Of a stretch of 64,000 bases of DNA, positions 1 to 64,000 are shown piece after piece. The notes beneath the pieces were generated by a model. The model was not told the DNA's origin. It saw only the letters and a program-made list of their open reading frames with translations, and made no database searches. The stretch lies in the IMG/VR virus record IMGVR_UViG_3300024259_002152, positions 286,867 to 350,866 of that record; one strand, written 5' to 3'. Numbering within the stretch: position 1 is the stretch's first letter; every line of letters begins with the position of its first letter. Position numbers and translations under genes: made by a program.

Positions 1-2
1 AG

Positions 3-626
3 TGTAATTATGAGCAAATTAAGTGGGAAGCGTCATATATGGGAACTCGGTATGTGAAGCAATATAACTTTGAAGATATGGAAACCATAGTCAATACTGC
101 TAAAACTTTAGATAGCAATAATGAGGGTTATGTCATACGCTTCAAAAGCGGAATACGTTTAAAAATTAAAGGCGATGAGTATGTCCGCGTGCATAGACTA
201 ATTTCTCAAGTCACACCTCTTGCTATATGGGAATCTATGGTTAATGGTGACGACTTAGAAGGGATAAAAAAAGATTTGCCAGAAGAGATGGAAAAAGACT
301 TTGATACTATAAGAGCAATTTTTAATGCAAAATTAGAAGCTTTTATAAAAGAGGTAGAAAGTCTTTGTGAGCGAACTAAATCTATGTCAGATAAGGAATT
401 AGGCATATATATGCAACAGGGTCTTGTGGCATTCGGAAACACAGTTTTTAAAGATTCTTTTAAATTTATTTTCCATATGAGAAAGAATAAATTCTATGAA
501 TCTCTTAACGATGTGCCATCGTATGGTCGTAGAAGAATTTTTGCTGCATTTAGACCAAAAGCTAATATATTGGAAGGATATAAGCCTTCGTCAGTAGTTA
601 ATAGATTCGCCAATATGGACAACTAA
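3..626 (+). CDS. RNA ligase, T4 Rnl1-like (5' truncated by window edge)
   Basis: Frame open from base 3; ligase motifs EGYVIRF and RLKIKGDEYVRVHR. Confidence 0.8.
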   Translation, partial: CNYEQIKWEASYMGTRYVKQYNFEDMETIVNTAKTLDSNNEGYVIRFKSGIRLKIKGDEYVRVHRLISQVTPLAIWESMVNGDDLEGIKKDLPEEMEKDFDTIRAIFNAKLEAFIKEVESLCERTKSMSDKELGIYMQQGLVAFGNTVFKDSFKFIFHMRKNKFYESLNDVPSYGRRRIFAAFRPKANILEGYKPSSVVNRFANMDN

Positions 627-716
627 CTAAATCACTTTCCAAAAAACTGATTTGTAAGTGAAAGTGATTTAGTTATAATTCACCTAGTAATATTAGTTGT
701 TTATTTAGGTGTATTT

Positions 717-1151
717 ATGAAAAGTGAATATGGGTGCTATGTTTTAATGTTGTCGTATATTGATGAAAATTGGATGGATATAGGAGGTAATATTTATCCA
801 ACAGAAGGTTTTATAGTAGCTAAAAATTTTACGAGAGATATTGATGTCAGATTTGGATTGAATGGAATTCTATGGGGTAAAACTTGCTATTTTCCATATG
901 AAAAAATAGATAAGGGACACTGGGCAGTAGTAAAAATAGAATTAACTGAAGATTTAATACAAACTGATTATCGTTATAATCGTTATAAATTTTCTAATGG
1001 ATTTGTAGTTTATACTGGTAGTCTGAGGTTTGCTGCTGATTACATCCTTGAACATAAAAATGATTCTGATTTTGGAGAAGAAGGAGGATGGTTGCAGCCA
1101 GAAGAGATAGCAGGATCTCAACAATGGATGCAAGACCATGCTCTTGTATAA
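717..1151 (+). CDS. hypothetical protein
   Basis: 144 aa ORF after a sigma70-like promoter. Confidence 0.7.
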   Translation: MKSEYGCYVLMLSYIDENWMDIGGNIYPTEGFIVAKNFTRDIDVRFGLNGILWGKTCYFPYEKIDKGHWAVVKIELTEDLIQTDYRYNRYKFSNGFVVYTGSLRFAADYILEHKNDSDFGEEGGWLQPEEIAGSQQWMQDHALV

Positions 1152-1192
1152 GAATAAGTTTAATATTTAATTAAGAAAAATAGGGAAGCATT

Positions 1193-1981
1193 ATGATAGG
1201 TTCCATAATAGGCGATGTAATTGGTTCTCCTTATGAGGGGAGAAGGATGAATTTCTTTGATTATGATTTCCCTCTCTTTAATGAAAGATCTACATTTACA
1301 GATGATACTATACTAACTGTTGCTACAGCTAAAGCTATACTTGAAGATATTCCTTACAAAGATGTTTATCTTGAGTTTGGTAGAAAGTATAAACGTAAGG
1401 GTTATGGTGGAGCTTTTGAAGCATGGTTATGTTCTGATGATCCTCAACCTTATGATAGTTGGGGAAATGGTTCTGCTATGAGGGTGGGCCCTATAGGTTT
1501 TTATTTTGACGAAGATGATGAAATCTTAAAAGAAGCAAAAGCAAGTTCAGAAGTAACTCATAATCATCCACATGGAATAGACGGTGCTCAAGCAATAGCT
1601 TTAGCTATTCATCATGCTAAAATAGGAGACAGCAAAGAACAGATAAAAAAAATTGTTTTTGCTGTGACTGGTTATTATGATTTGAATAAAACTGTAGATG
1701 ATTATAGAAAGAATTATAAGTTTGATACTAGTTGTAAAGTAACTGTTCCCCAAGCATTAACTGCCTTCTTTGAATCTGATAGTTTTGAAGATTGTATTAG
1801 AAAGGCAGTTTTAATGGGGGGAGATACAGATACGCTGGCGTGTATAGCAGGGTCAGTAGCAGAAGCATATTATAAGATTATTCCTAATAATATTAGCATG
1901 AAAGCTTTAGAAAAACTACCTGTAGAATTTTCAATTATAATAAATCGTTTTTATAGGGAAGTTTTAGAAGGAAATATATGA
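1193..1981 (+). CDS. ADP-ribosylglycohydrolase (DraG/ARH family)
   Basis: GDVIGSPYE, FTDDT, SWGNGSAMR, THNH, GGDTDT motifs. Confidence 0.93.
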   Translation: MIGSIIGDVIGSPYEGRRMNFFDYDFPLFNERSTFTDDTILTVATAKAILEDIPYKDVYLEFGRKYKRKGYGGAFEAWLCSDDPQPYDSWGNGSAMRVGPIGFYFDEDDEILKEAKASSEVTHNHPHGIDGAQAIALAIHHAKIGDSKEQIKKIVFAVTGYYDLNKTVDDYRKNYKFDTSCKVTVPQALTAFFESDSFEDCIRKAVLMGGDTDTLACIAGSVAEAYYKIIPNNISMKALEKLPVEFSIIINRFYREVLEGNI

Positions 1982-2673
1982 TGCTGATTACTGTCATTGC
2001 AGATATGCATGGAAATTTGAAGTTTAAAGTTCCAGAAACGGATTTGCTTTTGATAGCGGGAGATATATGTCCAGCTTCTCATGATCGTTATATATCTATT
2101 GGTATGCAAAGAACATGGTTGGAAAACAAATTTAAAAAATGGATTTATGAACAACCTGTTGATCATGCTATTGCTATAGCTGGAAACCATTGTTGGATAT
2201 GGGAATGTGCTGAAAGTGAAGTTCCTATATGGTTTCCTAAAAATTGTGTCGATAAAGAAATGGTGGAGGATAATAAGATTGAATATATAGAGGACTTTTT
2301 AGTTTTCTATAAGGATTTAAAAATATATGGGACTCCTGTTCAGCTTTCTTTTAATAATTGGGCTTTTAATCGGGAAGAAGAATCACTACAAAAGTATTGG
2401 GATAATATCCCTGAAGGACTAGATATACTTCTTCTACATAGTCCTCCATATGGAATATTAGACCAAACTCATCATCCTAAATATCCTTCTAAGCGTATAG
2501 GTAGTAAAAGTTTGTTAAAAAGAATAAAACAGGTTAAACCTAAACTGGTAGTTTTTGGTCATAATCATGGAGACCATGGGGTGGTTGAAGAAGATGGTAT
2601 TAAGTATATTAATGCTTCTTTAATTGACGAGCATTATAAAATGGTAAGAAAACCGATTGTTATAGAAATATAA
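1978..2673 (+). CDS. calcineurin-like metallophosphoesterase
   Basis: DMHG, AGD, GNH, HSPP, GHNH motifs. Confidence 0.9.
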   Translation: MMLITVIADMHGNLKFKVPETDLLLIAGDICPASHDRYISIGMQRTWLENKFKKWIYEQPVDHAIAIAGNHCWIWECAESEVPIWFPKNCVDKEMVEDNKIEYIEDFLVFYKDLKIYGTPVQLSFNNWAFNREEESLQKYWDNIPEGLDILLLHSPPYGILDQTHHPKYPSKRIGSKSLLKRIKQVKPKLVVFGHNHGDHGVVEEDGIKYINASLIDEHYKMVRKPIVIEI

Positions 2674-2754
2674 CACTTAAAGGATATTTATAGGTATTTT
2701 AAGAATTATAATAATTATAGATATTTGATTTTACTAGGATTATAAAAAAGACAA

Positions 2755-5535
2755 ATGAGAATAGCTGATATATACCAGACTGTAGCTGATAATATAAATA
2801 GCGCTCAGGATAGAGGTGGGGATATAGTGTCTTATGTTGATCAGATGATGACAGACATTAATGATTCTGAGATACCTACTAATGACACAAACAAGAAAAC
2901 ACTAGAAAGTCAAATTAATGCGACTTCCCACCTTCTCATTTTAAAGAATAATACCTATACTGTTGAAGTGCTAAATTTTGTCCGAGAGTTACAAAAATAT
3001 GTAACGGAAGAGTATGGTTCAATAAATACTTTTTTAAGAGATCATGGCATACTAGTGGGAGTTACTTTTGCTGATATATCTAAAACTGTAGGATATCCAA
3101 TCGATGCAGATAATATCGTTGTAGATTATGGGTGCGATTTTTATGTGTCTAATAGTGGTAATGATTCAAATGATGGACGCACTGCGGCAACCGCATGGGC
3201 TACTCTTGATAAAGTTAGTAGCGTTCTTACTGATGCTACATTGAGTGTGGATAATGCAATTAGTGCTGGTGATATTGTTGGTTTTCGTACAGATGATATT
3301 TTTGTTGGAACATTAGATACTTCTGAAGTTGACGGTAGTTCTGGAAATCCTATTACTTTTACTTCATATGGGACGGGAAATAAACCAGTAATTACTGGTA
3401 AGATTACTTTAGGAGATAATTGGGTTCATCATTCTGGTAATATTTGGAGATATGATGTTTCATCTTTGTCTGCCACTCATGTTAGATATTTATTGTTGGA
3501 TGGTGTCGATCAAACAATGTCTCAATCAGAAGTGGGATATGCAGACAATGCGACATATAGTTCTTTCCAAGACTATAATTTAAGCTTTAATCCAAGCTTT
3601 AATCCTAGTGTAGATCCCGATTATAATCCTAGCGATTATGACAGTATTTATGTGGGTGCTGAAGTATTGATGAGAACAACAATTTTTACATGGGATATAC
3701 GAACTGTTACAGATTATGATCCTTATTCGGGGACAATATGTTTTGCACCAACTGTAAGTTATATTCTGGGAACAACAGGATCTTCTAAGGGGGGTTATTT
3801 CTTTCAGAATTCTTTATATATTTTGGAACAAAATGAGATTCAGGGGGAATGGGTAAATGAAGGTGATTATATTTATTATTATTCAATAACTGATCCTTAT
3901 GATTTAGGAACCATTGAAGTAAGTTCAGTAGATACTTTAATGGAAATTGAAAATTCAGAATATATAACTGTTAATAATCTAAAGTTTATGTATGCTAATG
4001 ATTATGCCATATTAGGGGATGGAGCCAATTATAAAAATATAAATAATTGTCATTTTGAGCAATGTAACACTGGTATTTTTGAGGCAATCACAGGTTCATC
4101 AAATTCAATAATAGATAATAATATTTTTACAGATATGGGTAGCATTGCTATTCATCAACGTGATTCAGTTGATGTGACAATTACAAATAATACTATTACT
4201 AATATCGGTTTGACAATTGGCAGGATGGCTTATGTAGAAGATTCTAATACTTGGAATCCTAATATGTGGTATTCGGGTATACATTGTATAGATGCGTCAG
4301 GAGGATTGATTAAATATAATAATATTACAAATGTTGGTTATATAGGATTTAATTTCACCAGACCTACCGATCAAGTGCTTATACAATATAACTATATGAA
4401 AAATCCTTGTTTTTTACTCGTCGATGGTGGATCATTTTATTCTTATAGTAATGCTCAACCTACTGTAACTTCAAATATTAATCAAATAACCTATAGAAAT
4501 AATATTGCCGAGTATGATGATTATGATAATGTAGATCGTTTGATTGGACTTGAAGGTTCTACTTATGAGGAAAGTTCTGCCGGAGTTGTTGGTCTATTTA
4601 AAGATGGATATCTAAGAGCTGCTAATTATTATGATAATTTTGCATTTGGTTTTTTCTTTGCTATTAGAAGCAATGCTTCGATGTATTCTGTGTGGTCAGG
4701 AAATATTGGAGTAGATAAATATTACATTTCTGGAACTGCTAGATCTTTTTATATGGCTGATGCGGCTTCAGTATTTTGGGTTAATAATATTTGTGAAAAT
4801 AATGTTTTTGTTTCTAATTATGTAGGTAGTTCTAGAGTGGGTTTGGTATATGATGATCAATTAATTGCTGCTAGTGGCAATTCATTTGATTATAATAAGA
4901 TGTTAAATCCATTTACTATACTTCCAGAACGTATTTCTACTTTGCCAAGCTTCAACTATTTAACAATAGAAGAATGGAAAGCATATGATGCAGTAGGACC
5001 TCATGAAACTTCTAATGTATTTTTGTATTCTATATCTGGACTATCTTCTGAGTCCGAATTTATCTGGTATGCTACTAATCCTACAAAATCAACAGTTAGT
5101 GTCAGTTTCCCTGCTGGCTATCGTTACTATACTGTTGATGGAGACGCAGTTACAAGTGATACCCTATCTTTATATGAAGGTAAGGTTTATTACAGGACTA
5201 TAGATGAAGGAATGCCTCAGGCTAGTAGTGTTACTATAAGTGAAAATATAAGCGCTAATCCTTCTAGCGGTGGAGTTTATGATGCTTCTTATGATTATAA
5301 CCATGCCGAAGGGAATACTGAATCAGGTTCTACTTATCAGTGGTATCGTTCAATAGATGGGACTGTTGAAGCGAGAGTAACAATTTCAGGTGCGAATAGC
5401 TTATCATATGACACAACTAGTATGGATATCGATCAATATGTCTTATTTGGTGTGACACCAAAATCTGCTGCTGGAGCGGGAAGTTTAGTTACCGGAGTGG
5501 AAAGATTTAGCAATACCATGTCTGTAGTTTGGTAA
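2755..5535 (+). CDS. parallel beta-helix (pectin lyase-like) protein with C-terminal Ig-like domain; possible virion appendage
   Basis: YVSNSGNDSNDGRT-AWATL start, Asn/Ile beta-helix repeats, YQWYR Ig-like end. Confidence 0.75.
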   Translation: MRIADIYQTVADNINSAQDRGGDIVSYVDQMMTDINDSEIPTNDTNKKTLESQINATSHLLILKNNTYTVEVLNFVRELQKYVTEEYGSINTFLRDHGILVGVTFADISKTVGYPIDADNIVVDYGCDFYVSNSGNDSNDGRTAATAWATLDKVSSVLTDATLSVDNAISAGDIVGFRTDDIFVGTLDTSEVDGSSGNPITFTSYGTGNKPVITGKITLGDNWVHHSGNIWRYDVSSLSATHVRYLLLDGVDQTMSQSEVGYADNATYSSFQDYNLSFNPSFNPSVDPDYNPSDYDSIYVGAEVLMRTTIFTWDIRTVTDYDPYSGTICFAPTVSYILGTTGSSKGGYFFQNSLYILEQNEIQGEWVNEGDYIYYYSITDPYDLGTIEVSSVDTLMEIENSEYITVNNLKFMYANDYAILGDGANYKNINNCHFEQCNTGIFEAITGSSNSIIDNNIFTDMGSIAIHQRDSVDVTITNNTITNIGLTIGRMAYVEDSNTWNPNMWYSGIHCIDASGGLIKYNNITNVGYIGFNFTRPTDQVLIQYNYMKNPCFLLVDGGSFYSYSNAQPTVTSNINQITYRNNIAEYDDYDNVDRLIGLEGSTYEESSAGVVGLFKDGYLRAANYYDNFAFGFFFAIRSNASMYSVWSGNIGVDKYYISGTARSFYMADAASVFWVNNICENNVFVSNYVGSSRVGLVYDDQLIAASGNSFDYNKMLNPFTILPERISTLPSFNYLTIEEWKAYDAVGPHETSNVFLYSISGLSSESEFIWYATNPTKSTVSVSFPAGYRYYTVDGDAVTSDTLSLYEGKVYYRTIDEGMPQASSVTISENISANPSSGGVYDASYDYNHAEGNTESGSTYQWYRSIDGTVEARVTISGANSLSYDTTSMDIDQYVLFGVTPKSAAGAGSLVTGVERFSNTMSVVW

Positions 5536-5572
5536 TTTGTATTTAAGAAAGCGTAAACTATCTATTAATATT

Positions 5573-6133
5573 ATGGAATACAGAGAAAAAATAAAAAGAG
5601 AAAAACAAATGATAGATAGTTGGGAAGAGATGGAAACCAGCAAACAACAACTGTCCCAACTTTTACTCAATCAAAGACAATTAGGTCCACAAGATTTTAT
5701 TCTTTTTTTTCAGTGTATGATCTTGGTTGTAGAAAATGTGGAAATACATAAAGAAGAGATAGAAGATTCTCCAGATAGATTAGAAGTAGAGAATACAGAT
5801 GAAAAATTTTATAATATTTTTGGTCCTTTATCAGAGAATGTGGAGAAACTTTGCGGTAAAGAAATAATTGGAGAGATAGAATATTTTCTTATGTCAATGG
5901 ACGATTCTAAGACTATAAACGAAAGATTCGATGCTATTGAGAAAATAAGGATGTCGGCATGGAAGAATATGTCTAATAAAAAAGATGAGATTGTAGAGTT
6001 GTTAGAAAGATATCCCAAGGATATATGTGCTGATGATTTTATGCTTATTTTTAAATGTATCTCTATGATATTACTAGAGTTAGATATGAAAAACCAAGAG
6101 AGGCAAATGCTGAAAAAGCTCAAATTTGAGTAA
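5573..6133 (+). CDS. hypothetical protein, internally duplicated helical module
   Basis: Two similar segments (DFILFFQCM / DFMLIFKCI). Confidence 0.7.
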   Translation: MEYREKIKREKQMIDSWEEMETSKQQLSQLLLNQRQLGPQDFILFFQCMILVVENVEIHKEEIEDSPDRLEVENTDEKFYNIFGPLSENVEKLCGKEIIGEIEYFLMSMDDSKTINERFDAIEKIRMSAWKNMSNKKDEIVELLERYPKDICADDFMLIFKCISMILLELDMKNQERQMLKKLKFE

Positions 6134-6203
6134 AATTCCAGACAATGAATTTTTCAAACATATAGGTAGAAATGTGTCGTTATAACAATTATAGGAGTAT
6201 AAG

Positions 6204-6614
6204 ATGTATAGAAAGATGTCTCGACGAGGGGAAATTGATGGATTCTGGCTATTCATGATCTTGATTTTTGCCATAATTCCAGCTATAAAATATTTTGCAG
6301 GAGATGACAAAGTAGAAGAACCAGAAGGTGCAGCCCCTACGGTTAAAATAATTGACAATAAGGGCGTTATTCTATCTGTCAGAGATAATAGGACAACTGC
6401 TCCTATTAATAGTCAAGTTAAAATACCTCTCCCAAAAGATGCGGTATATACTATTAATAGAATTTCCCCAGATGATAAAGATCCAGAGATTTTGCCTGTT
6501 GTTTTTTCGACTGGATATCTTATAACTTCTTTCGATAAGAGGGGAACATGGGAAATAAATATGTATGATGAGAATGATTTGTTAGTTGAGTGGATTAGAG
6601 TAACTGTTTATTAG
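6204..6614 (+). CDS. membrane-anchored hypothetical protein
   Basis: GGAG RBS, N-terminal hydrophobic helix. Confidence 0.7.
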   Translation: MYRKMSRRGEIDGFWLFMILIFAIIPAIKYFAGDDKVEEPEGAAPTVKIIDNKGVILSVRDNRTTAPINSQVKIPLPKDAVYTINRISPDDKDPEILPVVFSTGYLITSFDKRGTWEINMYDENDLLVEWIRVTVY

Positions 6615-6622
6615 AAAGCAAA

Positions 6623-7120
6623 ATGATGTTAAAAAATAAAGCTGAAAAAGATATTAAAAAAATGTGGGCTTTAATCCAAAAGGATTCAGAAGCCTTAGGC
6701 TATTATTTATCAACAGGGAAGTTTATGGACGGAGTAAATGAACAAGATATTTTTATGATGATGGTGGTTTGTCTAAAAATTGTAGTGGGTGAGTTGTATG
6801 TCAATACCGAAAAATATGAGAAATATCCAGCAAAGCATTATACAGAAGATGAGTTTGTGAATATGGTGATCGATTCTATCGGAAAAAAATTGCCCGACAA
6901 AAATGATTTTGATGGGACTATCGCACATATAAAGAGTATAAAATCTCTTATGTGGGGTTACGCAAAATATAACTGTGAGAATTATCTTAAATTATATATG
7001 GCATTTAATCAGCATGATACAGGAAATTGTACTTTTGGTCATCTTAAGTCATGTGCTGCCATAGTCCTTGTGGAATGTATTTTAAGAAGAACTCAAAAAA
7101 ATAGGAATATCTGTTTGTAG
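6623..7120 (+). CDS. hypothetical protein, resembles 5573..6133
   Basis: Similar W...DIFMMMVVC module. Confidence 0.7.
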   Translation: MMLKNKAEKDIKKMWALIQKDSEALGYYLSTGKFMDGVNEQDIFMMMVVCLKIVVGELYVNTEKYEKYPAKHYTEDEFVNMVIDSIGKKLPDKNDFDGTIAHIKSIKSLMWGYAKYNCENYLKLYMAFNQHDTGNCTFGHLKSCAAIVLVECILRRTQKNRNICL

Positions 7121-7171
7121 AAGAGTACTGGTAAAAGTTATCAAAAACATAAAAAATCTTTGGAAAAACAC

Positions 7172-7567
7172 ATGAGTAAATTAAAAATTGGAATAGATAT
7201 AGATAATACCATTGACGCGTCTAAAACAAGTGTTAATTTTTTCTCTTTGTTTACTAATGCTATAAGGCATGTTGCCCAAATTTATATTATCACCAACAGA
7301 GATCCTGGAGAAGATAGTAGGGCAGACACTATGTCGGAGCTAGATATGTTTGGTATTTATTATGATGAGTTGATTATAACTGCTGAAAAATCTCAACACA
7401 TTCTGCAATTAGGTGTTGATGTTTATTTTGATGATACGGATGAATATTTTCTAGATCTTCCTGAGTCCGTTGCTGTATTTAAAATCAGAGAGTTTGGTAA
7501 TTTTGATTTTAAAGAACATAAATGGCTGTATGGAGATAAGACGGGTATCAATATTGACAAGAAATAA
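7172..7567 (+). CDS. HAD-superfamily phosphatase
   Basis: IGIDIDNT, ITNR, K, YFDD motifs. Confidence 0.8.
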   Translation: MSKLKIGIDIDNTIDASKTSVNFFSLFTNAIRHVAQIYIITNRDPGEDSRADTMSELDMFGIYYDELIITAEKSQHILQLGVDVYFDDTDEYFLDLPESVAVFKIREFGNFDFKEHKWLYGDKTGINIDKK

Positions 7568-7605
7568 ACAGAAGGAAAGTGGAGCGTTTTTCAGAATATA
7601 ACTTT

Positions 7606-8184
7606 ATGAACTGGTATAAACGAGCAAATTTACAAACTACTCTTCCATATTTCCAAGAATTTGAAGATATGGGGGAGTATACTCCAAATGAAGAAAGTAT
7701 CAATAAAGTTCTGGAGAACCAGTTTGGAGCCACCATTGTCTCAGATATTGGGCAAGGAGATTCGGGAGTGGCTTATCTTCTATCTAATGGAGATATTTTA
7801 AAAATCACCACTAATACTCAAGAGGGTCAAGTAGCAGATTATCTATGGGAGCATCCTAATCCCAATGTGGTGGAGTATAAATTAGTTTGGAAAGAAGGGG
7901 ACCTTTATTATATTGTGATGGATAATATCCAGACTATGGCGAGTGATTATATTTCAGATGATTTTAATCATATTGCCGAAATTTTAGAGACAAATCAGTG
8001 CTATAAGCCCCAGTGTGCTTATTCCATCGTCCAAAATGATAATACTCTTGATGCTTCGATCAAGTATCAAATTTTATCATATTTATCCTCTTTGATGGAA
8101 ATCCCAATTCCAATATTTGATTTTTTAAACGAAAATAATGTTGGTATAAAAGATGGAAAACTCATATTCTTTGATATAACATAA
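7606..8184 (+). CDS. protein kinase-like fold protein
   Basis: IGQGDSGVAY, ILKIT, YIVMD, DFLNENNVG, FFD; starts MNWYKRA. Confidence 0.7.
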   Translation: MNWYKRANLQTTLPYFQEFEDMGEYTPNEESINKVLENQFGATIVSDIGQGDSGVAYLLSNGDILKITTNTQEGQVADYLWEHPNPNVVEYKLVWKEGDLYYIVMDNIQTMASDYISDDFNHIAEILETNQCYKPQCAYSIVQNDNTLDASIKYQILSYLSSLMEIPIPIFDFLNENNVGIKDGKLIFFDIT

Positions 8185-8259
8185 TTGAAAAGTGATTATA
8201 TTTCCTTTATTCTAATACTATCTGTATGAATGGACGATATATTAGAAAAAGGATAATAT

Positions 8260-9327
8260 ATGAAAATAGAAGATGTTGGTAATAGCTCTTTTAAATGTAA
8301 ATTATTGTTAGGGAATGCTAAAAATGTTTTGCAAGATATCCCTGAAAATACTTTTCATATGGCAGTGACAAGTCCTCCTTATTGGGACCAAAGAGACTAT
8401 AACGTAGATGGTCAATTAGGTCAAGAAAATAGCCCTGAAGAGTATGTAGAGAATTTAGTCGCTATCTGTAGAGAAGTAAGAAGAGTTATTAGGGAAGATG
8501 GCACTTTTTGGCTTAATATCGGAGACGGTTATTGTAAGAAAACTATTAAATCTTCAAATCTTAAACAAAAAGATTTAGTAGGTATACCGTGGATGGTTGC
8601 GTTTGCTCTTAGGCAAGATGGGTGGTATTTACGAAGTGATATTATTTGGAAAAAAACAAATCCTATGCCCGAGAGTGTAAGAACAAGACCTTCTAAATCT
8701 TATGAACATTTATTTCTTTTCTCCAAATCGGAAAATTATTTCTATGATGCAGAAGCTATAGCAGAGCCACAGAAAGAGATTTCTGTTAAAAGAGCTTATT
8801 CTAAAAATAGAGTAGAAAAGAGAAAAGATTATCAAAATGATAATTATGCTATTAGTGGTAAGTCCCAAGATAAAACATATAGAAAGATGAGAAAAATATT
8901 AGACGAGATGGGAGAAGATGAGGTCATCACGTGTAATAAAAAAGATGTTTGGGAAATAGCTACTGCCGACAATAAGGTTAAACATTTTGCCATCTATCCA
9001 AGAGAATTAGTTAAGCCTTGCATTTTGGCAGGTAGTTCTTCGAAAGGTTGTTGTCCAAAATGCCAATCTCCATGGATTATGGAAAAGGGAAAAAATTGGG
9101 AACCAAGTTGTAATTGTGGAGAAACAGAAGTAAAAGAATGTATTGTTCTAGATCCTTTCAATGGGTCAGGAACTACAGGAATGATATGTAGAGAATATGG
9201 TAGAAAGTATGTAGGAATAGATATTAGTGAGGAATATTTATCTTATGCAAGAGATGCTTTGATAGGAGAGAGGAGAGCAGAAATGGCAGAAGAAGTAGAT
9301 TCTATTCAACAACTTAAAGTTTTGTAA
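8260..9327 (+). CDS. DNA methyltransferase (N4-C/N6-A, beta class)
   Basis: TSPPY then DPFNGSGTT. Confidence 0.92.
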   Translation: MKIEDVGNSSFKCKLLLGNAKNVLQDIPENTFHMAVTSPPYWDQRDYNVDGQLGQENSPEEYVENLVAICREVRRVIREDGTFWLNIGDGYCKKTIKSSNLKQKDLVGIPWMVAFALRQDGWYLRSDIIWKKTNPMPESVRTRPSKSYEHLFLFSKSENYFYDAEAIAEPQKEISVKRAYSKNRVEKRKDYQNDNYAISGKSQDKTYRKMRKILDEMGEDEVITCNKKDVWEIATADNKVKHFAIYPRELVKPCILAGSSSKGCCPKCQSPWIMEKGKNWEPSCNCGETEVKECIVLDPFNGSGTTGMICREYGRKYVGIDISEEYLSYARDALIGERRAEMAEEVDSIQQLKVL

Positions 9328-9446
9328 AATAAGAACTTACAGAAATCTTACAATTTAGGAGTGAAAAATTCCAGACAACGCTTTTCTTAAAATTATAGCA
9401 TAGAAAGTGTGTTTTTGAAGAAAGTATAGATATAGAAAGGGCTGTT

Positions 9447-10136
9447 ATGGTAGTTAAATTGACTCATCCATTTTTGATGGAATGTATTGATCCTAAGGGT
9501 CTTTTAAGGAATAACCTTAAAAGCAAATCTATGACATTCTCCATGTTTTCTGGCCGACTTAGAAAGCAAGCTACAAAGTATGCGACAGGTGGGGATGGTA
9601 AAGTAAACGAAGATAAAGAAAATAAATACAAAGGTAATGGGTTTGAGTTATTCTGTGAGATATTTGTAAGAATATTTGGTTTTGATATGCTGGTTTCAAT
9701 AAATCCCGATTCTTATGAAATAGTTGCTGATGGTGATGATACAGGAGTTGATGGAATAGGAATAGGTAACAATGGAAAAATTCATACCTTACAAGCCAAG
9801 TTTTGTATCGGCACAGAAGAATTAACAGCTAATAGGCAACATCTTACAAATTTCACTTCTGCATCTATGCTTAGGTATAATGTTAATAAAGATGAAGTAT
9901 GCAATCTTAATAGGCCTGGGATAAAAAGTAAAATTAATATGACGATCATGCATACTGGTAAGGGTATTAATCATTATACTGAGAATGATATGCTTTGTGG
10001 GCTTATCAGAGAGATAGGTTTAAAGGATATCAAAAATAAAGTAGATGGTAATAATATTTTTTGGGAATGTTTTAGGAAATCATGGGACAAACATCTTACA
10101 GAACTTATGAAGAAAAAGAGAAATGATGAAAAATAG
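9447..10136 (+). CDS. PD-(D/E)XK restriction endonuclease-like protein
   Basis: GNGFE...DTGVDGIG...LQAKF (Mrr-like D-QxK). Confidence 0.65.
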   Translation: MVVKLTHPFLMECIDPKGLLRNNLKSKSMTFSMFSGRLRKQATKYATGGDGKVNEDKENKYKGNGFELFCEIFVRIFGFDMLVSINPDSYEIVADGDDTGVDGIGIGNNGKIHTLQAKFCIGTEELTANRQHLTNFTSASMLRYNVNKDEVCNLNRPGIKSKINMTIMHTGKGINHYTENDMLCGLIREIGLKDIKNKVDGNNIFWECFRKSWDKHLTELMKKKRNDEK

Positions 10137-11877
10137 ATATTTGTATCCATATCAAGAATTGCTTATTGAAAAAAGTTTAGACCCATCTATGGAAAAAGGC
10201 AGAATAATATTACCTACTGCTTCTGGTAAGGGTGTTATTTGCAGAGATATCATACGCAGAATGATTATATCTTCTGAAAATAAACTCAATCAGTTTCTGG
10301 GGGCTATTTTCACTCCTCGTCTTCTTTTAAATAAACAGTGGACAAATGATTGTAGGGAATATTTTGAAAAAATAGATAGACCTTATAATTTTGCTCTTGT
10401 TGGTTCTTTAGGATTTAATAAGGAAGAAGCGATATCTATTGAAGAGGCGTTATATTTCATATCAGGAGTTGGGGTTGATGCTCCCTGTCATGCTAAAACA
10501 GCTAAAGATTTAAAAGAGTTTGTAGAAAGCAACAGGACAAAAGGTGTTAATACAATTGTAATTTCTACTTATCACTCTAATAGAATTGTTAGAGCCTCAG
10601 GACTGGTTTTTGATTGTGCTGTGTATGATGAAGCTCACTACCTGCCTGGCAGAGAGCCTCAGGCAGGAGCTACAAGAGCTATTGATGAATTGTTTGAAGC
10701 AACAGAAGTGTTAACAAAGAAAAAAATATTTACTACTGCTACAGAAAAACTTGGAGATGATCTGTTTGATATTGAAGAGGATAATATAGAGTATAATGGC
10801 AGAGGTATGGAAAATGAAGATATTTATGGTGCTGAGATATTTGGATGGATAGATAAAAAAACAGGACGACATAGACGTGTTTCTCCAAGAGATTTAATTG
10901 AATTCGGCTCAATATTGGAACCTAGAGTTTATGTTATTACAGATAATGACATAGACAAATATGAGCTTGATAGTCTTAGCGATGTTCCTAAAATAACTCC
11001 TGATCAGCCTCTGGGGCAACGTCAGGCAGAAGAAGTAGCTAAGGTTACTTTTATATCTTTTGAGGGCCATAAAAAAGAACTTAAAAAAGAGTCTGATTTT
11101 CCTGAGAAAATTGGGGCTAAGATGATGGTTGTTTGTGATGGTTTTAAAGAACTCGAGGGAATTAGAAACTCAAAAGAACTGCAAAATTTTAGGAGTAAAA
11201 ATCCTAAGGTGAAATTATATTTTATTAGTTCTGATTCTGATGGAGGCATATATATTCATGGGCAAGAAAAACAAAATTACAGTAATAAATCTAAAAAAGA
11301 TTTTTTAGATGCTCTGAATAATTTGAGTTCTGAAGAAGATGCTATAATTTACCATATTGATATCCTTACTTGCGGAATTGATGTCCCTTCATTAACAGGT
11401 GTTTTATTCTTTAAAGAATGCAAGTTAATAAAATTGCTTCAAAATATAGGTAGGGGTTCAAGACTTCATATCGAAGATAGAATAAGATGGGAAAATGGAG
11501 AGATCGAACCTGGAGGAAAAGGGTATATTAAACCTAGTTTTCATGTTTTACTCCCAATACTCAAACAGGACACTGAAGATTTTGTTAATAAATTTGTCAA
11601 AATAATAAATAGAATGAGGGATAATTATGGTTTTAAGGCTTATGAATTCTTACATATTGGGGCCACCAAAGAGCCTGGTGGAAAAGTGCCTATTGAAATT
11701 GCTGGACTAAAAACTCCTTTAAGTCAACTGAAAGATAAAGCTGGTAGAGTCTATTATGAGTGGATAGAAGATAAAAGGATTAAAAGAGAAGAAAGAAAAA
11801 TACAGGAAGAGATAGATAATCTTAAAAGATGGGTAGAGAATGGAGAATGGGATAAAATTGCAGAATATAAGAAATAA
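10123..11877 (+). CDS. SF2 helicase/ATPase (restriction-type)
   Basis: PTASGKG, DEAH, TAT, GIDVP, QNIGRGSR. Confidence 0.88.
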   Translation: MMKNRYLYPYQELLIEKSLDPSMEKGRIILPTASGKGVICRDIIRRMIISSENKLNQFLGAIFTPRLLLNKQWTNDCREYFEKIDRPYNFALVGSLGFNKEEAISIEEALYFISGVGVDAPCHAKTAKDLKEFVESNRTKGVNTIVISTYHSNRIVRASGLVFDCAVYDEAHYLPGREPQAGATRAIDELFEATEVLTKKKIFTTATEKLGDDLFDIEEDNIEYNGRGMENEDIYGAEIFGWIDKKTGRHRRVSPRDLIEFGSILEPRVYVITDNDIDKYELDSLSDVPKITPDQPLGQRQAEEVAKVTFISFEGHKKELKKESDFPEKIGAKMMVVCDGFKELEGIRNSKELQNFRSKNPKVKLYFISSDSDGGIYIHGQEKQNYSNKSKKDFLDALNNLSSEEDAIIYHIDILTCGIDVPSLTGVLFFKECKLIKLLQNIGRGSRLHIEDRIRWENGEIEPGGKGYIKPSFHVLLPILKQDTEDFVNKFVKIINRMRDNYGFKAYEFLHIGATKEPGGKVPIEIAGLKTPLSQLKDKAGRVYYEWIEDKRIKREERKIQEEIDNLKRWVENGEWDKIAEYKK

Positions 11878-11945
11878 CTCTTTCCAGGCGATGAGATTTT
11901 CAGTTTAGTAAAGTGTAAATGATGTTATAAATATAAGGAAGCAAG

Positions 11946-13133
11946 ATGGAGCTTACTGAAAAGTTAAAGAAAGAAGCTGTAAGGGGACTTATTAAAGAGA
12001 TATGCAAAGAAGATGGCTCTATACAAAATGTCCATACTCCTTATTCTCTTTGTGAAGATATAATAGAAAAGGCAGTTGATTATATTGAAGATTTAGAGAA
12101 TAAAAGTATTCTTGTTATGTTTAACCTTGAATTTATTGATAGTCTTATTGACTTGGGTATAGATCCTAAGAATATAACTTTTATGTCAGATTCAGAACAA
12201 AGAAGAGGTTTGGCAGAAAATTTTTATGAAGTTGAAGCTATTGAATTTAAATTATCAGATTTAAATGGAGATAATATAATGGGTAAACAATTCGACCATG
12301 TGATTGGTAATCCTCCTTATCATAAAAAAGGAAATGAAAAAGACACAAAGACGCAAGCGATATGGCCATCATTTGTTGATTTGTCTTTACAGTATTGTAA
12401 GGATGATGGGCATTTGTGTTTTGTGCATCCATCAGGGTGGAGAGGAAATGGAATGTATAAAAAAATAGGTAGGTTGATGAAATCAAAGCAGATAGAATAT
12501 TTAGAAATTCATGATGAAAAAGATGGGATGAAAGTATTCGATGCTGAGACAAGATATGATTGGTATGTTTTGCAAAATAAATATAATGAAGATGTTACCG
12601 AAATTAAAGACCAAATAGGGAAAATCTCTAAAATAAATATAAGAGACATGGAGATAATTCCTAATTTTAACATTATAGATGTTCAGAATCTCATTGCTAA
12701 AGATGGGGAGGAAAAGGTTACCGTTCTGTCAGATTCTACATATCATACTCAATCTGGTGTTAAAAAAGGGTTTATGAGCGAAACAGAAACAAAGACACAT
12801 AAATATCCGTGTGTGTATGTGGTTAACTCTGTGGGAGAAATGCAATTATGGTATTCTTCTGTAAAAAAAGGACATTTTGGGACAACCAAGCTTATATTTT
12901 CTAATGGCAGAATATCTTCTGCTAATTATTTTGTAGATCAAAATGGAGAATACGGTTTGACTCAATTTTCTTATGGGATTATAGACAGTATCGAGAATTT
13001 GAGAGATATATATAAAGCAATGAGAACTAAAGAATTTAAAAATTTAATGGAGGCATGTTCGATAGGAATGCTTACTATTAATAAAGATGTTTTAAAAACA
13101 TTCCGTAAAGATTTTTGGAAGGAGTTTGTATAA
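11946..13133 (+). CDS. N6-adenine methyltransferase, catalytic/TRD part (Eco57I-like)
   Basis: FDHVIGNPPY, FVHPSGW; no DPxxGxG motif I. Confidence 0.8.
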   Translation: MELTEKLKKEAVRGLIKEICKEDGSIQNVHTPYSLCEDIIEKAVDYIEDLENKSILVMFNLEFIDSLIDLGIDPKNITFMSDSEQRRGLAENFYEVEAIEFKLSDLNGDNIMGKQFDHVIGNPPYHKKGNEKDTKTQAIWPSFVDLSLQYCKDDGHLCFVHPSGWRGNGMYKKIGRLMKSKQIEYLEIHDEKDGMKVFDAETRYDWYVLQNKYNEDVTEIKDQIGKISKINIRDMEIIPNFNIIDVQNLIAKDGEEKVTVLSDSTYHTQSGVKKGFMSETETKTHKYPCVYVVNSVGEMQLWYSSVKKGHFGTTKLIFSNGRISSANYFVDQNGEYGLTQFSYGIIDSIENLRDIYKAMRTKEFKNLMEACSIGMLTINKDVLKTFRKDFWKEFV

Positions 13134-13738
13134 TGGTGAAAGAAATAACAAATACAGAACAAGTTTTAAAGAATGAGGAAAGAAGAAAAAAAGAGCAGAA
13201 GCAAACCGCAGAAGTATTCACACCTGATTCATTAGTGAATGAAATGTTAGATAAATTGCCTGAGGAATCGTGGAAAGAGAGGAAAACTTTTATAGACCCT
13301 GCTTGTGGTAATGGTAATTTTTTAGTTCATATATTAAATAGAAAATTAAAAAGAGGCCATGATTCAGTTGGAGCTTTAAAATCTATTTATGGGCTTGATA
13401 TTGAACAGAGTAATATTTTTGAATGTAGATTAAGACTTTTAAAAATTGTTAGTTTGCAAGAAGAACTAACTGAAGAACATCTTAAAGCAGTTACTATAAA
13501 TATTAAATATTTAAATAGTAAAAAGTGGCCTAATGGTTCTCTTGACTATGATATGGAATTTAGAAATAATGCTAATCTTCAAACTATTAAAGAATGGTTA
13601 GAAGATATTAAAAAAAATGGTCTCGATCATGTGGCTATACCTGATAATATTGAATACACTATCGCAACCCCAGCTTTGGAAAATGGGAAAATATCAAACA
13701 GGAATGTAGAAAGTATTGATATGTTTGGAGATGATTAA
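13133..13738 (+). CDS. N6-adenine methyltransferase, SAM-binding part
   Basis: AEVFTP, DPACGNGNF, IYGLDI; no NPPY. Confidence 0.82.
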   Translation: MVKEITNTEQVLKNEERRKKEQKQTAEVFTPDSLVNEMLDKLPEESWKERKTFIDPACGNGNFLVHILNRKLKRGHDSVGALKSIYGLDIEQSNIFECRLRLLKIVSLQEELTEEHLKAVTINIKYLNSKKWPNGSLDYDMEFRNNANLQTIKEWLEDIKKNGLDHVAIPDNIEYTIATPALENGKISNRNVESIDMFGDD

Positions 13739-13829
13739 AAATTCCAGACAACGCTTTTCTTAAAATAGTAGCATAGAAAGTGTGTTTTTCAACTAGAACA
13801 GTGTTTTTTAAAGAAACGAAGGCGCAAAA

Positions 13830-14150
13830 ATGGCATTAGAAGTTACAATTATTCCCATCAAATGGCAAAAATTAGATGACAATATCCCTACTCTTAACTG
13901 TCCTGTTTGTGGAAAAGAGTGGGAACAAGAAGGAGGATATCCAGTAACTCCTTGTGAGCATCTAAAGTTTCGTTATCTAGAGGGAATTAATGTTGAATAC
14001 TTCGGAGACTGGGATCATAACAATTTTGATTTGGATGAAGTTTTGAAGGGCAAAATAACTGATCAGATTAGTGTTATATATCTATTTGAAGGGACCTCTA
14101 TGTCTTGCGGTCCCGTTTTTACGAGTATTTACTATGGCGTAAAAGAGTAA
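13830..14150 (+). CDS. hypothetical protein (CxxC...CxH)
   Basis: ORF between two TTCCAGACAA motifs. Confidence 0.7.
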   Translation: MALEVTIIPIKWQKLDDNIPTLNCPVCGKEWEQEGGYPVTPCEHLKFRYLEGINVEYFGDWDHNNFDLDEVLKGKITDQISVIYLFEGTSMSCGPVFTSIYYGVKE

Positions 14151-14196
14151 TATTTCGTAAAAATTCCAGACAACGCTTTTTTCAGGGTTGTAAGAT

Positions 14197-14409
14197 ATGA
14201 AAAAGTTAATTGAAGCATTACAAATATTGTTGAAATATGGTAATCCTGCTTATCCTACTCATTGCGAACATGATGTATTGATTATTTGTGGAATAGAACC
14301 TAAGAATGTCTCTCAAGAAGATATTGAGAAATTGGGTGAATTAGGATTTATTATTAGTAAAGAATACGGGACCGAGTCTTTCAGTTCATTTCGATATGGA
14401 TCTGCATAA
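14197..14409 (+). CDS. hypothetical protein
   Basis: ORF between two TTCCAGACAA motifs. Confidence 0.7.
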   Translation: MKKLIEALQILLKYGNPAYPTHCEHDVLIICGIEPKNVSQEDIEKLGELGFIISKEYGTESFSSFRYGSA

Positions 14410-14501
14410 AATTCCAGACAACGCTTTTCTCAGAATTATAGCATAGAAAGTGTGTTTTTTTAACAATAGAGTGGTTTTTAACAAGAAACGGAGATGTAGC
14501 G

Positions 14502-14957
14502 ATGAACGATGCAAAAAAGAAGTCGATTTTGGACAAGTATGAGAGTTGGGAAAGTGTTCCTGCCGCTATTAAGGCATGGATTACTACGGATGCCATAAAA
14601 GAGGGTAAAAACCCTGTTATGGTTCGGGCTGGCTACAAAGCAGCATTCAAGAGAATCCAGAACAATACCACTTTTACCATCGTGAGAGAAGATGGTGGGT
14701 ATCTGGGCGGCTGTGTGAGTTCGATTCCTCTTCATCATGTCATTAAGGCAAGAAGTGAACAGATGCTCACGGACAAGATTGGAAGAATCTATGAGGACAT
14801 CCTGGAAGGTAGTAATAAGGATTCCAAGGGATATTGGAAGGCAATGTCTTTGAAAAAAGAGAATATTACTTCTCTAGTCGAAGATTTAGAAGCTATTACT
14901 GTTGATGGTGTCGAACTCCAAATCATCAGCGATCCTGAGCATGTAGAGATCCTCTAA
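14502..14957 (+). CDS. hypothetical protein
   Basis: GGAG RBS; terminator downstream. Confidence 0.7.
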   Translation: MNDAKKKSILDKYESWESVPAAIKAWITTDAIKEGKNPVMVRAGYKAAFKRIQNNTTFTIVREDGGYLGGCVSSIPLHHVIKARSEQMLTDKIGRIYEDILEGSNKDSKGYWKAMSLKKENITSLVEDLEAITVDGVELQIISDPEHVEIL

Positions 14958-15023
14958 CGTATAAGAGAATATGGATCAGCGTCTTAAACAACTATAAAAA
15001 TAAAGTAGACGCTACCCTAGATC

Positions 15024-15055
15024 AAAGGCACAAGCTAATAACTTGTGCCTTTTTT
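15024..15055 (+). terminator. intrinsic terminator
   Basis: AAAGGCACAAG/CTTGTGCCTTT hairpin plus T tract. Confidence 0.8.
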
Positions 15056-15123
15056 CATTTTTCCAGACAACGCTTTTCTCAAAGTTGTATAATAAATGTG
15101 CTAATAAAGGTTGATAGAAAAGT

Positions 15124-15375
15124 ATGGAACAAAGTTATTTTTTAAGTAAATTAAAGACTCATATAGATAGAACGGCCAATGCTCATGACCCTCAAATCAC
15201 CGCCAATGCTATTTATTTTATAACTAAACAATATCCTGTAAGTGTAATCAGCAAAGAAGCTTACAGAGAAACCCTTAAGAAGATAAGAACTCATTTAGTA
15301 GAGAATTTTGGGTGGAAGATGACTGAGGTTCATAGATGTGTTTGTATCCTACATAGATTGATGAAAATATTTTAA
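15124..15375 (+). CDS. hypothetical protein
   Basis: ORF after motif. Confidence 0.65.
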   Translation: MEQSYFLSKLKTHIDRTANAHDPQITANAIYFITKQYPVSVISKEAYRETLKKIRTHLVENFGWKMTEVHRCVCILHRLMKIF

Positions 15376-15384
15376 AAAAACATC

Positions 15385-15413
15385 TTGACATGAAAGTGGA
15401 AGAAGGGTAAAAT
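15385..15413 (+). promoter_or_regulatory. sigma70-type promoter
   Basis: TTGACA-17-TAAAAT; ATG 7 nt downstream (possibly leaderless). Confidence 0.7.
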
Positions 15414-15420
15414 AGACATT

Positions 15421-15657
15421 ATGACATGGAAATCTATAAAAGGTGTAAAACCCCCTTCTTTGAAAAGAGTATGGATATCCTATTATATAGATGGGATTTT
15501 AACTAAACAATATCAAACTTATGCTAAAGCTGTAGGAAAAGATCCTCATGGAGATATTTTTTGGCATGATTTTATGACTGGCAAAGTTCTTGATAATAGT
15601 AGAATTACAGTGTCTCATTGGATGGCAATTCCTGATAATCCAATTCTTAATTTATGA
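15421..15657 (+). CDS. hypothetical protein (DUF551-like)
   Basis: MTWKS...VSHWMAIP pattern. Confidence 0.65.
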   Translation: MTWKSIKGVKPPSLKRVWISYYIDGILTKQYQTYAKAVGKDPHGDIFWHDFMTGKVLDNSRITVSHWMAIPDNPILNL

Positions 15658-15704
15658 TGATTAGTAGTCGTAACTCACAATATTTTTTTGAAAGGTTTGG
15701 TATC

Positions 15705-16988
15705 ATGGCGAAGAGTAGTAAATCACGTAGGAAAAAAGGCGGGTCTGCCCCTGTAACTCCTAGGCAGACAATTGTTCACGAAATCTCTCAAGCAACTAAT
15801 GAGACAATCGTTCCCGAAAAAATGAGAACCCCAAAAATCTCTCATTTTTTTATCGATGTCGTGAAGAAAGTTCAAAAAGGGGTGGCTTATTATTCGGGGG
15901 ATATGAGTTTGGCTGAGTTAGCAGCTTTGACTCATGTGGATAATTACGATGGGGAGTGTGCGGATGTGGCAGGTAAGGGTCAAAGAGCATTGTGCGAAAC
16001 GAGAGGTAAGCAATTTATGAATTTTATTGCTGACCGAGACAATCTATGTTTTATGGAGATCCTTCTTAATGAACGTGAAAAAGAGATAACATTCACGTCT
16101 CTAAAACAAATGGGAATTTCTGTTCCTCAATATGACAAATTGTCAGCTATGCATGGGGTTCTTGAGATTCCTATTTCTGTTAGATTGTATGTCTATGATG
16201 GGCAAACAAGACGGTTTGGTTATTTAAGTTTGCTTCATTTTGATCTAGACATGTTGGGAACAGATGCTTATAAGAGTTTTAAACATATGAGAGTTCCTTT
16301 CTGTTTATGTCAGGTATCTGCTGGTCAAGAAACAACTTTGTTTCTTCATCACAATAAGCAAACTTCAGTGCCTAATGATCATAAGGCAATGGTTTCTTGG
16401 CATGCAAATAAATCATCAAGTCAGGTAAAGACTGATAGTTATTCCGAGAAAACACGTTCCGTCATTGCTGGTATGACATTCATGATGGATAGAGATAGAA
16501 CTAATCCATGGTATGGAAGAATTGGTATGCCCGATCTTCCTAAGGAAGAAAATAAGCTACGCTTGGGAACACAGGGCAGCTTTAATACAGGACTGAAACG
16601 TTTTGTTGGATGGTTGAATAACCAATATTGGAGTCCTGAAACTTCTTACGAGGAAAAGAGTCAGGACTTGAAAGAAATATGCACCGTATTCTGGAGATCA
16701 GTGCAAAAAGTTTGCCCCAAGATATGGAGAACTCCTGAAGATTATATTCAGTTAAAATCTTTTGGAATTGCAACTTTAAGTTTGCTGATGCATACTCTGT
16801 ATATCGATTTTTTCGATAGAGATATCGAATGGACTATTGATAACATTCATAAGCATTTGAAGAAGAGTAAAATTATTACAACTCCTAAAATGTGGGAATG
16901 TGGCGGAGAACTCTCCAAAAGGGGAGGTAATTACAAATCTCTTCAATCTCTTGAGCGGGATATATATGACCAGATCAGAAGGAATTAG
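15705..16988 (+). CDS. DGQHR-domain (DndB/ParB-like) protein
   Basis: GQR, YVYDGQTRR, LFLHHNKQTSVP. Confidence 0.75.
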   Translation: MAKSSKSRRKKGGSAPVTPRQTIVHEISQATNETIVPEKMRTPKISHFFIDVVKKVQKGVAYYSGDMSLAELAALTHVDNYDGECADVAGKGQRALCETRGKQFMNFIADRDNLCFMEILLNEREKEITFTSLKQMGISVPQYDKLSAMHGVLEIPISVRLYVYDGQTRRFGYLSLLHFDLDMLGTDAYKSFKHMRVPFCLCQVSAGQETTLFLHHNKQTSVPNDHKAMVSWHANKSSSQVKTDSYSEKTRSVIAGMTFMMDRDRTNPWYGRIGMPDLPKEENKLRLGTQGSFNTGLKRFVGWLNNQYWSPETSYEEKSQDLKEICTVFWRSVQKVCPKIWRTPEDYIQLKSFGIATLSLLMHTLYIDFFDRDIEWTIDNIHKHLKKSKIITTPKMWECGGELSKRGGNYKSLQSLERDIYDQIRRN

Positions 16989-16995
16989 AAGCTAC

Positions 16996-17029
16996 GGGGA
17001 GTGGTTAATATCCACTCCCCTTCTTTTTT
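16996..17029 (+). terminator. intrinsic terminator
   Basis: GGGGAGTGG/CCACTCCCC plus T tract. Confidence 0.75.
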
Positions 17030-17196
17030 CCAGACAATGAGTTTCTCAAAATGGTGATATATAAATGTTAATTCTGATAAACTTATTTTCGAGGAGATAA
17101 AGATGCCAAGAAATCGGACAATCTTATGGGAGCAATAACAGATCGTCTTGATGGTGTTCCTTCTATTTTTAATGAATTTGAATTGGAAAAAAAGTA

Positions 17197-17514
17197 ATGG
17201 TAGAGCCAATTAAACCTAGAGAACTCACATCGTTACCTAATCAAGTTCGATTATTGCCTAATGAAGTCATAGAAGCTTTTAATGAGTTAATAGTGGAAAA
17301 GTGGGATGGCAGTTCTTCTGTTATTTTGCAAATTGAGGCAATATCAAAAATTTTAAGAAAATTTAAATTTCAAGGGCTTACTAGGCAACAAATATTTAGA
17401 AGAAGATATCTGGAGATAGAGGGCATTTTTAGAAAAGTGGGTTGGAAAGTAACTTATAGTAGACCCTCTCATAGTCAAGATCCTTTTGAACCATTTTTCA
17501 AGTTTGAAAAGTAA
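17197..17514 (+). CDS. hypothetical protein
   Basis: 105 aa ORF. Confidence 0.7.
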   Translation: MVEPIKPRELTSLPNQVRLLPNEVIEAFNELIVEKWDGSSSVILQIEAISKILRKFKFQGLTRQQIFRRRYLEIEGIFRKVGWKVTYSRPSHSQDPFEPFFKFEK

Positions 17515-17569
17515 GTAAAAAAGTTATGAATTGGAAATACGAAGTAAAACTGAATGGTAGGAGAATATA

Positions 17570-17929
17570 ATGTTATTGTCTAGTAAGATAAGATGGTCGA
17601 TGCTATCTGTATTGGCTTTTGTTGTTGGTATAATAATCACTGTCCAATGGATAGGAACAGAGCATGGGATGAGAGTATGGGACTTATTTAAAAGACCTGA
17701 TGTGGTAGAAAAGATTGTAGAAGTAGAAACTATAAAAGTTATAACTATCTCCGATGACTCAACAATACAAATCATTAATCAAGAGTATAGAGATGCTCTT
17801 CTACAAATTTCTGCGGTAACTTTTAATAATGATAGATATGGTGAAAATACATATAACACTATGCACCAATATGCTATAACAGCCCTGGCGATACCAAAAA
17901 CTTTGGATAGAGAAAAAAATAAAGAATAG
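17570..17929 (+). CDS. membrane-anchored hypothetical protein
   Basis: AGGAG RBS, N-terminal TM. Confidence 0.7.
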   Translation: MLLSSKIRWSMLSVLAFVVGIIITVQWIGTEHGMRVWDLFKRPDVVEKIVEVETIKVITISDDSTIQIINQEYRDALLQISAVTFNNDRYGENTYNTMHQYAITALAIPKTLDREKNKE

Positions 17930-18062
17930 TCATATCTTCTTATTCTTCATAGGGTTATAGAAATCTAATTATTTTTATTTTCTCTATTGCAAATAAAAGT
18001 AGAATACAGTATAATTGTCAAAGTGAAAGTCGGAAGTAGTAATCTTATTGAAAGGATATGTG

Positions 18063-18452
18063 ATGAGAGTTAAAGGATGGATTTTGTTGGTGCTTATAGT
18101 TTTATTGTGTTGCTTTTGTGTTTATACTTATAAACTCAGGACAGCTTTTAATGTTGATAAGCAAGATGCTCAAATAGAAGTATCTGATTATCAGTTAGAA
18201 GTTGTTCAGTATGCTCTTTCTTTATTCCCTCAAAAGGATAAAGGCGACATCTTTTTCAATTCCATAGGAAATGAATATCCTGATTTTAAGGAAGATGAAA
18301 GACTTTGCGAAATCTTGGGATATCAAAAAACTCCAGCAGAAATAGAGCAAAATAAAGCAGAACAAGAGGCAGAAGATAAAAAGGGAATTCCCGATACAAC
18401 AGTAGCTAAAGTTATGGATAACATTCTTACCATCGAAATTGAGGAGGAGTAA
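18063..18452 (+). CDS. membrane-anchored hypothetical protein
   Basis: N-terminal TM. Confidence 0.7.
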   Translation: MRVKGWILLVLIVLLCCFCVYTYKLRTAFNVDKQDAQIEVSDYQLEVVQYALSLFPQKDKGDIFFNSIGNEYPDFKEDERLCEILGYQKTPAEIEQNKAEQEAEDKKGIPDTTVAKVMDNILTIEIEEE

Positions 18453-18457
18453 TAATT

Positions 18458-19522
18458 ATGATGCTTGGTATTTCAAACAGTAGTTTCCATTATAAATATT
18501 ATGAGTTACTTCGCAAAATGTGGGCGTTGGACCCACAAGATGATCGACAATTAAGTCTTTGTGTGTATTCTCAATTTATATTCTGGATGACAATTGTAAC
18601 TACCATTTGCTCCCCTCTTATATTGATGGGATGGCTTATCTTGAAGTCAGGGAGACTATTTTATAAGGCATGTTCATGGACAAAGATAGGAAGAGTCATC
18701 ACCGATGGCTTAGATTGGTTGTGTGGTCTTGGAGATAAAATTGACGAGAGATCTAATAATATGATAAAATCTCCTGCGGTTTATCTCGTTGCTACGACAC
18801 TGCAAGTATTATGTGTTGTAATAGTTGTTTTTCTTGTTGTTCTGCTTTTAAGCATAGGAATTACAGCATTTGTGCGAATTTTTATGAATATCCCAGAATA
18901 TCTTGGAGGATTTCTTTCTTGTATAGCATTGGGTATTTTTTATATCTTTTGCGGTTTGGGATGGTGCATTTGTCAAATGTTTTCAGGTATATGGATTGGT
19001 CTGAAATGGTTAGGAATGATTGCGGTAATGTATGCCACAACTGTTATATTTGTGGCGTTTATGGTAGCTTTGGCTGCTGCTGTTACATTAGTAGTAATTA
19101 AAATATCTTTGTGTTTTGAGCGTGTGCGACAATTTTTAGGGTTTAGAATTAATGGTTTTCGTGAAGCCAGAATATCTGCCCAAAAACGTAAAACAGAATT
19201 AGAGAAGCTTCGCCAACAAAGACAAGCGGAGCTAGAAGAAATACGTAGGAAAAAAGAGATTGGGGAAATTCCTCTTACTGGTTGGGAGCAAGTCCTTGCA
19301 AGTATTGGTGAGATGTTCTGTAAATTTGGAACATGGCTCAGGAGGTCAGCGGTCAGCAAAACTACTCAAGTTAAGGGTGGCTCTGTGAAAGTTTTAGGCG
19401 TATTCGGCATTCTCTGGAATGTCGTTATATCTCTTTATCATGGAGTTTGTCCACTTCTGCAAGTTGTTGATGATAAGGATATTGATTATCAGGAATTACC
19501 ATCCACAAAGAAAGAAGCATGA
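18458..19522 (+). CDS. multi-pass membrane protein
   Basis: Several hydrophobic helices plus coiled coil. Confidence 0.8.
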   Translation: MMLGISNSSFHYKYYELLRKMWALDPQDDRQLSLCVYSQFIFWMTIVTTICSPLILMGWLILKSGRLFYKACSWTKIGRVITDGLDWLCGLGDKIDERSNNMIKSPAVYLVATTLQVLCVVIVVFLVVLLLSIGITAFVRIFMNIPEYLGGFLSCIALGIFYIFCGLGWCICQMFSGIWIGLKWLGMIAVMYATTVIFVAFMVALAAAVTLVVIKISLCFERVRQFLGFRINGFREARISAQKRKTELEKLRQQRQAELEEIRRKKEIGEIPLTGWEQVLASIGEMFCKFGTWLRRSAVSKTTQVKGGSVKVLGVFGILWNVVISLYHGVCPLLQVVDDKDIDYQELPSTKKEA

Positions 19523-19725
19523 TGGAATTGTTGCTGTTATGGCCGATACTTGGGATATTAGGATTTGCTCTATATTGTAGCAATCCTAATACTAGACCTA
19601 AAAAATGGTATCTTCTAATGATTGCTTTTTGCACTCATACTTTCTTTGGTTTAATCGGTTTATTCTATGGTTTTGTGTGTTTCTCAGGAAGAAAATATAA
19701 ACCCAGAGGAATCCGTAATGACTAG
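19519..19725 (+). CDS. small membrane protein
   Basis: ATGA overlap, two TM segments. Confidence 0.65.
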   Translation: MMELLLLWPILGILGFALYCSNPNTRPKKWYLLMIAFCTHTFFGLIGLFYGFVCFSGRKYKPRGIRND

Positions 19726-19888
19726 TTGCAAATATTGTAGTTCTAGAATAGATGACTTTGCTTTTGTGTGTCCTTTCTGCATGAGAAAACAACCCGATCA
19801 GATTGTGGTCTCGAATCTTAATAGAAAATTCGTAATATGGATAGTTATTATAGCTGTTCTTTTTGGGGTTATTGTTCTTTGTTTTTAA
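19718..19888 (+). CDS. zinc-ribbon membrane protein
   Basis: CKYC...CPFC plus C-terminal TM. Confidence 0.6.
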   Translation: MTSCKYCSSRIDDFAFVCPFCMRKQPDQIVVSNLNRKFVIWIVIIAVLFGVIVLCF

Positions 19889-19906
19889 TAAAAGGTAAAA
19901 ATAGCG

Positions 19907-20302
19907 ATGAGTAAAAGTGGTAAAATAACAATAGCTTCCTTTTTTTGTCTTACAGTGATTGCAATACTATATGGAATCGGTAGTTTCGTTCCGTCAGAGG
20001 CTGAAGCCGCAAGAAAAGACGCACCCACATGGATACTTCGAAGATCAGGTAAGATTATGGATATAGACCCTCTTTTTGGGGATTATAGTAATATTTTGGG
20101 TATTATGATCCATTTTGATAAGGAAAATTGGATTTGCGTATACGATGCAATATGGGATATCAAGCATCGAGGACCTTGGCCAAATATCGGAGAAGAAGGT
20201 TCTTTGTATACGGAAAAAGAGAGAAAGGAACGTCCTTGGAAATTGAGGTGGAAGTGGGTAGAAGGAACAGCCCCTAAAAGAATACATCTAGATGAAAACT
20301 AA
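19907..20302 (+). CDS. exported hypothetical protein (paralog 1)
   Basis: MSKSGKITI start shared with next gene. Confidence 0.7.
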   Translation: MSKSGKITIASFFCLTVIAILYGIGSFVPSEAEAARKDAPTWILRRSGKIMDIDPLFGDYSNILGIMIHFDKENWICVYDAIWDIKHRGPWPNIGEEGSLYTEKERKERPWKLRWKWVEGTAPKRIHLDEN

Positions 20303-20363
20303 ACATTGACCCGAATAACGCAATTTCTTTTTTAGAAGTTGTTAATGAAAGGTAGAAATAGCG

Positions 20364-20969
20364 ATGAGTAAAAGTGGTAAAATAACAATTGGATTTCTTT
20401 TCAGCTTTATGCTAATTGCAGTTGTATTAGGTGGTATTGTTGCCTCCAATGCTAAAGCTGCAAAAGATGGAGAATGGGAATTATGGACTTCAGCAAAAAT
20501 TATAGATGTAGATCCTCTTTATTCTATAGGAGGTTTTGGCATGATGGCTCATTTTGACAACATGGCATGGGCGGTAATATGGCGACAGGATATTGTAGGG
20601 AAATGGCCAGCTATAGGACAAACAGGGTCTCTTTATAAGAAAGGAAGCGAAGATAAAACAAAATGGAAATGGGTAAGAAAAAAACTCTCGAAAAAAATCA
20701 AAGCCAAAGTTAAACGCAAAACAAAGCATGATCCAAATAATGTAATTTCATTACCTCCCCAAATAATATTACCAGAAAATACAGAATGGGAGAGAGCCTC
20801 TACTACTCCTGAAATAGATAAAATCGTAGTAGTAAGATTCGATGATGGTAGAACTTCTACGGCTTATATTAATAATGATAAAGAGTGGAAGTTAGACATA
20901 GAAAGAAATAAATATCGCGGAGGCAAAACTATTAATAATGTCAAAGAATGGAAAGATATAGGTATCTAA
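20364..20969 (+). CDS. exported hypothetical protein (paralog 2)
   Basis: Paralog of 19907..20302. Confidence 0.7.
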   Translation: MSKSGKITIGFLFSFMLIAVVLGGIVASNAKAAKDGEWELWTSAKIIDVDPLYSIGGFGMMAHFDNMAWAVIWRQDIVGKWPAIGQTGSLYKKGSEDKTKWKWVRKKLSKKIKAKVKRKTKHDPNNVISLPPQIILPENTEWERASTTPEIDKIVVVRFDDGRTSTAYINNDKEWKLDIERNKYRGGKTINNVKEWKDIGI

Positions 20970-20970
20970 A

Positions 20971-21345
20971 ATGGAGAATAATCTTAAACAAACAAGACAG
21001 AAACTTAATAACGAAGCAGAGCACCTTAAACAAGTAAGGCAAAAACTCAATACGGAAATAGAGCAACTTAACCAAAATCTTCGTGAAAAAGAATATCTAT
21101 TAAACGCTATAGATAAAAAATGTTCTCATATGTGGGGAGAAACCATCCCTGATCACATTGAACATAAAGCACATACAATCCCAGGAGATCCTCCAGGAAC
21201 GATGGGTGTAGATTGGAGGGGTCCAATTAATGTTCCTGCAAAAACAGAAGAACGTTGGAAACGTATTTGTAAAATATGCGGCAAAATCGAATATAGTAAA
21301 GAAACTACAGAACAAGTAATTCATGCTCCTAAATTTTCGACATGA
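20971..21345 (+). CDS. hypothetical protein
   Basis: Coiled coil plus CxH...CxxC. Confidence 0.7.
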   Translation: MENNLKQTRQKLNNEAEHLKQVRQKLNTEIEQLNQNLREKEYLLNAIDKKCSHMWGETIPDHIEHKAHTIPGDPPGTMGVDWRGPINVPAKTEERWKRICKICGKIEYSKETTEQVIHAPKFST

Positions 21346-21539
21346 TAAAATTAGAAAATCTAACTGATAAAAACGTTGGCAGAGAAGTTATTTATACTTC
21401 TGCAAAAGGAAAAGAAGAACATGGAAAAATAACTTCCTGGAATTCTAAATTTATCTTTGTTGATTATGGAAATAATTGTGGCAGAGGAACTGCTACTTCT
21501 CCTGAAGATTTAACATTTACATATGAAGTAAAAAGATGA
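21342..21539 (+). CDS. hypothetical protein
   Basis: ATGA overlap in packed array. Confidence 0.65.
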   Translation: MIKLENLTDKNVGREVIYTSAKGKEEHGKITSWNSKFIFVDYGNNCGRGTATSPEDLTFTYEVKR

Positions 21540-21542
21540 TCT

Positions 21543-21746
21543 ATGAAATATTTTAAAGACATATATGACTTATGCAAAGGCTTCATTACAACAATAATCA
21601 TTTATGGGATACTATTGGGAATAGTAATAATTCCAATTCTATTTATCGAATCCTTTAATTCTAACAATAAGGATAATGCTTCTGAAAATTCTGAAAATAA
21701 ATCTTCAAAAATAATAATTGCAAAAGAAAATAAAATATCATCATGA
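21543..21746 (+). CDS. small membrane protein
   Basis: Single TM. Confidence 0.6.
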   Translation: MKYFKDIYDLCKGFITTIIIYGILLGIVIIPILFIESFNSNNKDNASENSENKSSKIIIAKENKISS

Positions 21747-21982
21747 AAAATAAAAAAGCATTTTTTAGTCCTTGTCAATGGGTGAGATTTTGTGCAAAAT
21801 TATCTCTATGTGTGTTTCTATTTTTAATGTCTTTAGGTATAGTTGACTGCAATGTAAGAATGATAAAGCATCGCTATAAAACAGTAAAAGATACTGACGA
21901 AAAGGCAATAGTAGATGTTCAAAAAAAAGAAACTACTGAAAATTCTTATACAGGTATAAATTATAATCCTTTGCAAAAGTAG
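21743..21982 (+). CDS. small membrane protein
   Basis: ATGA overlap, single TM. Confidence 0.6.
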   Translation: MKNKKAFFSPCQWVRFCAKLSLCVFLFLMSLGIVDCNVRMIKHRYKTVKDTDEKAIVDVQKKETTENSYTGINYNPLQK

Positions 21983-21991
21983 AATATTATC

Positions 21992-22501
21992 ATGAGTATA
22001 CCTTTTTATAGATATGTTGAATATTTGGATGATGGACACAGCCTCTATCAATGTCTTCAATGTGGCACAAAAATAGATGTGGGAGAATGGTTTGAACCTA
22101 ATTTTTGTTGGGATTGTGGAGTAAAATTTAAGGGTATGATACTTCGTAAACAAACTGATTATATTTCTCTTCCCATAACTAATGAATTGTGGTTTCAAAT
22201 TGAGTCGGGTTATGATTGGGGAGAAGGAGAGGGTGTCCATTGGGGACCAACTTGGAGAGGACATCATAATGCTCATCAAGCAATAAAATATTTAAAAAAA
22301 GCACGAGAGGAAAGAGAAGAAGAGAATAAAAGAATTATAAAACAAACAGGGAAGGAAGGATATAAATTTAGGGTAACTGCCCAAATAAAAGAGAAATCTC
22401 ATGGTGCTGTCATTATTGATACTGCTAAGTATTATAAAAAAACAGGAAAAAAGTTTGATAAGAAAATACGAGAAAGGCATATGAATGGCAATAAAAGATG
22501 A
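21992..22501 (+). CDS. zinc-ribbon hypothetical protein
   Basis: CLQCG...CWDCG. Confidence 0.7.
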   Translation: MSIPFYRYVEYLDDGHSLYQCLQCGTKIDVGEWFEPNFCWDCGVKFKGMILRKQTDYISLPITNELWFQIESGYDWGEGEGVHWGPTWRGHHNAHQAIKYLKKAREEREEENKRIIKQTGKEGYKFRVTAQIKEKSHGAVIIDTAKYYKKTGKKFDKKIRERHMNGNKR

Positions 22502-22790
22502 AATTATAAGGATATATGAAAGACCAGTTATTGCTCATCCTGGTGGCGCTGTAGTGCATATGGGAGATTGTCATATCTATGATTCTTGGCTGGGAATATG
22601 CACATGTGGTTTACATCATTTGCTACAACAAGCAGGGAGCGAAGTTGCCCAGGAAGTTTATCCTCGTTTCCAAGAAGAAAAAACAAATGAGAGTTTTGTT
22701 GTATATCTTTTGCAAGAATTTCGTGATGGTAATCTTTACGTTAAAAATAAGGGAAAATTCGTCCAAGTTGAAACAAAAGAGGTTTATTAA
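22485..22790 (+). CDS. hypothetical protein
   Basis: HMGDC...CTCGLHH. Confidence 0.65.
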   Translation: MAIKDEIIRIYERPVIAHPGGAVVHMGDCHIYDSWLGICTCGLHHLLQQAGSEVAQEVYPRFQEEKTNESFVVYLLQEFRDGNLYVKNKGKFVQVETKEVY

Positions 22791-23096
22791 GTGGAAGTAA
22801 AAGAAAAGAAAATAGAGAAAGAAGATAAGGTGGAAAAGAACAGTACTGACGAAAGAGAACAATTAGAGTCTATTACTTCTTTTCTCCGCGAATCTATTCC
22901 TGCCCCCGAAGGGAGTATAATTGATGTAAAGCATCTTTGGGGGAAATTTTATAGGATTAATTATTGGAGAGAAGATAAAATACGAGCAGAAAGTAAATTA
23001 AATAGTGACATTTCTATGAACAGAGTAATAGAATCAAAATTTGTTCGAGTAGAGATAGTCATAGATGGCTATATTTTTGAGGATTATGATGCCTAA
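22791..23096 (+). CDS. hypothetical protein
   Basis: GAGG RBS, GTG start. Confidence 0.65.
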   Translation: MEVKEKKIEKEDKVEKNSTDEREQLESITSFLRESIPAPEGSIIDVKHLWGKFYRINYWREDKIRAESKLNSDISMNRVIESKFVRVEIVIDGYIFEDYDA

Positions 23097-23538
23097 AAAA
23101 ACGCCCCTAAAAAATGAAACAGCAAAAGCATGGGACAAAAGCGTAAAAAGAGCCATGGCTGTCCTAGAAAAAACAGCAAAGAAGCGAGCGTTTGATTGCT
23201 CCCATACTGCTGATGGAAAAATCTTAAAAATAGGACTGAAGGTTTATAGTATCGATGATCCCACTATTCAATTGGTTATTTCGAATATTGAAGATGAGAT
23301 TACTCGTAGAGGAAAAAGAGTAACCCTAACTAGTAAAGAACAACAATCTTCTAAACAATATTGTAGTAAATTATTTGTTAATCAGGCAAAAGCTGTTGAT
23401 GCTTGTATTATAGATATAGAACAAGCACGACGTGCTATACTTAGGGACGCTCAAGAATCCCTCGATAGGTTAGATGCTGACAATATGCTTAAAAAATTAA
23501 AAAGGCAACGTAAAAAATTAGAAAAAACGAAAGGTTAA
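23086..23538 (+). CDS. hypothetical protein
   Basis: Packed array. Confidence 0.65.
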   Translation: MMPKKTPLKNETAKAWDKSVKRAMAVLEKTAKKRAFDCSHTADGKILKIGLKVYSIDDPTIQLVISNIEDEITRRGKRVTLTSKEQQSSKQYCSKLFVNQAKAVDACIIDIEQARRAILRDAQESLDRLDADNMLKKLKRQRKKLEKTKG

Positions 23539-23540
23539 CA

Positions 23541-23831
23541 ATGAAAGATCAAATGATAATTAATGAATTTTTAGCAAAAATCAGGGATGCAAAGCTTAAT
23601 CAGCCAGAAGCAATTGCTATGGCAGGTATGTTTATTGCAGCGGCTATTGATAGACAGACAGAATTGCAAAAAATAAGTCTTGAAATACAAATGAAAATGT
23701 CTGGCTCGGCTACTGATATGTTTGAGAAAATGAGTAGATCAGTAGATAATATGAACGAAGGGGACGAATGGAAAAACGGTCGAGATGATGATGATGGTTA
23801 TGACTCTAACACGGGTTCATTTGAATGTTGA
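23541..23831 (+). CDS. hypothetical protein
   Basis: Packed array. Confidence 0.65.
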   Translation: MKDQMIINEFLAKIRDAKLNQPEAIAMAGMFIAAAIDRQTELQKISLEIQMKMSGSATDMFEKMSRSVDNMNEGDEWKNGRDDDDGYDSNTGSFEC

Positions 23832-23946
23832 TATGGAAAAATATAATCTTTCAATACTAACTGTGATAGCCATACTGGTAGCAATCTGGGCAATTATGAT
23901 TATAGATATTTTTGCTTAAACGATAAAAATATTAAGGAGTAACATT

Positions 23947-24177
23947 ATGATTATAGGTTCGTGTCATACTAATTTAGACGATTACGATAGGGAAGAATGG
24001 CCTACACAATTTGTTGCTGTTCCAAGAGAAGGAGAATGGGTAGAGTCTAAAAATAGAAAAATTCTTAAGGTTGTTAAAGTTACACATGTTGTGGTGAAAA
24101 AAAATATTTATGGCGGAGAATGTGAACAAGGTTATCCGCAAATACGAGTAGAATTGCACAAACCATCAGGTGGGTAG
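23947..24177 (+). CDS. hypothetical protein
   Basis: AAGGAG RBS. Confidence 0.65.
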   Translation: MIIGSCHTNLDDYDREEWPTQFVAVPREGEWVESKNRKILKVVKVTHVVVKKNIYGGECEQGYPQIRVELHKPSGG

Positions 24178-24189
24178 AAAGGATGAATA

Positions 24190-24453
24190 ATGGGTAGGTG
24201 GATAGATACATTAAAAAAATTGCCAGAATCAAAGTCATTTTGGGCATTATATATGGTGGGCTTTGGAATCTGTCTTTCTTTGGCTTTAATCTCTGATATT
24301 ATCCCCGAGGAAAGTAGAGATGAATGGGGACGTACCTCTTGCGCTTATCCTATATTTCAGGTGGCTTTAGTATTAATTGCGAGTGTTCATTTTCTCGCGG
24401 CAGTGGTATTTTTGGTAGCATTTATAGTGGATAAAATAGAAAATATACCCTAA
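24190..24453 (+). CDS. small membrane protein
   Basis: Two TM segments. Confidence 0.65.
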   Translation: MGRWIDTLKKLPESKSFWALYMVGFGICLSLALISDIIPEESRDEWGRTSCAYPIFQVALVLIASVHFLAAVVFLVAFIVDKIENIP

Positions 24454-24725
24454 TGGAAGTAAAAGTAAAATTAATTGTTCCTGATGGTTTGCATATGAGG
24501 CCATCTATGATGGTTGCTGATTTGGCTAATACTTTTGAGAGCCAGATTGAAATAAGCAAAAATGGAATAAAAGTAGATGGTAAAAGCATTATGGATTTAA
24601 CTATGCTCGCAGCAGTGGTGAACGAAGAATTAACAATCACTGCTAAAGGAAAAGATGAGCAAGAAGCTATAATAGCTCTTGAAAAATTAATTAGTAGTGA
24701 TTTTGATAACTATTTAGAGAAATAA
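24453..24725 (+). CDS. ptsH: HPr phosphocarrier protein
   Basis: GLHMRP (His15) and VDGKSIM (Ser46) motifs, 90 aa. Confidence 0.92.
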   Translation: MEVKVKLIVPDGLHMRPSMMVADLANTFESQIEISKNGIKVDGKSIMDLTMLAAVVNEELTITAKGKDEQEAIIALEKLISSDFDNYLEK

Positions 24726-24742
24726 GAATGGGAGAATAAATA

Positions 24743-25009
24743 ATGGGCGAAGGAACGAAAATAACTAAGGAAGAAATGTTAATAGAAGAGATACGGAATG
24801 TAGTAGCTAATTTTGAAAAAGACTCCGCAATAGCTAAAGGAATAGCCAGGGATAGGGCTGAGAGAGTTGCTGAACTTATAAGTTCTACCAGCGAAGAAGG
24901 GATAAAAAAAAGAGACTCAGCACACATGGACTTTCAACGTTGGAGAGAAAGGTCAGAAGTTTTTGCACAAGCGGCAAAAGAATTAAAAAAGATACTAATA
25001 CCACATTAA
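24743..25009 (+). CDS. hypothetical protein
   Basis: GGAG RBS. Confidence 0.65.
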   Translation: MGEGTKITKEEMLIEEIRNVVANFEKDSAIAKGIARDRAERVAELISSTSEEGIKKRDSAHMDFQRWRERSEVFAQAAKELKKILIPH

Positions 25010-25024
25010 GTAAGGATATAAAAA

Positions 25025-25630
25025 ATGTATGAAAAATTTACCGATAGGGCAAAAAGGGTATTAGCACTAGCCAATCAAACTGCACAAGGATGGAACCACG
25101 AGTATATTGGGACTGAACATATTCTTATGGGTTTAATTAAGGAAGGAAGTGGTATAGGATGCAATGTCCTAAAACAGTTTAATATTAATCTAGATCATGC
25201 CAGAAAAAAGATTGAAGAAATTGTTCAGACAGGTCCCGACATAGTTAGTATGGGCAAACTGCCGATGACTCCGAGAGGAGAGAAGATCATTCGTCTAGCA
25301 ATAGATTGTGCTAAAAAAATGAATTGCAATTATGTTGGAACAGAACATTTAATGCACGGGTTGCTTGAAGAAAAAGACGGTGTGGCATCCCATGTTTTGA
25401 TGGATTTATCACTCACTTTGGAAAAATATGAGAAAAATCTAGAATTTACACTAGGACCCAACACCAGGGAAAACGGATGTAAAAATTGTGTTAGTTATGA
25501 AGTATGTGTGATAGTTAAACATATAAATAAAACTCCATTGCTTGTTATCTCATCAAATCTTAATGATGTTCGAAAAGAAATGGAGAAGGTAGTCGCGAGT
25601 TCCTGCAAATGTTATAAGGAAAAAGAATGA
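25025..25630 (+). CDS. stand-alone Clp N-terminal repeat domain (ClpC-like) with Cys-rich tail
   Basis: MYEKFTDRAKRV...HEYIGTEHIL...YVGTEHL; no AAA domain. Confidence 0.9.
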   Translation: MYEKFTDRAKRVLALANQTAQGWNHEYIGTEHILMGLIKEGSGIGCNVLKQFNINLDHARKKIEEIVQTGPDIVSMGKLPMTPRGEKIIRLAIDCAKKMNCNYVGTEHLMHGLLEEKDGVASHVLMDLSLTLEKYEKNLEFTLGPNTRENGCKNCVSYEVCVIVKHINKTPLLVISSNLNDVRKEMEKVVASSCKCYKEKE

Positions 25631-25806
25631 TGAAAAAGGGTTTTTCTCTTATAGAATTAATGGTCGTCGTTATAATTGTGATAATTCTGCTATGTTTGGT
25701 AGTGAAAGCAGGATGGTATATGGCAATTGGACCAATTTTTAGAAACATAATACCACTATTAATCGGTGGTTTTGTAGGGTATGTTGTTGGAAAGAAAAAT
25801 AGATAG
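25627..25806 (+). CDS. 59 aa prepilin-type N-methylation motif protein
   Basis: MMKKGFSLIELMVVVIIV; ATGA overlap; not in the ORF track. Confidence 0.7.
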   Translation: MMKKGFSLIELMVVVIIVIILLCLVVKAGWYMAIGPIFRNIIPLLIGGFVGYVVGKKNR

Positions 25807-25993
25807 GAAATTTATACTTAACTCTAAAACAAAAGTCTGAAACTCCTATGTTCTTTCAAAAGTGAAAGGCATGCCAACATGATACATAACTCCTTGCTTA
25901 TAAAGGAGTTATGTATTTTTTTTATATTGTGATTGTTTTTATCTCCCAAGTGATTATAATAATTTTTGAAAGTGATAATTTTGTGGAAGAAAA

Positions 25994-26740
25994 ATGATGC
26001 CAATTTTGGACGATTATATAGCAGAAACAGAGTTTCTAAAATCAAAAGAAACTGATGAAACAGGAGGCAAAGAGAATGCTATTTGCGTAATAGCTGTTTC
26101 TGCCACTGGAGATGCTCTGGTGATTACTACTATTAATGCAAAACAAGCTGCATGGTATTATGATGACTATCTACAAGATGGGATGCCTTGTCTTGATGAA
26201 GAACCTGGTATTTATATTATTGAATTTGCAGTAGAAGAAAAAAGAGATTACTGGGGAGAATGTGATTCATGGTTAGAATATAAGAATATTATAAAATACA
26301 AAGTCATCATTAATGATAAAAGAAATTCACATGATAAGAATATAACATATGCAAATGATGGCATACTAGTAGATGGTAATGACAATTTTGGCTCTGAATA
26401 TCCTCGTTGTTTGTTTGTGGTTACAGATAGTGGTATGGGTTTTGTCCTTGATATCTTGAATGAAGATAAAGCTTATAAAAGTATTATTGAAGAAATTACG
26501 TGGTATATGGAAGATATTGATAATGCTGATCCCATAATATGCTGTGAAGGCATATATATAGCAACATGTTCTATTGTTGGAGATATGGTTAATCTGCTAG
26601 ATCGAGATGAAAATGAAGATATTAAATTGACAAATATAGAACAAGTAGAACTCATACCCGAAAAAGATGATTCTCCAAAGTCAGAAACATTCATACGAAA
26701 GGAACAAGAATGGCGGACGAACAGGCTCCTGAAGAAATAA
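25994..26740 (+). CDS. acidic hypothetical protein with two similar halves
   Basis: PGIYI / EGIYI repeated module. Confidence 0.7.
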   Translation: MMPILDDYIAETEFLKSKETDETGGKENAICVIAVSATGDALVITTINAKQAAWYYDDYLQDGMPCLDEEPGIYIIEFAVEEKRDYWGECDSWLEYKNIIKYKVIINDKRNSHDKNITYANDGILVDGNDNFGSEYPRCLFVVTDSGMGFVLDILNEDKAYKSIIEEITWYMEDIDNADPIICCEGIYIATCSIVGDMVNLLDRDENEDIKLTNIEQVELIPEKDDSPKSETFIRKEQEWRTNRLLKK

Positions 26741-26925
26741 CTATTCAACTATGGTGGAATTCAGGCGGAGGAATGTCGGTAAGAAGAGACTGTCTTGACC
26801 CAGATCACCCTGAACATACCTATAATTATATATTAAGAGAGTTTGGAGTTAGACCCGAACAGTATGGAATCGAAAAACCAAAAAATTATATGGAAACATG
26901 CCCCTCATGCGGTTGTAGATTTTGA
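26710..26925 (+). CDS. hypothetical protein
   Basis: AAGGA RBS. Confidence 0.6.
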   Translation: MADEQAPEEITIQLWWNSGGGMSVRRDCLDPDHPEHTYNYILREFGVRPEQYGIEKPKNYMETCPSCGCRF

Positions 26926-26933
26926 GGAATATT

Positions 26934-27239
26934 ATGATAGAATTAATACTAAAAATTCTTTTCAGTATACTTGTAATTGGAGCATTTGTGTGGTCATCCC
27001 TTAAGGCTTATTTCGCCTCTAAAGCATATTTTACACGAATTAACCAAATTCGAATTGAACGACGAAAAGATGCTGAAGAAATAATAGCACAAATAGATGT
27101 TCTTATAAATCAACAAAATGAGATTCTCGAAGAGATAAAAACTCTCAAAACTGAGCAAAACCAATCTCTAAATTTAACAAATATTAATGAGATATATGAG
27201 GAAGCCATTAATGACGACAAAAAAGAAAAAGAAGATTAA
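26934..27239 (+). CDS. TM plus coiled-coil protein
   Basis: GAGG RBS. Confidence 0.65.
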   Translation: MIELILKILFSILVIGAFVWSSLKAYFASKAYFTRINQIRIERRKDAEEIIAQIDVLINQQNEILEEIKTLKTEQNQSLNLTNINEIYEEAINDDKKEKED

Positions 27240-27471
27240 AAACTGTTTAGATTGTAGTTGTCATGAAATTATTGATGATCGAGATCCTCATGACTCGTTT
27301 TGTAGTGATGATATAGCAGTAGTATGCACAATAACCCAAAATCCTAACTGCAAACCAAAATCTAAATATCTAGCAAGTAGAAGTAAATTTCATATAGTAG
27401 CTTGTGCTTGTAGACCTTATAATGCGAAAAAAGAAGCAACAGTGCCCGATTGGTGCCCAAAAAACAAATAA
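27211..27471 (+). CDS. Cys-rich hypothetical protein
   Basis: CxxC...VPDWCP. Confidence 0.65.
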   Translation: MTTKKKKKIKNCLDCSCHEIIDDRDPHDSFCSDDIAVVCTITQNPNCKPKSKYLASRSKFHIVACACRPYNAKKEATVPDWCPKNK

Positions 27472-27481
27472 GGAATTGTCC

Positions 27482-28417
27482 ATGGCAAATGTAGTAATGA
27501 TTGTAGGATATCCCGCAGCAGGAAAATCAGCGATAGCACAAGGATATATAGACCATGGATATACCATTCTAAATAGAGATACAGAGGGAGGAACTATCTC
27601 TGCCCTTGTGCCTAAGATGGTAAAACTTATTAGACAATATACAGACGTTGTCCTAGATAATACTTTCCCTACCAAACAAGTTAGAAAACAATTCATAGAA
27701 GCATGTAAAGATAATAATACTCCTATCTATTGTAATTGGGTTAATTCTTCTATAGAAGAAGCTCAGTTTAATGCCTGTCAAAGAATGATAAAGACAAGGG
27801 GCAAACTTCTCTCTTCAGAAGAGATTAAAAAAGAAAAAAGTCCTAATATGTTCCCTCCTATGGTCCAATTCAAATACCGTAAAGAGTTTGAAGAACCATC
27901 AGAAAAGGAGGGTTTTGGTATGGTGACTATAACAGAATTTGAAAGAAGATTTCCCCCTAATTGGAAGAATAAAGCCCTATTCCTTGACTATGATGGAACA
28001 CTTAGAACTACAAAAAGCGATAAGAAATGGCCTACCAAACCCAATGACATTCAAATACTTCCTAATCGAAGAGCCGTCCTTGATTACTATAAATCTCAAG
28101 GATATATTCTGTTGGGAGTTAGTAATCAATCGGGAATAAGAAAAGATAATCCAACCGAAGAACAAGCAATAGTTTGCTTCGATAAAACTAATACTATGCT
28201 TGGACATAAGATAGATTATAAGTATTGCCCCCATAGACCAGCTCCCATTAGCTGCTATTGTAGAAAACCTATGCCAGGAATGGCAATAGAATTTTTCCAT
28301 AAATATAAACTAGATCCTACTCAGTGCATTATGGTGGGAGATATGACCTCTGATGAAACGTTTGCTAAGAGATCCCATATGCAGTTTGTTCATGCTGATG
28401 AATTTTTTAAGTCATAG
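27482..28417 (+). CDS. polynucleotide kinase / HAD 3'-phosphatase (PNKP-like)
   Basis: GYPAAGKS P-loop, LDNT; DYDGT, SNQSG, RKPMPGM, MVGD. Confidence 0.88.
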   Translation: MANVVMIVGYPAAGKSAIAQGYIDHGYTILNRDTEGGTISALVPKMVKLIRQYTDVVLDNTFPTKQVRKQFIEACKDNNTPIYCNWVNSSIEEAQFNACQRMIKTRGKLLSSEEIKKEKSPNMFPPMVQFKYRKEFEEPSEKEGFGMVTITEFERRFPPNWKNKALFLDYDGTLRTTKSDKKWPTKPNDIQILPNRRAVLDYYKSQGYILLGVSNQSGIRKDNPTEEQAIVCFDKTNTMLGHKIDYKYCPHRPAPISCYCRKPMPGMAIEFFHKYKLDPTQCIMVGDMTSDETFAKRSHMQFVHADEFFKS

Positions 28418-28429
28418 AACGGAGATGAA

Positions 28430-28654
28430 ATGACGACAGGAACAGCCAGAAAGTTTTGGAGTTTAGATGGGTTTGTGGCTATTATCTTTACTATTTTTAC
28501 CATTAGTGCTCTGCTCCGTGGAAGTATCCTAGGTGCCATGTTAATGGGTATATTCTCCTATTGGTGGATAAAAAGAGTATTAGCAAAACCCACGATAATC
28601 AGACGTAGAGGTGGGTATTCTCAGAATCACGGACCAAGGGATTTAGACCTATGA
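28430..28654 (+). CDS. small membrane protein
   Basis: GGAG RBS, two TM. Confidence 0.6.
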   Translation: MTTGTARKFWSLDGFVAIIFTIFTISALLRGSILGAMLMGIFSYWWIKRVLAKPTIIRRRGGYSQNHGPRDLDL

Positions 28655-29295
28655 AAAAACTTGCATCAGATGTAAGAGTCGGAGTAGTTTCAGAAGTGAG
28701 AAGATTCTCTATTTCGGAAAATGGAGCAATTATTTCAAAAGCGAAAGTGAGAGACAACAAAGATGGCAAACCTGTCTATCTGTTTGGTCTTAGAACTAAT
28801 AAATCTCATAGAAGACGATATTGTGCTACAGAACTTTTGAATAGTATTATAAAAACGTATTCTGACAGAGGAATAACCCTAAAGGTATTCTCTGAACATG
28901 GTGGTCCTTCTAACAATACCTTGATGAATATCTATAGGAAGTTTGGATTCAAAAGAAAAGGCAAAACTAACGTTATGTATGTGTCTCCTCCCCGAAAATG
29001 GGAAGAGGGAGATAGAACGAGAATCAAATGCCCTAATTGTGGTAACTGTATGACTATTACTCCTATGCCTTATTATAGATATTATAGAGATGCTAGGGAA
29101 GATATTTGTGAAATAACAAGCGATTATGATCCATGTGCTATGCAATGTAAAAAATGTGAATTGTCATATGCTGGAGGATGCCTTGTAAAATATAAAGGCT
29201 TTTCTACAAACCAATGGTCACCAATACTACCACTTAAAGAATGGATAGATGATATTAACCAAGGGAAAGGTAAGAATAGGAATGGTTATGGCTAA
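28651..29295 (+). CDS. GNAT-like acetyltransferase fused to a zinc ribbon
   Basis: HRRRYCATELL, IYRKFGF, CPNC...CKKC. Confidence 0.6.
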   Translation: MKKLASDVRVGVVSEVRRFSISENGAIISKAKVRDNKDGKPVYLFGLRTNKSHRRRYCATELLNSIIKTYSDRGITLKVFSEHGGPSNNTLMNIYRKFGFKRKGKTNVMYVSPPRKWEEGDRTRIKCPNCGNCMTITPMPYYRYYRDAREDICEITSDYDPCAMQCKKCELSYAGGCLVKYKGFSTNQWSPILPLKEWIDDINQGKGKNRNGYG

Positions 29296-29632
29296 AAAAA
29301 GAGAAATAGTAAAAAGACTCCAAATGATAGACTTTGAGGGAGAAGTGGAGGAAGTGCTATATACTCTTCAATCTCTTGTGGAATCTTATAAAAAGCAAGA
29401 TTATCTCAGATTCCATATCATATATGGATACGGTAATGGCGATGTGAGCGATGAATATTATCTCTTTGGGACAAGATTAGAAACTGATAAAGAATTTGAA
29501 AAACGACTGGCAAAAGAGAAAAAAGAAAGAGCAGCAAAAAAAACCAAGGTAGATAAAAGAAAAAAAGAAGAAGAACAAAAGGAAAAAGAACTATATAAAA
29601 AATTACATGATAAATATAAGGATGTAGTATGA
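29288..29632 (+). CDS. hypothetical protein
   Basis: RLETDKE plus charged coiled coil. Confidence 0.65.
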   Translation: MAKKREIVKRLQMIDFEGEVEEVLYTLQSLVESYKKQDYLRFHIIYGYGNGDVSDEYYLFGTRLETDKEFEKRLAKEKKERAAKKTKVDKRKKEEEQKEKELYKKLHDKYKDVV

Positions 29633-30048
29633 GTCATATATCGGTGCTACTAGAACAATATAGAATAAAACAGATCTACCGATCTAATGCTAATAAAGAG
29701 GATTTGATCCAATGTGGTCGCAATAATCATGTGCCAGAAGATGAACATTTTCAAAAAAATATGTCTCCAGGTCATCCCTCAATGAACGAACTGCTTAAAG
29801 ATAGTTACCCTCGAAGATGCAAACACTGTGGAGTCCTTTTAAGGCCTGAAGAATGGGAACCTATAGACCCAACTTGCCCACATGTAGAACCTATAGACCC
29901 AACTTGCCCACATGTAGAACCCACAAAATCACAATGTATACATGAAAATATAGGATATTATGGGGATAGACAAGGATGCCGATTCCCACAAAAATGTAAA
30001 CATTGCGGAATACTCTTAAAACCCAAAACATGGACAACAAAACATTAA
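29629..30048 (+). CDS. hypothetical protein with CKHCG repeats
   Basis: ATGA overlap. Confidence 0.65.
   Translation: MSHISVLLEQYRIKQIYRSNANKEDLIQCGRNNHVPEDEHFQKNMSPGHPSMNELLKDSYPRRCKHCGVLLRPEEWEPIDPTCPHVEPIDPTCPHVEPTKSQCIHENIGYYGDRQGCRFPQKCKHCGILLKPKTWTTKH
29857..29921 (+). repeat. 30-bp in-frame tandem duplication
   Basis: GAACCTATAGACCCAACTTGCCCACATGTA x2. Confidence 0.9.
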
Positions 30049-30057
30049 GGAGTTGTT

Positions 30058-30366
30058 ATGAAAGTCGTGTTAAAACAAAGTTTCAAAATTGGTACTGATA
30101 TATTGAGATATGTAACGTTATGCAAAGAAATTGATATGCCATTCATGCCACAACTGGGTATATATATAGTAACTAAGCCGTGTTTTGCTGCTCGTCAGGT
30201 GTCTTATGGTACATGGGACGCAGAGACAGAACGGGCAGAGGCATATTTCTGTGAGAAAACATATGGATCTCCTAAAAAGAAACGCAAAGTCCAATTAGCA
30301 GAAACACTGAGATTTGAAGCAGATATTGAAGAATATAAAAAACATGGATGGACAGAAGAAGCATAA
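30058..30366 (+). CDS. hypothetical protein
   Basis: AAGGAG RBS. Confidence 0.65.
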   Translation: MKVVLKQSFKIGTDILRYVTLCKEIDMPFMPQLGIYIVTKPCFAARQVSYGTWDAETERAEAYFCEKTYGSPKKKRKVQLAETLRFEADIEEYKKHGWTEEA

Positions 30367-30369
30367 AAC

Positions 30370-30780
30370 ATGGGTAATATCAATACAATTAAAGATAAAG
30401 ATGGAAATGTAATAGGACAAGCTGATCTTGGACTAGCCTGTTACGCAGTGGTTATAGAGATTATAAAAAAATATAATCCAGATAAGACTATTACATTCCC
30501 AAAACCTGGAGAAATAAATGGGTTACTTGAACCAGCCTATGAAAAAGGAAAAGATTATGAAGTAATACAACTCCAAGTATTTATCAATGATAAATCTACT
30601 TTTACAGAAGAAGATATAGAAGCATTTGAGATGGCTGCTGAAAAATGCTTATCACAAAATGAAGAAAAAGGACCAAAGAGAGTCCTGATTGCCGTAAAAG
30701 AATTGATAGAAAAATATGGCGAAATAACGATGGAATATGTGGCAGTAACCCCTCCAAAAATTACTGTTACGAAGGAATAA
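30370..30780 (+). CDS. hypothetical protein
   Basis: Packed array. Confidence 0.65.
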   Translation: MGNINTIKDKDGNVIGQADLGLACYAVVIEIIKKYNPDKTITFPKPGEINGLLEPAYEKGKDYEVIQLQVFINDKSTFTEEDIEAFEMAAEKCLSQNEEKGPKRVLIAVKELIEKYGEITMEYVAVTPPKITVTKE

Positions 30781-30855
30781 ACAATGAATTATACGTTTAT
30801 ATTAACTAATGGATATATGGAACAACATCATAAATGGTTGTATTGGAAATAGACG

Positions 30856-31743
30856 ATGGAACTAATAGTAGAAACAGATATAGGAAGAGATCCTGATGAT
30901 TTCTTTACCCTCTGCTACCTAATCTCAGCAGGGGTGCAAATAAGGGCTATTACTGTCTCTCCTGGAGATCTAGATCAAGTAGCGGTAGTTAAATTTTTAC
31001 TTAAAGAAGTAGGTCTAACTATACCAGTAGGAGTAGGTAGACTAAATAGAATTAAATCATCAGTAGGAGGAGTTCATACCGAACTACTAAGAAAATATAA
31101 ATTTCCATCTGTTTTTCATGATGATGGTTTCGGACCTATAGTAATAAGAGAAACATTTAATAGATATAGAAATGCAGAACTACTCTGTATAGGACCTCTT
31201 TTGAGCGTAGGAGAATATCTTTCACCTCACTCTTCCCAAAAAATATTCTTTGTTAAAAGAGCAACTATGCAAGGAGGTTTTATAGGATATGATATACATG
31301 GTGTAAAAGTCCCAGAATTAGATAAATTTAAAGGACTTACAACATGCTTAACTTTTAACCTCGGAGGAGATAATGAAGGAGCTATGACGTATATCTCCTC
31401 TAAAATGATTAGAGAACGTAATTGGATAGGAAAAAATATCTGCCATACTATCGAATATGATGAAAATGTTCATAATTTTATCCTGTCCATCAAACCCCAT
31501 GATAGAGCAGGAGAATTATTGAGAGAAGGCATGGGCATGTATCTGGCAAAACATAAATCTAAAAAATTCCATGATCCAACAGCAGCAGTGTGTATGCTTC
31601 ATCCAGAAATAGCTACATGGACAAAAGGTAAAATGTATTATGATAGAGGGAAGTGGGGAGCTACTCTTAATGAAAATGGAGATAATATAGCTATTGATGT
31701 AGATAGATCACAATTATGGAATTTTATCGCGAAAGGAGAATAA
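30856..31743 (+). CDS. nucleoside hydrolase (IU-NH family)
   Basis: ETDIGRDPDD, IGPL, MQGG, FN, FHDP. Confidence 0.85.
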   Translation: MELIVETDIGRDPDDFFTLCYLISAGVQIRAITVSPGDLDQVAVVKFLLKEVGLTIPVGVGRLNRIKSSVGGVHTELLRKYKFPSVFHDDGFGPIVIRETFNRYRNAELLCIGPLLSVGEYLSPHSSQKIFFVKRATMQGGFIGYDIHGVKVPELDKFKGLTTCLTFNLGGDNEGAMTYISSKMIRERNWIGKNICHTIEYDENVHNFILSIKPHDRAGELLREGMGMYLAKHKSKKFHDPTAAVCMLHPEIATWTKGKMYYDRGKWGATLNENGDNIAIDVDRSQLWNFIAKGE

Positions 31744-31744
31744 T

Positions 31745-31927
31745 ATGATCGCCAAATATAAACATTTTGCTACTGCTGATCTATATTCTGCTGCTACTGA
31801 GTTTATTAACCAAATAGGTGAAGAACGATTGATTACTGTTACATCAAATGCCTATCAATCGAATTCTAGCCCAGGAAACCTAAGAAACGGGGAAAAAGTT
31901 ACTGTTTGGTACTGGGGAGAAAAATAA
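31745..31927 (+). CDS. hypothetical protein
   Basis: AAGGAG RBS. Confidence 0.6.
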   Translation: MIAKYKHFATADLYSAATEFINQIGEERLITVTSNAYQSNSSPGNLRNGEKVTVWYWGEK

Positions 31928-31932
31928 ACACC

Positions 31933-32196
31933 ATGAAAAGTCCTAAATGTAGTAAATTAATGAAAAAAAGACATGGAGAAGATCTTCCTAAATTTACTAG
32001 GTGTATCCAATGCTTTTGGAGTTTTATATGCGATGATAAATTCGGGAAAAATACCTTTTGGGACGATACCTTCTGTCATTATAAAAAATCAAGATTCCAA
32101 GAACATGATAAAAAACCCAAAAAATATGTGAGCCATACTAGCTATTGTAATTATCCCAATGATCCGTGTTGTTGCGATTTGAATTATGGCGGATAA
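31933..32196 (+). CDS. Cys-rich hypothetical protein
   Basis: Packed array. Confidence 0.55.
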   Translation: MKSPKCSKLMKKRHGEDLPKFTRCIQCFWSFICDDKFGKNTFWDDTFCHYKKSRFQEHDKKPKKYVSHTSYCNYPNDPCCCDLNYGG

Positions 32197-32219
32197 AATT
32201 ATAGACTAAAGGAGAATCT

Positions 32220-32426
32220 ATGATATTTGGGAAAACATATTCACAACGATTGAGAGAAAGAGATGAGATCAAAGAAAAACAATCAAAAGAAATTAAGTGG
32301 TTTGCCTGGAGACCAGTTGAGTTAAAGGATGGACGAATTGTATGGCTACAATATGTATATCGAACCTATCGATATGGTCGGATCTCAGGGCGGCGGTACT
32401 GGGTATATTCAACTAGAAAAAAATAA
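32220..32426 (+). CDS. hypothetical protein
   Basis: WFAWRPV...VWLQYV phage-type motif. Confidence 0.65.
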   Translation: MIFGKTYSQRLRERDEIKEKQSKEIKWFAWRPVELKDGRIVWLQYVYRTYRYGRISGRRYWVYSTRKK

Positions 32427-32456
32427 ATTATATCTAACTCGAAAGGAAAATAACCT

Positions 32457-32675
32457 ATGATCTTTCTGAAAAAAAAGACAAAAAAAGAATGGACAATTAC
32501 TGCAAAAGAAGCAAAAGCACTAGCCAAAGAACTCGACTATATAGCAGATGAAGCTAATAGTCATAACTGTGCCTATCCCTCAAGAGTAATATTTGCGGGA
32601 GATCCAGATAATCTCAAAATCCCAAAACGTAGAGAATTTAGAATAGTAGCATTGCCAGATCAGGAGGTAGAATGA
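32457..32675 (+). CDS. hypothetical protein
   Basis: AAGGA RBS. Confidence 0.6.
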   Translation: MIFLKKKTKKEWTITAKEAKALAKELDYIADEANSHNCAYPSRVIFAGDPDNLKIPKRREFRIVALPDQEVE

Positions 32676-33088
32676 AAATCATATCAAAAAACACTATTAA
32701 AACAATGGAAGGCTATGAAGATATTCCACTATTCCTCGATGTCTTTAAACTAGAGCCTCAATATGAAGAAGATGAAGAGGGGAAACTGAGATTTAAACCA
32801 AATTCTGTAATAAAATATCTTCTTGATTATCATAAAATACAAACAATGATGACCTGCGAGAGCGGAGGGCTTGCAATTGTATGGGAAGATGCAGAAAAAG
32901 GAGAATATACCCTTAGAGAAATGATCGAACTCTATATCCATATGGGATACTCCCTCTGCGGATTTACAGCGATATTCGGGGAGGCAATGGACAAAGTCCT
33001 AAATATCGAAAGAGATGACGAGGGAGGAGTTATATCTAAATATGGACCAAGCACCATCTCAAAAGAATTTGTAGATCAACCAATCTAA
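32672..33088 (+). CDS. hypothetical protein
   Basis: AGGAGG RBS; LRFKPN...MGYSLCGF. Confidence 0.7.
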   Translation: MKIISKNTIKTMEGYEDIPLFLDVFKLEPQYEEDEEGKLRFKPNSVIKYLLDYHKIQTMMTCESGGLAIVWEDAEKGEYTLREMIELYIHMGYSLCGFTAIFGEAMDKVLNIERDDEGGVISKYGPSTISKEFVDQPI

Positions 33089-33105
33089 TCCTATGGAGAA
33101 TAATA

Positions 33106-33336
33106 ATGAGTATCGAATTTGAATATGAATGTAGAGAAGGAAATCTTAATCCAGAACATAGATTAATCTATCTCTACAGTAGAGTGAATGGGGCAGATAA
33201 AACATTGGGCTATTTATGGATGTCACAAGAAGAATTTGATCGCTTCTGTATTCTTATGGCCAAAGGTAAAGTATTCGAAGAGTTTGAAGAAGCCTTTAGA
33301 GATACTATAAAAGAAAAACTAATCGGAACAGGATAA
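33106..33336 (+). CDS. hypothetical protein
   Basis: GGAG RBS. Confidence 0.6.
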   Translation: MSIEFEYECREGNLNPEHRLIYLYSRVNGADKTLGYLWMSQEEFDRFCILMAKGKVFEEFEEAFRDTIKEKLIGTG

Positions 33337-33340
33337 TTAT

Positions 33341-33526
33341 ATGATAGAACCATCATCCCCTAATATCTCAATGTCTGGAGAATTAACTACCTTCGCAGAA
33401 ACAGCAATGACTATATTTAAGTATGGAATTATAATCTTAGCAATAGTCGTCTGCATATCACTGATTGCTAATTTAATTGGAAAGAGAATAAAAAACGGAG
33501 ATAATGATGAAAATACTAGAAATTGA
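33341..33526 (+). CDS. small membrane protein
   Basis: Single TM. Confidence 0.55.
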   Translation: MIEPSSPNISMSGELTTFAETAMTIFKYGIIILAIVVCISLIANLIGKRIKNGDNDENTRN

Positions 33527-33731
33527 ATATTGTAATTCTTGTCCTTATTTTGAATGCTATTTTCTTGATAGTAAAAATTTTACCCTATTGTGTAAAAAAT
33601 GCACCGAACGCACTATAAAACATTATGATGTAGAGAGTGAAGAATATCAAAATATAATTATGAATCGGGATAAAGTGGCTTCTATTACTCCTCCCGAATG
33701 GTGCCCACTACCAGATAAAATCACTGATTAG
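33504..33731 (+). CDS. Cys-rich hypothetical protein
   Basis: CNSCPY...PEWCPL. Confidence 0.65.
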   Translation: MMKILEIEYCNSCPYFECYFLDSKNFTLLCKKCTERTIKHYDVESEEYQNIIMNRDKVASITPPEWCPLPDKITD

Positions 33732-33765
33732 TAGATTTTTAAACAAATATACCATGGCGATCATG

Positions 33766-33830
33766 GTGGAACAAAGTGGAAAAGAATGGCAATCAGTGGA
33801 AAAAAGTAGAAAAAACCCACTTTTTACTAC
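33766..33830 (+). promoter_or_regulatory. 10-nt periodic GTGG box array (MraZ-operator-like)
   Basis: GTGG/ATGG/GTAG at 33766, 33776, 33786, 33796, 33806; inverted CCAC/CTAC at 33817, 33827. Confidence 0.55.
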
Positions 33831-33838
33831 TTTAACCC

Positions 33839-33866
33839 TTGACAAAACCCAAATACCCCCTATAAT
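33839..33866 (+). promoter_or_regulatory. sigma70-type promoter
   Basis: TTGACA-16-TATAAT. Confidence 0.7.
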
Positions 33867-33923
33867 ACATATTGATTTGTCCAAAATATTTTAATAAATA
33901 AATCTAAAAGAAAGCAACTTATA

Positions 33924-34193
33924 ATGTTCTATGTATGTATAGAAAGAAAAAATAGGGAAAGAACTGTAGCATCATCAGCTACAAGTAAAATTAAACTTGA
34001 TAGAACCCTACAAGCACTAATAATAGAAGGACCAAGGAATGCTGTGACAGAATATACTTCAGAATTTGACTCTGCCTTCTTCACAGAATCAGATGAAATA
34101 GCTATTAACTTCCTACTCAGAAGACCAATCGATACAAGTAAAATTAGAGATAAAATATTTACTCCAAAATGGGAAGAAAGAAAACAAAGATAA
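33924..34193 (+). CDS. hypothetical protein
   Basis: Downstream of promoter. Confidence 0.6.
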   Translation: MFYVCIERKNRERTVASSATSKIKLDRTLQALIIEGPRNAVTEYTSEFDSAFFTESDEIAINFLLRRPIDTSKIRDKIFTPKWEERKQR

Positions 34194-34206
34194 GGAATAA
34201 ATCATT

Positions 34207-34728
34207 ATGTGCTTATCCACTGTAATGACAGATAAAGAAATGAAAAAAGAAGTAGCTACAATACCTAGAGAAGGGATAGTAGTCTATAAAATGGTGCAGG
34301 TAGGTAAAGAAGTATATATGACTGTAATTAAAAACGGAGTAAAAAATTTGGTAGTAGATAATAGATACTATCCAGTATTTTTCGGAAACGATCCGTATAA
34401 AGAAGGGGTAAATAAAGCCTGTACCGAACATAAACCATGGACAAGCCATCAAACACAAACAGATATAATAGATGGAGTAAAATATATAAGAAATGTAACA
34501 TATGAGTCAGGATTTCATTTCTATAAAACAAAATCTGCAGCAAAATCTCACCTAAAAGGACTTACAGAATGTAACACAAGAGATTATTGTCACCCCTGCT
34601 CAAGATATACTGTTATCGAATGTATTGTTAAAAAATCATGGATAACTGCCATAGGAACAGAAAATATTCTAAAACAATCAGAAGATGTTATTGTCGCTAA
34701 AAAAGCAATATTTCCGAAAGCAGCATAA
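34207..34728 (+). CDS. hypothetical protein
   Basis: MCLS...VYK...YESGFH phage-type motif. Confidence 0.7.
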   Translation: MCLSTVMTDKEMKKEVATIPREGIVVYKMVQVGKEVYMTVIKNGVKNLVVDNRYYPVFFGNDPYKEGVNKACTEHKPWTSHQTQTDIIDGVKYIRNVTYESGFHFYKTKSAAKSHLKGLTECNTRDYCHPCSRYTVIECIVKKSWITAIGTENILKQSEDVIVAKKAIFPKAA

Positions 34729-34937
34729 TGCCTGATAAAGAACTATACAATATAATAGATCAATATGGACTACCAAGAGATGAAGTCTCCTGCCCATCAT
34801 GCGGACATCTCTATGGAACTCATAACAGACTAGTCTGCTCGACATGCGAAGAATGCTCCAAATGCTGTCACTGCCCAAAACCTAATCACATCAATCCTGA
34901 TGATTTTGTAGGTAAATATTTATTATCAGAAGAATAA
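34728..34937 (+). CDS. Cys-rich zinc-finger protein
   Basis: CPSC...CSTCEECSKCCHC. Confidence 0.65.
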   Translation: MPDKELYNIIDQYGLPRDEVSCPSCGHLYGTHNRLVCSTCEECSKCCHCPKPNHINPDDFVGKYLLSEE

Positions 34938-34938
34938 T

Positions 34939-35433
34939 ATGTTCTACCAAAACCAAAAAAATATAAATACTATAGGGTGGTTGTTGATTGTAATAAACCT
35001 CCTCATAACAATATCTATAGGAATGAAATTTGGAATTATCTTTATTCTCCCTGTTCTAATAGGTATTATTATAACTGTTCTTGTATATAAGAAAAATACT
35101 AAAATTGGTAATATCCTCTGCACAAATTGTAAATACTTCAAAATCTCAACTATAGATACACTTTCAGAATGCTTAGCCCCCGAAAATACTAAAATAGATG
35201 ATACTTCACTAGGAACTATGAAAGTAAAAACAAAAATACAAATACAAACTAATGAAAATTTAAATGAAAATAATGACTGTAAATTCTATAAATATGATTG
35301 CAGCCTTTATGCAATAGATGAAGAACATGCGTCAGAAATATGCTGGGAAACAGGAGCAATATTTACAGTAATAACTATTTTTCTAACTTTTATTGCTCTG
35401 ACTATAAGATTAGTATTCGTAATGCCAAAATAA
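34939..35433 (+). CDS. membrane protein with Cys motif
   Basis: TM segments, CTNCKY. Confidence 0.65.
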   Translation: MFYQNQKNINTIGWLLIVINLLITISIGMKFGIIFILPVLIGIIITVLVYKKNTKIGNILCTNCKYFKISTIDTLSECLAPENTKIDDTSLGTMKVKTKIQIQTNENLNENNDCKFYKYDCSLYAIDEEHASEICWETGAIFTVITIFLTFIALTIRLVFVMPK

Positions 35434-35593
35434 ATAATAAGGAATAATACTATGAAACTACTCGATAAATTCGAAAAACACTGGCATAAATATGAAAAAA
35501 TCTATAACAAAGCTTTCTGGATATTTATTATATCTATACTTGCAATTATTGCCATAGGATGGATAGGTATATTTATTTAAATCGCGGAGAAAA

Positions 35594-36403
35594 ATGATGA
35601 ACCCTACCCCCTCAAATGATCTTCCAGAAAATGCTCAAGCATATGGGAAAAGAATCGGACAAAATTTTGTTAAAAAATTTGATGCGAAAGAACAATCCTA
35701 TAACCTTAATGCAAGAGGACTACAAACAGGTAAAGCAGCTACTGCTATAGCAGAAATGTTATACCAATGCTATAAAAAAGAACAAGAAACAAACTGCGGA
35801 GAATTACTGAATAAATGGATAGCTGAACACCTGTGGGCAATTATACTACTAGACTATATGCCTAAACTACAAAAAATATGGCAATATCTATATGATAATA
35901 AATATAATAAAAGTCATACTCTGCCCTATGGAGATGCAGATGGAAATATATGGGTAGAATACCCTAAACAAATATCTAAATGGACAGATAATAGAAAAAT
36001 CCTTATACATACCTCTCATTGCACTATGGCCGATGATAATACTCATATCTTTATGATGGATAAAGATAGTGCTCTAAATACCCTAGAAATTAGAACTGTA
36101 TGGCCAAGACAAAATCTTAAAGGCGGATATAAAGTAGAAAAATCAGAAGAATATCCAAATGGATGGTTCTCGTGGGGAGATGATAGAGATGTTAAAATAC
36201 CTTCTCTGCAAACCTATAGAGATAGAAATTTCGAATATGGATACCATGATGCAACAGATAAAGGATATGTCGTAACTCTACAAACTATTGGAGAACCAAA
36301 AGCAAAAAGAGCAGATATATATCAACAAGAAATACAACATGCCGTATGGCTTATTAATATTATGGAAAATGTCATAGAAGATAAAGTCAATACTAAACCC
36401 TAA
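35594..36403 (+). CDS. hypothetical protein
   Basis: GGAG RBS, 269 aa. Confidence 0.75.
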   Translation: MMNPTPSNDLPENAQAYGKRIGQNFVKKFDAKEQSYNLNARGLQTGKAATAIAEMLYQCYKKEQETNCGELLNKWIAEHLWAIILLDYMPKLQKIWQYLYDNKYNKSHTLPYGDADGNIWVEYPKQISKWTDNRKILIHTSHCTMADDNTHIFMMDKDSALNTLEIRTVWPRQNLKGGYKVEKSEEYPNGWFSWGDDRDVKIPSLQTYRDRNFEYGYHDATDKGYVVTLQTIGEPKAKRADIYQQEIQHAVWLINIMENVIEDKVNTKP

Positions 36404-36613
36404 CTAATTTCGCGGAAAATAATGTAAACCCAAACTACTACTAAAATGAATATATTCACTAACCTAATAGAAGCATTCGATAAAGCATGGAAACATCTAT
36501 CTAATACTAATAAAGTAATAATAACTACTCTACTTATTATACAAGCTATAAATGGACTACAAATAATCATAAGTATAATAAAATACATAACTTATAGTAT
36601 ATTATGATAGGAA

Positions 36614-36982
36614 ATGATAATGGAAGTAAATGAATCACTATACCCTAAGGCAGTATGTATCTTCTGTGAGCATTGTGTAGATGAAGAAGGAGATGAAGAA
36701 TTTGTCTTTCAATCAGATTGTGATACCTATCTATGTAAAAAACATCCCACTCAAAGAACTATTCATCCTGTTACTGGAAAACCTTGCTATGCCTTTCAAC
36801 ATGAAGAACATATAGAATGGAATGTAGGAAGTAAATATAAATTATGTATACATGTTAATCATGATGGACAATGCTCACATTTCTCCAAAATAGGAGAAAA
36901 AGAACAAAAAGAAAGGAAATTGTCAGTAGGTGAGCAAGAAGAAGTAGTAGAAGTAGAAGAAGTAGAAGAAGGAAATATATAG
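36614..36982 (+). CDS. Cys-rich hypothetical protein
   Basis: CIFCEH...HPVTG...NHDGQC. Confidence 0.65.
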   Translation: MIMEVNESLYPKAVCIFCEHCVDEEGDEEFVFQSDCDTYLCKKHPTQRTIHPVTGKPCYAFQHEEHIEWNVGSKYKLCIHVNHDGQCSHFSKIGEKEQKERKLSVGEQEEVVEVEEVEEGNI

Positions 36983-36998
36983 TGTTCCACGTGGAACA
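36983..36998. promoter_or_regulatory. parS: parS centromere-like site
   Basis: Perfect 16-bp palindrome TGTTCCACGTGGAACA matching the bacterial chromosomal parS consensus. Confidence 0.85.
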
Positions 36999-37252
36999 AT
37001 TGTAGTAGGTTATAGGAAAAATGGAAATTCCTGGCACCAAAATAGGAAATTCATTATATCAATTTTTTGGTTCTATATAGAAAAATTAGCGTTTCATTAC
37101 ACTAAAATTTTTGGTTCTCGGTGGACCTTTAAAAAATGGATCAAAAATTCCCCAAAAAATAATAGATTTTTTTATTAAAATTTTCAATAAAGGAGAAATA
37201 AATTGTCTGGAAAATCGATAGTGTCGATAAATTCCAGACCACGAGAAAACAC

Positions 37253-37281
37253 TTGCAAAAGTGATTAGTAAATGGTAAAAT
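37253..37281 (+). promoter_or_regulatory. sigma70-type promoter between two inverted-repeat pairs
   Basis: TTGCAA-17-TAAAAT. Confidence 0.55.
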
Positions 37282-37382
37282 AGAGAAGAATCGATAGTCT
37301 GGAAAAAATAGGAGCAAAAATAATTCCAGACAAGTATTTTACCATCACCCCTTGATTTCCCCCTAGGAGAAAGGTTTTTGAG

Positions 37383-38102
37383 ATGATTGAGATTATGTAC
37401 TCACCAGAAGATGTAGGCAAAGAAGTTAAAAATAGTCATGGAAAACATACAATAATTAGAAAATACCATATGACAGAAAAAGAAAAGGAGATAGCACGAA
37501 ATAAGTGGTTAGTAATAACAGCAAAAATAAATAAAAGAATAGTTAAGCAAGCAGGAGATTTATTTTATAATCCATACCGAAAGGGAGTATATTACTATCA
37601 GATCTATTCTATGTTCTTATTAGGAGCTAATAAATGGCATAGTTTAAATGCTGTCCTAAAGAAGATGGAAAGTATTATGTCAAAGATAGTAGTTAAAAAA
37701 GATGGATATCAGATAACAGCATGGGACAAATTTCGAGGTAAGGGTAGCAGAGACAGTGCTATCAGATGTAAAGATTTTGTTGGCAGGGTGCAGGAGAATA
37801 TGGTATTCTTTCAACGTCTTACTAGACTACATCCTTATGGTTATAAGCTATGGCAGGTTGGTTCTGCTGTAGATATTAAGAGAGTAAGTAGAAGAGGGTT
37901 TGTAAGTGGTTGTTATTACTACAGGTTATCTACTTATGGCACATCAAAAGAAGCATTACCTATAAGAGATTATAGAGAATTTAACTTTCCTCAGCATGAG
38001 AGGAAATATGTTAGTTATAAGTTCATTGGGACTGTTATCACTAAAGATAAAGTCATAACTGAAGGGAAAATAAATGAGATGTCACAAATGCAATCAGGAT
38101 AG
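37383..38102 (+). CDS. basic hypothetical protein next to the candidate origin
   Basis: 239 aa, K/R/Y rich. Confidence 0.75.
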   Translation: MIEIMYSPEDVGKEVKNSHGKHTIIRKYHMTEKEKEIARNKWLVITAKINKRIVKQAGDLFYNPYRKGVYYYQIYSMFLLGANKWHSLNAVLKKMESIMSKIVVKKDGYQITAWDKFRGKGSRDSAIRCKDFVGRVQENMVFFQRLTRLHPYGYKLWQVGSAVDIKRVSRRGFVSGCYYYRLSTYGTSKEALPIRDYREFNFPQHERKYVSYKFIGTVITKDKVITEGKINEMSQMQSG

Positions 38103-38640
38103 TATAAAGATTGATAATGGACATATTATTTGTGAGATATGTGGTTTAGATATAGATGTTAGTTCTTTAGAAGATCCATTATTTGATTTATTCTTCTATA
38201 ATGAAAATTTGCAAGAAGCAGAGAAGTTAGGTAAGGAGTCGTATATAGAGGGTAAGGACATGGGAGATAATCCTTATTCTATTGCTTCTGATCAGCTTAT
38301 GCTTAATAAGAGGTGGGAGGCAGGTTATAGCACCGAAAGGGATATAGAGGAAAAAGAGGCATTATTAATTTCTGCCGAAAATTTAAAAAATGTCCTTGAA
38401 AAACTAGAAAAACTACAAACTGCTATAAAAGAGAAGGAACAAGTCTCTGATCAGACCATAGAAGAACTAAGAGAAGGTAATTCTATTCTCGTAGAAAGAA
38501 TAGATAATCTTAATTCTCTTTGTGTTAATTTAGAGAAGATAGTTAAAAGAGTTAAGATACTAGAAAAGACAAAATATCTCCTTCCTGGGCGATACAGGAG
38601 GGAAATAGCTAAGATTACGATAAAAATTCCAGACAAGTGA
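38074..38640 (+). CDS. zinc-ribbon plus coiled-coil protein
   Basis: CHKC...CEICG; NPY...WEAGY. Confidence 0.7.
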   Translation: MRCHKCNQDSIKIDNGHIICEICGLDIDVSSLEDPLFDLFFYNENLQEAEKLGKESYIEGKDMGDNPYSIASDQLMLNKRWEAGYSTERDIEEKEALLISAENLKNVLEKLEKLQTAIKEKEQVSDQTIEELREGNSILVERIDNLNSLCVNLEKIVKRVKILEKTKYLLPGRYRREIAKITIKIPDK

Positions 38641-38697
38641 TTTTTTATAATGGTATAATGTGGCAATAGTAAAAGCAGTTATATTAGGAGAAAAATC

Positions 38698-39198
38698 ATG
38701 AGTGACTTTCAGAGTAAAGCTAATGAAGTAGTAACATATGGAGCATTGGGTTTTGGAGCAAGTATAGTTGTATGTTTTATAATTGTTTGGTATCCTGCTT
38801 TAATGCTAACATTATCGGCTGTTGATCATATGTGTGATTGGAAGAATGTAACGACATTTCGTGAGCAGGGGTATTCTCGTCAAATGCCTGAAGGTTATTA
38901 TGGAGAATATCTTGGTTTGTCTGACGCTGAGGCTCGTGCAAAGTATGCAAAAAGTTTAGATGATCCAATTGTTCTTATAGATGAAGATAAATTTAATAGT
39001 GCCTGTTGGGCAGGAGTTATAATAGGGATTATTATATGGGGGTTTCTTGTCTTTTTAGTTAAGAATATAAAGGACACATGGCCTATTGTGGTAGGTTTGT
39101 ATGTGTTTTCTTTCTATCCTTTCATGAAGTGGATAGGATGGGCAATAGACTCTGATGCTGGTCGTTTTCCTGGTGTTGATTGGATACCATGGTGGTAA
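38698..39198 (+). CDS. membrane protein
   Basis: AGGAG RBS, three TM segments. Confidence 0.7.
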   Translation: MSDFQSKANEVVTYGALGFGASIVVCFIIVWYPALMLTLSAVDHMCDWKNVTTFREQGYSRQMPEGYYGEYLGLSDAEARAKYAKSLDDPIVLIDEDKFNSACWAGVIIGIIIWGFLVFLVKNIKDTWPIVVGLYVFSFYPFMKWIGWAIDSDAGRFPGVDWIPWW

Positions 39199-39231
39199 AT
39201 TCCAGACAATGAGTTTTAGTTAACAGTAGGT

Positions 39232-40242
39232 ATGGAAACTACAATGACTATTGAAGTAAAAAAATTATCGGACATGGATGCTGCTCCTATTCGTAGAAAT
39301 AGGACTTGGTTTAATGACATTGATATCATCTACGGATACAGTCAGTTCCCAGACTATTTGGAATGGGGAATGCCAAAGGGTAAGATCAGCTTATGGGCAG
39401 GAACTGCTGGAGTAGGTAAAAGTCGTCTTTGTATCGATGTTGCTAAGAATTTTAGCACTCGTTATGAGAATGGTAGAGTTCTTTATTTCCAAACAGAATC
39501 GACTATGGAAGATTTTGCTGGATGGGCAAAGGATACTAAGAAGTATGATAATATTGAGTGTTGTGGGGCTAGTGCGATAGAAGATATTATCGATGTTATT
39601 TATCTTAAGAAACCCAAGCTAGTTTTTATTGATAGTGTTAATGAAATTGATGAATTTGAGAATGGTAATAAAAGAGAGGCTCGAAGACTTATTAAGGGAG
39701 AGAATAGTAAGCCAGGATTGAAAAAAGCAGCTAATGATGTTGGTTGTCATATTATTTTGTTAGGTCAAATAAATCAAGATGGCAAGACTATTAAGGGTGG
39801 TACATCTTTACCTCACTTAGTAGATATAGCATTGCATCTTCGTTCCTTATCTCCTGAGGAGGTAAAGGGTTATGTAGGAGAAGCATTATCGGGAATGTTT
39901 AGGATGTCGGTAGGTGAGAAGCATAGACATGGTTCTAAGGAGAATTTTGCTTGGTTCCAGCATCATGATAATGGGGTTAGGCAGTGGTCGATTCGTTCTA
40001 ATGAGAATATTAAATGGCAAGAGACTTTTCATGATGCTCCACCACCTCCGCCTCCTATTGAGCCAGGGCATAATATTGATGGGACTTGGGACCAAAGCTC
40101 TCCTGAGTTTAGAGCTTCATGTGAGGCATATAAGAGAAGTCCTGAGGGTCAGAAATTGATTAGACAGTGGTATAAAGATCATAGTCCTACTGCTTATCAG
40201 AAGATAGGAAACTTCTTTGATGAGATATTTAATAAGAAGTAA
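39232..40242 (+). CDS. RadA/Sms-like RecA-fold ATPase
   Basis: GTAGVGKS, LYFQTE, FIDSVN, GQINQDG, HLVD. Confidence 0.8.
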   Translation: METTMTIEVKKLSDMDAAPIRRNRTWFNDIDIIYGYSQFPDYLEWGMPKGKISLWAGTAGVGKSRLCIDVAKNFSTRYENGRVLYFQTESTMEDFAGWAKDTKKYDNIECCGASAIEDIIDVIYLKKPKLVFIDSVNEIDEFENGNKREARRLIKGENSKPGLKKAANDVGCHIILLGQINQDGKTIKGGTSLPHLVDIALHLRSLSPEEVKGYVGEALSGMFRMSVGEKHRHGSKENFAWFQHHDNGVRQWSIRSNENIKWQETFHDAPPPPPPIEPGHNIDGTWDQSSPEFRASCEAYKRSPEGQKLIRQWYKDHSPTAYQKIGNFFDEIFNKK

Positions 40243-40407
40243 GTTCTTTTTTTACAAGAAGTTAGAAGAAAGTAGAGATTTTTTTAGGAAAGTAGTTGAA
40301 AAGTGAAAGGGAATGGGTATAATCATAGTTATTGATTTTGCCCTCCTCCAGTTTTTGGGGAGAATAGAATTTCTTTTATTTTCCCCAAAAAATTATTAAA
40401 ATAGGGC

Positions 40408-40436
40408 TTGACAGTAGTAAGAGAAAGTAGTATAAT
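40408..40436 (+). promoter_or_regulatory. consensus sigma70 promoter
   Basis: TTGACA-17-TATAAT. Confidence 0.85.
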
Positions 40437-40441
40437 ACAGA

Positions 40442-40578
40442 AGATGTCAAGAGAGCCTTCAAATCGGTCGGCTAGTTTACATTTTTCTCATCTTCTATAT
40501 TGCAGATAAGGATATGAGGAAAGTGTAGTGGTAAGTAGGTCTTCTTTCGAGGGGACTTACTTATCCATTATTTTTTTT
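40442..40578 (+). ncRNA. candidate small RNA
   Basis: Between promoter and terminator; long hairpin; no convincing ORF. Confidence 0.5.
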
Positions 40579-40659
40579 CAAGAAAAAAGAAGGAATTTAC
40601 GATAGTATATAATAACTAGTATGATAATAGTTTTTGTATAAGGAAATTAAGAACTAAGG

Positions 40660-40884
40660 TGAACAAGAGATGACTATCTCAACCAGAAATCCAGTTGTCA
40701 TAAAAACAAGAAGAAAACAGCATACATTTACTGTGCAACCGTTATCGAGTTGTGCATTTATTGGGCAAATGTATGCGGAGATACTCTGGTCTAATCGTCC
40801 TGAAAAGAAAGATGGATCGGGGTAGTCGCTTTTGAATCTATATTCCTCGTTCAAAGGCGACTCTTAAAGGAGTTGCCTTTTTTT
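40660..40884 (+). ncRNA. candidate rod-like structured RNA (6S-like size)
   Basis: Nested 5'/3' complementarity; ends in terminator at 40853-40884. Confidence 0.45.
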
Positions 40885-41039
40885 ATGGTTAAAATGAAAG
40901 GTTAAATAAATGACAAGAGAGCAGAAAGATAGGGAACAGGATATGAAGAATTTCTATTCTCTAGCAAAGAAGTATGGTTTTTATAGTCTTTGTCTATGTG
41001 ATGGAGATTGTGGTAAAGATTGTAGTTGTAAGTAAGTAT

Positions 41040-41111
41040 TACCTCGTAGTGTAATTGGTAACACAATGGTTTTTGGAGCCATTATTAGAGGTTCAAGTCC
41101 TCTCGGGGTAG
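41040..41111 (+). tRNA. tRNA-Gln(TTG)
   Basis: Cloverleaf, loop TTTTGGA. Confidence 0.9.
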
Positions 41112-41127
41112 TTTGAAAAGTAAATAT

Positions 41128-41200
41128 TCCAGGATAGCTCAGTTGGAAGAGCGCTTGATTGTTAATCAAGATGTCGCAGGTTCAAGTCCTGCTCCTGGAG
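41128..41200 (+). tRNA. tRNA-Asn(GTT)
   Basis: Cloverleaf, loop TTGTTAA. Confidence 0.93.
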
Positions 41201-41206
41201 CTTGAA

Positions 41207-41242
41207 CTGTTGCACCGAATGCAACGGTTAGTTCTTTGAAAA
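41207..41242 (+). promoter_or_regulatory. boxB-like hairpin plus boxA-like antitermination element
   Basis: CTGTTGCA-CCGAA-TGCAACGG then GTTCTTTGAAAA. Confidence 0.5.
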
Positions 41243-41371
41243 TTGAATAGGGGTTCCTAGAAGGAACACACAAGTTGTTGTTATGAGTATTAACACATGA
41301 GAGATCTTCGGAGCTATGTTAGTTCGGAGTTTTGAGCTTATATAGCACCGAATTTGATCTCTCATGTTTCT

Positions 41372-41442
41372 AGGGCTATGAATTAACGGAAAATTACCGT
41401 CCTGATATGGCGGGTATATAGGTTCGATTCCTATTGGCCCTA
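41372..41442 (+). tRNA. tRNA-Ile(GAT), atypical D arm
   Basis: Cloverleaf, loop CTGATAT. Confidence 0.75.
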
Positions 41443-41533
41443 TTCTAAAAAAGTTATCTTTATAGAAAATAAAAGAGGATTCCAAAATAGATAACAGAAT
41501 ATAAGGTATATTTATAATTTTTGGAGAATAAAT

Positions 41534-42070
41534 ATGCCTTCTAAAGATAGAGAAAAAGTAAAAGAGAGTAGAAAAAACAATTATGAAAAATATAAAGATT
41601 ATTATTTAGAAAAAAGTAAATATCAAAAAGCAAAAAATAATATTTTTTATTTCGAATATAAGAAAAAATTAAAATGTTCTAAGTGTCCTGAAAATCATAT
41701 ATCTTGTTTAGAATTCCACCACTTAGATCCCAATGAAAAAGAATATACCATTTCTAATTTAAGAACAAAATCTTTGAAAAAAGCTATGAAAGAAATGAAA
41801 AAATGTATTATTCTATGTTCAAATTGTCATAAAAAGGAACATTGGAATGATAATAAAATAGATGAAATGAAACAAAATATTGTTTTATTTGAAGAGAAAA
41901 AAAAGATATCGAAAGAACAAAATAATATTTGTAGAGGTTGTGGCAAGGATAGAGATGAAACTTTATTTGTAAAAAAAAGATGTTTTTGTGAGCAATGTTA
42001 TAGAGATTATCAGAAGGAGAAGATGAGAGAAAGAAGAGAAAAACAATTTAAGCAGGTTGATTGTGAGTAA
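41534..42070 (+). CDS. HNH endonuclease
   Basis: CSKC...LEFHHLDP...LCSNCH. Confidence 0.88.
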   Translation: MPSKDREKVKESRKNNYEKYKDYYLEKSKYQKAKNNIFYFEYKKKLKCSKCPENHISCLEFHHLDPNEKEYTISNLRTKSLKKAMKEMKKCIILCSNCHKKEHWNDNKIDEMKQNIVLFEEKKKISKEQNNICRGCGKDRDETLFVKKRCFCEQCYRDYQKEKMRERREKQFKQVDCE

Positions 42071-42183
42071 GTTATCGATTTTAGGAATCCGAGAATGTAG
42101 GTTCGAGTCCTACTCCCCTGATAACCAGGGGATAGCTTAATTGGCAGAGCGCGAAAAACGCTTATTCCTCCACCATATCTGCT
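42051..42183 (+). ncRNA. Y RNA (YrlA)-like RNA 1 with permuted tRNA module
   Basis: Bulged terminal stem, GTTATCG, T arm - closed acceptor - D arm. Confidence 0.75.
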
Positions 42184-42188
42184 TTTTT

Positions 42189-42262
42189 ACCCGTGTAGTT
42201 TAGTTGGCTAAAGCGTCTGTCCTACAAACAGAAGATCGTTGGTTCGAGTCCAACCTCGGGTA
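42189..42262 (+). tRNA. tRNA-Val(TAC)
   Basis: Cloverleaf, loop CCTACAA. Confidence 0.9.
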
Positions 42263-42263
42263 T

Positions 42264-42337
42264 TCATTAGTAGTTTAACGGGCAAAACACTCCAGCGCTT
42301 ATTGGTAGAGATGATGGTTCGAGTCCATCCTATTGAG
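42264..42337 (+). ncRNA. tRNA-like RNA with irregular anticodon arm
   Basis: Acceptor, D and T arms intact; no 5-bp/7-nt anticodon arm. Confidence 0.65.
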
Positions 42338-42339
42338 TT

Positions 42340-42458
42340 ACACAGGTTGATTGTAGAAGGTTATCGGTCAAAACATTTTTTAAACAAGAATGCACAGTAG
42401 GGTTCAAGTCCTTACACCCCAGTAATGGGTCTTATCTTTTACCACCACATATCTGTGT
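42340..42458 (+). ncRNA. Y RNA-like RNA 2 (T arm plus short hairpin)
   Basis: Same terminal stems and GTTATCG; GTAGGGTTCAAGTCCTTAC. Confidence 0.7.
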
Positions 42459-42461
42459 TTT

Positions 42462-42532
42462 CCCTCGTTGGTGTAATGGAAGCATAGGACATTGTCGATG
42501 TTCAGGCAGCGGATCGTTACCGCTACGAGGGG
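42462..42532 (+). tRNA. tRNA-Asp(GTC)
   Basis: Cloverleaf, loop TTGTCGA, atypical T loop. Confidence 0.82.
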
Positions 42533-42537
42533 TTTAA

Positions 42538-42621
42538 GGGAGTCCGCCAAAGCGGGAGAGTTGGGACAGGTTGTAACCCTGTTGTCGAAAGACTGAGTAG
42601 GTTCGAATCCTATGACTCCCA
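42538..42621 (+). tRNA. tRNA-Tyr(GTA)
   Basis: Loop TTGTAAC, long variable arm. Confidence 0.88.
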
Positions 42622-42624
42622 TTT

Positions 42625-42711
42625 GGAAGAGTTGGCAGAGTTGGCATGCCGAGCTGATTGCTAATCAGTCCTGCCTTCGGGGCAGTGCAGGATCGTCCCC
42701 TGTCTCTTCCG
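42625..42711 (+). tRNA. tRNA-Ser(GCT)
   Basis: Loop TTGCTAA, long variable arm, atypical T loop. Confidence 0.82.
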
Positions 42712-42717
42712 TTCATT

Positions 42718-42812
42718 GGATAGCGTGGTAACTATTGGTAGGTTACACTAGTCTTGAAAACTAGGTTCCCTTTCACAAAAGGGGAATAAGAGTTCGATTC
42801 TCTTCCTATCCG
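42718..42812 (+). tRNA. tRNA-Ser(TGA)
   Basis: Loop CTTGAAA, long variable arm. Confidence 0.88.
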
Positions 42813-42814
42813 TT

Positions 42815-42945
42815 AAGAGATCATATGGTGGAATTGGTATACACCTCTCCTATGCAGGGGAGCTTGATTGCGTTCAAGCGGTTTGATTCCGAAAATAGGT
42901 TGGATTCCTATATTAATACTGGTTCGAGTCCAGTTGTGATCTCTT
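42815..42945 (+). ncRNA. tRNA-like RNA with four hairpins between D and T arms
   Basis: 11-bp terminal stem, Leu-type D arm, canonical T arm. Confidence 0.7.
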
Positions 42946-42950
42946 ATTAC

Positions 42951-43023
42951 GGCGGTATAGTATAGTTGGTTAAAACATTCCTTTCATACGGGAAAGTCCC
43001 TGGTTCGATCCCAGGTATCGCTA
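42951..43023 (+). tRNA. tRNA-Met(CAT) (elongator or Ile2)
   Basis: Loop TTCATAC. Confidence 0.88.
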
Positions 43024-43054
43024 TTGTTAAAAACAAGTATGTAGCACCGAATAA

Positions 43055-43125
43055 GGCCCATTAGTTTAGTGGTAGAACGGTAGGTTTTCAGCCTATTAGC
43101 AGGGGTTCGACTCCCCTATGGGTCA
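43055..43125 (+). tRNA. tRNA-Glu(TTC)
   Basis: Loop TTTTCAG. Confidence 0.9.
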
Positions 43126-43131
43126 GTTTTT

Positions 43132-43203
43132 GCTCCTATCGTCTAGTGGTTAGGACATCTGGTTCTCAGCCAGAAAACGTGAGTTCGATCCTCATTAGGA
43201 GTA
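43132..43203 (+). tRNA. tRNA-Glu(CTC)
   Basis: Loop TTCTCAG. Confidence 0.92.
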
Positions 43204-43400
43204 TTTTCCCAAGTTTTTTCTCTGGTTTGACCACTCTAACTTTTTACTACTAAAAGGATTAGAGCGGCGAGTAAAAAACCTCATAAAAACTAATAAAAAA
43301 GCAGGAAAAAACTATTGGAAAGTGAAAGAAAAGACGATAGATTATTACTATAGTAACATTGGTTATGATAGTCTTTTACAAGTAAATAGAGAGAGAATTT

Positions 43401-43468
43401 ATACGGGTTGAAGTTTTAAAGTTATCGTTAAGGTCAACAAAATGCTTTTTAACATCCCACATCCGTAT
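43401..43468 (+). ncRNA. Y RNA-like RNA 3 (minimal, stem only)
   Basis: ATACGGGTTG/CACATCCGTAT plus GTTATCG. Confidence 0.65.
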
Positions 43469-43482
43469 TTTTAGAACAAGCA

Positions 43483-43720
43483 TGTGGGTTGATTGATGTC
43501 GGTTATCGATTATTCTATTTTTAATGCGTGTAAGAATCGAAAAAGCGAATCAGGTAACAGTCAAGTTGAGATAACGCCAATCGATATATTTGACGGGAAG
43601 ACTGGCTAGTTTTGAGAGAACCAGGTTGAAATATACTAATGGCTATGCACTTGAAATTTCCTAAGACAATGATTTTTAGCTCAATAACAGAGCGTTTCCG
43701 ATTTCTTCCACACATCCACA
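43483..43720 (+). ncRNA. Y RNA-like RNA 4 (long insert, D-arm remnant)
   Basis: TGTGGGTTG/CACATCCACA plus GTTATCG; TAGCTCAATAACAGAGC near 3' end. Confidence 0.65.
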
Positions 43721-43730
43721 GGCGTTTTTT

Positions 43731-43805
43731 TGTCGGGTAGTTTAAGCATAAAATGGCCACCGTAAGGTGGTTGATGGTAGGTGAGATGCCTGCCCCCTGA
43801 CACCA
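43731..43805 (+). ncRNA. tRNA-like RNA, anticodon loop replaced by GNRA tetraloop, ends CCA
   Basis: GGCCACC-GTAA-GGTGGTT arm. Confidence 0.7.
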
Positions 43806-43906
43806 TATTGGGTAGTTTAAATGTAAAATGCCTGACAAGGACCATAGGTAACCATTCCGTGGTCAAGTTCAGGAGATGATAGGATCAATGCCTATCCCCG
43901 ATGCCA
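43806..43906 (+). ncRNA. tRNA-like RNA with extended anticodon arm, ends CCA
   Basis: CCTGA...TCAGG encloses GACCAT/GTGGTC helix. Confidence 0.7.
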
Positions 43907-44013
43907 TTGGGTAGCTTATAGGTAAAGCAGTTGTTGAGTTATATCTCGATTTATAGTGTTGAGATAATATGACTTAATAACAGAAAAGGCGGTTCGATTC
44001 CCCTTCCCGATAT
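43905..44013 (+). ncRNA. tRNA-like RNA with about 20-bp anticodon arm
   Basis: GTTGTTGAGTTATA/TATGACTTAATAAC plus TCTCGA/TTGAGA. Confidence 0.7.
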
Positions 44014-44102
44014 TGCGGGGTTGAGTAGTCCGGCTTAACTCACGGGTCTCATAAGCCCGTAGATCCTTCAAGATCTCGGAGGTTCAAATCCTCCCCCCGC
44101 TA
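44014..44102 (+). tRNA. tRNA-Met(CAT), initiator-like, long variable arm
   Basis: T1:T72 mismatch, loop CTCATAA, T loop TTCAAAT. Confidence 0.85.
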
Positions 44103-44159
44103 TTACGAGTATTTTTATACTCATAAACAATGATGCGGCAACGGTTGCCGTGAAGGGAT

Positions 44160-44378
44160 GTGTGTGTTATGGTAAGGTGTTTTACAAAGACCGTTTCAAC
44201 GTACGGAAAACAAATTGGACATGGTGCCGATGGAGAGCCTATCGTTGAGCCCAAACTTCGACTAACAGCCGAAGAGTTTGATGTATCTACGGAAGATATG
44301 TATAAGCTAGAGGGTGCAACTAAGGCAATTTTTGATGAGCGTCTAGCTGATCAGATGAAGAAAGAAATAGATGACTAA
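44160..44378 (+). CDS. hypothetical protein
   Basis: ORF in gap between tRNAs; start uncertain. Confidence 0.5.
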   Translation: MCVMVRCFTKTVSTYGKQIGHGADGEPIVEPKLRLTAEEFDVSTEDMYKLEGATKAIFDERLADQMKKEIDD

Positions 44379-44518
44379 TCTATTTTTATGATGTAGCAAT
44401 TTTTTAGTATTGAAAAAGGTAGTTGTTCGGTATTTTGTGGTGAGTATACACAGATTCTTCAACCATAATTAATCTTAATCTTAGGATATCGACTGGCCAA
44501 CTATCTTTTTCTTTTTTA

Positions 44519-44593
44519 CAGGCCGTAGCTCAGCTTGGTCAGAGCGCCGCATTTGGGATGCGGAAGTCGGACGTTCAAATCGTCTCGGCCTGA
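44519..44593 (+). tRNA. tRNA-Pro(TGG)
   Basis: Loop TTTGGGA. Confidence 0.93.
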
Positions 44594-44629
44594 GTTTTTC
44601 ATTACATAGCACCGAATAGGAGATCTCAT

Positions 44630-44827
44630 ATGATGCCTACTGGTCGCGTTAAATGGTTCAATAAGAAGAAGGGTTATGGTTTTGTAGACCATGAAGGTAA
44701 TGATATCTTTATTCATCATTCTGAGATAGAAGGCACAAATCTTCTTGAAGATAATGATCTTATCACTTTCGATATTGTCGATGGTGAAAAAGGTCTTAAG
44801 GCAAAAAAAATAACTAAAATGGGTTGA
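44630..44827 (+). CDS. csp: cold-shock domain protein
   Basis: [13 protein letters not shown] (RNP1), DIFIHHS (RNP2). Confidence 0.93.
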
Positions 44828-44944
44828 TTTAGAGTAGGTTATCGAATTTAACGAAAGGATATGGGTTCGAGTCCCATTGCTCACCTCGGTGAGTATAGCT
44901 CAATTGGCAGAGTTTACATTGTTTATTCTTACTAACACATCCAT
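44819..44944 (+). ncRNA. Y RNA (YrlA)-like RNA 5 with permuted tRNA module
   Basis: T arm ATGGGTTCGAGTCCCAT, TGCTCAC/GTGAGTA, D arm TAGCTCAATTGGCAGAG. Confidence 0.75.
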
Positions 44945-44958
44945 AAGTTATTTTTTAT

Positions 44959-45031
44959 GGGGGCTTAGCTCAGTCGGGAGAGCGATTGCTTTGCAAGCAA
45001 TAGGTCGCAGGTTCGATTCCTGTAGCCTCCA
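44959..45031 (+). tRNA. tRNA-Ala(TGC)
   Basis: Loop TTTGCAA, G3:U70. Confidence 0.93.
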
Positions 45032-45048
45032 CTTTTCATTTCCAGTAT

Positions 45049-45121
45049 GGGCCATTGGTGAAACTGGGATCACACTTGGTTTGCACCCAGGAATTACGGG
45101 TTCGAGTCCCGTATGTGTCCA
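45049..45121 (+). tRNA. tRNA-Ala(TGC), bulged acceptor stem
   Basis: Loop TTTGCAC, G3:U pair. Confidence 0.8.
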
Positions 45122-45127
45122 TTTCTT

Positions 45128-45198
45128 GGGCCTATAGTTCAATGGTAGAACGCACTCCTTATAAGGGTGTCACGCAAGTTCAATTCTTGCTAGGCCTA
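45128..45198 (+). tRNA. tRNA-Ile(TAT)
   Basis: Loop CTTATAA. Confidence 0.88.
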
Positions 45199-45202
45199 CT
45201 TA

Positions 45203-45309
45203 GACAGGTTGAATGTGAAAAAGTTATCGTAAGTTCGAATCTTATCTCCCCCTCATTTATGGGGGAGTTGCTCAATGGGAGCGTCTTTTTTTACTATCCC
45301 ACATCTGTC
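45203..45309 (+). ncRNA. Y RNA (YrlA)-like RNA 6 with permuted tRNA module
   Basis: GACAGGTTGAATG...CACATCTGTC; T arm, CTCCCCC/GGGGGAG, D arm. Confidence 0.78.
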
Positions 45310-45315
45310 ATTTTC

Positions 45316-45387
45316 GCCTTCTTAGTTCAATTGGCAGAATACTAGATTTGTAATCTTGAGATCTCAGTTCGATTCTGAGAGAAGGCT
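45316..45387 (+). tRNA. tRNA-Thr(TGT)
   Basis: Loop TTTGTAA. Confidence 0.88.
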
Positions 45388-45391
45388 TCAT

Positions 45392-45463
45392 GGAAAGATG
45401 GTGTAGGTGGTCGCACGCGGCACTGAAAATGCCGAGGTACCAGTTCAACTCTGGTTCTTTCCA
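45392..45463 (+). tRNA. tRNA-Phe(GAA)
   Basis: Loop CTGAAAA. Confidence 0.88.
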
Positions 45464-45540
45464 TTTTTTCCAGACAACGCATTTCTCGAAATGATTATAT
45501 GTAGCACCGAATAAGTTATTTCTTATAGGAGATTTGTTCA

Positions 45541-45795
45541 ATGTTTTTTGCAATAAAATTAGCTCTTATGTTGGTATGGTTGGGTATGGGAGCATTTGGT
45601 TATCATATCTCTTATGAATACCAAATACATCTTTATAGGAGAAAATGGAGTAATAATCAAAATCTCATTCACCTATTAAGAGTGCTCTTAGGTCCTATTA
45701 ATTGGGTTTGGTGTTATTTGACAAGAAAAGGAGAAATGACTTACTGGGCAGATTATCAAAGATCTTCTGCATATGACCATAGGAAAGAAGAGTAG
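45541..45795 (+). CDS. small membrane protein
   Basis: AGGAG RBS, N-terminal TM. Confidence 0.65.
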   Translation: MFFAIKLALMLVWLGMGAFGYHISYEYQIHLYRRKWSNNQNLIHLLRVLLGPINWVWCYLTRKGEMTYWADYQRSSAYDHRKEE

Positions 45796-45800
45796 TTTTT

Positions 45801-45874
45801 AGGTCCATAGCTCAGCTAGGTAGAGCATCTGGCTTTTAACCAGAGAGTCGTGGGTTCGATTCCCACTGGACCTA
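45801..45874 (+). tRNA. tRNA-Lys(TTT)
   Basis: Loop CTTTTAA. Confidence 0.94.
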
Positions 45875-45881
45875 TTAGAGA

Positions 45882-45956
45882 GGGGATGAAGCTTATTGTG
45901 GTAAAGCACCAGGTTCTTACCCTGGGTTCTTGAGAGTTCGAATCTCTCTATCCCCA
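45882..45956 (+). tRNA. tRNA-Lys(CTT)
   Basis: Loop TTCTTAC. Confidence 0.87.
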
Positions 45957-45959
45957 TTC

Positions 45960-46092
45960 AAGGTGGCAGCATGGTAAAGCTGGAATTGACGACACGGCTG
46001 ACGCGAGGGAACCCCTCGATGCGTGGAGATCGACACCCACTTAGATATATGGCTTACCACTGTGTATTGAAAAAGTCAATTCTTTCCGCCTT
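45960..46092 (+). ncRNA. unknown multi-helix structured RNA
   Basis: AAGGTGG/CCGCCTT, GAATTGAC/GTCAATTC, internal hairpins. Confidence 0.55.
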
Positions 46093-46096
46093 TTAT

Positions 46097-46168
46097 GTCA
46101 GAGGTAGTGTAATGGAAGCACACAAGATTGTGGATCTTGGAGAGCGAGTTCAAATCTCGTCCTTTGAC
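46097..46168 (+). tRNA. tRNA-His(GTG)
   Basis: Loop TTGTGGA, G-1:C73. Confidence 0.9.
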
Positions 46169-46174
46169 CTTTTT

Positions 46175-46246
46175 GAGCAAGTAGCCAAGCGGCCAAGGCA
46201 ATAGGTTGCAACCCTATGATCGTGGGTCCGAGTCCCACCTTGCTCT
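46175..46246 (+). tRNA. tRNA-Cys(GCA)
   Basis: Loop TTGCAAC, U73. Confidence 0.9.
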
Positions 46247-46439
46247 TTTTCCAGACAATGAGTTTCTTAGAATGGTATAGTAGACAAGGGCGTATTAGTC
46301 CTTTTGTTGAGCAGATGCTTAACTACCCATATTAATGTCGTAATTATAATCGACAGAAGGAGTTAGGTGATTTGCTCAACATTTATTTTATCACAAAAAG
46401 TATAGTAAAATTTGTGACATTTTGTCGGAAAAATAAAAA

Positions 46440-46943
46440 ATGACTAGCGAAGAAATAAAAATAGCCAATAAGACAGCCAGAAGTGGTGGAGCAGTAGGTA
46501 AAAATGCTATTCTTCCTAGGATCATAAAAGCTAGATATTCTCCTGTAAGTTGTGAGATTCTAGATTTTGGAGCGGGACCTAAAGCTCTACATACTCTAGA
46601 GTTAGATAAAAACAACTTTCGGTGTTGGCCTTATGAGATGGGAGATAATTATGATTCTGATATCCATTTTAATGATAAAGAGTTAGGTGATCGGCAATTT
46701 GACCTAGTTTTTGCTTCTAATGTCATCAATACTCTGAGTTCTTTATCTGCTATTCGAGAGACTCTAGATAAGATCTATAGTTTTGTAGATACTTATGGAG
46801 TAGCGTTGATTAATCTTCCTGTTTCTCCGAGAAAATATAAAGGTCTCACCAAAGAGTTACTTATGGATCTTATTATGGAGAAATTTAATTCGGTAATGGT
46901 AGAGAACCACAATGGGACTAAGGTATTTTTTTGTGAGAAGTAA
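46440..46943 (+). CDS. class I SAM-dependent methyltransferase
   Basis: ILDFGAG, FDLVFASNVIN. Confidence 0.75.
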   Translation: MTSEEIKIANKTARSGGAVGKNAILPRIIKARYSPVSCEILDFGAGPKALHTLELDKNNFRCWPYEMGDNYDSDIHFNDKELGDRQFDLVFASNVINTLSSLSAIRETLDKIYSFVDTYGVALINLPVSPRKYKGLTKELLMDLIMEKFNSVMVENHNGTKVFFCEK

Positions 46944-46948
46944 TAGTT

Positions 46949-47455
46949 ATGCATAGAAGACTTCCAATAGGAAAACTAATAGGAGGATCTATTTATGTTC
47001 ATAGGGACTATGTAGATCGTGTAGTTCCTGGGGATATTTTCCGAGAAGCGAAGAAAATTGGACATATTAAAGATTTTCATGAATGGTATCCTCAATGGAC
47101 AATAGTCAAATGGAACAAATATAAAGAGATGGTCTCATTTGTTTATTGTCCTTATTTTGATAGACAATTTGAGCCAGGGATTCATCATGTAGTTACTGTT
47201 GATTTAAGGACTAGGACTAGTCAAATAAGGTGTTATAGGGGTATTAAGAATCGTCCTATTTATCATTATAAATGGCTTATGGTTGGTGTTGGTTATAGGA
47301 AATTTCAAGTAAGTCAATGTATGATGAGGAGTTATGAGATTGAAAGAGTTCTAAAGAAATACAATATTAATAGATCAAAAATTGGTTATAGGAGATATTG
47401 GGATGATGTAGTTATTCCTTTAATTCAGAAAGAGAGGATTCCAGATGGTAGATAA
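46949..47455 (+). CDS. protein resembling the accessory domain of phosphorothioation-associated methyltransferases
   Basis: GKLIGGSIYVH, SFVYCPYFDRQFEP, NRPIYHYK. Confidence 0.55.
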   Translation: MHRRLPIGKLIGGSIYVHRDYVDRVVPGDIFREAKKIGHIKDFHEWYPQWTIVKWNKYKEMVSFVYCPYFDRQFEPGIHHVVTVDLRTRTSQIRCYRGIKNRPIYHYKWLMVGVGYRKFQVSQCMMRSYEIERVLKKYNINRSKIGYRRYWDDVVIPLIQKERIPDGR

Positions 47456-47690
47456 AGAATCAAAGATGATAAATACTATGTTAGTATATAGTATTAAGTG
47501 TTTTAAGTGTGGAATTCTTGAGGAAGAGATGGTAAAAGCAGGTCCAATAAAGTTTTGTAAGAAATGTTTTGGGGAAGAGTTTAAGGATTGTGTATCTCCG
47601 AAAGGACAGATATATTCTGGCTCTAAGGTATATAAAGAATGGATAGGTAAATATAGAATGCATATGAATGCATTAACTCATGATAGATAA
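47445..47690 (+). CDS. zinc-finger hypothetical protein
   Basis: CFKC...CKKC. Confidence 0.6.
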   Translation: MVDKESKMINTMLVYSIKCFKCGILEEEMVKAGPIKFCKKCFGEEFKDCVSPKGQIYSGSKVYKEWIGKYRMHMNALTHDR

Positions 47691-47717
47691 ATGTAAACCT
47701 TTTGTTGTAGGAGAATT

Positions 47718-47897
47718 ATGATGGCTATGGATCATTATGGTAACACGGTAGATGTAGGTGACACTGTAAGAAAGGTCGGTTACAGTGATGAGTATACTGT
47801 AATTGATACAGAGTATGGAGGAGAAATGCTCAGTTTGAGTGGGGAGAATTGGGTAGAAAATAATGTTCGTGTTCAGGATGTGATGAAAATAGGTTAA
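47718..47897 (+). CDS. hypothetical protein (59 aa)
   Basis: AGGAG RBS; DHYGNTVDVGDTV. Confidence 0.6.
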   Translation: MMAMDHYGNTVDVGDTVRKVGYSDEYTVIDTEYGGEMLSLSGENWVENNVRVQDVMKIG

Positions 47898-47912
47898 TTT
47901 AAGCGGGTGTAA

Positions 47913-47983
47913 TCTCCATAAGTGTATTGGTCGCACGTGACCCTTCCAAGGTTGAAGGCTCAGTTCGATTCTGAGATGGAGAA
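47913..47983 (+). tRNA. tRNA-Gly(TCC), atypical acceptor
   Basis: Loop CTTCCAA. Confidence 0.8.
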
Positions 47984-48074
47984 TTTATTTTGGCTATATG
48001 CAAAAATAAATAAAGGTATATAGCATGTTTCTCCGAATATATTAATAGTTAATGATATATTTTGGAGAAATAAA

Positions 48075-48659
48075 ATGAGAAAAAGAACAAGTCCAATATG
48101 GACAATATCTAAAGATAAGCTAGAAAGGATTGTTAAAAATAGTGATAGTCTCGCTAAAGTCTTAAAACAAATTAATTTAGATCCATATGGTAGCGGTAGC
48201 CGTTATCGATCTTTGAAAGAAAGATTAAAAATAGATAGTATTGATTACTCTCATATACGGTTGGGATCTTTCTCTAATAGTGGTAGAAATTTTGATAGTA
48301 AGGCAATTTCTTTAAAAGAAATTATGGTGGAAAATTCTACTTATAGTAGAAATCATCTTAAGCGAAGACTACTAGAAAATAATATATTAGAAAATTGTTG
48401 TGCCATATGTGGTCAAGAACCCACTTGGAAAAATATAAAATTAGTAATGGTGTTAGATCATATTAATGGTGTTAGAAATGATAACAGATTAGAGAATTTG
48501 AGATTATTATGTCCTAATTGCAATAGTCAACAGAAAACTTTTGCAGGAAAATGTAATAAGAGACCTCTTCCTGTATGCAAAAATTGCGGTAAAGAGGTAT
48601 CTAGAAGATCAAAAACTAAATTATGTAAAAATTGTTATGTAAATAGGAGAATAACATGA
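48075..48659 (+). CDS. HNH endonuclease
   Basis: CAICG...LDHINGVRNDNRLENLRLLCPNC. Confidence 0.92.
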   Translation: MRKRTSPIWTISKDKLERIVKNSDSLAKVLKQINLDPYGSGSRYRSLKERLKIDSIDYSHIRLGSFSNSGRNFDSKAISLKEIMVENSTYSRNHLKRRLLENNILENCCAICGQEPTWKNIKLVMVLDHINGVRNDNRLENLRLLCPNCNSQQKTFAGKCNKRPLPVCKNCGKEVSRRSKTKLCKNCYVNRRIT

Positions 48660-48862
48660 TAATTACTCTTGATGAAAATACGATGATAAATACTAATTTC
48701 ATACAATATGTGGATAAAAAAGATGATCAAACAGTTGTTATAACAATGGCAGATAGTAAGAGATATGAAAAAAAAGAAACAATGGAACAGGTTAAAAAAT
48801 GGTTATTACATTATGAACAACATCCCCCTGTTACTCATAATATAAAGATAGTTGATAAATAA
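48656..48862 (+). CDS. FlbD-like small protein
   Basis: INTNFIQYV...TVVITM...KETMEQV. Confidence 0.5.
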   Translation: MIITLDENTMINTNFIQYVDKKDDQTVVITMADSKRYEKKETMEQVKKWLLHYEQHPPVTHNIKIVDK

Positions 48863-48870
48863 GATTTTTT

Positions 48871-48942
48871 GCAGCTATGGTATAACGGATATTACGTGAC
48901 CTTGCCAAGGTCAAAATGTGAGTTCGATTCTCACTAGTTGCT
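48871..48942 (+). tRNA. tRNA-Gly(GCC)
   Basis: Loop TTGCCAA. Confidence 0.9.
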
Positions 48943-48947
48943 TACAA

Positions 48948-49021
48948 GCCCAGGTAGCCCAAATGGCAGAGGCACATGCCTTAGGAGCATGGTGATGGTG
49001 GTTCGAATCCACTTCTGGGTA
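48948..49021 (+). tRNA. tRNA-Leu(TAG), short variable loop
   Basis: Loop CTTAGGA. Confidence 0.9.
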
Positions 49022-49067
49022 TTTATTAGTGTTTTAGAAATAAGTAGCACCGAATCGGAGTAATATT

Positions 49068-49304
49068 ATGGATGTTGTAATGCTTTTACTTAGTACTCTT
49101 TCTATTATAATTGGTATATATTGTATAATAGTGAGTTTTGTTCCAATTTTAGGTATTGCTTGGGGTTTTGTACCATCTATTATTGGAATAGTATTAGGAG
49201 CTATTGCTGGTAGTACAGCAGGAGTAGTTCTCAATATAATAGCTATTGTTATTATGATTGTTTGGAATCTTATTTGTATTTTGTTTTTAGCTAAGAATGG
49301 TTAA
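49068..49304 (+). CDS. small membrane protein
   Basis: GGAG RBS, almost entirely hydrophobic. Confidence 0.65.
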   Translation: MDVVMLLLSTLSIIIGIYCIIVSFVPILGIAWGFVPSIIGIVLGAIAGSTAGVVLNIIAIVIMIVWNLICILFLAKNG

Positions 49305-49318
49305 AAAAACTGTTTTTT

Positions 49319-49393
49319 ACTCCTGTAGCTCAATTGGATTAGAGCATCTCCCTTCTAAGGAGAAAGTTAGGGGTTCGAGTCCTCTCAGGAGTG
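49319..49393 (+). tRNA. tRNA-Arg(TCT)
   Basis: Loop CTTCTAA. Confidence 0.93.
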
Positions 49394-49603
49394 TTTTTCT
49401 CTATTTTTCACTTTTCCCGAAAAATATAAATCTTTATTACAAAGGAAGTTATAGAGAATTTTTAATATTTATAACAGGAAAATAGTGAATTTACTTGATT
49501 ATTCTTTCACTTTTGACTATATTATACATAGTCATATGACAAGTGTAGTAGTTAGTAAATGTTAACCTAAGTAGTATGTGGCAGAGCCACGGAGGTAACA
49601 ACA

Positions 49604-50026
49604 ATGCAAAGTGTTCAAGTAGGTAAGGAAGCCTCACGAACTGGTAGTGAGTCTTATATCCAGACCTACCAGAACCTGTTGAGGCAAAAAGAGCGTATTG
49701 ACAGGAATCTGATGAAGCTTCAGAGCAAATTATTAAGGGCTATGGCTGGTCAAAAGCCAGTCAGTAGTCCTGCGAAATATGTTTCGAGGCTTCCCAACAC
49801 GACCATTTTGGTCAGAGCTATTAGAGAGTGTATGACTCCGAATAAAGAGATGACTATGAGTGACATTCTAGAATCTCTTCATAAAAAGGATTTGTATCAC
49901 ACTCAGAGCCAGTATTTCTATACGATGGTTAATAATAAACTTAACCGTGATAGTCTTATTCATAAGGTTCGTCGCGGTGTCTTTATGTTTAAACCTCGCA
50001 GAAAAAAAGGAAGTGCTGTGGCATAA
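49604..50026 (+). CDS. coiled-coil plus winged-helix-like DNA-binding protein
   Basis: GGAGG RBS; MTMSDILESL...KVRRGVF. Confidence 0.6.
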   Translation: MQSVQVGKEASRTGSESYIQTYQNLLRQKERIDRNLMKLQSKLLRAMAGQKPVSSPAKYVSRLPNTTILVRAIRECMTPNKEMTMSDILESLHKKDLYHTQSQYFYTMVNNKLNRDSLIHKVRRGVFMFKPRRKKGSAVA

Positions 50027-50050
50027 AAATCTAAAAACATTTAAGTTTTT

Positions 50051-50094
50051 AATGCCCAGTCTTCTTAGGAAACAGGATGATTGGGCATTTTTTT
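50051..50094 (+). terminator. intrinsic terminator
   Basis: AATGCCCAGTC/GATTGGGCATT plus T tract. Confidence 0.7.
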
Positions 50095-50210
50095 ATACTT
50101 TTTTCCTAAAATTGGGAAAAAAAGACTTGCAAAAGTAGGGAAAGTGTGTAGAATACTGGGGTCATGTGAGAGGCATGTATATTTTACACCTATGGATAAT
50201 GGAGATTATT

Positions 50211-50483
50211 GTGGAGCAAAGCGAAAGGACCAAGAACACCTACAGATTAAGATGTGAGAAGATAGTCAACGAATCATGGTCAAAAGTTGAGGAGCATGTA
50301 AATGAGATTATGAAAGCATTAGAGAAAGATATTCTTGATGAGAGAGATATTTTACTTTTAAGGCTTGCTTCTGGGGCTTTTGTTCAGAGAGTTCAGTTAA
50401 ATCAGTTAGAAAGTGATGAGCTTTTTCAGATAGATCCTAACGAGGGTCGTCGAGATAAAGATCTTGATCTTGATGTTTGTTAA
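50211..50483 (+). CDS. hypothetical protein
   Basis: GGAG RBS, GTG start. Confidence 0.6.
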   Translation: MEQSERTKNTYRLRCEKIVNESWSKVEEHVNEIMKALEKDILDERDILLLRLASGAFVQRVQLNQLESDELFQIDPNEGRRDKDLDLDVC

Positions 50484-50557
50484 GCTCCTGTAGTCTAATA
50501 GGATAGGCACTGGTTTCCTAAACCAGATATATGCAGGTTCGAGTCCTGTCAGGAGTA
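50484..50557 (+). tRNA. tRNA-Arg(CCT)
   Basis: Loop TTCCTAA. Confidence 0.92.
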
Positions 50558-50560
50558 TAA

Positions 50561-50635
50561 GTCCCTATCGCCTAATTGGATATGGCACTCCGCTACGGAC
50601 GGAGAATAGTGTGGGTTCGAATCCTACTAGGGATA
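50561..50635 (+). tRNA. tRNA-Arg(ACG)
   Basis: Loop CTACGGA. Confidence 0.92.
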
Positions 50636-50640
50636 TTGCT

Positions 50641-50712
50641 AGGTCGTTGGTGAAATTGGTATCATTGGACTCTCCAAAAGTTCGGTTCAGGGTTCGAGTC
50701 CCTGGCGACCTG
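50641..50712 (+). tRNA. tRNA-Trp(CCA)
   Basis: Loop CTCCAAA, G73. Confidence 0.9.
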
Positions 50713-50786
50713 TTAAAATTCCAGACAATGAGTTTGTAGAAATGGTAGTAGTATAGCACCGAATCCTTTTTTAGCGGAAAAAATAA

Positions 50787-50981
50787 ATGACAATTACAGA
50801 GCTGTATAAAAAATTAGGAAATATGGTAAAACATGGCTTAGGAGATGAGTCAGTAAAGATATCTATTCCTTTTAGAGATGGAATAGGTATTCATTATGAA
50901 GATATTGTGAATGTTACTACTCATGATGGGATAGTAGATATACATACTACTGTGTCAGAATATGATGATGTGAAAAAATGA
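50787..50981 (+). CDS. hypothetical protein
   Basis: MTITELYKKL phage-type start. Confidence 0.6.
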   Translation: MTITELYKKLGNMVKHGLGDESVKISIPFRDGIGIHYEDIVNVTTHDGIVDIHTTVSEYDDVKK

Positions 50982-50987
50982 ATAGAA

Positions 50988-51061
50988 GCCCACGTAGACC
51001 AATCGGCAGAGTCATAGCATTTAAAATGCTAGTAGTGGTGGTTCGAGTCCACTCGTGGGTA
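50988..51061 (+). tRNA. tRNA-Leu(TAA), short variable loop
   Basis: Loop TTTAAAA. Confidence 0.9.
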
Positions 51062-51077
51062 TTAAAATACTAGATAG

Positions 51078-51150
51078 GCCCAGGTGACCCAATGGCAGAG
51101 GTGAACGTTTCAAAAGCGTTTTGTTGGTGGTTCGAGTCCACTTCTGGGTA
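51078..51150 (+). tRNA. tRNA-Leu(CAA), short variable loop
   Basis: Loop TTCAAAA. Confidence 0.9.
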
Positions 51151-51270
51151 TTATGAAATTTACATTCCTCCCCTTGCTAATTGCTCCTCATCTTTTTCCC
51201 TCCAAAATTAGCAAGGGGTCTTTTTTTGTCCATTTTTCCAGACAATGAGTTTTCCAAAAAGGTAAGTATT

Positions 51271-51462
51271 ATGATAACTGATCAAAAGAGATATATAATA
51301 ATGGAGACAAGTTGTTTCCCTAAGTCATGGAAAGTTCTTTCTGTTATAGGCAGAGATAATAATGCTGCTTATTTGTTTCATCCTACTCCTGAGCAAGCCA
51401 GGGAACAAGTAGAGAATGATTTCCATGGAGAAGTAGTTGAAATAGTAAAGCTAGGAGAATAG
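51271..51462 (+). CDS. hypothetical protein
   Basis: ATG just after TTCCAGACAA element. Confidence 0.55.
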   Translation: MITDQKRYIIMETSCFPKSWKVLSVIGRDNNAAYLFHPTPEQAREQVENDFHGEVVEIVKLGE

Positions 51463-51464
51463 AA

Positions 51465-51653
51465 ATGAATGAGCAACAAAAGCAAAAATTAGAGCATCTA
51501 TGTTATCTTTGTAAAAAAGGTTATGGTTATAGACCTACTTCTGAAGAAAATGAGTTTCTTGCTGATATGTCTCGAAAATTTCCTCAAGAATATGATAAAA
51601 TTCATGACAAAGCAGTAAAGAAGGCAGTTAAAGAAATAAATCCATTAGGTTAA
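51465..51653 (+). CDS. hypothetical protein
   Basis: AGGAG RBS. Confidence 0.6.
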   Translation: MNEQQKQKLEHLCYLCKKGYGYRPTSEENEFLADMSRKFPQEYDKIHDKAVKKAVKEINPLG

Positions 51654-51659
51654 ATATAA

Positions 51660-51950
51660 GTGAAAAAAGAGAAAGTATATATTACTAGGGATGAGTTGGA
51701 TGATTTCATCTATGTATGGAGAAAACCATCTAAAGGTAATTGGGCTCCTACTCAGATGGTGGGTTGTGATGTAGTTAATTGGCAGAGGGAAGATATAGAG
51801 AATATGGATATATATCCTACTGCTAGTTTTAAGAAGAAATTTGGTATTACTATTTCTCGGAAAATTAAAAAATGTGTCCATCTCTCTTCTGAACTAGTTA
51901 ATAGTGAGGATTATAAGCTTATGTCTGATGACAAGAACAGGAAACAGTAA
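51660..51950 (+). CDS. hypothetical protein
   Basis: Packed array. Confidence 0.6.
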   Translation: MKKEKVYITRDELDDFIYVWRKPSKGNWAPTQMVGCDVVNWQREDIENMDIYPTASFKKKFGITISRKIKKCVHLSSELVNSEDYKLMSDDKNRKQ

Positions 51951-51952
51951 GG

Positions 51953-52168
51953 ATGGAAATGAAGAATCTTAAAACAATGAAGATAGAAAAAGAGCATATG
52001 CAATATTATGCTTCTGAAATTGTTGATAAGAGTGTCTCAAAAGGAGATATTTTTAAAGTAGTTAGAAAGGTTCAATCTGAGGCTAAAGAGAATGGAATTT
52101 ATCTATCTAATTGTGCTGATCTCTATTGGTTCTTGATAGAGTGTAGGGAGAAAATTCCAGACAAGTAG
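51953..52168 (+). CDS. hypothetical protein
   Basis: Ends in the TTCCAGACAA motif (KIPDK). Confidence 0.6.
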   Translation: MEMKNLKTMKIEKEHMQYYASEIVDKSVSKGDIFKVVRKVQSEAKENGIYLSNCADLYWFLIECREKIPDK

Positions 52169-52239
52169 TTTTTAGAAATGGTGTAGTGTTGTTAGTGTGT
52201 TCAGAGAAGTAAAATAACATTTCTTAGAGAGGTTAAACC

Positions 52240-53910
52240 ATGTCTGTTACAGAAGTTATAACAGAAACAAGACAGTTGGGAATGCACCCAAAACTCTTAA
52301 TGGATACTATTCAGAGGCAAGCAGGAAGTCTCCAAAAGGCTAATCTTGAAGGAGTCATGAATGCTATTGAGGCAGGCAGTCCTGAAGTTAGAATTAAGTT
52401 AGTAGTAGATGATGGCAAGGCTCTGCTTTCCATAGAGGATGATGGAAAAGGCATTGAAAATGAGCAAGAGATTTATGATTTTTTTGAGATTTTTGGCACT
52501 CCTCACGATGAGAGTGAGAATATGATATGGAAGCAATTCCGTATGGGTCGTGGGCAAATGTTTGCCTATGGCAGAAATACGTGGAGAACATCAACATTCA
52601 AAATGATTGTTGATATTAAGCACAAAGGGCTGGATTACGAATTGCAAAAGGGATTACCTTTTGTTAATGGGTGTCAGATTGACATTGAGTTGTATAGGAA
52701 TCCTATTGGTTCTTCCCATAATAGTATGGATTCTTATAAAGAAATGATTACGGAGCAAGTTAGATTCATGGAAGGAAGAGTCCTGTTTAATGAGGAGCAA
52801 ATAAATCTTCCTGCTTCTGAATGCAAATGGGATTTTGAAGATGATGATGCTTATTATCTGTTTAATGCTGGCTTAGATTTTAAGATTTATAATCTTGGAG
52901 CATTCGTCACAAAACCTTGGAATATAGGTATGAGTGGTATTGCTGTTTCTAAGCAACAGTTGGTAGTAAATTTTGCCAGAAATGATGTTCAGGATGATTG
53001 TGAAGTATATTGCAGAATGAAAAAGGTTATTCGAGAGAATCGTATTAAAACGACTCGTCGGACTCGGAGAACCTTGACTACTTCTTTAAGATTTGCTACT
53101 CTTAGAGATTTGAGAGATAATACTCAAGATATTAAAGGTATTCAGAGTTTGTCTCTTATTCCAACTGCTCAAGGAAGGCATATCTCTCTTAGTGATATAA
53201 GAAAGGTAAAGCAACAATGGTGTTTTGCTCCTCAGGGAGATAGACGTGCTGATAAGATGATGGAGAGAGGTGATGCTTTATGTATTTGTCAAGACCTTTT
53301 GGTTGATTTGGGATACACGGGCATACCTGAAATGTTTTTTGTATGGCTCACTCATACTGAGCAGTGGCGTTATGGCAATAATATATGGGAAGATATTGCT
53401 AAACTATACGTTGATTTTGAAGATTTGACAAGCAATATGTCTGACTCTTATGTTGTTTTGCCTGATAAAAAACAGACAGTAACAGAGAGAAGAATTATTA
53501 CAGTTCTTCAAAAGATGGCATGTTGGAATCAAAGACGTATTCTCCTGGGTTCCTCTGATACAGCCGCGGCTTGGACAGATGGTAGCACCTATATCTGTAT
53601 TGACCGCACTTGGCTGAAAAGCAAACATCTTACTTGTGGCACTCATATTAATCAACTCTTGATGACAATGGCTCATGAAATGGCTCATGATATTGATACA
53701 AGAGGCACTCATTATCATGGTCCTGAGTTCGATAGGAATATGATACAAATATTAGAATCTGATAGTTCTCCTACTTGTTGGGCAGCTAATTTCTGCCATA
53801 ATATGAGTAAGAGTCGGATAGAGGAAAGAAGAGTAAAAGAAGCTCAGCAACAGGAGAAAGCAAAGCATAAAGTTAATAAAAAATTAGGTATTGCGGCAAA
53901 AGAAAAGTAA
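52240..53910 (+). CDS. GHKL (HATPase_c) ATPase with C-terminal HExxH motif
   Basis: EGVMNAIEA, IEDDGKG, FRMGRGQ; AHEMAH...HGPEF. Confidence 0.8.
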   Translation: MSVTEVITETRQLGMHPKLLMDTIQRQAGSLQKANLEGVMNAIEAGSPEVRIKLVVDDGKALLSIEDDGKGIENEQEIYDFFEIFGTPHDESENMIWKQFRMGRGQMFAYGRNTWRTSTFKMIVDIKHKGLDYELQKGLPFVNGCQIDIELYRNPIGSSHNSMDSYKEMITEQVRFMEGRVLFNEEQINLPASECKWDFEDDDAYYLFNAGLDFKIYNLGAFVTKPWNIGMSGIAVSKQQLVVNFARNDVQDDCEVYCRMKKVIRENRIKTTRRTRRTLTTSLRFATLRDLRDNTQDIKGIQSLSLIPTAQGRHISLSDIRKVKQQWCFAPQGDRRADKMMERGDALCICQDLLVDLGYTGIPEMFFVWLTHTEQWRYGNNIWEDIAKLYVDFEDLTSNMSDSYVVLPDKKQTVTERRIITVLQKMACWNQRRILLGSSDTAAAWTDGSTYICIDRTWLKSKHLTCGTHINQLLMTMAHEMAHDIDTRGTHYHGPEFDRNMIQILESDSSPTCWAANFCHNMSKSRIEERRVKEAQQQEKAKHKVNKKLGIAAKEK

Positions 53911-53969
53911 ATGTAAAGCATTAAGAGAACAGGAGTTATAAAAAATATCTCCTGTTTTCTATTTTTTTC

Positions 53970-53997
53970 TTGACAGCAAAGTGAAAGTAAGTATAAT
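53970..53997 (+). promoter_or_regulatory. sigma70-type promoter
   Basis: TTGACA-16-TATAAT. Confidence 0.7.
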
Positions 53998-54042
53998 GAT
54001 GGCACCAAAAGTGATAATATAAACAAATGAAAGGAATGTCAG

Positions 54043-54336
54043 ATGTATAGAGTAATAATTCTTGTAGGGATAGTGATAGGTATAATATATCTTGTTGTTA
54101 AATTGGTGAGAAGCCCGAAGTTCGACAAGTTTTGTAAAGATCTTTCTGAAGGCAAGGTGGAGGAAGATGTGGCACCGAAAGAGACTATCAAAGAGATTAC
54201 TCAGGCTGAGATAGAATTGAATAGAGTAGCAAAAGAAAATCAACGTAAAGCTGAAAAACTTACTGCTGAGGGTGGAAGTATTAACAAATTTTTAGAAAAA
54301 CGGGGTGTGGTTAAGCCGAAGAAGGAGGATAGTTAA
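54043..54336 (+). CDS. TM plus coiled-coil protein
   Basis: N-terminal TM; upstream of SPFH gene. Confidence 0.7.
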   Translation: MYRVIILVGIVIGIIYLVVKLVRSPKFDKFCKDLSEGKVEEDVAPKETIKEITQAEIELNRVAKENQRKAEKLTAEGGSINKFLEKRGVVKPKKEDS

Positions 54337-54418
54337 TGAAATAAGCTATGGAGGTTGTTTGTAGTATAGTAGATAGTGTGGTAAGAAACAAATATTAATT
54401 TTTGAATTGGAGTAAACA

Positions 54419-55756
54419 ATGAGTCCGAAACAGATTGTAATTGCAGTAATTGTGGTAATAGCTATCGCTCTTGTAGGGTCGCTATTCATGGGAATGGTGT
54501 CCGTTAATGACGGTCAGAATTGGGTCTACCTTCAGCATCTGAGCGGTAAGGTGGTTATTGTTGATGAGCCTGGTGTGTATTGGAAATTCTTTGGCACTGA
54601 TTGGGTATATCCTCGTTATATCGAATTTCGATATAATGACGATCCTGAGGACGGAGATTTAGCTAAAGAATCTATTCAAGTCACATATAATGATGGTGGT
54701 ATGGCAGATATTTCTACCTATATCCGTTTAGCAACTCCATCGACCCAAAAGCGACGTATTGCTTTTCATGAGCAATTTGGCGGAAATAAGGATAATATTA
54801 AAGCTTCTACCAAATCATATATGATTGATTGTTTACAATCGACAGCACCGATTATGAGTTCCTCTGAGAATCAGTCGGCACGAAAGGCTGAGTTTAGGCA
54901 GGTTGTAGAAGGACAATTGAAGTATGGCACATATAAAATGCGTAAAGAAATAATTGTTCAGAAAGACACAACTGACGCGACTGGGAAGGGTATTACTATT
55001 TTCAAGACAGAGATTATCAATGATGCAGACGGCATGCCTATTGTCGTTACTAGATCTCCTATTGCCGAAGATTTTGGTATGACCGTTGTTCAATTCTCGG
55101 TTACCGACACCGATTATGATCCTGAGACTCGTAAGCAATTTGCGGCCAAGAAGGCATCTTTTTTGCTTACAGAGCAGGCTAAGGCAGATCGTGAGAAAGA
55201 AACTCAAGAACGTCTAATGGTTATTGAGAGAGGTTTGAAGGAGAAAGCCATCGAGACTGCTAAAGCGAATGTGTTAAAAGCTAAGGCAGTTATCGCGGGA
55301 GAGTTGAAAGCCGAAGTTGCACTTCAAACTAAACTTGAAGCTGAGACCAAGGCTGCCCAGAAGCTATCGGTTGCCGAGATTAACAAACAAGAGCAGTTGA
55401 TGATTGCAAGTGCTAAGCTTGAAGTAGCTCAGATTAAAGCTAAGGAAGCTGAGCAAGAAAAGGTTGCAGCAATTTTGAGGGCTGAAGGCAAAAAAGAAGC
55501 TATTCAGTTGTCGGGGGCCATAACTGAATTGGAACAGGCGATGATCGATGCTGAAGTTGAGAAGGCAAGGGTTGTTTCCGAAGCATTAGCAAAGATCAAG
55601 GTTCCTTCGACAATGATTATCGGTGGTGGTGAAGGAAAAGGTAATACCCTTATGGAAAACCTGATCAATATGAAACTTATGACTGATACAGGTATTCTGA
55701 ATAAGACTGATATCAATGCCTCCGATGTCGATCGTAGGGTTGACAGGACAAAGTGA
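54419..55756 (+). CDS. SPFH/band 7 (flotillin-like) protein
   Basis: N-terminal TM, EPGVYWK, AEA-rich coiled coil, VPSTMIIGGG. Confidence 0.82.
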   Translation: MSPKQIVIAVIVVIAIALVGSLFMGMVSVNDGQNWVYLQHLSGKVVIVDEPGVYWKFFGTDWVYPRYIEFRYNDDPEDGDLAKESIQVTYNDGGMADISTYIRLATPSTQKRRIAFHEQFGGNKDNIKASTKSYMIDCLQSTAPIMSSSENQSARKAEFRQVVEGQLKYGTYKMRKEIIVQKDTTDATGKGITIFKTEIINDADGMPIVVTRSPIAEDFGMTVVQFSVTDTDYDPETRKQFAAKKASFLLTEQAKADREKETQERLMVIERGLKEKAIETAKANVLKAKAVIAGELKAEVALQTKLEAETKAAQKLSVAEINKQEQLMIASAKLEVAQIKAKEAEQEKVAAILRAEGKKEAIQLSGAITELEQAMIDAEVEKARVVSEALAKIKVPSTMIIGGGEGKGNTLMENLINMKLMTDTGILNKTDINASDVDRRVDRTK

Positions 55757-55785
55757 CACCTATGACCTCCATGGGTTATTTAGCG

Positions 55786-55835
55786 AACCCCCTTATTGTT
55801 TGAATAGTTATATTTAGATAGTAAGGGGGTTTTTT
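55786..55835 (+). terminator. intrinsic terminator
   Basis: Long hairpin AACCCCCTTATT/AGTAAGGGGTT plus T tract. Confidence 0.75.
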
Positions 55836-55906
55836 ATTAAAATTCCAGACAATGAGTTTTAAGTTATTATAGAATGTAAACAATAACTTTTTGTCGGAGA
55901 AATAAA

Positions 55907-56740
55907 ATGTCGAAACCTATCGGAATCATCTTGTGGCAAGGGAAATCCCTAATAGACAATGAGAGAATAGCGGTAATCGCTACAGGGATTGGTAGAGAAT
56001 CGGAAAACAGAAAAACAGGGGATATGATTCAAACCTACATTATTCGTAGGGATATTCACCCAATGTTGGCACGACGGATGGGAGAGGACAAAAGTATTTG
56101 TGGGGATTGCAAACATAAAGAAGGTAGCACATGCTATGTTAATCTCTGTCATGGTCCTATTGGGGTGTTCCATGCTCTGATTGATGGTAGTTATCGACCG
56201 TATGGGGATAAGGATATTGAGCTATTCCGAGACCGTTTCTTCAGAATTGGTTCTTATGGGGACCCTGCGGCGGTACCATATGAAGTATGGGAGAATATTT
56301 GCAGTGTTGCTAAGGGATATACTGGTTATACTCATCAGTGGAAAAACTGCGATCAAAGACTGAAAAACTATTGTATGGCAAGTGTTGATAGTATCAAGGG
56401 TTATATGAAGGAATATAATCAAGCTCAAGCAATGGGCTGGAGGACTTTCAGAATCAGAGAGAATGAAGATAATGTTTTGATGGAAAATGAAATGATTTGT
56501 CCTGCTAGTAAAGAAGCAGGGGCATTAACTACTTGTGAGCAGTGTAATCTATGTGGTGGTTTGAATAGGGCTAATGGTAGAAACCCTGTTATAATGCTCC
56601 ATGCCGATAGTGAAGCAATGGGTAGCATGTGGCGTCGTGATAGATATATCAAGATGATGAAAAAGATCAAAAACAAAAAAGCATGGCGTAGGAATTACAA
56701 AGCAGAACGTAAAGAATTTAAGAAGGTGTGTAGATTCTAA
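55907..56740 (+). CDS. Cys-rich phage protein (gp88/radical-SAM-like fold suspected)
   Basis: NRKTG, CGDC...CYV, RIGSYGDP, GYTHQW, CPAS...CEQCNLC. Confidence 0.6.
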   Translation: MSKPIGIILWQGKSLIDNERIAVIATGIGRESENRKTGDMIQTYIIRRDIHPMLARRMGEDKSICGDCKHKEGSTCYVNLCHGPIGVFHALIDGSYRPYGDKDIELFRDRFFRIGSYGDPAAVPYEVWENICSVAKGYTGYTHQWKNCDQRLKNYCMASVDSIKGYMKEYNQAQAMGWRTFRIRENEDNVLMENEMICPASKEAGALTTCEQCNLCGGLNRANGRNPVIMLHADSEAMGSMWRRDRYIKMMKKIKNKKAWRRNYKAERKEFKKVCRF

Positions 56741-56802
56741 TTTCCAGACAATGCGTTTGTTATAATGATAGATTGTAGTAATAACTTTTTTGGAGAAATA
56801 AA

Positions 56803-56967
56803 ATGACATTTACAATTGAAATCAATGCAAAAACAATTGAAGAGGCTACCTTAGTGGTTGAGAAGGGTATAAAGAGGGGTGATTTTCAACCATTTATAAC
56901 AATGGAAAATGATAAGGGTCGGGTAGTGGTTCAGGCGGATACAGTGAAATTTAGTTCGGAGAAATAA
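56803..56967 (+). CDS. hypothetical protein (54 aa)
   Basis: GGAGAAATAAAATG start. Confidence 0.55.
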   Translation: MTFTIEINAKTIEEATLVVEKGIKRGDFQPFITMENDKGRVVVQADTVKFSSEK

Positions 56968-56968
56968 A

Positions 56969-57343
56969 ATGTCCGATAGTGAGAAAAACAACGGTCCTTG
57001 GTATGTGTATTGTCAAACTTGTAAAGAGCTTATAGGAAAATGTAATAGTGTAGAAATTGCTTTTGCGATAGAACATGAACATAAAGAATCTGTAGGGACT
57101 AAATGCTGCGTTATTACAACTGGGATAAAGTGGTATTTCGATAATGCTTTTCCCGATATAGAGTTGGAACCTAGCGCTGTCCTTATCACTGTTAGTGGGG
57201 GAGTAGCAGAAGTAGTAGATCAACCCTTTGGAGTTAAGGTAGAGATTAGAGATTATGATGTCGAAGAGCCTGATGCAGAGAATAGTGATAATTGCAAACA
57301 AGACGATGATGGGAATTGGTATCAAGAAATAATATGGAAGTAA
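56969..57343 (+). CDS. hypothetical protein
   Basis: GGAGAAATAAAATG start; VSGGVAE...IRDYD. Confidence 0.7.
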   Translation: MSDSEKNNGPWYVYCQTCKELIGKCNSVEIAFAIEHEHKESVGTKCCVITTGIKWYFDNAFPDIELEPSAVLITVSGGVAEVVDQPFGVKVEIRDYDVEEPDAENSDNCKQDDDGNWYQEIIWK

Positions 57344-57383
57344 TCAAAACAACAACCATTGATCAATTACAGGAGTAACAACA

Positions 57384-58160
57384 ATGGGAACCAGAGGTAA
57401 GAAAATTTGTGAATGTGGCACCGAAGTAGGGGCAAGAACTCGTGTATGTTCTTGTGGTTATGAATTTTATGAGAAGAGAGTCGCTGAGCCTAAAAAGGTA
57501 GAAGTAGTTGAACAATCCCCAGGTGAAGGTAGGAAACAATGTTCTTGTGGTTTCTTTATGAACTCAAGAATAAAGTTCTGTCCTACTTGCAATGAAAGAG
57601 TGGTTTGCAAACCAAAAGAGCGCAAAGCTATAGAGCAAGTCCCAGGTCCTGGTAGAAAACAGTGTGCTTGTGGGGTGTTTGTAGCTTTGAGAATCAAAAT
57701 TTGTCCTTCTTGTAATCAGGAGATTGTTACTAAACCCAAAGAGCCAAAAGAAGTTAAGCCAGTAGAGCAGTCCCCAGGGATAGGTAGAAAACAATGTGTT
57801 TGTGAGTTGTTTGTTGGGGGAAGAACAGGTATTTGTCCGTCGTGTGGTCATGTTTTTGTTCCTGGCGAAAGGCAAGAAAGAGAGAAGAAAGAAAGAGCAG
57901 CAAGAAAGGCAGAAAAGGCTGAGATTCAGAGACCTATGACTCGAGCTGAGAAATTTACTCAGCAACTATTAAAACAGTTTTATGATAATCCTCCAGAAGT
58001 GTTGGAAATGAAGGGTTTAACTGCTGATGATCATGCCCATCGGGTATTGGGACTAGGTGAGGAAAGAGCTGGGATTTTACTTTTTCAGCACAAAACCAAA
58101 CAAGGAGAAAGTTGGTCCCATGTTAATTGGAAACTTGTTGAAGAGCAACTAACCAAATAA
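57384..58160 (+). CDS. zinc-ribbon repeat protein
   Basis: Four G(R/K)KxCxC...RxxxC(P)xC repeats. Confidence 0.75.
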   Translation: MGTRGKKICECGTEVGARTRVCSCGYEFYEKRVAEPKKVEVVEQSPGEGRKQCSCGFFMNSRIKFCPTCNERVVCKPKERKAIEQVPGPGRKQCACGVFVALRIKICPSCNQEIVTKPKEPKEVKPVEQSPGIGRKQCVCELFVGGRTGICPSCGHVFVPGERQEREKKERAARKAEKAEIQRPMTRAEKFTQQLLKQFYDNPPEVLEMKGLTADDHAHRVLGLGEERAGILLFQHKTKQGESWSHVNWKLVEEQLTK

Positions 58161-58221
58161 TTCCAGACAACGCGTTTATTACTTTGATAGGTTGTAATAT
58201 CAACTTTTTGGAGAAATAAAA

Positions 58222-58401
58222 ATGGCAATAGACAGAACAAAGAACACCACAATAATAGTGAATAAAGAGGATATTGATAGTCCCGATCACCCTAACTTGT
58301 GGAGTAGTTGGCTAGACACTTTGGGGATAGACCCAGAAGCCACAGAAATCTGTTTGAGAAGGTCTTCTTTGGACCACAATAGAAATGATGATAGGGAGTA
58401 G
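58222..58401 (+). CDS. hypothetical protein (59 aa)
   Basis: GGAG RBS after TTCCAGACAA element. Confidence 0.55.
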   Translation: MAIDRTKNTTIIVNKEDIDSPDHPNLWSSWLDTLGIDPEATEICLRRSSLDHNRNDDRE

Positions 58402-58403
58402 TT

Positions 58404-59735
58404 ATGTCAGCGATAACAGAACATAAGAAATGTATTTGTGTAGAATTTGGAGATACTAACAACAACAAGGTATGGCAATATACTTTGTATGATGATGACA
58501 CTGCCTTAACAGAGTGGGGGAGAGTTGGGAAAGGTCTACAAAGTAAGATAACAAGTCATTCTCAGGCTCTTAAAAAGTGGAGAGAAAAAACCAATTCCAA
58601 TAACAAACCCGACAAAATGTATACTGAAGTAAAAGCAGTTGATACGGGGGGTTCTGTTTCTGTCGGCTCTGTTAAAAATGCAGAATTGAAAGATGTTGCT
58701 AAGAAACAGATTAAATCTAAAAATCCTGTTATTGCACAACTTATTGATTTTCTTGTTCAAGTCAATGCCCATCAGATTTTGAAACAATCGGGTGGCAAGA
58801 TCATGTATGATGCAAACTCCGCACAATTCAAAACACCACTCGGAGTTATTGACCCAGTGCAAGTAGCAGAAGCTAGAGATTTGCTTGTTATGATTTCTGA
58901 TTTTGTAAAGGCTGAGGACTTTGATAATAAAGAATTTGGTAGGATTCTTAATTCCTATCTTAGACTTATTCCTCATGATGTAGGAATGTCTAAGATTTCT
59001 ACTGGACGAATATTTCCTAATACTCAAACAGTTATTGCAGAGAATGATTTGCTTGATGGTTTGGAAACTTCCTTTATTGATATTACGACAAAGCCGACAA
59101 AGAAGAAAACCAAAAAGAAAGATGCTCCACAAATTTTTAATGTTGAAATGGAGATTGTAAGTGATAAGCAAATCTTGTCTCATGTCAAGCACCTTTATCA
59201 ATCGACAAGAAAGAGTATGCACCAATCTAACAATCTTTCTGTTCAAACAGTTTATGCTGTAACGATCAAGAACATGAAAGATGGATATGATAAGCATGGT
59301 GCTAAGATGAGTAACATTTGGCAGTTGTGGCACGGAACAAAGGCAAGTAATCTTTTGTCTATTATGAGGCAAGGTTTGATTATTCCTTCTTCCAGTTCTG
59401 GTCATGTGACAGGTCGAATGTATTCCGATGGGGTGTATTTTTCTGACATTAGTACTAAAGCACTGAATTATGCTACGAACTACTGGGGAGGTGGAGGCAA
59501 TACTGATAAAACGTTTATGTTTTTGGCGGACGTAGCGATGGGTAATTACCATATCGCCAAAAGTAGTTGGACTAAATATCCTATTCCTGGTTCGGATAGT
59601 ACATGGGCGAAAGGCAGAGATAAAGGGGGAGTTAATTCTGGAGTGGTCAACGATGAAATGATAGTATATCGTCTTGATCAGTGTAATCTTGTTTATTTGG
59701 TAGAATTTGTGCCAAATTCTCAGCTTAGAACATAA
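58404..59735 (+). CDS. WGR-domain poly(ADP-ribose) polymerase (PARP)-like protein
   Basis: NNNK...EWGRVG; YLRLIPH regulatory domain; LWHGT, GRMYSDGVYFS, KALNY, DEMIVY. Confidence 0.9.
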   Translation: MSAITEHKKCICVEFGDTNNNKVWQYTLYDDDTALTEWGRVGKGLQSKITSHSQALKKWREKTNSNNKPDKMYTEVKAVDTGGSVSVGSVKNAELKDVAKKQIKSKNPVIAQLIDFLVQVNAHQILKQSGGKIMYDANSAQFKTPLGVIDPVQVAEARDLLVMISDFVKAEDFDNKEFGRILNSYLRLIPHDVGMSKISTGRIFPNTQTVIAENDLLDGLETSFIDITTKPTKKKTKKKDAPQIFNVEMEIVSDKQILSHVKHLYQSTRKSMHQSNNLSVQTVYAVTIKNMKDGYDKHGAKMSNIWQLWHGTKASNLLSIMRQGLIIPSSSSGHVTGRMYSDGVYFSDISTKALNYATNYWGGGGNTDKTFMFLADVAMGNYHIAKSSWTKYPIPGSDSTWAKGRDKGGVNSGVVNDEMIVYRLDQCNLVYLVEFVPNSQLRT

Positions 59736-59803
59736 ATAAAGGATTTTTATTTGTATATTAGAATATATACTTCATAACAAGAATTATATATGGAGTATAT
59801 AAA

Positions 59804-60610
59804 ATGAGTAAATATCCTTTATTAGATAACAAAGAATGGCTTTATAGTAAGTATATTCAAGAATATCTTGGTTTTAGAGCGATATGTAAATTAGTAGGAG
59901 CACAAAGCACTAATTCTGTTAGACAATCATTAATAAAGCACTCTATTCCAATTAGAACTATTGGAGATGGTATCAGAATTAATAGAGTAGATGATGGTTT
60001 TATTATTAACAAAGAAGTTATAGAAGGTTGTTTATTAGGAGATGGTTTCTTATGTAAGTGGAATAAAAAAAATGATAATTCTTTTCCTTATTTCGCGAAA
60101 AGAAATAAATATTATGATCATATAATATATGTTTCTAGAATTCTTTTTGGTAATAAGTGGAAGGAAAGGACAAAAGAGAATGATGAAAAAAGTTTAGGAA
60201 AAAGACATGTAGTATTTACTTTAAGAAGTTTGTCAAATAAGCTTTTACAATCATTTTATAAAAGGTGGTATCCTGAGTGGAATAATTATAAAAAAGTAAT
60301 ACCTGATGATATTGATATAACACCAACATTACTACTACATTGGTTTTTAGATGATGGTAATTCTTACCAAAGAAGAAAAAATAGTAGCACCAAACAAATA
60401 GTTATAACTCTTTGTAGTGAATGCTTTAATAAAGATGATCAACAAATGATAGTGGAAAAAATAAACTACATTTTTGGTTTAGTTTGCACTTTGAAGAAGG
60501 TTAATTATGGCACTGGATATCAGATACGTATTCCTCAATCTCAAGCATCTTTGTTTTATGATATTATAGGTCCTTGCCCTGTTCCAAGTATGAAATATAA
60601 ATGGAAGTAA
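59804..60610 (+). CDS. free-standing LAGLIDADG homing endonuclease
   Basis: GCLLGDG and WFLDDG motifs. Confidence 0.87.
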   Translation: MSKYPLLDNKEWLYSKYIQEYLGFRAICKLVGAQSTNSVRQSLIKHSIPIRTIGDGIRINRVDDGFIINKEVIEGCLLGDGFLCKWNKKNDNSFPYFAKRNKYYDHIIYVSRILFGNKWKERTKENDEKSLGKRHVVFTLRSLSNKLLQSFYKRWYPEWNNYKKVIPDDIDITPTLLLHWFLDDGNSYQRRKNSSTKQIVITLCSECFNKDDQQMIVEKINYIFGLVCTLKKVNYGTGYQIRIPQSQASLFYDIIGPCPVPSMKYKWK

Positions 60611-60685
60611 AATTCCAGACAATGAGTTTCTTAAAACAATAGAGTAGTTACGAATAAAAACTAATAATTTTACGGAGAAACAAAA

Positions 60686-61270
60686 ATGTGTACGACAGCA
60701 ACAGCATCTTTAATTGTTGAGACTATTGAGAAATTTTGCCAGGACGATGATGTTTTTACTGCTTTTGATATTACGAAAGAAGTAAGAGCAAAAACTTCTG
60801 AGCGTATTTCTCATAATGATGTAAGAAGAATTGTTGTTAATGAACTCGCTCCAAATGCTGATTACGACAAAGATCTTTGTGTTCTTAATGTGCCGAGCAA
60901 TCCAACTGCTTTGGTTTATTTTCCTGATGGAAAATCTGCCACGGACCATCCTTTGGTCTCTGCTGGCACTGTTGTCGATGATGGGACTGATGTTGATGAT
61001 GACGATGATGACGAGGAGGATGATAATAACGATTTAGCAGATGATGAGTATGAACTTACGTCGGAAGGTAGGGTTGAAATTCCTAAGACCATATTGACTC
61101 AAGTGACTGCTAATGCAGGTAGTTACGACATTTTGGTCAAAGGATCGTTGAAATGTGTAACACCGAATGCTGATGGTCGTGTCAGGGTATGCTTGAAACA
61201 GATGGGTATTAGTGATAAGGTGACATTATCGGTAGATTCGACTAATAACACTATCAACATTACGAGTTAA
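60686..61270 (+). CDS. putative DNA-binding protein with acidic linker and tandem AbrB/MraZ-like C-terminus
   Basis: FTAFDIT N-terminus; LTSEGRVEIP and NADGRVRV repeats. Confidence 0.55.
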   Translation: MCTTATASLIVETIEKFCQDDDVFTAFDITKEVRAKTSERISHNDVRRIVVNELAPNADYDKDLCVLNVPSNPTALVYFPDGKSATDHPLVSAGTVVDDGTDVDDDDDDEEDDNNDLADDEYELTSEGRVEIPKTILTQVTANAGSYDILVKGSLKCVTPNADGRVRVCLKQMGISDKVTLSVDSTNNTINITS

Positions 61271-61354
61271 CAACAGTTTCTGTTTGGAGGAGCAGGTTGA
61301 CAATTTCCGTCGTCTTCCTGCTCCTCATTTTTCAAAATGGTATAAGGAGTAAAT

Positions 61355-61546
61355 ATGTATCTTTTAAGGTTCCATGATAGAGAGGAGTTGTCAGATATGA
61401 GAATTTCTGATCACATAGAAACTTTGAAGGCATTTGCTCGGAACGATATAGATGGAGAGTTGCAATTCAAAGGATTTTTTGATATAGTTTCTGTCAATTG
61501 TAAGGGACAAGAGATAGGGATTATTGGGGAAGTGACTGAAATATAA
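61355..61546 (+). CDS. hypothetical protein
   Basis: AAGGAG RBS. Confidence 0.6.
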   Translation: MYLLRFHDREELSDMRISDHIETLKAFARNDIDGELQFKGFFDIVSVNCKGQEIGIIGEVTEI

Positions 61547-61574
61547 GAAGTTGTGTAGCATTTTATTTCTCTGT

Positions 61575-61610
61575 AGGGAGTAGGCGTGGTTTCCTACTCC
61601 CTTATTTTTT
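61575..61610 (+). terminator. intrinsic terminator
   Basis: AGGGAGTAGG/CCTACTCCCT plus T tract. Confidence 0.75.
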
Positions 61611-61630
61611 CTAGACAATGAGGTTGTTAT

Positions 61631-61936
61631 ATGAGAATTCAAACAGAAGTAGAGCATATATTTAGAGTTTTTGTATATTGTCCGAAAGGACATAAAGTTA
61701 AAGGACATTCTGAATGGATATTTTCTCATCCAAAATGTATTTCATGTCAAAAAAGAAAACATGAGGGCAAAACTTTTTTCAGAATAGATTTTTTAGGTGT
61801 TGCCCCACAGGACAGGGTTAAAATAAGAAAATATTGTAGAGACCAATTAAGAGAATATTATGAAAAATATATCATTATGAACAGGAAAAAGGAAAATAAT
61901 TCCAGACAACGTGTTTCTCAGAATGGTATAGTGTAG
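61631..61936 (+). CDS. hypothetical protein
   Basis: CPKGH...CISC. Confidence 0.6.
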   Translation: MRIQTEVEHIFRVFVYCPKGHKVKGHSEWIFSHPKCISCQKRKHEGKTFFRIDFLGVAPQDRVKIRKYCRDQLREYYEKYIIMNRKKENNSRQRVSQNGIV

Positions 61937-61966
61937 CACTGATTAAAACTCTTTTGGAGAAATAAA

Positions 61967-62278
61967 ATGAACCAGATACCTGAATTAAAATCCTACCAGG
62001 ACAATGAGATCAAAGAGGGAAGTGAATTTGCCAAGATGGTGGCAGATAAGATCAATAGTGGTTATGGGACTAGTAAGTTATTCCGAAAGGGATTTGCTGC
62101 CACTATAGCAGGTCCAAAGACCCACAATACAGTTCAGCAACTATTTTTTAAGTTGGTTCAAGAGTGTATTAAAGAAATGGCTAATGCTAGGTTTGTTGAT
62201 GGTCGAAACCAGGATAGTCATGAATTTGCAAAAGAGTGTTTGGATACAATAGAGAAGCACTGTTTGCCATATATCTAA
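61967..62278 (+). CDS. hypothetical protein
   Basis: HNTVQQ...DGRN...LPYI phage-type motif. Confidence 0.7.
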   Translation: MNQIPELKSYQDNEIKEGSEFAKMVADKINSGYGTSKLFRKGFAATIAGPKTHNTVQQLFFKLVQECIKEMANARFVDGRNQDSHEFAKECLDTIEKHCLPYI

Positions 62279-62294
62279 TTTTCGGAGAAATAAA

Positions 62295-62513
62295 ATGAGC
62301 AAAGAAACAAAAGCAGTCCAAAAGAAATGTTTTAATAAGTGTCCTAGATGTGAGGCTGGGATAAAAGATATTGAATATGTTGAATGGGGAGCATATGAAT
62401 GCTCAGGAGAGACAATCATACAAAAGGCTGTATGTAAACAATGTGGACAAGAATTTACAGAGAATTATGTCTATTCTTACTCTGAGATAGAATTTGAGGT
62501 AGAAACAAAATGA
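62295..62513 (+). CDS. zinc-ribbon protein
   Basis: CPRC...CKQCG. Confidence 0.65.
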   Translation: MSKETKAVQKKCFNKCPRCEAGIKDIEYVEWGAYECSGETIIQKAVCKQCGQEFTENYVYSYSEIEFEVETK

Positions 62514-62689
62514 CTGTTAAAGAACTAATAGACGAACTTTCACAAATGCCTATGGACACAAAGGTTGTAACTACAGAATATGCAAGCCCCGAGGATTCTG
62601 TACCGTATGTAAAAGATATAACGGAACCAATGTATCATAAAAATGGTATTTTAGGAACACATGGAGAGCCAGTTGTAGATATCTCATAA
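62510..62689 (+). CDS. hypothetical protein (paralog A)
   Basis: MTVKELIDELSQMPMD. Confidence 0.6.
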   Translation: MTVKELIDELSQMPMDTKVVTTEYASPEDSVPYVKDITEPMYHKNGILGTHGEPVVDIS

Positions 62690-62757
62690 TAATTCCAGAC
62701 AATGAGTTTCTTATTATGATATACTGTAAACAATAACTTTTTTGTCGGAGAAATAAA

Positions 62758-62928
62758 ATGACTGTTAAAGAACTAATAGAGGAACTTTCTCAACTACCTA
62801 TGGATGCACAAGTTATAGCAACTGTGCGTGGAGGTGATAGTTCGTATTCGGATTATATTAGCACTACAGTATGTCACGAGAAAGGTCTTGCAGGAATTAC
62901 TGAAGAAACAGTTGTGGAAATAGATTAG
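62758..62928 (+). CDS. hypothetical protein (paralog B)
   Basis: MTVKELIEELSQLPMD. Confidence 0.6.
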   Translation: MTVKELIEELSQLPMDAQVIATVRGGDSSYSDYISTTVCHEKGLAGITEETVVEID

Positions 62929-62953
62929 TAGAACTTTTTTTTGGAGAAATAAA

Positions 62954-63511
62954 ATGAGTTTTGGTTCAACTGAAAGTATAAAAAAGATACTAGATAATCC
63001 ATGTCTTCCAGGTCTCCTAAAAACAGTAGAGGGAGATGCTACAGACCCCCAATTCATAAAATCGAATGAGATAGCTATCATTCCTCATTGTTGTAATAAC
63101 AAAGGACAATGGGGAAAAGGTTTTGTTCTAGCACTGAGCAAAAAGTGGAAAAGACCAGAGAGTATATATAGAAATTTTTGTAAAATACACCAAGAAGAAA
63201 ATATTTTGGGTAGGAATTGTTCTGCTAAAATAGATGATCATCTTGCTATTGTTAATATGATAGCTCAAGATGGGACTGTTTCGGAAGATAATCCTAAACC
63301 CATTAGATACAAAGCACTTGTGCAATGTATGACACGGGTAGTTGATTATATTGAAATGATAAAATCTCAGAATACTAATCCTATTGCTATACATTGTCCC
63401 AAGTTTGGAAGTGAACTCGCGGGCGGGACATGGTCTTTCATATTAGAGCTTATCCATGAAATATGGATAGATGCTGGTATCGATGTTGTAATCTATGAGT
63501 ATAAGGGTTAA
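62954..63511 (+). CDS. macrodomain protein (ADP-ribose processing)
   Basis: GDAT, IPHCCNNKGQWGKGF, CPKFGSELAGGTW. Confidence 0.88.
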   Translation: MSFGSTESIKKILDNPCLPGLLKTVEGDATDPQFIKSNEIAIIPHCCNNKGQWGKGFVLALSKKWKRPESIYRNFCKIHQEENILGRNCSAKIDDHLAIVNMIAQDGTVSEDNPKPIRYKALVQCMTRVVDYIEMIKSQNTNPIAIHCPKFGSELAGGTWSFILELIHEIWIDAGIDVVIYEYKG

Positions 63512-63515
63512 AAAA

Positions 63516-63821
63516 ATGAGTAATTATGTATTTGTAGATATTATCGAATGTCGAAAAATGTATGAGAGAAAAGATTCTGCATGGATATGTGTAAGAATGC
63601 AGGACGGTTACAGCACTGGGCAAGTGGATATTCCTACTGAAGATAGTGGAGTGAATATTTATGATAATCTGGGCATTTTAGAATGGTGTAAAGACTTTGG
63701 TTCAGATGATAGTGTAGAGATGGCTGATCTTATTGATTACATTATTGAGGAGGAATGCTCTGTTACTATTAACGGCACCGAGTATAGTTGGGATGAAATA
63801 AAGCACTTATTTGGAGAATAA
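63516..63821 (+). CDS. hypothetical protein
   Basis: Packed array. Confidence 0.6.
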   Translation: MSNYVFVDIIECRKMYERKDSAWICVRMQDGYSTGQVDIPTEDSGVNIYDNLGILEWCKDFGSDDSVEMADLIDYIIEEECSVTINGTEYSWDEIKHLFGE

Positions 63822-64000
63822 AATGCTTAATATAGCCTTAACGACAATATGTTTTGTGATAGCAGTAGCAACTACTTCCAGGGTTTATCATATGGCGATG
63901 AATAAAATAGAGGCTAGTGAAGCTACAGTAGGTATTTTATTATTCTCTTGGGGAGCATTTATGTTCTTATTTCTATTCTGTTTCAAGGTATGGTTATCAT

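What the first reader, a model, noticed from the sequence alone, without database searches (positions are those of the whole stretch)
6136..62702. TTCCAGACAA element punctuates the genome into modules
Seen: at least 21 exact + strand copies, plus variants at 11882, 37232 and 61609. They sit immediately after a stop codon, tRNA or terminator, or overlap a gene end (two ORFs end KIPDK). Each is followed by a short (C/T)G-T-rich stretch, and often by TATAAT/TATAGT 18 nt after CAGACA (15061, 38627, 46249). The copies at 9369, 13742 and 14411 are near-identical over about 50 bp. Those at 55843 and 62693 share a leader ending GGAGAAATAAAATG. I found none between 17.1 and 37.2 kb. Inference: a phage-activated promoter with a non-standard -35 box (analogous to the T4 MotA box) that may also supply homology for shuffling gene cassettes.
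Basis: partly seen in the sequence, partly recalled or inferred. Interest (0 to 1): 0.6.

Follow-up and report, generated by a model that had tools for sequence, protein, structure and literature searches.

The report
Huge-phage promoter box and its operator
A nearly invariant 10-base box marks one class of promoters in a huge uncultured phage. The same box, as rigidly spaced inverted pairs, brackets the promoter of a conserved uncharacterised gene, so the box is probably the binding site of a phage-encoded regulator that switches on a block of accessory genes.

Summary
In detail: 22 exact TTCCAGACAA copies against about 0.17 expected, 21 of them on the coding strand. Copies sit in gene gaps, just after stops, tRNAs or terminators, and carry a fixed extended consensus.

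The window is the last 64 kb of a 351-kb huge-phage contig, and it holds 21 of the genome's 23 plus-strand copies. A second, canonical promoter family occurs genome-wide, so the box marks a separate regulatory class.

New here: the gap before gene 37383-38102 (P0001) holds four box copies as two back-to-back pairs around a canonical promoter.
- 40 of 62 related upstream regions have both pairs, always 91-93 nt apart.
- The box sequence differs by lineage. Each lineage's single-copy promoter boxes match its own pair arms (53% against 2%, p <= 0.0005).
- A 298-kb relative has 50 plus-strand copies and the same pairs.

Best reading: promoters that depend on a phage-encoded DNA-binding factor, functionally like T4 MotA promoters but unrelated to them. 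P0001 (weak winged-helix-like fold) is the candidate.

The cassette-shuffling idea is not supported statistically (p = 0.8) and rests on anecdotes. No transcription start data could be obtained.

The parts
6136..6168 (+). class B promoter-like site (box plus T-run plus TAnnnT hexamer)
   Evidence: orthologous copy in G001 at 205279
9369..9422 (+). class B site; 54-bp cassette 91% identical to the one at 13742; left border of a 4.4-kb block absent from G001
11882..11914 (+). variant box TTCCAGGCGA followed by TGAGATTTTC, 64 nt before the Eco57I-like methylase gene; same 10-mer as the L072/L083 lineage
13742..13795 (+). class B site; right border of the block absent from G001
14164..14196 (+). 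class B site with ATG at +33 and no SD (possible leaderless start)
14412..14462 (+). class B site; its cassette matches those at 9369 and 13742
15024..15093 (+). terminator hairpin (15024-15052) followed by a class B site (15061; CAGACA-18-TATAAT)
16996..17060 (+). terminator hairpin (16996-17020) followed by the class B site at 17028, at the head of the 20-kb box-free run of small ORFs
37203..37241 (.). operator-like inverted pair 1: TTGTCTGGAA - 19 nt - TTCCAGACCA, upstream of the canonical promoter
37253..37281 (+). canonical (class A) promoter TTGCAA-AAGTGATT...-TAAAAT of the P0001 gene, between the two pairs
37295..37333 (.). operator-like inverted pair 2: TAGTCTGGAA - 19 nt - TTCCAGACAA, 92 nt from pair 1, over the predicted start of the class A transcript; its right arm is the copy at 37324
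37383..38102 (+). P0001, 239 aa; conserved family of more than 200 members with no Pfam, PHROG or PDB sequence match; confident model with weak winged-helix-like structural matches; candidate box-binding regulator
38074..38640 (+). P0002, 188 aa; N-terminal CxxC...CxxC zinc-ribbon-like motif plus predicted coiled coil; overlaps the end of P0001; conserved in synteny; ends in KIPDK across the box at 38627
38627..38659 (+). class B site (with TATAAT); orthologous sites in all nine lineages examined
39200..39232 (+). class B site before the AAA_25/DnaB_C-like gene; ATG at +32; orthologous sites in all nine lineages examined
45468..45500 (+). class B site 3 nt after tRNA-Phe
46249..46281 (+). class B site 2 nt after tRNA-Cys (CAGACA-18-TATAGT with TG)
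50719..50751 (+). class B site 5 nt after tRNA-Trp
51236..51268 (+). class B site
52155..52187 (+). class B site before the 556-aa HATPase-like gene; ortholog in G001 at 258044
55785..55875 (+). terminator hairpin (55785-55832) followed by a class B site (55843); ortholog in G001 at 261722
56742..56774 (+). class B site; ortholog in G001 at 262560
58161..58193 (+). class B site ahead of the PARP-like gene unit; ortholog in G001 at 264523
60613..60645 (+). class B site; ortholog in G001 at 266499
61900..61932 (+). class B site
62693..62725 (+). class B site with the shared leader ending GGAGAAATAAAATG

Best explanation
TTCCAGACAA is the specific upstream element of one class of phage promoters (class B) in a huge phage that redirects host RNA polymerase.

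The box sits where a -35 element would be, or slightly downstream of it depending on the register. It is followed by G, a T-run and TAnnnT-type hexamers. Transcription probably starts near +33 to +39 from the start of the box.

The box is read by a phage-encoded sequence-specific DNA-binding protein, not by the host primary sigma. The most likely reader is P0001 (37383-38102).

The P0001 gene is first expressed from a canonical sigma-A-type promoter. That promoter is bracketed by two inverted pairs of the same box, 92 nt apart. The proposed sequence of events is:
1. P0001 accumulates.
2. It occupies single boxes and activates the class B units: tRNAs, methylases, a PARP-like gene, a DndB-like gene and many small unknown genes.
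3. It occupies the two pairs and shuts down its own early promoter.

Shown: the motif statistics, the geometry, the restriction to one region, conservation at orthologous junctions, co-variation between pair arms and promoter boxes, and the rigidity of the pair architecture.

Inferred: promoter activity, the transcription start site, the identity of the binding protein, and activation versus repression.
For: Motif statistics and layout
- 22 copies against 0.17 expected, 21 on the coding strand.
- Extended consensus with T27/A28/T32 in 21, 19 and 17 of 23 sites, and TG just before.
- Intergenic position after stops, tRNAs or terminators and before genes.
- 21 of the 23 genome-wide plus-strand copies lie in the last 64 kb of 351 kb.
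- One-mismatch variants occur at background level.

A separate regulatory class
- A distinct canonical promoter family, TTGAAA-AGTGAAAG-N9-TATAAT, is found genome-wide.
- No phage RNA polymerase domain is detectable here or in a relative rated 100% complete at 548 kb. Three to five sigma-like ORFs are present.

The inverted pairs
- The only two back-to-back pairs in the genome lie at 37203-37333, both with 19-nt gaps, around a canonical promoter.
- Of 62 distinct related upstream regions, 40 have both pairs, always 91-93 nt apart. 38 of those 40 have a TTGnnn-N16-18-TAnnnT promoter between the pairs.

Co-variation and conservation
- The box differs by lineage, with 25 distinct 8-mers around an invariant CCAG.
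- Single-copy boxes match their own lineage's pair arms perfectly in 53% of cases against 2% across lineages; permutation p <= 0.0005.
- The boxes before the slot gene and before the AAA_25 gene are orthologous in all nine lineages examined.
- G001 has 50 forward and 3 reverse exact copies (control 0 and 0), clustered around its P0001 homologue, with all four operator arms exact.

P0001 itself
- It has more than 200 homologues at 53-77% identity.
- Its model is confident, pLDDT 90.6.
- Its best structural matches are weak but nearly all winged-helix DNA-binding domains. The nearest Atlas shape is a tandem winged-helix Rep3 initiator.

Start site
- SD-less ATGs lie at exactly +33 in 10 G001 cassettes and at +32 or +33 in 2 window cassettes.
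Against: - There are no transcript data.
- The register is ambiguous. The best -10 match (+27 to +32) predicts a start near +39, which conflicts with the ATGs at +33. A weaker hexamer at +19 to +24 would fit them.
- The structural matches of P0001 are all below the level the tool calls reliable (best Z 5.2; Foldseek nothing at E <= 0.001; Atlas TM 0.34).
- Residue 152 tracks the base after CCAG in raw counts (45 of 53). On the tree there are only 2 independent contrasts, so this is not evidence that P0001 reads the box.
- Linkage of the pairs to the P0001 gene is also compatible with another protein regulating P0001.
- The right arm of pair 2 (37324) lacks a good -10, so that copy is probably an operator arm rather than a promoter.
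- Phage sigma factors remain possible readers of the box.
Confidence: 0.6

Rival explanations
1. The box is the -35 element of one of the phage's own sigma factors (183-aa, 238-aa or SigH-like 244-aa ORFs). No separate activator is involved.
For: - Three sigma-70-family ORFs lie in the contig, one with RpoD-like region 2 hits.
- Relatives also carry 2-5 such ORFs.
- The box lies at the -35 position relative to the best -10 hexamer.
- Lineage-specific boxes could follow lineage-specific changes in sigma region 4.
Against: - The same box forms rigidly spaced inverted pairs that flank a canonical promoter. Free sigma factors do not normally bind operators, and a -35 element has no reason to occur as a palindrome.
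- The conserved stretch covers 10 bp plus G plus a T-run, longer than a typical region 4.2 site.
- The pairs are linked to P0001, not to the sigma genes, which lie about 57 kb away.
Confidence: 0.17
2. Class B sites are promoters of a phage-encoded RNA polymerase that profile searches cannot see. Recognition runs from the box to the start site at about +33.
For: - The conserved sequence is unusually long, especially in G001: TTCCAGACAAGTGgTTTTTTAnTAnTnTAGgTTGTTAAT.
- Position +33 is a purine, and 10 SD-less ATGs lie exactly there. This resembles single-polymerase phage promoters whose conserved sequence reaches the start site.
- Several very large ORFs (about 2000 aa) in the contig were not annotated.
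Against: - No T7-like or Rpb1/Rpb2-type domain is found in this contig. No Rpb1-type or T7-like domain is found in the 298-kb relative or in the 548-kb relative rated 100% complete. The T7-like search had no positive control.
- Several sigma genes argue for use of the host enzyme.
- The inverted pairs around a canonical promoter are not explained.
Confidence: 0.07
3. P0001 is a Rep-like replication initiator, the 400-bp gap at 36983-37382 is an origin, and the scattered boxes are initiator-binding sites that also influence transcription, as DnaA boxes do.
For: - The nearest Atlas shape is a Rep3 initiator with two winged helices, and the top PDB hits include ORC/Cdc6 winged-helix domains.
- Rep-type initiators bind inverted repeats at their own promoter for autorepression (textbook knowledge, not tested here).
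- A DnaB_C/AAA_25-like ATPase lies two genes downstream in all relatives.
Against: - The structural scores are weak.
- The boxes are not clustered as iterons. They are single and sit at fixed spacing to -10-like hexamers in front of genes over more than 60 kb.
- GC skew keeps its sign across the window.
Confidence: 0.07
4. The box acts mainly at the RNA level (a processing or protein-binding site at the ends of upstream transcripts, and hairpins in the P0001 leader) or mainly as a recombination substrate (PeSL-like mobile cassettes), rather than as a promoter element.
For: - The box directly follows stop codons and tRNA 3' ends.
- The inverted pairs fold as stable hairpins, z = -6, and their arms show compensatory change across lineages.
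- Cassettes 88-92% identical over about 50 bp precede non-paralogous genes.
- One 4.4-kb block absent from G001 is flanked by two such cassettes, and one slot between two boxes holds unrelated genes in different lineages.
Against: - Single copies keep the sequence of one arm without a partner, so the sequence matters, not the pairing.
- The fixed-distance TAnnnT hexamers and the preceding terminators fit a promoter.
- No Rfam family other than tRNA matches in the window.
- Breakpoints are not enriched at box-bearing junctions, p = 0.8.
Confidence: 0.06
5. Class B sites are ordinary early promoters read by the host primary sigma alone, with an odd but tolerated -35 region.
For: The sites carry a TG-extended -10-like hexamer and an A-rich upstream tract. 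Extended -10 promoters can work without a good -35 (general knowledge, not tested here).
Against: - A near-invariant 10-mer plus downstream G and T-run would not be maintained without a specific reader.
- The box varies between related phages together with their operator arms.
- A separate, near-consensus promoter family already exists in the same genome.
Confidence: 0.03

Closest known systems
T4 middle promoters: MotA box with MotA/AsiA sigma appropriation (PMC2988021, PMC6755090)
   Same: - A phage that uses host RNA polymerase.
- A promoter class that keeps a TAnnnT -10 element, often with TG, while a phage-specific box of about 10 bp replaces the -35 element.
- Dozens of copies in front of prereplicative or accessory genes.
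- The activator itself is made from an earlier promoter class.
   Different: - No MotA or AsiA homologue is present.
- The box lies 17 bp (or 9 bp) from the hexamer, not 12+/-1.
- The box is almost invariant, whereas MotA tolerates many deviations.
- The box also occurs as two inverted pairs that bracket the candidate regulator's own promoter, which is not described for motA in that review.
- The candidate protein looks winged-helix-like, not like the MotA 'double wing'.
PeSL cassettes (promoter-early plus stem-loop) of T4-type phages (PMC2839356, PMC4122927)
   Same: - Short conserved promoter cassettes, often right after a terminator hairpin.
- They are repeated about 20-50 times in variable regions, mostly in front of small unknown genes.
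- A few insertion or replacement differences between relatives are flanked by them.
   Different: - PeSL promoters are sigma-70-like early promoters.
- For PeSLs, recombination between copies and mini-circles were shown experimentally.
- Here, breakpoints between two collinear genomes are not enriched at the box, most copies have no stem-loop, and no circular intermediates could be tested.
Activators with winged-helix domains that bind at or over the -35 region (PhoB/OmpR family, SARP/AfsR)
   Same: - The binding site overlaps or replaces a poor -35 element, while -10 recognition by the primary sigma is kept.
- The P0001 model's weak structural matches include OmpR/PhoB-type and AfsR domains.
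   Different: - Those proteins bind direct repeats and are host response regulators.
- P0001 has no receiver domain and no sequence similarity to them.
- Its sites are single boxes, or inverted pairs 29 bp apart centre to centre.
Rep3/RepA-type plasmid initiators (tandem winged helices)
   Same: - This is the nearest predicted shape in the Atlas.
- These proteins use one recognition sequence in two ways: single sites, and an inverted repeat at their own promoter for autorepression (general knowledge).
   Different: - The match is weak (TM 0.34).
- There is no iteron array.
- The boxes sit at promoters spread over more than 60 kb.

Membership tests
T4 MotA/AsiA-dependent middle promoters | MotA activator (MotA_activ / MotCF domains) encoded by the phage | tested here: not met
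   PF09158 gives no match in the 351-kb contig. P0001 and nine other box-adjacent proteins have no such Pfam hit. The contig is about 73% complete.
T4 MotA/AsiA-dependent middle promoters | AsiA co-activator that remodels sigma region 4 | tested here: not met
   PF09010 gives no match.
T4 MotA/AsiA-dependent middle promoters | Box (a/t)(a/t)(a/t)TGCTTtA centred at -30, 12+/-1 bp from the -10 element | tested here: not met
   The box here is TTCCAGACAA. It ends 17 bp before the best hexamer (+27 to +32) or 9 bp before the alternative one (+19 to +24).
T4 MotA/AsiA-dependent middle promoters | Sigma-70-type -10 element kept (TAnnnT, about half with TGn) and -35 element absent | tested here: met
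   T27, A28 and T32 occur in 21, 19 and 17 of 23 sites, with T24 and G25 in 17 and 11 of 23. The -35 position reads AGACAA.
PeSL-type mobile regulatory cassettes | Composite of promoter plus terminator stem-loop | tested here: inconclusive
   A strong hairpin lies directly upstream of 3 of the 21 copies and of the doubtful variant at 61609. Most copies follow a stop codon or tRNA without a hairpin.
PeSL-type mobile regulatory cassettes | Indels and replacements between close relatives end in the cassettes | tested here: not met
   Window against G001: breakpoints at 8 of 18 box junctions and at 40 of 104 other junctions, Fisher p = 0.8. Two suggestive cases exist: the block 9447-13738 and the slot 38627-39200. 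The pair is distant (about 60% protein identity), so the test has little power.
PeSL-type mobile regulatory cassettes | Circular recombination products between cassettes | not testable with these tools
   This needs inverse PCR or read-level junction analysis.
Sigma-70-type bacterial promoter (host primary sigma alone) | -35 hexamer close to TTGACA, 16-18 bp from TATAAT | tested here: not met
   The generic scan scores a few sites as CAGACA-18-TAnnnT, at most 4 of 6 in the -35 hexamer. The separate class A family does meet this feature.
Winged-helix DNA-binding proteins (for P0001) | Helix-turn-helix followed by a beta-hairpin wing, recognisable by structure comparison | tested here: inconclusive
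   The model is confident (pLDDT 90.6) and has helix-helix-hairpin units. Nearly all of the top 50 VIA matches are winged-helix domains, but the best Z is 5.2. Foldseek gives no match at E <= 0.001.

The most novel reading that the evidence does not exclude
P0001 founds an uncharacterised family of regulators in a clade of huge phages (300-550 kb). Each member reads a lineage-specific box of about 10 bp.
- As single sites, the box replaces the -35 element and switches on a large accessory regulon: the tRNA cluster, anti-defence-type enzymes and dozens of small unknown genes.
- As two inverted pairs held exactly 92 bp apart, the box loops and shuts off the regulator's own early promoter.

This would be a MotA-like takeover of the host polymerase, invented independently with an unrelated fold. 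Its DNA specificity would drift between lineages, so imported cassettes carrying a foreign box (such as the one at 11882) would be silent or regulated differently.
Probability: 0.4. Interest if true: 0.75.

Novelty: new variant of a known kind. Interest (0 to 1): 0.62.

Why it matters
Almost nothing is known about how the huge phages found in metagenomes schedule their gene expression.

This work gives a concrete, testable regulatory circuit for one such clade:
- a defined promoter class;
- its genome-wide map in two genomes (23 and 50 plus-strand copies);
- a conserved operator architecture seen in dozens of lineages;
- a single candidate regulator gene with no known relatives.

The natural variation of the box between lineages amounts to a ready-made specificity series for a new DNA-binding family.

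The box also marks which genes belong to one temporal or functional regulon: tRNAs, DNA methylases, a PARP-like enzyme, a DndB-like protein and many unknown genes. That helps to prioritise unknown genes for study. If the factor works with common host polymerases, the box and factor could serve as an orthogonal expression switch.

Tried and rejected
- Phage collection, DNA searches: no match.
- IMG/VR scan with the extended box: 46 single chance hits only. The same-box relative G001 was missed because its flanks differ.
- Single-protein locus scans with two window proteins: nothing.
- Single-sequence fold of P0001: unusable, pLDDT 35. The protein Atlas feature search gave no usable hit.
- PDB sequence searches with P0001 and with the profile: nothing meaningful.
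- Residue 152 against box specificity: striking in raw counts, but only 2 independent contrasts on the tree. Rejected as evidence.
- Cassette-shuffling breakpoint test: negative.
- Paralogy among genes behind similar cassettes: none, so gene duplication does not explain the cassette similarity.
- The near-identical relatives L070 and L071 differ by one 72-bp indel next to a tRNA, which does not end in a box.
- Terminase_6N search to place the phage: no match. The host remains unknown; a SigH-like sigma and strong SD sequences hint at Bacillota only.
- The generic sigma-70 scan is not enriched over shuffles and is uninformative in this AT-rich DNA.
- Complex prediction was not used, because no claim here rests on a protein-protein contact.

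Full report
**1. What the window is**

The window is the last 64 kb (286867-350866) of a single 350,866-bp IMG/VR virus contig that CheckV rates about 73% complete. GC is 33%, and about 95% of the contig is coding, almost entirely on the plus strand. The window carries 31 tRNA genes. It also encodes DNA methylases, a ResIII helicase, a DndB-like protein, a PARP-like protein, an SPFH protein and many small unknown ORFs.

No RNA polymerase domain is detectable in this contig. None is detectable in a 548-kb relative rated 100% complete either. Three sigma-70-family ORFs are present, one of them SigH-like. The phage therefore most likely redirects the host polymerase.

**2. The observation**

TTCCAGACAA occurs 22 times in the window, 21 times on the plus strand, against 0.17 expected.

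Genome-wide there are 23 plus-strand and 3 minus-strand copies. Only two plus-strand copies lie outside the window: one inside a gene, and one 1 kb upstream of the window. One-mismatch variants occur at background level, 17 on plus and 13 on minus, scattered and without the flanking consensus. Real copies are therefore almost invariant.

The extended consensus is AaAA-TTCCAGACAA-yGmgTTTyTyAnAATgG-TAgnaT. T27, A28 and T32 are present in 21, 19 and 17 of 23 sites.

Copies lie 0-40 nt after a stop codon, tRNA or terminator. Most lie 59-91 nt before an SD-led ATG.

**3. A second promoter family**

K-mer enrichment in gene gaps across the whole contig recovers the box and one other family: TTGAAA (or TTGCAA, TTGACA) followed directly by AGTGAAAG, about 9 nt, then TATAAT. 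This family has about 30 sites from 11 kb to 341 kb. I call it class A.

Class A has a near-consensus -35 and -10 and is the natural candidate for transcription by unmodified host polymerase. It precedes, among others, the 183-aa sigma gene, the tRNA cluster and P0001. The TTCCAGACAA sites (class B) are therefore a distinct class confined to one region, not the phage's general promoter.

**4. The key locus**

The 400-bp gap at 36983-37382 contains four copies arranged as two back-to-back pairs:
- pair 1: TTGTCTGGAA (37203-37212), 19 nt, TTCCAGACCA (37232-37241);
- pair 2: TAGTCTGGAA (37295-37304), 19 nt, TTCCAGACAA (37324-33).

These are the only two such pairs in the 351 kb. Between them lies a class A promoter at 37253-37281. 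The pairs thus lie upstream of its -35 element and across its predicted transcript start. That is a typical layout for an operator-controlled, autoregulated gene.

The gene behind the gap, P0001 (37383-38102, 239 aa), has no Pfam, PHROG or PDB sequence match.

**5. Relatives**

P0001 has more than 200 metagenomic homologues at 53-77% identity. I fetched their contigs. Synteny is conserved: a long run of small ORFs, a gap, the P0001 homologue, a zinc-ribbon/coiled-coil protein of about 180 aa, a variable slot, an AAA_25/DnaB_C-like ATPase, and then tRNAs.

Among 62 distinct upstream regions with at least 200 nt:
- 40 show both inverted pairs and 13 show one;
- the offset between the pairs is 91-93 nt in every one of the 40;
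- 38 of the 40 have a TTGnnn-N16-18-TAnnnT promoter between the pairs.

The half-site is not constant. There are 25 distinct 8-mers around an invariant CCAG, including TTCCAGAC, ATCCAGAC, TTCCAGGC, TTCCAGGT, AACCAGTC and TCCCAGAG.

Each lineage uses its own half-site as a single box, followed by a T-run and a TA-rich hexamer, in front of the slot gene and the ATPase gene. Those positions are orthologous to 38627 and 39200. At the four variable positions, single boxes match their own lineage's pair arms perfectly in 53% of cases, against 2% for other lineages' arms (31 lineages, 75 sites, permutation p <= 0.0005).

This co-variation is the strongest evidence in the study.

**6. An independent genome**

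G001 is an IMG/VR contig of 298 kb, about 62% complete, whose P0001 homologue is 71% identical. It has 50 forward and 3 reverse exact TTCCAGACAA copies, with 0 and 0 for the reversed-pattern control. The copies cluster at 221-283 kb, and two of the reverse copies form the two pairs.

Its consensus is longer: TAA-TTCCAGACAA-GTGgTTTTTTAnTAnTnTAGgTTGTTAAT. The window and G001 are collinear, and many boxes sit at orthologous junctions.

**7. Where transcription starts**

No transcript data could be obtained. Two registers are possible.

- The best -10 match, TAgnaT at +27 to +32, puts the box at about -39 to -30 and the start near +39.
- In G001, gene starts fall into two sharp classes. Ten have an ATG at exactly +33 with ORFs of 48-283 codons, mostly without an SD. 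About 24 have an SD-led ATG at +57 to +69, and there +33 is a G. The window has two cases at +32 and +33.

The second observation suggests a start at or just before +33. That would make yAnAAT at +19 to +24 the functional hexamer and place the box at about -33 to -24.

Some of the +33 ATGs have AGG or GGAG 6-9 nt upstream, so they could instead be read from upstream transcripts. The register is unresolved. In either register the box occupies the region where a -35 element would act.

**8. Who reads the box**

P0001 is the leading candidate for two reasons.
- The pair architecture is tied to its promoter in dozens of lineages.
- Its confident model (pLDDT 90.6) contains helix-helix-hairpin units whose top 50 structural matches are almost all winged-helix DNA-binding domains: ORC/Cdc6, forkhead, Fur, OmpR/PhoB, AfsR, TFE and histone H1/H5. 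The nearest Atlas shape is a tandem winged-helix Rep3 initiator.

These matches are weak (Z at most 5.2, TM 0.34, Foldseek nothing at E <= 0.001) and show at most a fold class.

I also tested co-variation between protein and site. Residue 152 is Y where the box reads CCAGA and T where it reads CCAGG or CCAGT, in 45 of 53 dereplicated lineages. On the tree, however, the residue changes only twice, so shared ancestry explains the pattern and I discard it as evidence.

P0002 has an N-terminal CxxC...CxxC motif, overlaps the end of P0001 and is conserved in synteny. It could be a partner. The phage sigma factors remain alternative readers.

**9. Cassette shuffling**

In favour:
- Cassettes 88-92% identical over about 50 bp precede genes that are not paralogues.
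- The 4.4-kb block 9447-13738 (helicase, Eco57I-like methylase and two others) is absent from G001 and is flanked by two such cassettes. It contains at 11882 a box variant, TTCCAGGCGA, identical to the box of another lineage.
- The slot between the boxes at 38627 and 39200 holds an unrelated membrane protein here, a conserved gene of about 125 aa in four relatives, and five genes in a fifth.

Against:
- Across the whole window, presence/absence breakpoints against G001 are no more frequent at box-bearing junctions (8 of 18) than at others (40 of 104); Fisher p = 0.8.
- The box-free 20-kb block turns over just as fast.
- The pair of genomes is distant, so the test has little power.

As it stands, the shuffling idea is not supported.

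**10. Comparison with known systems**

Functionally the closest system is the T4 middle promoter. There, a MotA box centred at -30 replaces the -35 element while the sigma-70 -10 element, often with TGn, is kept, and MotA works with AsiA (PMC2988021, PMC6755090). Membership fails: there are no MotA or AsiA homologues, the box and spacing differ, and the box is much less tolerant of variation.

PeSL cassettes (PMC2839356, PMC4122927) are the closest match for the arrangement of repeated promoter cassettes in variable regions. Their defining recombination role could not be shown here.

The motif itself does not appear in the phage literature. All 15 listed hits of 128 full-text matches are papers on unrelated topics.

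**11. Verdict**

- The box is, with high probability (about 0.85), the specific element of a distinct promoter class.
- A phage-encoded factor reads it with probability about 0.75.
- That factor is P0001 with probability about 0.5.
- The system is a new variant of a known kind: activator-dependent phage promoters plus an autoregulated regulator gene, built from an unrelated and uncharacterised protein family in huge phages.

Noticed in passing
whole contig; in the window at 37253-37281, 40296-40324, 43315-43343 and 53970-53997: A second promoter family of about 30 sites: TTGAAA, TTGCAA or TTGACA followed directly by AGTGAAAG, about 9 nt, then TATAAT. The AAGTGA element in the spacer is also kept in relatives (L070 near 11125, and all P0001-gene promoters). 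Why a canonical promoter carries a conserved spacer word is unexplained.
   Followed up: partly
window 14164 and 39200; G001 257788, 268043, 269374, 271843, 272742, 274164, 278330, 279181, 280148 and 281117: An ATG lies exactly 32-33 nt after the start of the box, directly after the TAGnTT hexamer, and opens real ORFs, mostly without an SD. These may be leaderless genes. For the AAA_25 gene, the N-termini of homologues suggest the true start is the second ATG at 39244.
   Followed up: partly
window 9447-13738, with 11882-11891: A four-gene block (229-aa unknown, ResIII helicase, Eco57I-like methylase, 207-aa unknown) is absent from the collinear relative G001. It is flanked by promoter cassettes 91% identical over 54 bp, and it contains a box variant, TTCCAGGCGA, that is the standard box of another lineage. 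It may be an imported cassette.
   Followed up: partly
window 38074-38640 (P0002): This 188-aa protein has an N-terminal CxxC...CxxC zinc-ribbon-like motif and a long predicted coiled coil. It overlaps the end of P0001 by 29 nt and is conserved in synteny in all relatives. It could be a partner of P0001.
   Followed up: no
window 41039-51150: A cluster of 31 tRNA genes is interrupted by small ORFs and by class A and class B sites. ARAGORN calls one odd tRNA at 42263-42338 with an undetermined two-base anticodon, and Rfam also scores it as a tRNA (41.7 bits).
   Followed up: no
contig 225469-226203, 266813-267364 and 267905-268621 (outside the window; loci L016, L018): Three sigma-70-family ORFs, one SigH-like (NCBIfam E 6e-24). 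The 183-aa one has a class A promoter 60 nt upstream and sits next to a gene with a type IV pilin-like N-terminal methylation motif and a NUDIX gene. The same pilin-like/sigma pairing recurs in relative L076.
   Followed up: partly
window 8260-9327, 11946-13133, 15654-16988 and 58404-59735: The class B region is rich in genes of counter-defence type: an N6/N4 DNA methylase, an Eco57I-like methylase, a DndB-like protein, and a PARP-like protein with both catalytic and regulatory domains. The nearest phage PARP homologues, at 32-34% identity, are in Xanthomonas, Stenotrophomonas and Klebsiella jumbo phages.
   Followed up: no
contig 245586-245613 and 246249-246271 (outside the window): Tandem runs of TTAGT/TTTAG pentamers lie directly before the SD (AAGGAG) of two neighbouring genes that share the leader GTAAGGAGTTACAAATG.
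   Followed up: no
window 36983-37200: The gap upstream of the operator pairs also holds direct repeats (TTTTTGGTTCT at 37064 and 37108) and an AT-rich stretch. ATCGATAG occurs only twice in the window, once next to each pair (37214 and 37290).
   Followed up: no
relatives L079/G001 (298 kb) and L080/G002 (548 kb, rated 100% complete): The P0001 family marks a clade of huge phages of roughly 300-550 kb. Homologues occur in many metagenome samples, and the only source-given sample label among the listed homologues is marine sediment. The host is unknown.
   Followed up: partly

What the first reader, a model, noticed from the sequence alone, without database searches (positions are those of the whole stretch)
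36983..36998. Perfect chromosomal-type parS site in a phage genome
Seen: the palindrome TGTTCCACGTGGAACA directly after a stop codon, at the left edge of a 400-bp intergenic region. Known: this matches the bacterial chromosomal parS bound by ParB/Spo0J, normally found near the origin and used to load SMC. No parA or canonical parB is in the window. Inference: the element may borrow host ParB/SMC to segregate as a plasmid-like prophage, or titrate host ParB.
Basis: partly seen in the sequence, partly recalled or inferred. Interest (0 to 1): 0.7.

Follow-up and report, generated by a model that had tools for sequence, protein, structure and literature searches.

The report
Orphan host-type parS in a jumbo phage
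An uncultured marine jumbo phage carries one exact copy of the bacterial chromosome "centromere" sequence (parS) but no partition genes, so it probably offers a landing site to its host's ParB protein; close relatives lack the site, so it is a recent add-on, not a core feature.

Summary
TGTTCCACGTGGAACA lies at 36983-36998, directly after the stop codon of a 122-aa orphan ORF and at the left edge of a 400-bp intergenic region. It is letter-for-letter the perfect parS2/parS3 of Pseudomonas aeruginosa. It occurs once in the 350,866-bp virus record, with no 1-mismatch copies, and is identical in at least 6 independent assemblies. The record (a seawater jumbo phage, 33% GC, 31 tRNAs) has no ParB, ParA, tubulin or integrase; the weak "ParA" hit is RecA. 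The site is absent from every relative examined: two large related phage records, one of them complete at 548 kb, and about 48 related loci. It sits where a lineage-specific gene block meets a conserved control region. Across IMG/VR the exact palindrome occurs in at least 119 stretches, against 3 and 12 for two composition-matched control palindromes. Only 4 of 88 such records encode ParB, and the sites favour non-coding DNA. Phage phi29 is a published precedent for host Spo0J binding parS on a phage. My best reading is a real, recently gained, orphan parS that recruits host ParB. Its benefit and the host are unknown. The plasmid-prophage idea has no support.

The parts
36614..36982 (+). 122-aa Cys-rich ORF with an acidic (E/V-repeat) tail. 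It is the last gene of a lineage-specific accessory block, and its TAG stop abuts the palindrome.
   Evidence: ORF list. No Pfam or PHROG hit. The only database match is itself. Genes 34939-36982 have no counterpart at the equivalent place in two relatives.
36983..36998 (.). Perfect 16-bp palindrome TGTTCCACGTGGAACA, a chromosomal-type parS. It is single-copy and orphan (no partition genes in the record).
   Evidence: Identical to P. aeruginosa parS2/parS3. Identical in independent assemblies. Absent from relatives.
37061..37118 (+). Pair of direct repeats AATTTTTTGGTTCT / AAATTTTTGGTTCT, 44 nt apart. Several relatives carry a different repeated word at the same place.
   Evidence: family D7; alignment.
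37116..37185 (+). Conserved box (TCTCGGTGGACC...GGATCAAAAAT) followed by an AT-rich palindromic tract (AATAATAGATTTTTTTATTAAAA).
   Evidence: Alignment of about 36 relatives; AT-rich palindrome recurs in relatives.
37205..37239 (.). Inverted repeat 1, GTCTGGAA-N19-TTCCAGAC, upstream of the -35 element.
   Evidence: Its arms change in concert with those of repeat 2 across relatives.
37253..37281 (+). Sigma-70-like promoter TTGCAA-17-TAAAAT with a TG extension, conserved in relatives as TTGACA/TTGCAA ... TAnAAT.
   Evidence: alignment.
37297..37331 (.). Inverted repeat 2, GTCTGGAA-N19-TTCCAGAC, between the -10 element and the ribosome-binding site.
   Evidence: This repeat pair occurs nowhere else in the 350 kb.
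37383..38102 (+). Conserved 239-aa protein, the first gene of a conserved block. Residues about 60-190 weakly resemble a winged-helix fold.
   Evidence: 202 homologues. AlphaFold2 model with pLDDT 83. Only weak winged-helix matches, Z 4-5.7, and no Foldseek hit.
38074..40242 (+). Rest of the conserved block: 188-aa and 166-aa proteins of unknown function, and a 336-aa RecA/DnaB-fold ATPase (39232-40242).
   Evidence: Pfam AAA_25/DnaB_C; PHROG DnaB-like and UvsX-like; synteny with relatives.

Best explanation
The 16-mer is a genuine bacterial chromosome-type centromere (parS) that this phage lineage gained recently. It lies at the junction between a lineage-specific accessory gene block and a conserved control region. 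The phage makes no ParA or ParB, so the site would work as an orphan landing pad. In the infected cell, the host's ParB would bind the palindrome, close into CTP-dependent clamps and spread onto neighbouring phage DNA. That would couple the phage genome to the host ParA positioning system and/or to SMC loading, as phi29 does with Spo0J. It could also dampen the conserved promoter about 255-270 bp downstream. Shown here: the sequence identity, single-copy status, lack of phage partition genes, non-conservation in relatives, and the general excess of such orphan sites in viral contigs. Inferred: ParB binding, and any benefit to the phage.
For: The site is identical to experimentally characterised parS sites. 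One parS is reported to be sufficient for ParB function, and a ParB complex at a single parS is reported to influence promoters at a distance. An exact hit in this 33% GC genome is very unlikely by chance: 0 in 20 simulations, and about 1e-3 by my analytic estimate. The site is stable in all assemblies of this phage. There is no ParB_N, no ParA (the weak hit is RecA), no tubulin and no integrase in the record. A complete relative also has no ParB. In IMG/VR the exact palindrome occurs in at least 119 stretches, which fall into about 90 flank clusters, against 3 and 12 for two composition-matched control palindromes. Only 4 of 88 such records, and 2 of 24 near-complete ones, encode ParB_N. These sites lie outside ORFs 38% of the time, against 14% for random positions. 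In one phage cluster the site keeps its place while its flanks diverge. Precedent: the phi29 genome carries five parS sites used through host Spo0J.
Against: The site is absent, even with one mismatch allowed, from two related jumbo-phage records, one of them complete. It is also absent from about 48 related loci, including a relative at 75% protein identity with 503 nt of upstream sequence. It is a single site, whereas phi29 has five. The host is unknown, so the presence of a matching ParB is assumed. The GGAAC variant is documented here for proteobacteria and is the GC-richer form, which is odd for a 33% GC phage. The phage population shows no variation anywhere nearby, so fixation tells nothing about selection. 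The IMG/VR enrichment bears on phages in general, not on this site specifically.
Confidence: 0.45

Rival explanations
1. The palindrome is fortuitous or neutral. It arose by chance, or as a recombination scar at the junction between a variable and a conserved segment, and has no role. Host ParB may or may not touch it.
For: It is not conserved in any relative. It is a single copy and lies exactly at a variable/conserved boundary. The first-stage scan looked at many windows, so a 1-in-1000 event will sometimes turn up. The control palindromes do occur 3-12 times in IMG/VR.
Against: A 16/16 match to a pre-defined, functionally characterised site had zero expectation in simulations. The same palindrome is at least 10-40 times more common in viral contigs than matched controls, and is biased to non-coding DNA. 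So most such occurrences are not chance.
Confidence: 0.25
2. It acts as an RNA or DNA hairpin at the 3' end of the upstream gene (transcript stabiliser or terminator), and the resemblance to parS is coincidental.
For: It starts right after a stop codon. It folds at -9 kcal/mol, z = -2.3. The terminator scan flags it, but only on the minus strand.
Against: No T-run follows it on the coding (+) strand. Relatives have no GC-rich hairpin at the equivalent place. This reading does not explain identity to parS over all 16 positions.
Confidence: 0.08
3. It is an operator for a phage-encoded or other host DNA-binding protein, not ParB, and belongs to the dense control region upstream of the conserved 239-aa gene.
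For: The same intergenic region holds direct repeats, two co-varying inverted repeats and a conserved promoter. The downstream protein may contain a winged-helix domain.
Against: All conserved elements lie to the right of about 37116. The palindrome lies in the non-conserved left part and has no counterpart in relatives that keep the whole control region. The phage's own repeated motif (GTCTGGAA) is unrelated to it.
Confidence: 0.07
4. It is the partition site of a plasmid-like prophage with its own parAB encoded in the missing 27% of the genome.
For: The record is estimated to be only 73% complete.
Against: No ParB_N is found in this record, in a 62% complete relative or in a 100% complete 548-kb relative. 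There is no integrase, ParA or tubulin. Partition sites normally sit next to their parAB genes.
Confidence: 0.05

Closest known systems
Chromosomal parS of the ParABS system (e.g. P. aeruginosa parS2/parS3; consensus TGTTNCACGTGAAACA)
   Same: The 16-bp sequence is identical to parS2/parS3 of P. aeruginosa and to the P. putida parS. It matches the general consensus at 15 of 16 positions.
   Different: It lies in a phage genome, not next to oriC. There is no parAB operon, only a single copy, and binding is untested.
Bacillus phage phi29 parS sites bound by host Spo0J (spore entrapment)
   Same: A virulent-type phage without its own ParB carries host chromosome-type parS and exploits the host segregation protein.
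   Different: phi29 is a 19-kb phage of a spore former with five sites. Here there is one site in a marine phage of more than 350 kb whose host is unknown. The site is not shared by relatives, and no link to sporulation is known.
parABS partition cassettes of plasmid-prophages (P1, N15, actinobacteriophage parABS)
   Same: A centromere-like site on a phage genome.
   Different: Those elements encode their own ParA and ParB next to element-specific parS sites. None is present here.
Intrinsic terminator or 3' stem-loop
   Same: A short GC-containing hairpin right after a stop codon.
   Different: There is no U-tract on the coding strand, and no equivalent hairpin in relatives.

Membership tests
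Chromosomal-type parS (ParB/Spo0J binding site) | 16-bp palindrome matching tGTTNCACGTGAAACa or a documented species variant | tested here: met
   Exact identity to P. aeruginosa parS2/parS3 and the P. putida parS; 15 of 16 positions match the general consensus.
Chromosomal-type parS (ParB/Spo0J binding site) | Specifically bound by a ParB protein present in the same cell | not testable with these tools
   The host is unknown. No ParB is encoded by the phage.
Chromosomal-type parS (ParB/Spo0J binding site) | Origin-proximal location, or linkage to a parAB operon | tested here: not met
   No ParB_N and no ParA in 350 kb. GC skew is uniformly positive, with no switch that would mark an origin.
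Chromosomal-type parS (ParB/Spo0J binding site) | Conserved among related genomes | tested here: not met
   0 of 2 related large records at up to 1 mismatch. 0 of about 48 related loci at up to 2 mismatches.
phi29-type host-ParB hijack sites on a phage | Host-type parS on a phage that encodes no ParB | tested here: met
phi29-type host-ParB hijack sites on a phage | Several sites per genome | tested here: not met
   One exact site, none with 1 mismatch, and one with 2 mismatches, which is the chance level.
phi29-type host-ParB hijack sites on a phage | Host ParB-dependent positioning or segregation of phage DNA | not testable with these tools
   This needs the host and an infection experiment.
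Plasmid-prophage parABS cassette | Adjacent parA and parB genes | tested here: not met
   The neighbouring genes have no ParA or ParB domains. None is found in the record. The only P-loop hit is RecA.
Intrinsic (Rho-independent) terminator | GC-rich hairpin followed by a U-run on the transcribed strand | tested here: not met
   The hairpin is present, but it is followed by ATTGTAGTAGG on the + strand. The scan only flags the - strand.

The most novel reading that the evidence does not exclude
Orphan chromosome-type parS sites may be a widespread, selected feature of phage genomes. In IMG/VR they fall into about 90 independent flank clusters, at least 10-40 times more than matched control palindromes. 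More than 90% of the records carrying them lack ParB, and the sites are enriched in non-coding DNA. On this reading many phages, including this marine jumbo phage of more than 350 kb, plug their DNA into host ParB, ParA and SMC. Here the site would have been newly recruited beside a conserved control region that looks like an origin or regulatory hub (repeats, AT-rich tract, a possible winged-helix protein and a DnaB/RecA-fold ATPase), mimicking the chromosomal pairing of parS with the origin.
Probability: 0.3. Interest if true: 0.7.

Novelty: new member of a known kind. Interest (0 to 1): 0.45.

Why it matters
If host ParB really loads on this site, a giant marine phage would be using the host chromosome-segregation and condensin-loading machinery without encoding any of it. 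That would extend the phi29/Spo0J paradigm far beyond Bacillus and sporulation. The survey done in passing suggests that ParB-less parS sites are common and non-random in phage genomes. That would make "centromere mimicry" a general and easily testable phage strategy, relevant to carrier states, phage DNA positioning, SMC-based defence and interference with host division. For this particular site the claim is modest: one copy, gained recently, host unknown.

Tried and rejected
- **Close relatives in GenBank phages:** none found by megablast or by tblastn with a 926-aa protein.
- **Single-protein scans of viral contigs:** scans with the two flanking proteins found nothing. An alignment-based scan was needed.
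- **ParA lead:** the weak AAA_31/CbiA hit at genome 121.3 kb is RecA.
- **SMC_N lead:** there is only a sub-threshold hit in a 314-aa ORF, which I did not follow up.
- **Host identification failed:**
  - The conserved 239-aa protein is absent from GTDB species genomes.
  - The phage topoisomerase is only 36-45% identical to assorted MAGs, which is uninformative.
  - Sequencing runs say only 'seawater metagenome'.
- **Population variation at the junction:** laying Logan contigs showed only low coverage, plus a pile-up on the GAA-rich repeat at 36936-36971. No alternative junction appeared.
- **Function of the 239-aa protein:**
  - The protein atlas gave no hit.
  - Foldseek against PDB and AFDB gave no significant match.
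  - VIA-align gave only weak winged-helix similarity, Z below 6. I treat this as a lead only.
- **Rfam:** nothing in the region.
- **GC skew:** no origin signal.
- **Homology to other parS-bearing viral loci:** tblastx of 33-40.3 kb against the 119 loci gave no hits.

Full report
**1. The observation**

The palindrome TGTTCCACGTGGAACA is at window 36983-36998. The TAG stop of ORF 36614-36982 ends at 36982, and the next ORF starts at 37383, so the site is the first 16 bp of a 400-bp intergenic region.

It is the only match in the window even with three mismatches allowed.

The window is bases 286867-350866 of a 350,866-bp IMG/VR virus record, estimated 73% complete. The site is the only exact match to TGTTNCACGTGNAACA in that record. 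Genome-wide there are no 1-mismatch sites and one 2-mismatch site. Twenty first-order Markov simulations gave means of 0, 0.05 and 0.4.

The genome has ten perfect 16-bp palindromes. All the others are AT-rich, and this one is the most GC-rich.

The site and the whole intergenic region are identical in six independent assemblies from different samples and in low-coverage contigs of two further runs. The sequence is therefore real.

**2. What the sequence matches**

A full-text search shows that the exact 16-mer is the perfect parS2/parS3 of Pseudomonas aeruginosa and the parS of P. putida. Myxococcus differs only in the last base.

The general chromosomal consensus is TGTTNCACGTGAAACA, so the site matches 15 of 16 positions.

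The same review reports two further points: a single parS is sufficient for ParB function, and a ParB complex at one parS can influence promoters at a distance.

**3. The genome**

The record is a 33% GC seawater jumbo phage. Almost all genes are on one strand, and 31 tRNA genes lie at 41039-51150.

It has its own replication and recombination set:
- a PHP/Pol III alpha fragment
- a DnaB-like helicase
- a primase
- RecA
- a topoisomerase
- a CCA-adding-type enzyme

Six-frame profile searches of the whole record find none of the following:
- ParB_N
- ParA. The only weak hit is RecA.
- tubulin
- tyrosine integrase

A complete 548-kb relative and a 298-kb relative also lack ParB_N. Nothing suggests a plasmid-prophage lifestyle.

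**4. Context and relatives**

The downstream 239-aa gene has 202 homologues in metagenomes. From these I obtained 2 related viral records and about 46 metagenomic or assembly loci.

None of them has a parS-like site at up to 2 mismatches in the fetched DNA. The two large related records have none anywhere, even with 1 mismatch allowed.

Synteny shows a conserved block to the right: the 239-aa, 188-aa and 166-aa genes, a 336-aa RecA/DnaB-fold ATPase, and then the tRNAs. To the left the gene content is variable. Genes 34939-36982 have no counterpart in relatives, and the 122-aa ORF is an orphan.

Aligning the upstream 300 nt of about 36 relatives shows that only the right-hand part of the intergenic region (from about 37116) is conserved. 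That part holds, in order:
- a conserved box and an AT-rich palindromic tract
- inverted repeat 1 (37205-37239)
- a TTGCAA-17-TGnTAAAAT promoter (37253-37281)
- inverted repeat 2 (37297-37331)
- a Shine-Dalgarno site

All four repeat arms change in concert between phages, and this repeat pair occurs nowhere else in the genome.

The parS lies in the non-conserved left part. Relatives have no GC-rich hairpin at the equivalent place. The site is therefore a lineage-specific gain at the border between variable and conserved DNA.

**5. Is an orphan parS on a phage meaningful at all?**

The exact palindrome occurs in at least 119 stretches of IMG/VR. These stretches fall into about 90 clusters by flanking sequence.

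Two palindromic controls of identical base composition occur far less often:
- the mirror image occurs 3 times
- the same half-sites in swapped order occur 12 times

Of the 88 parS-bearing records I could test, only 4 encode ParB_N. Among the 24 records that are at least 90% complete, only 2 do, and none of those classed as having direct terminal repeats does.

The sites lie outside ORFs of 90 aa or more in 38% of cases, against 14% for random positions in the same loci.

In one cluster the site keeps its position between a terminator and a ribosome-binding site while the flanks diverge. That set was selected for having the site, so this is only suggestive.

Published precedent exists. The phi29 genome carries five parS sites through which host Spo0J helps move the phage genome into the prespore.

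**6. Mechanism**

The most likely reading is that host ParB recognises this palindrome, forms CTP-dependent clamps and spreads onto phage DNA. Possible consequences are:
- ParA-driven positioning or partition of phage DNA, for example in a carrier state
- SMC loading on a very large replicating genome
- titration of ParB away from the host chromosome
- damping of the conserved promoter about 255-270 bp downstream

These steps are inferred from what is known of ParABS and from phi29. None is shown here.

The following count against a strong claim:
- the site is not conserved in relatives
- there is only one copy
- the host is unknown
- the GGAAC variant is the GC-richer form, documented here for proteobacteria

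Rival readings, each detailed with its evidence in the Rival explanations section:
- chance or a neutral scar
- a 3' hairpin: -9 kcal/mol, but no U-tract on the coding strand
- an operator for another protein
- a missing parAB cassette

**7. Verdict**

The host-ParB hijack idea is plausible and indirectly supported. The plasmid-prophage idea is unsupported.

I class the site as a new member of a known kind, the phi29-like phage-borne host parS. Interest is moderate for this site. Interest is higher for the general pattern of ParB-less parS sites in phage genomes that emerged from the controls.

Noticed in passing
window 37205-37239 and 37297-37331 (with promoter 37253-37281): Two inverted repeats, GTCTGGAA-N19-TTCCAGAC, bracket a conserved sigma-70-like promoter upstream of the 239-aa gene. 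About 30 relatives keep the layout, but all four arms change together (CCTGGAA, TATGGGA, TCTGGTA, TGTGGA, CTGGACA). The pair occurs nowhere else in the 350 kb. It looks like an operator or origin element read by a co-evolving phage protein, possibly the downstream protein with its weak winged-helix resemblance.
   Followed up: partly
IMG/VR loci L003-L121, controls L203-L217: The exact parS palindrome is at least 10-40 times more frequent in viral contigs than two composition-matched control palindromes (at least 119 vs 3 and 12). Only 4 of 88 such records encode ParB_N, and the sites are enriched outside ORFs (38% vs 14%). Orphan parS may be a general phage feature.
   Followed up: partly
related loci L130-L164, L188-L192: Many independent metagenome contigs of related phages begin 150-290 nt upstream of the 239-aa gene, just left of the conserved control region. 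This recurrent assembly break suggests hypervariable DNA, or possibly a physical end, to the left. It is unexplained.
   Followed up: no
window 41039-51150: An array of 31 tRNA genes. It includes tRNA-Ile(TAT), a gene with an undetermined anticodon (42263-42338) and an unusually long 91-nt tRNA-Met (44013-44103). The array accounts for the local rise in GC to 41%.
   Followed up: no
window 37061-37074 and 37105-37118: A pair of 14-nt direct repeats 44 nt apart. Several relatives carry a different repeated word at the same place (e.g. AAATACTGGTT, AAAAAGTAGGTA, TGAAGCAC), which is iteron-like.
   Followed up: no
window 34207-34728; L173 7657-10482: The 173-aa protein belongs to a family present in about four tandem paralogous copies in the closest large relative. 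This marks the left side as a variable, expanding gene block.
   Followed up: no
window 36925-36974: A 9-nt periodic GAA/GTA repeat encodes the acidic tail of the 122-aa ORF. It attracts contigs from unrelated organisms when reads are laid, producing a false depth spike at 36838-37004.
   Followed up: yes

What the first reader, a model, noticed from the sequence alone, without database searches (positions are those of the whole stretch)
36999..37380. Candidate origin: skew switch plus two identically spaced inverted pairs of the genome-wide motif
Seen: genes are on the + strand on both sides, yet composition flips (hand counts: 36421-36480 has C12/G5; 37861-37920 has C3/G18). The gap holds AATTTTT(T)GGTTCT twice and A/T tracts. 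It also holds GTCTGGAA-N19-TTCCAGAC twice (37205-37239 and 37297-37331), bracketing a sigma70-like promoter. These are the only intergenic reverse copies of the motif I found. Inference: a bidirectional origin where the factor that reads TTCCAGAC binds head to head. The adjacent basic 239 aa protein (37383) is a candidate initiator or autoregulated factor.
Basis: partly seen in the sequence, partly recalled or inferred. Interest (0 to 1): 0.65.

Follow-up and report, generated by a model that had tools for sequence, protein, structure and literature searches.

The report
Self-regulated promoter switch, not shown origin
The gap is most likely the control region of a huge marine phage's own promoter-recognition factor: a host-type promoter held between two operators built from the same 8-base word that marks about 20 phage promoters, and nothing tested here shows a replication origin.

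Summary
The window is the last 64 kb of a 351-kb phage contig whose cumulative GC skew rises without any extremum. A complete 548-kb relative shows none at this locus either.

TTCCAGAC is not genome-wide. 23 of 25 forward copies lie in the last 66 kb. Each sits at about -39 to -32 of a promoter-like unit, with TGnTAnnnT 19 nt downstream.

The two inverted pairs flank a sigma70-type promoter for a conserved 239-aa protein. This protein has a predicted winged-helix fold and no Pfam or PDB relative.

In 39 distinct relatives the two palindromes lie 92±1 bp apart around the same promoter. The half-site differs between phages, and in at least 12 variants it equals that phage's own dispersed promoter word.

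Best reading: operators for an autoregulated, MotA-like (by function) promoter-specificity factor, at the boundary between two transcription regimes.

The local composition flip is real, lies at synonymous sites, and was seen in all 14 related loci that could be tested. Its cause is unresolved, so an origin cannot be fully excluded.

The parts
17036..36982 (+). Block of small + strand ORFs without TTCCAGAC promoters. Its synonymous-site composition drifts: GC3 skew falls from 0.27 to -0.25 and AT3 skew rises to +0.19 towards its right end.
   Evidence: The same pattern is seen in G002 and in 14/14 related loci. A 12/12 sigma70 consensus lies at 33839-33866.
36983..36998 (.). Perfect 16-nt palindrome TGTTCCACGTGGAACA directly after the stop codon of the last block gene. 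It has no U tail on the + strand.
37061..37118 (+). Two copies of AATTTTT(T)GGTTCT, 44 nt apart. The second copy abuts the conserved element.
37117..37184 (.). Conserved A-tract-rich element of about 65 nt (family consensus aTCGAynnAtCT..aTAAaa.GGa..AAAAaT..AAAAaTAATAgAttTt). Function unknown. Conservation starts sharply at its left edge.
   Evidence: Alignment of 29 relatives. No consensus RNA fold on the - strand. Several independent contigs start at its first bases.
37205..37239 (.). Operator 1: GTCTGGAA-N19-TTCCAGAC, centred at about -66 from the predicted start site. The outer-left copy keeps the 10-nt core TTCCAGACAA.
37253..37281 (+). Sigma70-type promoter TTGCAA-N17-TAAAAT with TG at 37273-37274. 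The predicted start site is near 37288.
   Evidence: The equivalent promoter in 39 relatives has a median 10/12 match, and 29/39 have TG. It belongs to the contig-wide class TTGaAAGTGA..TATAAT.
37297..37331 (.). Operator 2: GTCTGGAA-N19-TTCCAGAC, centred at about +27, 92 bp from operator 1.
37383..38102 (+). Gene of the 239-aa conserved protein (P0001), the candidate factor that reads the TTCCAGAC word.
38074..38640 (+). 188-aa protein with an N-terminal CxxC..CxxC zinc ribbon. It overlaps the end of P0001 and keeps its position in relatives.
38627..38659 (+). TTCCAGAC promoter unit upstream of the 166-aa gene.
39200..39232 (+). TTCCAGAC promoter unit upstream of the RadA/KaiC-like ATPase gene (39232-40242).
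6136..17060 (+). Seven TTCCAGAC promoter units, at 6136, 9369, 13742, 14164, 14412, 15061 and 17028. They lie ahead of the DNA methyltransferase, helicase and DndB-like genes.
45468..62725 (+). Eleven TTCCAGAC promoter units, at 45468, 46249, 50719, 51236, 52155, 55843, 56742, 58161, 60613, 61900 and 62693. They lie ahead of tRNA clusters and the HATPase, SPFH and PARP-like genes.

Best explanation
The gap is the control region of an early regulatory gene.

Proposed mechanism:
1. Host RNA polymerase starts at a sigma70-type promoter (37253-37281) and makes the 239-aa protein P0001.
2. P0001, or less likely another phage factor, recognises the word TTCCAGAC(AA).
3. At about 20 sites in this window the word sits at -39 to -30, in place of a -35 box. 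It lies 17 nt upstream of an extended -10 (TGnTAnnnT). There the factor would recruit or re-aim host polymerase. The genes switched on include tRNA clusters, DNA methyltransferases and PARP-, DndB- and SPFH-like genes.
4. At its own promoter the word occurs as two inverted pairs, centred at about -66 and +27 and 92 bp apart. Bound factor there would most plausibly shut the promoter off, possibly by looping. This gives negative autoregulation and an early-to-middle switch.

The locus is also the border between a promoter-word-free block of small early-type genes on the left and the word-rich regulon on the right. That border would account for the abrupt change in strand composition.

Shown here: the sequence architecture, its conservation, the covariation, the promoter-like anatomy and the predicted fold.

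For: 1. Promoter anatomy. The 20 dispersed copies share TTCCAGACAA, G at +11, TTT at +14-16 and TAnnnT at +27. TAnnnT at that offset is found in 13/25 copies (G000) and 29/41 copies (G002), against a 3% background. Copies lie 32-90 nt before a start codon in most cases, and often directly after a stop codon, terminator or tRNA.
2. Rigid architecture. In 39 distinct relatives the palindrome centres are 92±1 bp apart. The -35 box starts about 13 nt after palindrome 1 and the -10 box ends about 14 nt before palindrome 2.
3. Covariation. The half-site changes between phages: TTCCAGAC, ATCCAGAC, AACCAGTC, TTCCAGGTA, TTCCAGGC, TACCAGA, TTCCAGAG, TTCCCAGAG, TCTAGAC, TTACCAGAC, AAAACCAG and others. 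In each case it equals that phage's own dispersed promoter word.
4. Regulon layout. In G000, G001 and G002 the word is absent for 14-30 kb upstream of the locus and dense for 25-40 kb downstream.
5. The protein. P0001 is always the first gene after the operators. Its model is confident (pLDDT 87.5). Nearly all of the top 50 structural matches are winged-helix DNA-binding domains.
6. No phage RNA polymerase gene was found in the contig.
Against: - No experiment or transcript data support the model. Start sites are only predicted.
- The winged-helix matches are weak (Z 4-5.2).
- Covariation between P0001 residues and half-site class reduces to essentially one clade (4 changes, sign test p=1).
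- The contig encodes two sigma factors, one SigH-like and one ECF-like. Either could read the word instead.
- The homodimer prediction gave no verdict.
- Half-site centres 27 bp apart lie on different helix faces, which is unusual for a simple dimer.
- The model does not by itself explain the conserved 65-nt upstream element.
- It does not explain why composition in the left block goes slightly beyond neutral.
Confidence: 0.6

Rival explanations
1. Replication origin, possibly in addition to the regulatory role. The factor would bind the inverted pairs as an initiator. Leftward leading-strand synthesis or an R-loop starting here would give the left block its reversed strand composition.
For: - Local sawtooth at synonymous sites. 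GC3 and AT3 skew drift towards reversed values over 15-30 kb and reset exactly at the locus in G000 and G002.
- AT3 skew flips sign in 14/14 related loci.
- At 4-fold sites A and T are nearly swapped: A .51/T .31 upstream against A .33/T .49 downstream.
- Intergenic DNA in the block shifts in the same direction.
- The gap holds A-tracts and a conserved non-coding element.
- Winged-helix matches include Orc1/Cdc6 and, weakly, Rep3 initiators (TM 0.34).
- From my own knowledge: T4 oriF/oriG use activator-dependent middle promoters, and DnaA is both initiator and autoregulated transcription factor.
Against: - There is no cumulative skew extremum in 351 kb or at this locus in the complete 548-kb relative. 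In that relative the extrema coincide with gene-strand switches at about 445 and 500 kb.
- The reversed signal fades within 15-30 kb instead of running to a terminus.
- There are no tandem iterons. The dispersed copies carry -10 boxes at a fixed distance, as promoters do.
- DnaB is 220 kb away and the local ATPase is RadA/KaiC-like.
Confidence: 0.12
2. The word is the -35 element of a phage-encoded sigma factor (the SigH-like or the ECF-like one). The palindromes would be sites for some other protein, or decoy sites for holoenzyme, and P0001 would have another role.
For: - The contig has two sigma-family genes.
- The word lies where a -35 box would be.
- Lineage-specific words need a co-evolving phage reader, and a sigma factor could be one.
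Against: - The -10 part is TGnTAnnnT, typical of primary sigma factors (my own knowledge), and is shared with the host-type promoter in the gap.
- From my own knowledge: free sigma factors do not normally bind paired inverted sites.
- The palindromes are tied in position to the P0001 gene in dozens of lineages, not to the sigma genes.
Confidence: 0.12
3. Genome terminus or packaging start, or another physical DNA end, at the left edge of the conserved element (about 37120).
For: - About 25 of 80 metagenomic contigs carrying the gene begin 155-300 nt upstream of it.
- About ten begin within a few bases of the same homologous position.
- One same-phage contig from another assembly begins at 37120.
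Against: - The locus is internal in 351-, 298- and 548-kb contigs.
- Contigs of three independent runs cross it.
- Three same-phage contigs also share an end at 38556, inside a gene. Recurrent break points therefore arise from assembly branching among co-occurring relatives.
- Conservation between phages begins exactly at that edge, which by itself predicts graph branching there.
Confidence: 0.05

Closest known systems
T4 middle promoters with the MotA activator and AsiA (sigma appropriation)
   Same: A phage-specific box replaces the -35 element while a sigma70-type -10 is kept, often with TGn. Tens of promoters are spread over early and middle genes. The activator is made early from a host-type promoter (PMC2988021).
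   Different: - The MotA box is centred at -30, 12±1 bp from the -10. Here the 10-nt core ends 17 nt from the -10, centred at about -35.
- P0001 has no sequence match to any solved structure. Its fold matches are winged-helix domains rather than MotA.
- No AsiA-like partner was identified.
- I know of no paired operators flanking the motA promoter.
Iteron-plasmid initiators of the Rep3 type (RepE, pPS10 RepA, pi). Recalled from my own knowledge.
   Same: A winged-helix protein whose own promoter is repressed through an inverted repeat. That repeat shares an 8-bp word with single-orientation sites used for its other function.
   Different: - The single-orientation sites here are dispersed promoters with -10 boxes, not tandem iterons at an origin.
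- Structural similarity is weak (TM 0.34).
- There is no sequence relationship.
Phage phi29 protein p4 switch at promoters A2c/A2b/A3. Recalled from my own knowledge.
   Same: A small phage regulator binds inverted repeats with a long spacer, arranged in pairs around early promoters. It represses early promoters and activates later ones.
   Different: p4 acts at one compact region together with p6, not at a regulon of 20-55 promoters. No homology was tested or expected.
Repression loops such as lac O1-O3 (about 92 bp apart), and DnaA autoregulation. Recalled from my own knowledge.
   Same: Two operators about 92 bp apart enclose a promoter. In the DnaA case, one protein serves both dispersed sites and its own promoter.
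   Different: Looping is untested here. The half-site layout (8-mers 19 nt apart) is unlike lac operators.

Membership tests
Bidirectional replication origin defined by skew | Extremum of cumulative GC (or AT) skew for the replicon at the site | tested here: not met
   Cumulative skew is monotone over 350,866 bp. In the complete 547,943-bp relative the locus (360.7 kb) is not an extremum; the extrema lie at the gene-strand switches near 445 and 500 kb. Only a local step at synonymous sites exists.
Bidirectional replication origin defined by skew | Clustered iterons or initiator boxes next to an unwinding element | tested here: inconclusive
   A-tracts and one 14-nt direct repeat pair are present. 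The word occurs as two inverted pairs, not as tandem repeats. No known box was sought beyond this.
Bidirectional replication origin defined by skew | Origin activity (depth maximum, bubble, nascent strands) | not testable with these tools
   Only assembled contigs of the runs were available, with no raw reads.
T4 MotA-type middle promoter system | Promoters have a phage box in place of the -35 plus a sigma70-type -10 | tested here: met
   Position matrix of 20 sites. TAnnnT at a fixed offset in 13/25 and 29/41 copies against 3% background.
T4 MotA-type middle promoter system | Activator homologous to MotA (N-terminal domain plus double-wing C-terminal domain) | tested here: not met
   No Pfam, PHROG or NCBIfam hit. 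No PDB sequence hit, even with profiles. MotA is absent from the fold-search lists.
T4 MotA-type middle promoter system | Anti-sigma co-activator (AsiA) | not tested
   No candidate was examined. The 188-aa zinc-ribbon and 166-aa neighbours remain uncharacterised.
Rep3-type initiators | Tandem WH1-WH2 fold with Rep3 sequence signature | tested here: inconclusive
   One Atlas row with Rep3_N/Rep3_C at TM 0.34/0.31. No Pfam Rep_3 hit in P0001 or in 51 distant relatives.
Rep3-type initiators | Tandem iterons forming an origin beside the gene | tested here: not met
   No tandem copies. The single copies are 0.1-6 kb apart, each with its own -10 box.
Autoregulated transcription factor with flanking operators | Inverted repeats of the factor's site positioned around its own promoter, conserved and co-varying with its other sites | tested here: met
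   92±1 bp in 39 relatives; covariation in at least 12 half-site variants.
Autoregulated transcription factor with flanking operators | The encoded protein binds those sites | not testable with these tools
   There is only a predicted winged-helix fold. The residue-versus-site association is confounded by phylogeny.

The most novel reading that the evidence does not exclude
The P0001 family would be dual-function, DnaA-like proteins of huge phages. The same winged-helix protein would switch on a regulon through single sites. Through the paired inverted sites and the conserved A-tract element, it would also fire leftward DNA synthesis (or a long leftward transcript) from this locus. That activity would write the conserved sawtooth of reversed strand composition into the 15-30 kb to its left.
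Probability: 0.1. Interest if true: 0.85.

Novelty: new variant of a known kind. Interest (0 to 1): 0.58.

Why it matters
Huge phages of 300-550 kb from seawater and sediments are uncultivated, and their gene-expression programmes are unknown. This locus gives three testable handles.

1. It defines a class of 20-55 promoters per genome, with their likely master regulator and its feedback circuit, from sequence alone.
2. The regulator belongs to a family with no Pfam or PDB relative. There are 277 cluster representatives at 50% identity. Its site specificity has diversified into at least a dozen variants together with the promoters. This is a natural set of potentially orthogonal factor-promoter pairs and a system for studying how specificity co-evolves.
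3. The abrupt, conserved change in synonymous-site strand composition at the locus marks a boundary. It is either a boundary of transcription regime or a site where DNA or RNA synthesis starts, and read-depth or 5'-end data could tell which.

For the scan itself, the lesson is that in one-strand phage genomes a local skew step marks a boundary between gene blocks. It is not sufficient evidence for an origin.

Tried and rejected
- Search of the phage nucleotide collection found nothing. A single-protein scan of the viral collection also found nothing.
- Pfam, PHROGs and NCBIfam on P0001 gave no hit. Pfam on 52 distant family members gave nothing real.
- PDB profile searches gave nothing.
- Foldseek against PDB and BFVD gave nothing at E<=0.001. 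The feature search of the ESM Atlas gave no usable hit.
- P0001 homodimer prediction gave no verdict, so it counts neither for nor against.
- P0001 residues 147, 152 and 165 track the base after CCAG, but the non-A types form essentially one clade (4 changes on the tree, sign test p=1). This is not evidence for contact.
- The conserved upstream element, read on the - strand, gave no predicted pairs, so a structured leftward RNA is not supported. Rfam gave only a chance miRNA row below threshold. The 5' leader is not unusually stable (z -0.5).
- A leftward promoter of the TTCCAGAC class was considered. The outer-left copy keeps the extended core, but a -10 box at the right distance is not conserved in relatives, and the distance to the conserved element varies. 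A leftward TTGAAA-N17-TATTAT exists in this phage only.
- tRNA-driven codon choice was considered as the sole cause of the composition flip. It fits the rise of G-ending Lys and Glu codons, for which the phage carries CUU and CUC tRNAs. It does not fit the A/T swap at 4-fold sites, because the phage tRNAs there are UNN. It also does not fit the shift in intergenic DNA or the 'normal' composition of the early P0001 gene.
- The mis-join idea is rejected by contigs of three runs that cross the gap.

Full report
**What the window is.** The window is bases 286,867-350,866 of a 350,866-bp virus contig, rated 73% complete by CheckV. Almost all open reading frames lie on the + strand along the whole contig. 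The window carries 31 tRNA genes. It also carries DNA methyltransferases, a helicase, and DndB-, SPFH- and PARP-like genes. No phage RNA polymerase gene was found. Two sigma-family genes lie further upstream in the contig.

**Check of the observation.**
- The base counts are exact.
- The 14-nt repeat occurs twice.
- The two GTCTGGAA-N19-TTCCAGAC pairs are at 37205-37239 and 37297-37331. None occurred in 100 shuffles, and they are unique in the contig.
- They bracket TTGCAA-N17-TAAAAT, which is preceded by TG.

Two statements need correcting.
- TTCCAGAC is strongly over-represented (24 copies against 1.9 expected). However, 23 of the 25 forward copies in the contig lie in its last 66 kb. It is a regional word, not a genome-wide one.
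- GC skew is positive in every 5-kb bin and the cumulative curve never turns.

**What the word is.** The 20 dispersed forward copies align over about 45 nt. The shared features are an A-rich lead, an invariant TTCCAGACAA, G at +11, TTT at +14-16, then TG and TAnnnT starting at +27. If TAnnnT is a -10 box, the word occupies -39 to -30. TAnnnT at that offset occurs in 13 of 25 copies here and in 29 of 41 copies in a relative, against a background of 3%. Most copies sit 32-90 nt before a start codon. Many follow directly after a stop codon, a terminator hairpin or a tRNA. This is promoter anatomy, with a phage-specific box in place of the -35 element. A second, contig-wide class looks like a plain strong sigma70 promoter: TTGAAAGTGAAAG, nine or so bases, then TATAAT. 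The promoter in the gap (TTGCAAAAGTGA...TGGTAAAAT) is of that second kind.

**Comparative evidence.** The 239-aa protein encoded just after the gap (P0001) has more than 200 metagenomic relatives at 53-77% identity. A wider family has 277 cluster representatives. Gene order is kept: many small ORFs, a gap, this gene, two small genes, then a RecA-fold ATPase.

I collected 80 further loci, plus 298-kb and 548-kb phage contigs. In 39 distinct relatives there are two palindromes whose centres are 92±1 bp apart. Between them is a sigma70-type promoter with a median 10 of 12 matches, and TG is present in 29 of the 39. The -35 box begins about 13 nt after the first palindrome, and the -10 box ends about 14 nt before the second.

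The half-site is not constant. Depending on the phage it reads TTCCAGAC, ATCCAGAC, AACCAGTC, TTCCAGGTA, TTCCAGGC, TACCAGA, TTCCAGAG, TTCCCAGAG, TCTAGAC, TTACCAGAC or AAAACCAG. In every lineage with enough flanking DNA, that same variant is the word found in front of downstream genes, with the same TTT and TAnnnT spacing. Operators and promoters therefore co-evolve, which means a single lineage-specific reader serves both.

In all three long contigs the word is absent for 14-30 kb upstream of the locus and dense for 25-40 kb downstream.

**The protein.** P0001 has no Pfam, PHROG or NCBIfam match. Neither do 51 distant relatives. Profiles find nothing in the PDB. With a 40-sequence alignment the model is confident (pLDDT 87.5, pTM 0.85). 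Foldseek finds nothing significant.

The exhaustive aligner returns a list made up almost wholly of winged-helix DNA-binding domains. These include Orc1/Cdc6, Fur, forkhead, histone H1/H5, OmpR/PhoB, AfsR and TFE, all at Z 4-5.2. That is weak but consistent support for a DNA-binding fold. It does not separate a transcription factor from an initiator.

My attempt to tie particular residues to the variable bases of the half-site failed for phylogenetic reasons. The dimer prediction gave no verdict.

**The composition flip.**
- At third codon positions the block to the left (about 19-37 kb in the window) drifts from GC3 skew 0.27 to -0.25, and from AT3 skew near 0 to +0.19.
- At the locus both values jump to +0.47 and -0.17. 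No other part of the 351-kb contig behaves like this.
- The complete 548-kb relative shows the same ramp and reset. In both genomes the ramp begins just after the last upstream word-bearing promoter.
- AT3 skew is positive upstream and negative downstream in all 14 related loci where both sides could be measured.
- In pooled codons, 4-fold sites are A .51/T .31 upstream against A .33/T .49 downstream. G-ending Lys, Glu and Gln codons are .16 against .45.
- Intergenic DNA in the block shifts the same way.

The effect is therefore regional and at least partly mutational.

My preferred reading is that the block is a separate, briefly expressed early unit. Most of the genome acquires a transcription-linked asymmetry because it is transcribed from replicating DNA, and this block lacks it. 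Phage tRNAs for G-ending codons would add a selective component. Leftward DNA or RNA synthesis starting at the locus would also produce a sawtooth, and I cannot exclude it.

**Origin and terminus.**
- There is no extremum here.
- In the complete relative, skew simply follows gene strand. Its turning points are at about 445 and 500 kb, not at the locus at 360.7 kb.
- The true DnaB-type helicase lies at 104 kb.
- The local ATPase is RadA/KaiC-like.

The contig is not mis-joined. Contigs from three independent runs cross the gap.

Many metagenomic contigs start 155-300 nt upstream of the gene. About ten begin at the same homologous base at the left edge of a conserved 65-nt A-tract element. This could indicate a physical DNA end. 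However, same-phage contigs also share a break inside a gene at 38556, and inter-phage conservation starts exactly at that edge. Assembly branching among co-occurring relatives is therefore the simpler explanation. Raw reads were not available.

**Mechanism.** The proposed sequence of events is as follows.
1. Host polymerase uses the sigma70-type promoter.
2. P0001 accumulates and binds single words at about 20 promoters, switching them on.
3. P0001 also binds the two inverted pairs, at about -66 and +27 of its own promoter, and turns it down.

The architecture, covariation and fold are shown here.

**Relation to known systems.**
- In function it is closest to T4 MotA-dependent middle promoters (PMC2988021). 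The box position differs, and the protein is not a MotA relative.
- In circuit logic it resembles Rep3-type initiators and DnaA, where one protein serves dispersed sites plus an inverted-repeat operator at its own gene. It also resembles the phi29 p4 switch. These comparisons come from my own knowledge.
- I class it as a new variant of a known kind.

Noticed in passing
window 37117-37184, and the homologous stretch in L043-L120: A 65-nt non-coding element (aTCGAynnAtCT..TAAAAyGGA..AAAAaTAATAgAttTt) is conserved across phages whose P0001 proteins are only about 50% identical. Conservation starts abruptly at its left edge. No function could be assigned and there is no consensus RNA fold.
   Followed up: partly
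L042-L118 (contig starts); window 37120, 37132, 38556: About 25 of 80 metagenomic contigs begin 155-300 nt upstream of the P0001 gene, and about ten begin at the same homologous base. Same-phage contigs from other assemblies start at 37120, and three end at 38556. This is either assembly branching or physical DNA ends, and was not resolved without raw reads.
   Followed up: partly
G000 whole contig, e.g. window 657, 18022, 40302; genome 10554, 268967: A second promoter class, cTTGAAAGTGAAAGt followed by about 9 nt and TATAAT, is spread over the whole 351-kb contig. There are 34 copies of AGTGAAAG, most of them 26-130 nt before a start codon.
   Followed up: partly
G000:C1 about 225.5 kb (L009:1342-2076) and 266.8 kb (L010:1465-2016), outside the window: Two phage-encoded sigma-70 family proteins: a SigH-like one of 244 aa (E 6e-24) and an ECF-like one of 183 aa.
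   Followed up: partly
window 41039-51150: 31 tRNA genes, including pairs for A- and G-ending Lys, Glu, Arg and Leu codons. There is one odd call with a two-base anticodon (42263-42338) and unusually long tRNA-Met (44013-44103) and tRNA-Ser (42717-42813) calls. An HNH endonuclease gene (41534-42070) sits within the array.
   Followed up: no
window 58404-59735; 15654-16988; 54419-55756: A PARP catalytic plus regulatory domain protein, a DndB-like protein and an SPFH/Band-7 protein, all downstream of TTCCAGAC promoters. They are possible counter-defence genes.
   Followed up: no
window 36925-36971: A GAA/GTA-rich repeat encodes an acidic tail on the Cys-rich 122-aa protein. The same 35-40 nt is shared by several unrelated contigs in the seawater runs, which inflates the summed depth in that bin.
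   Followed up: no
window 37352-37374 and relatives (just before the ATG): A short pairing (C-rich tract or CTTT against GAAAGG) overlaps the ribosome-binding site of the P0001 gene in this phage and many relatives. It may be a translational control hairpin.
   Followed up: no
L003:9195-9500: In one relative (TACCAGA type), a second cluster of forward and reverse half-sites lies about 3 kb downstream of the P0001 gene. This suggests a second operator-like region.
   Followed up: no
L130:2585-2650: A distant family member (about 36% identity) has two TTGCGAA-N19-TTCGCAA palindromes and the conserved A-tract element. They lie 350-800 nt upstream of the gene and do not bracket the nearest promoter.
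   Followed up: no
G002 (L013-L040), 445-500 kb in gene orientation: This is the only stretch of opposite-strand genes in the complete 548-kb relative. GC skew turns negative there. Its right border near 500 kb is the only local minimum of cumulative skew, which makes it a better skew-based origin candidate than the locus studied.
   Followed up: no
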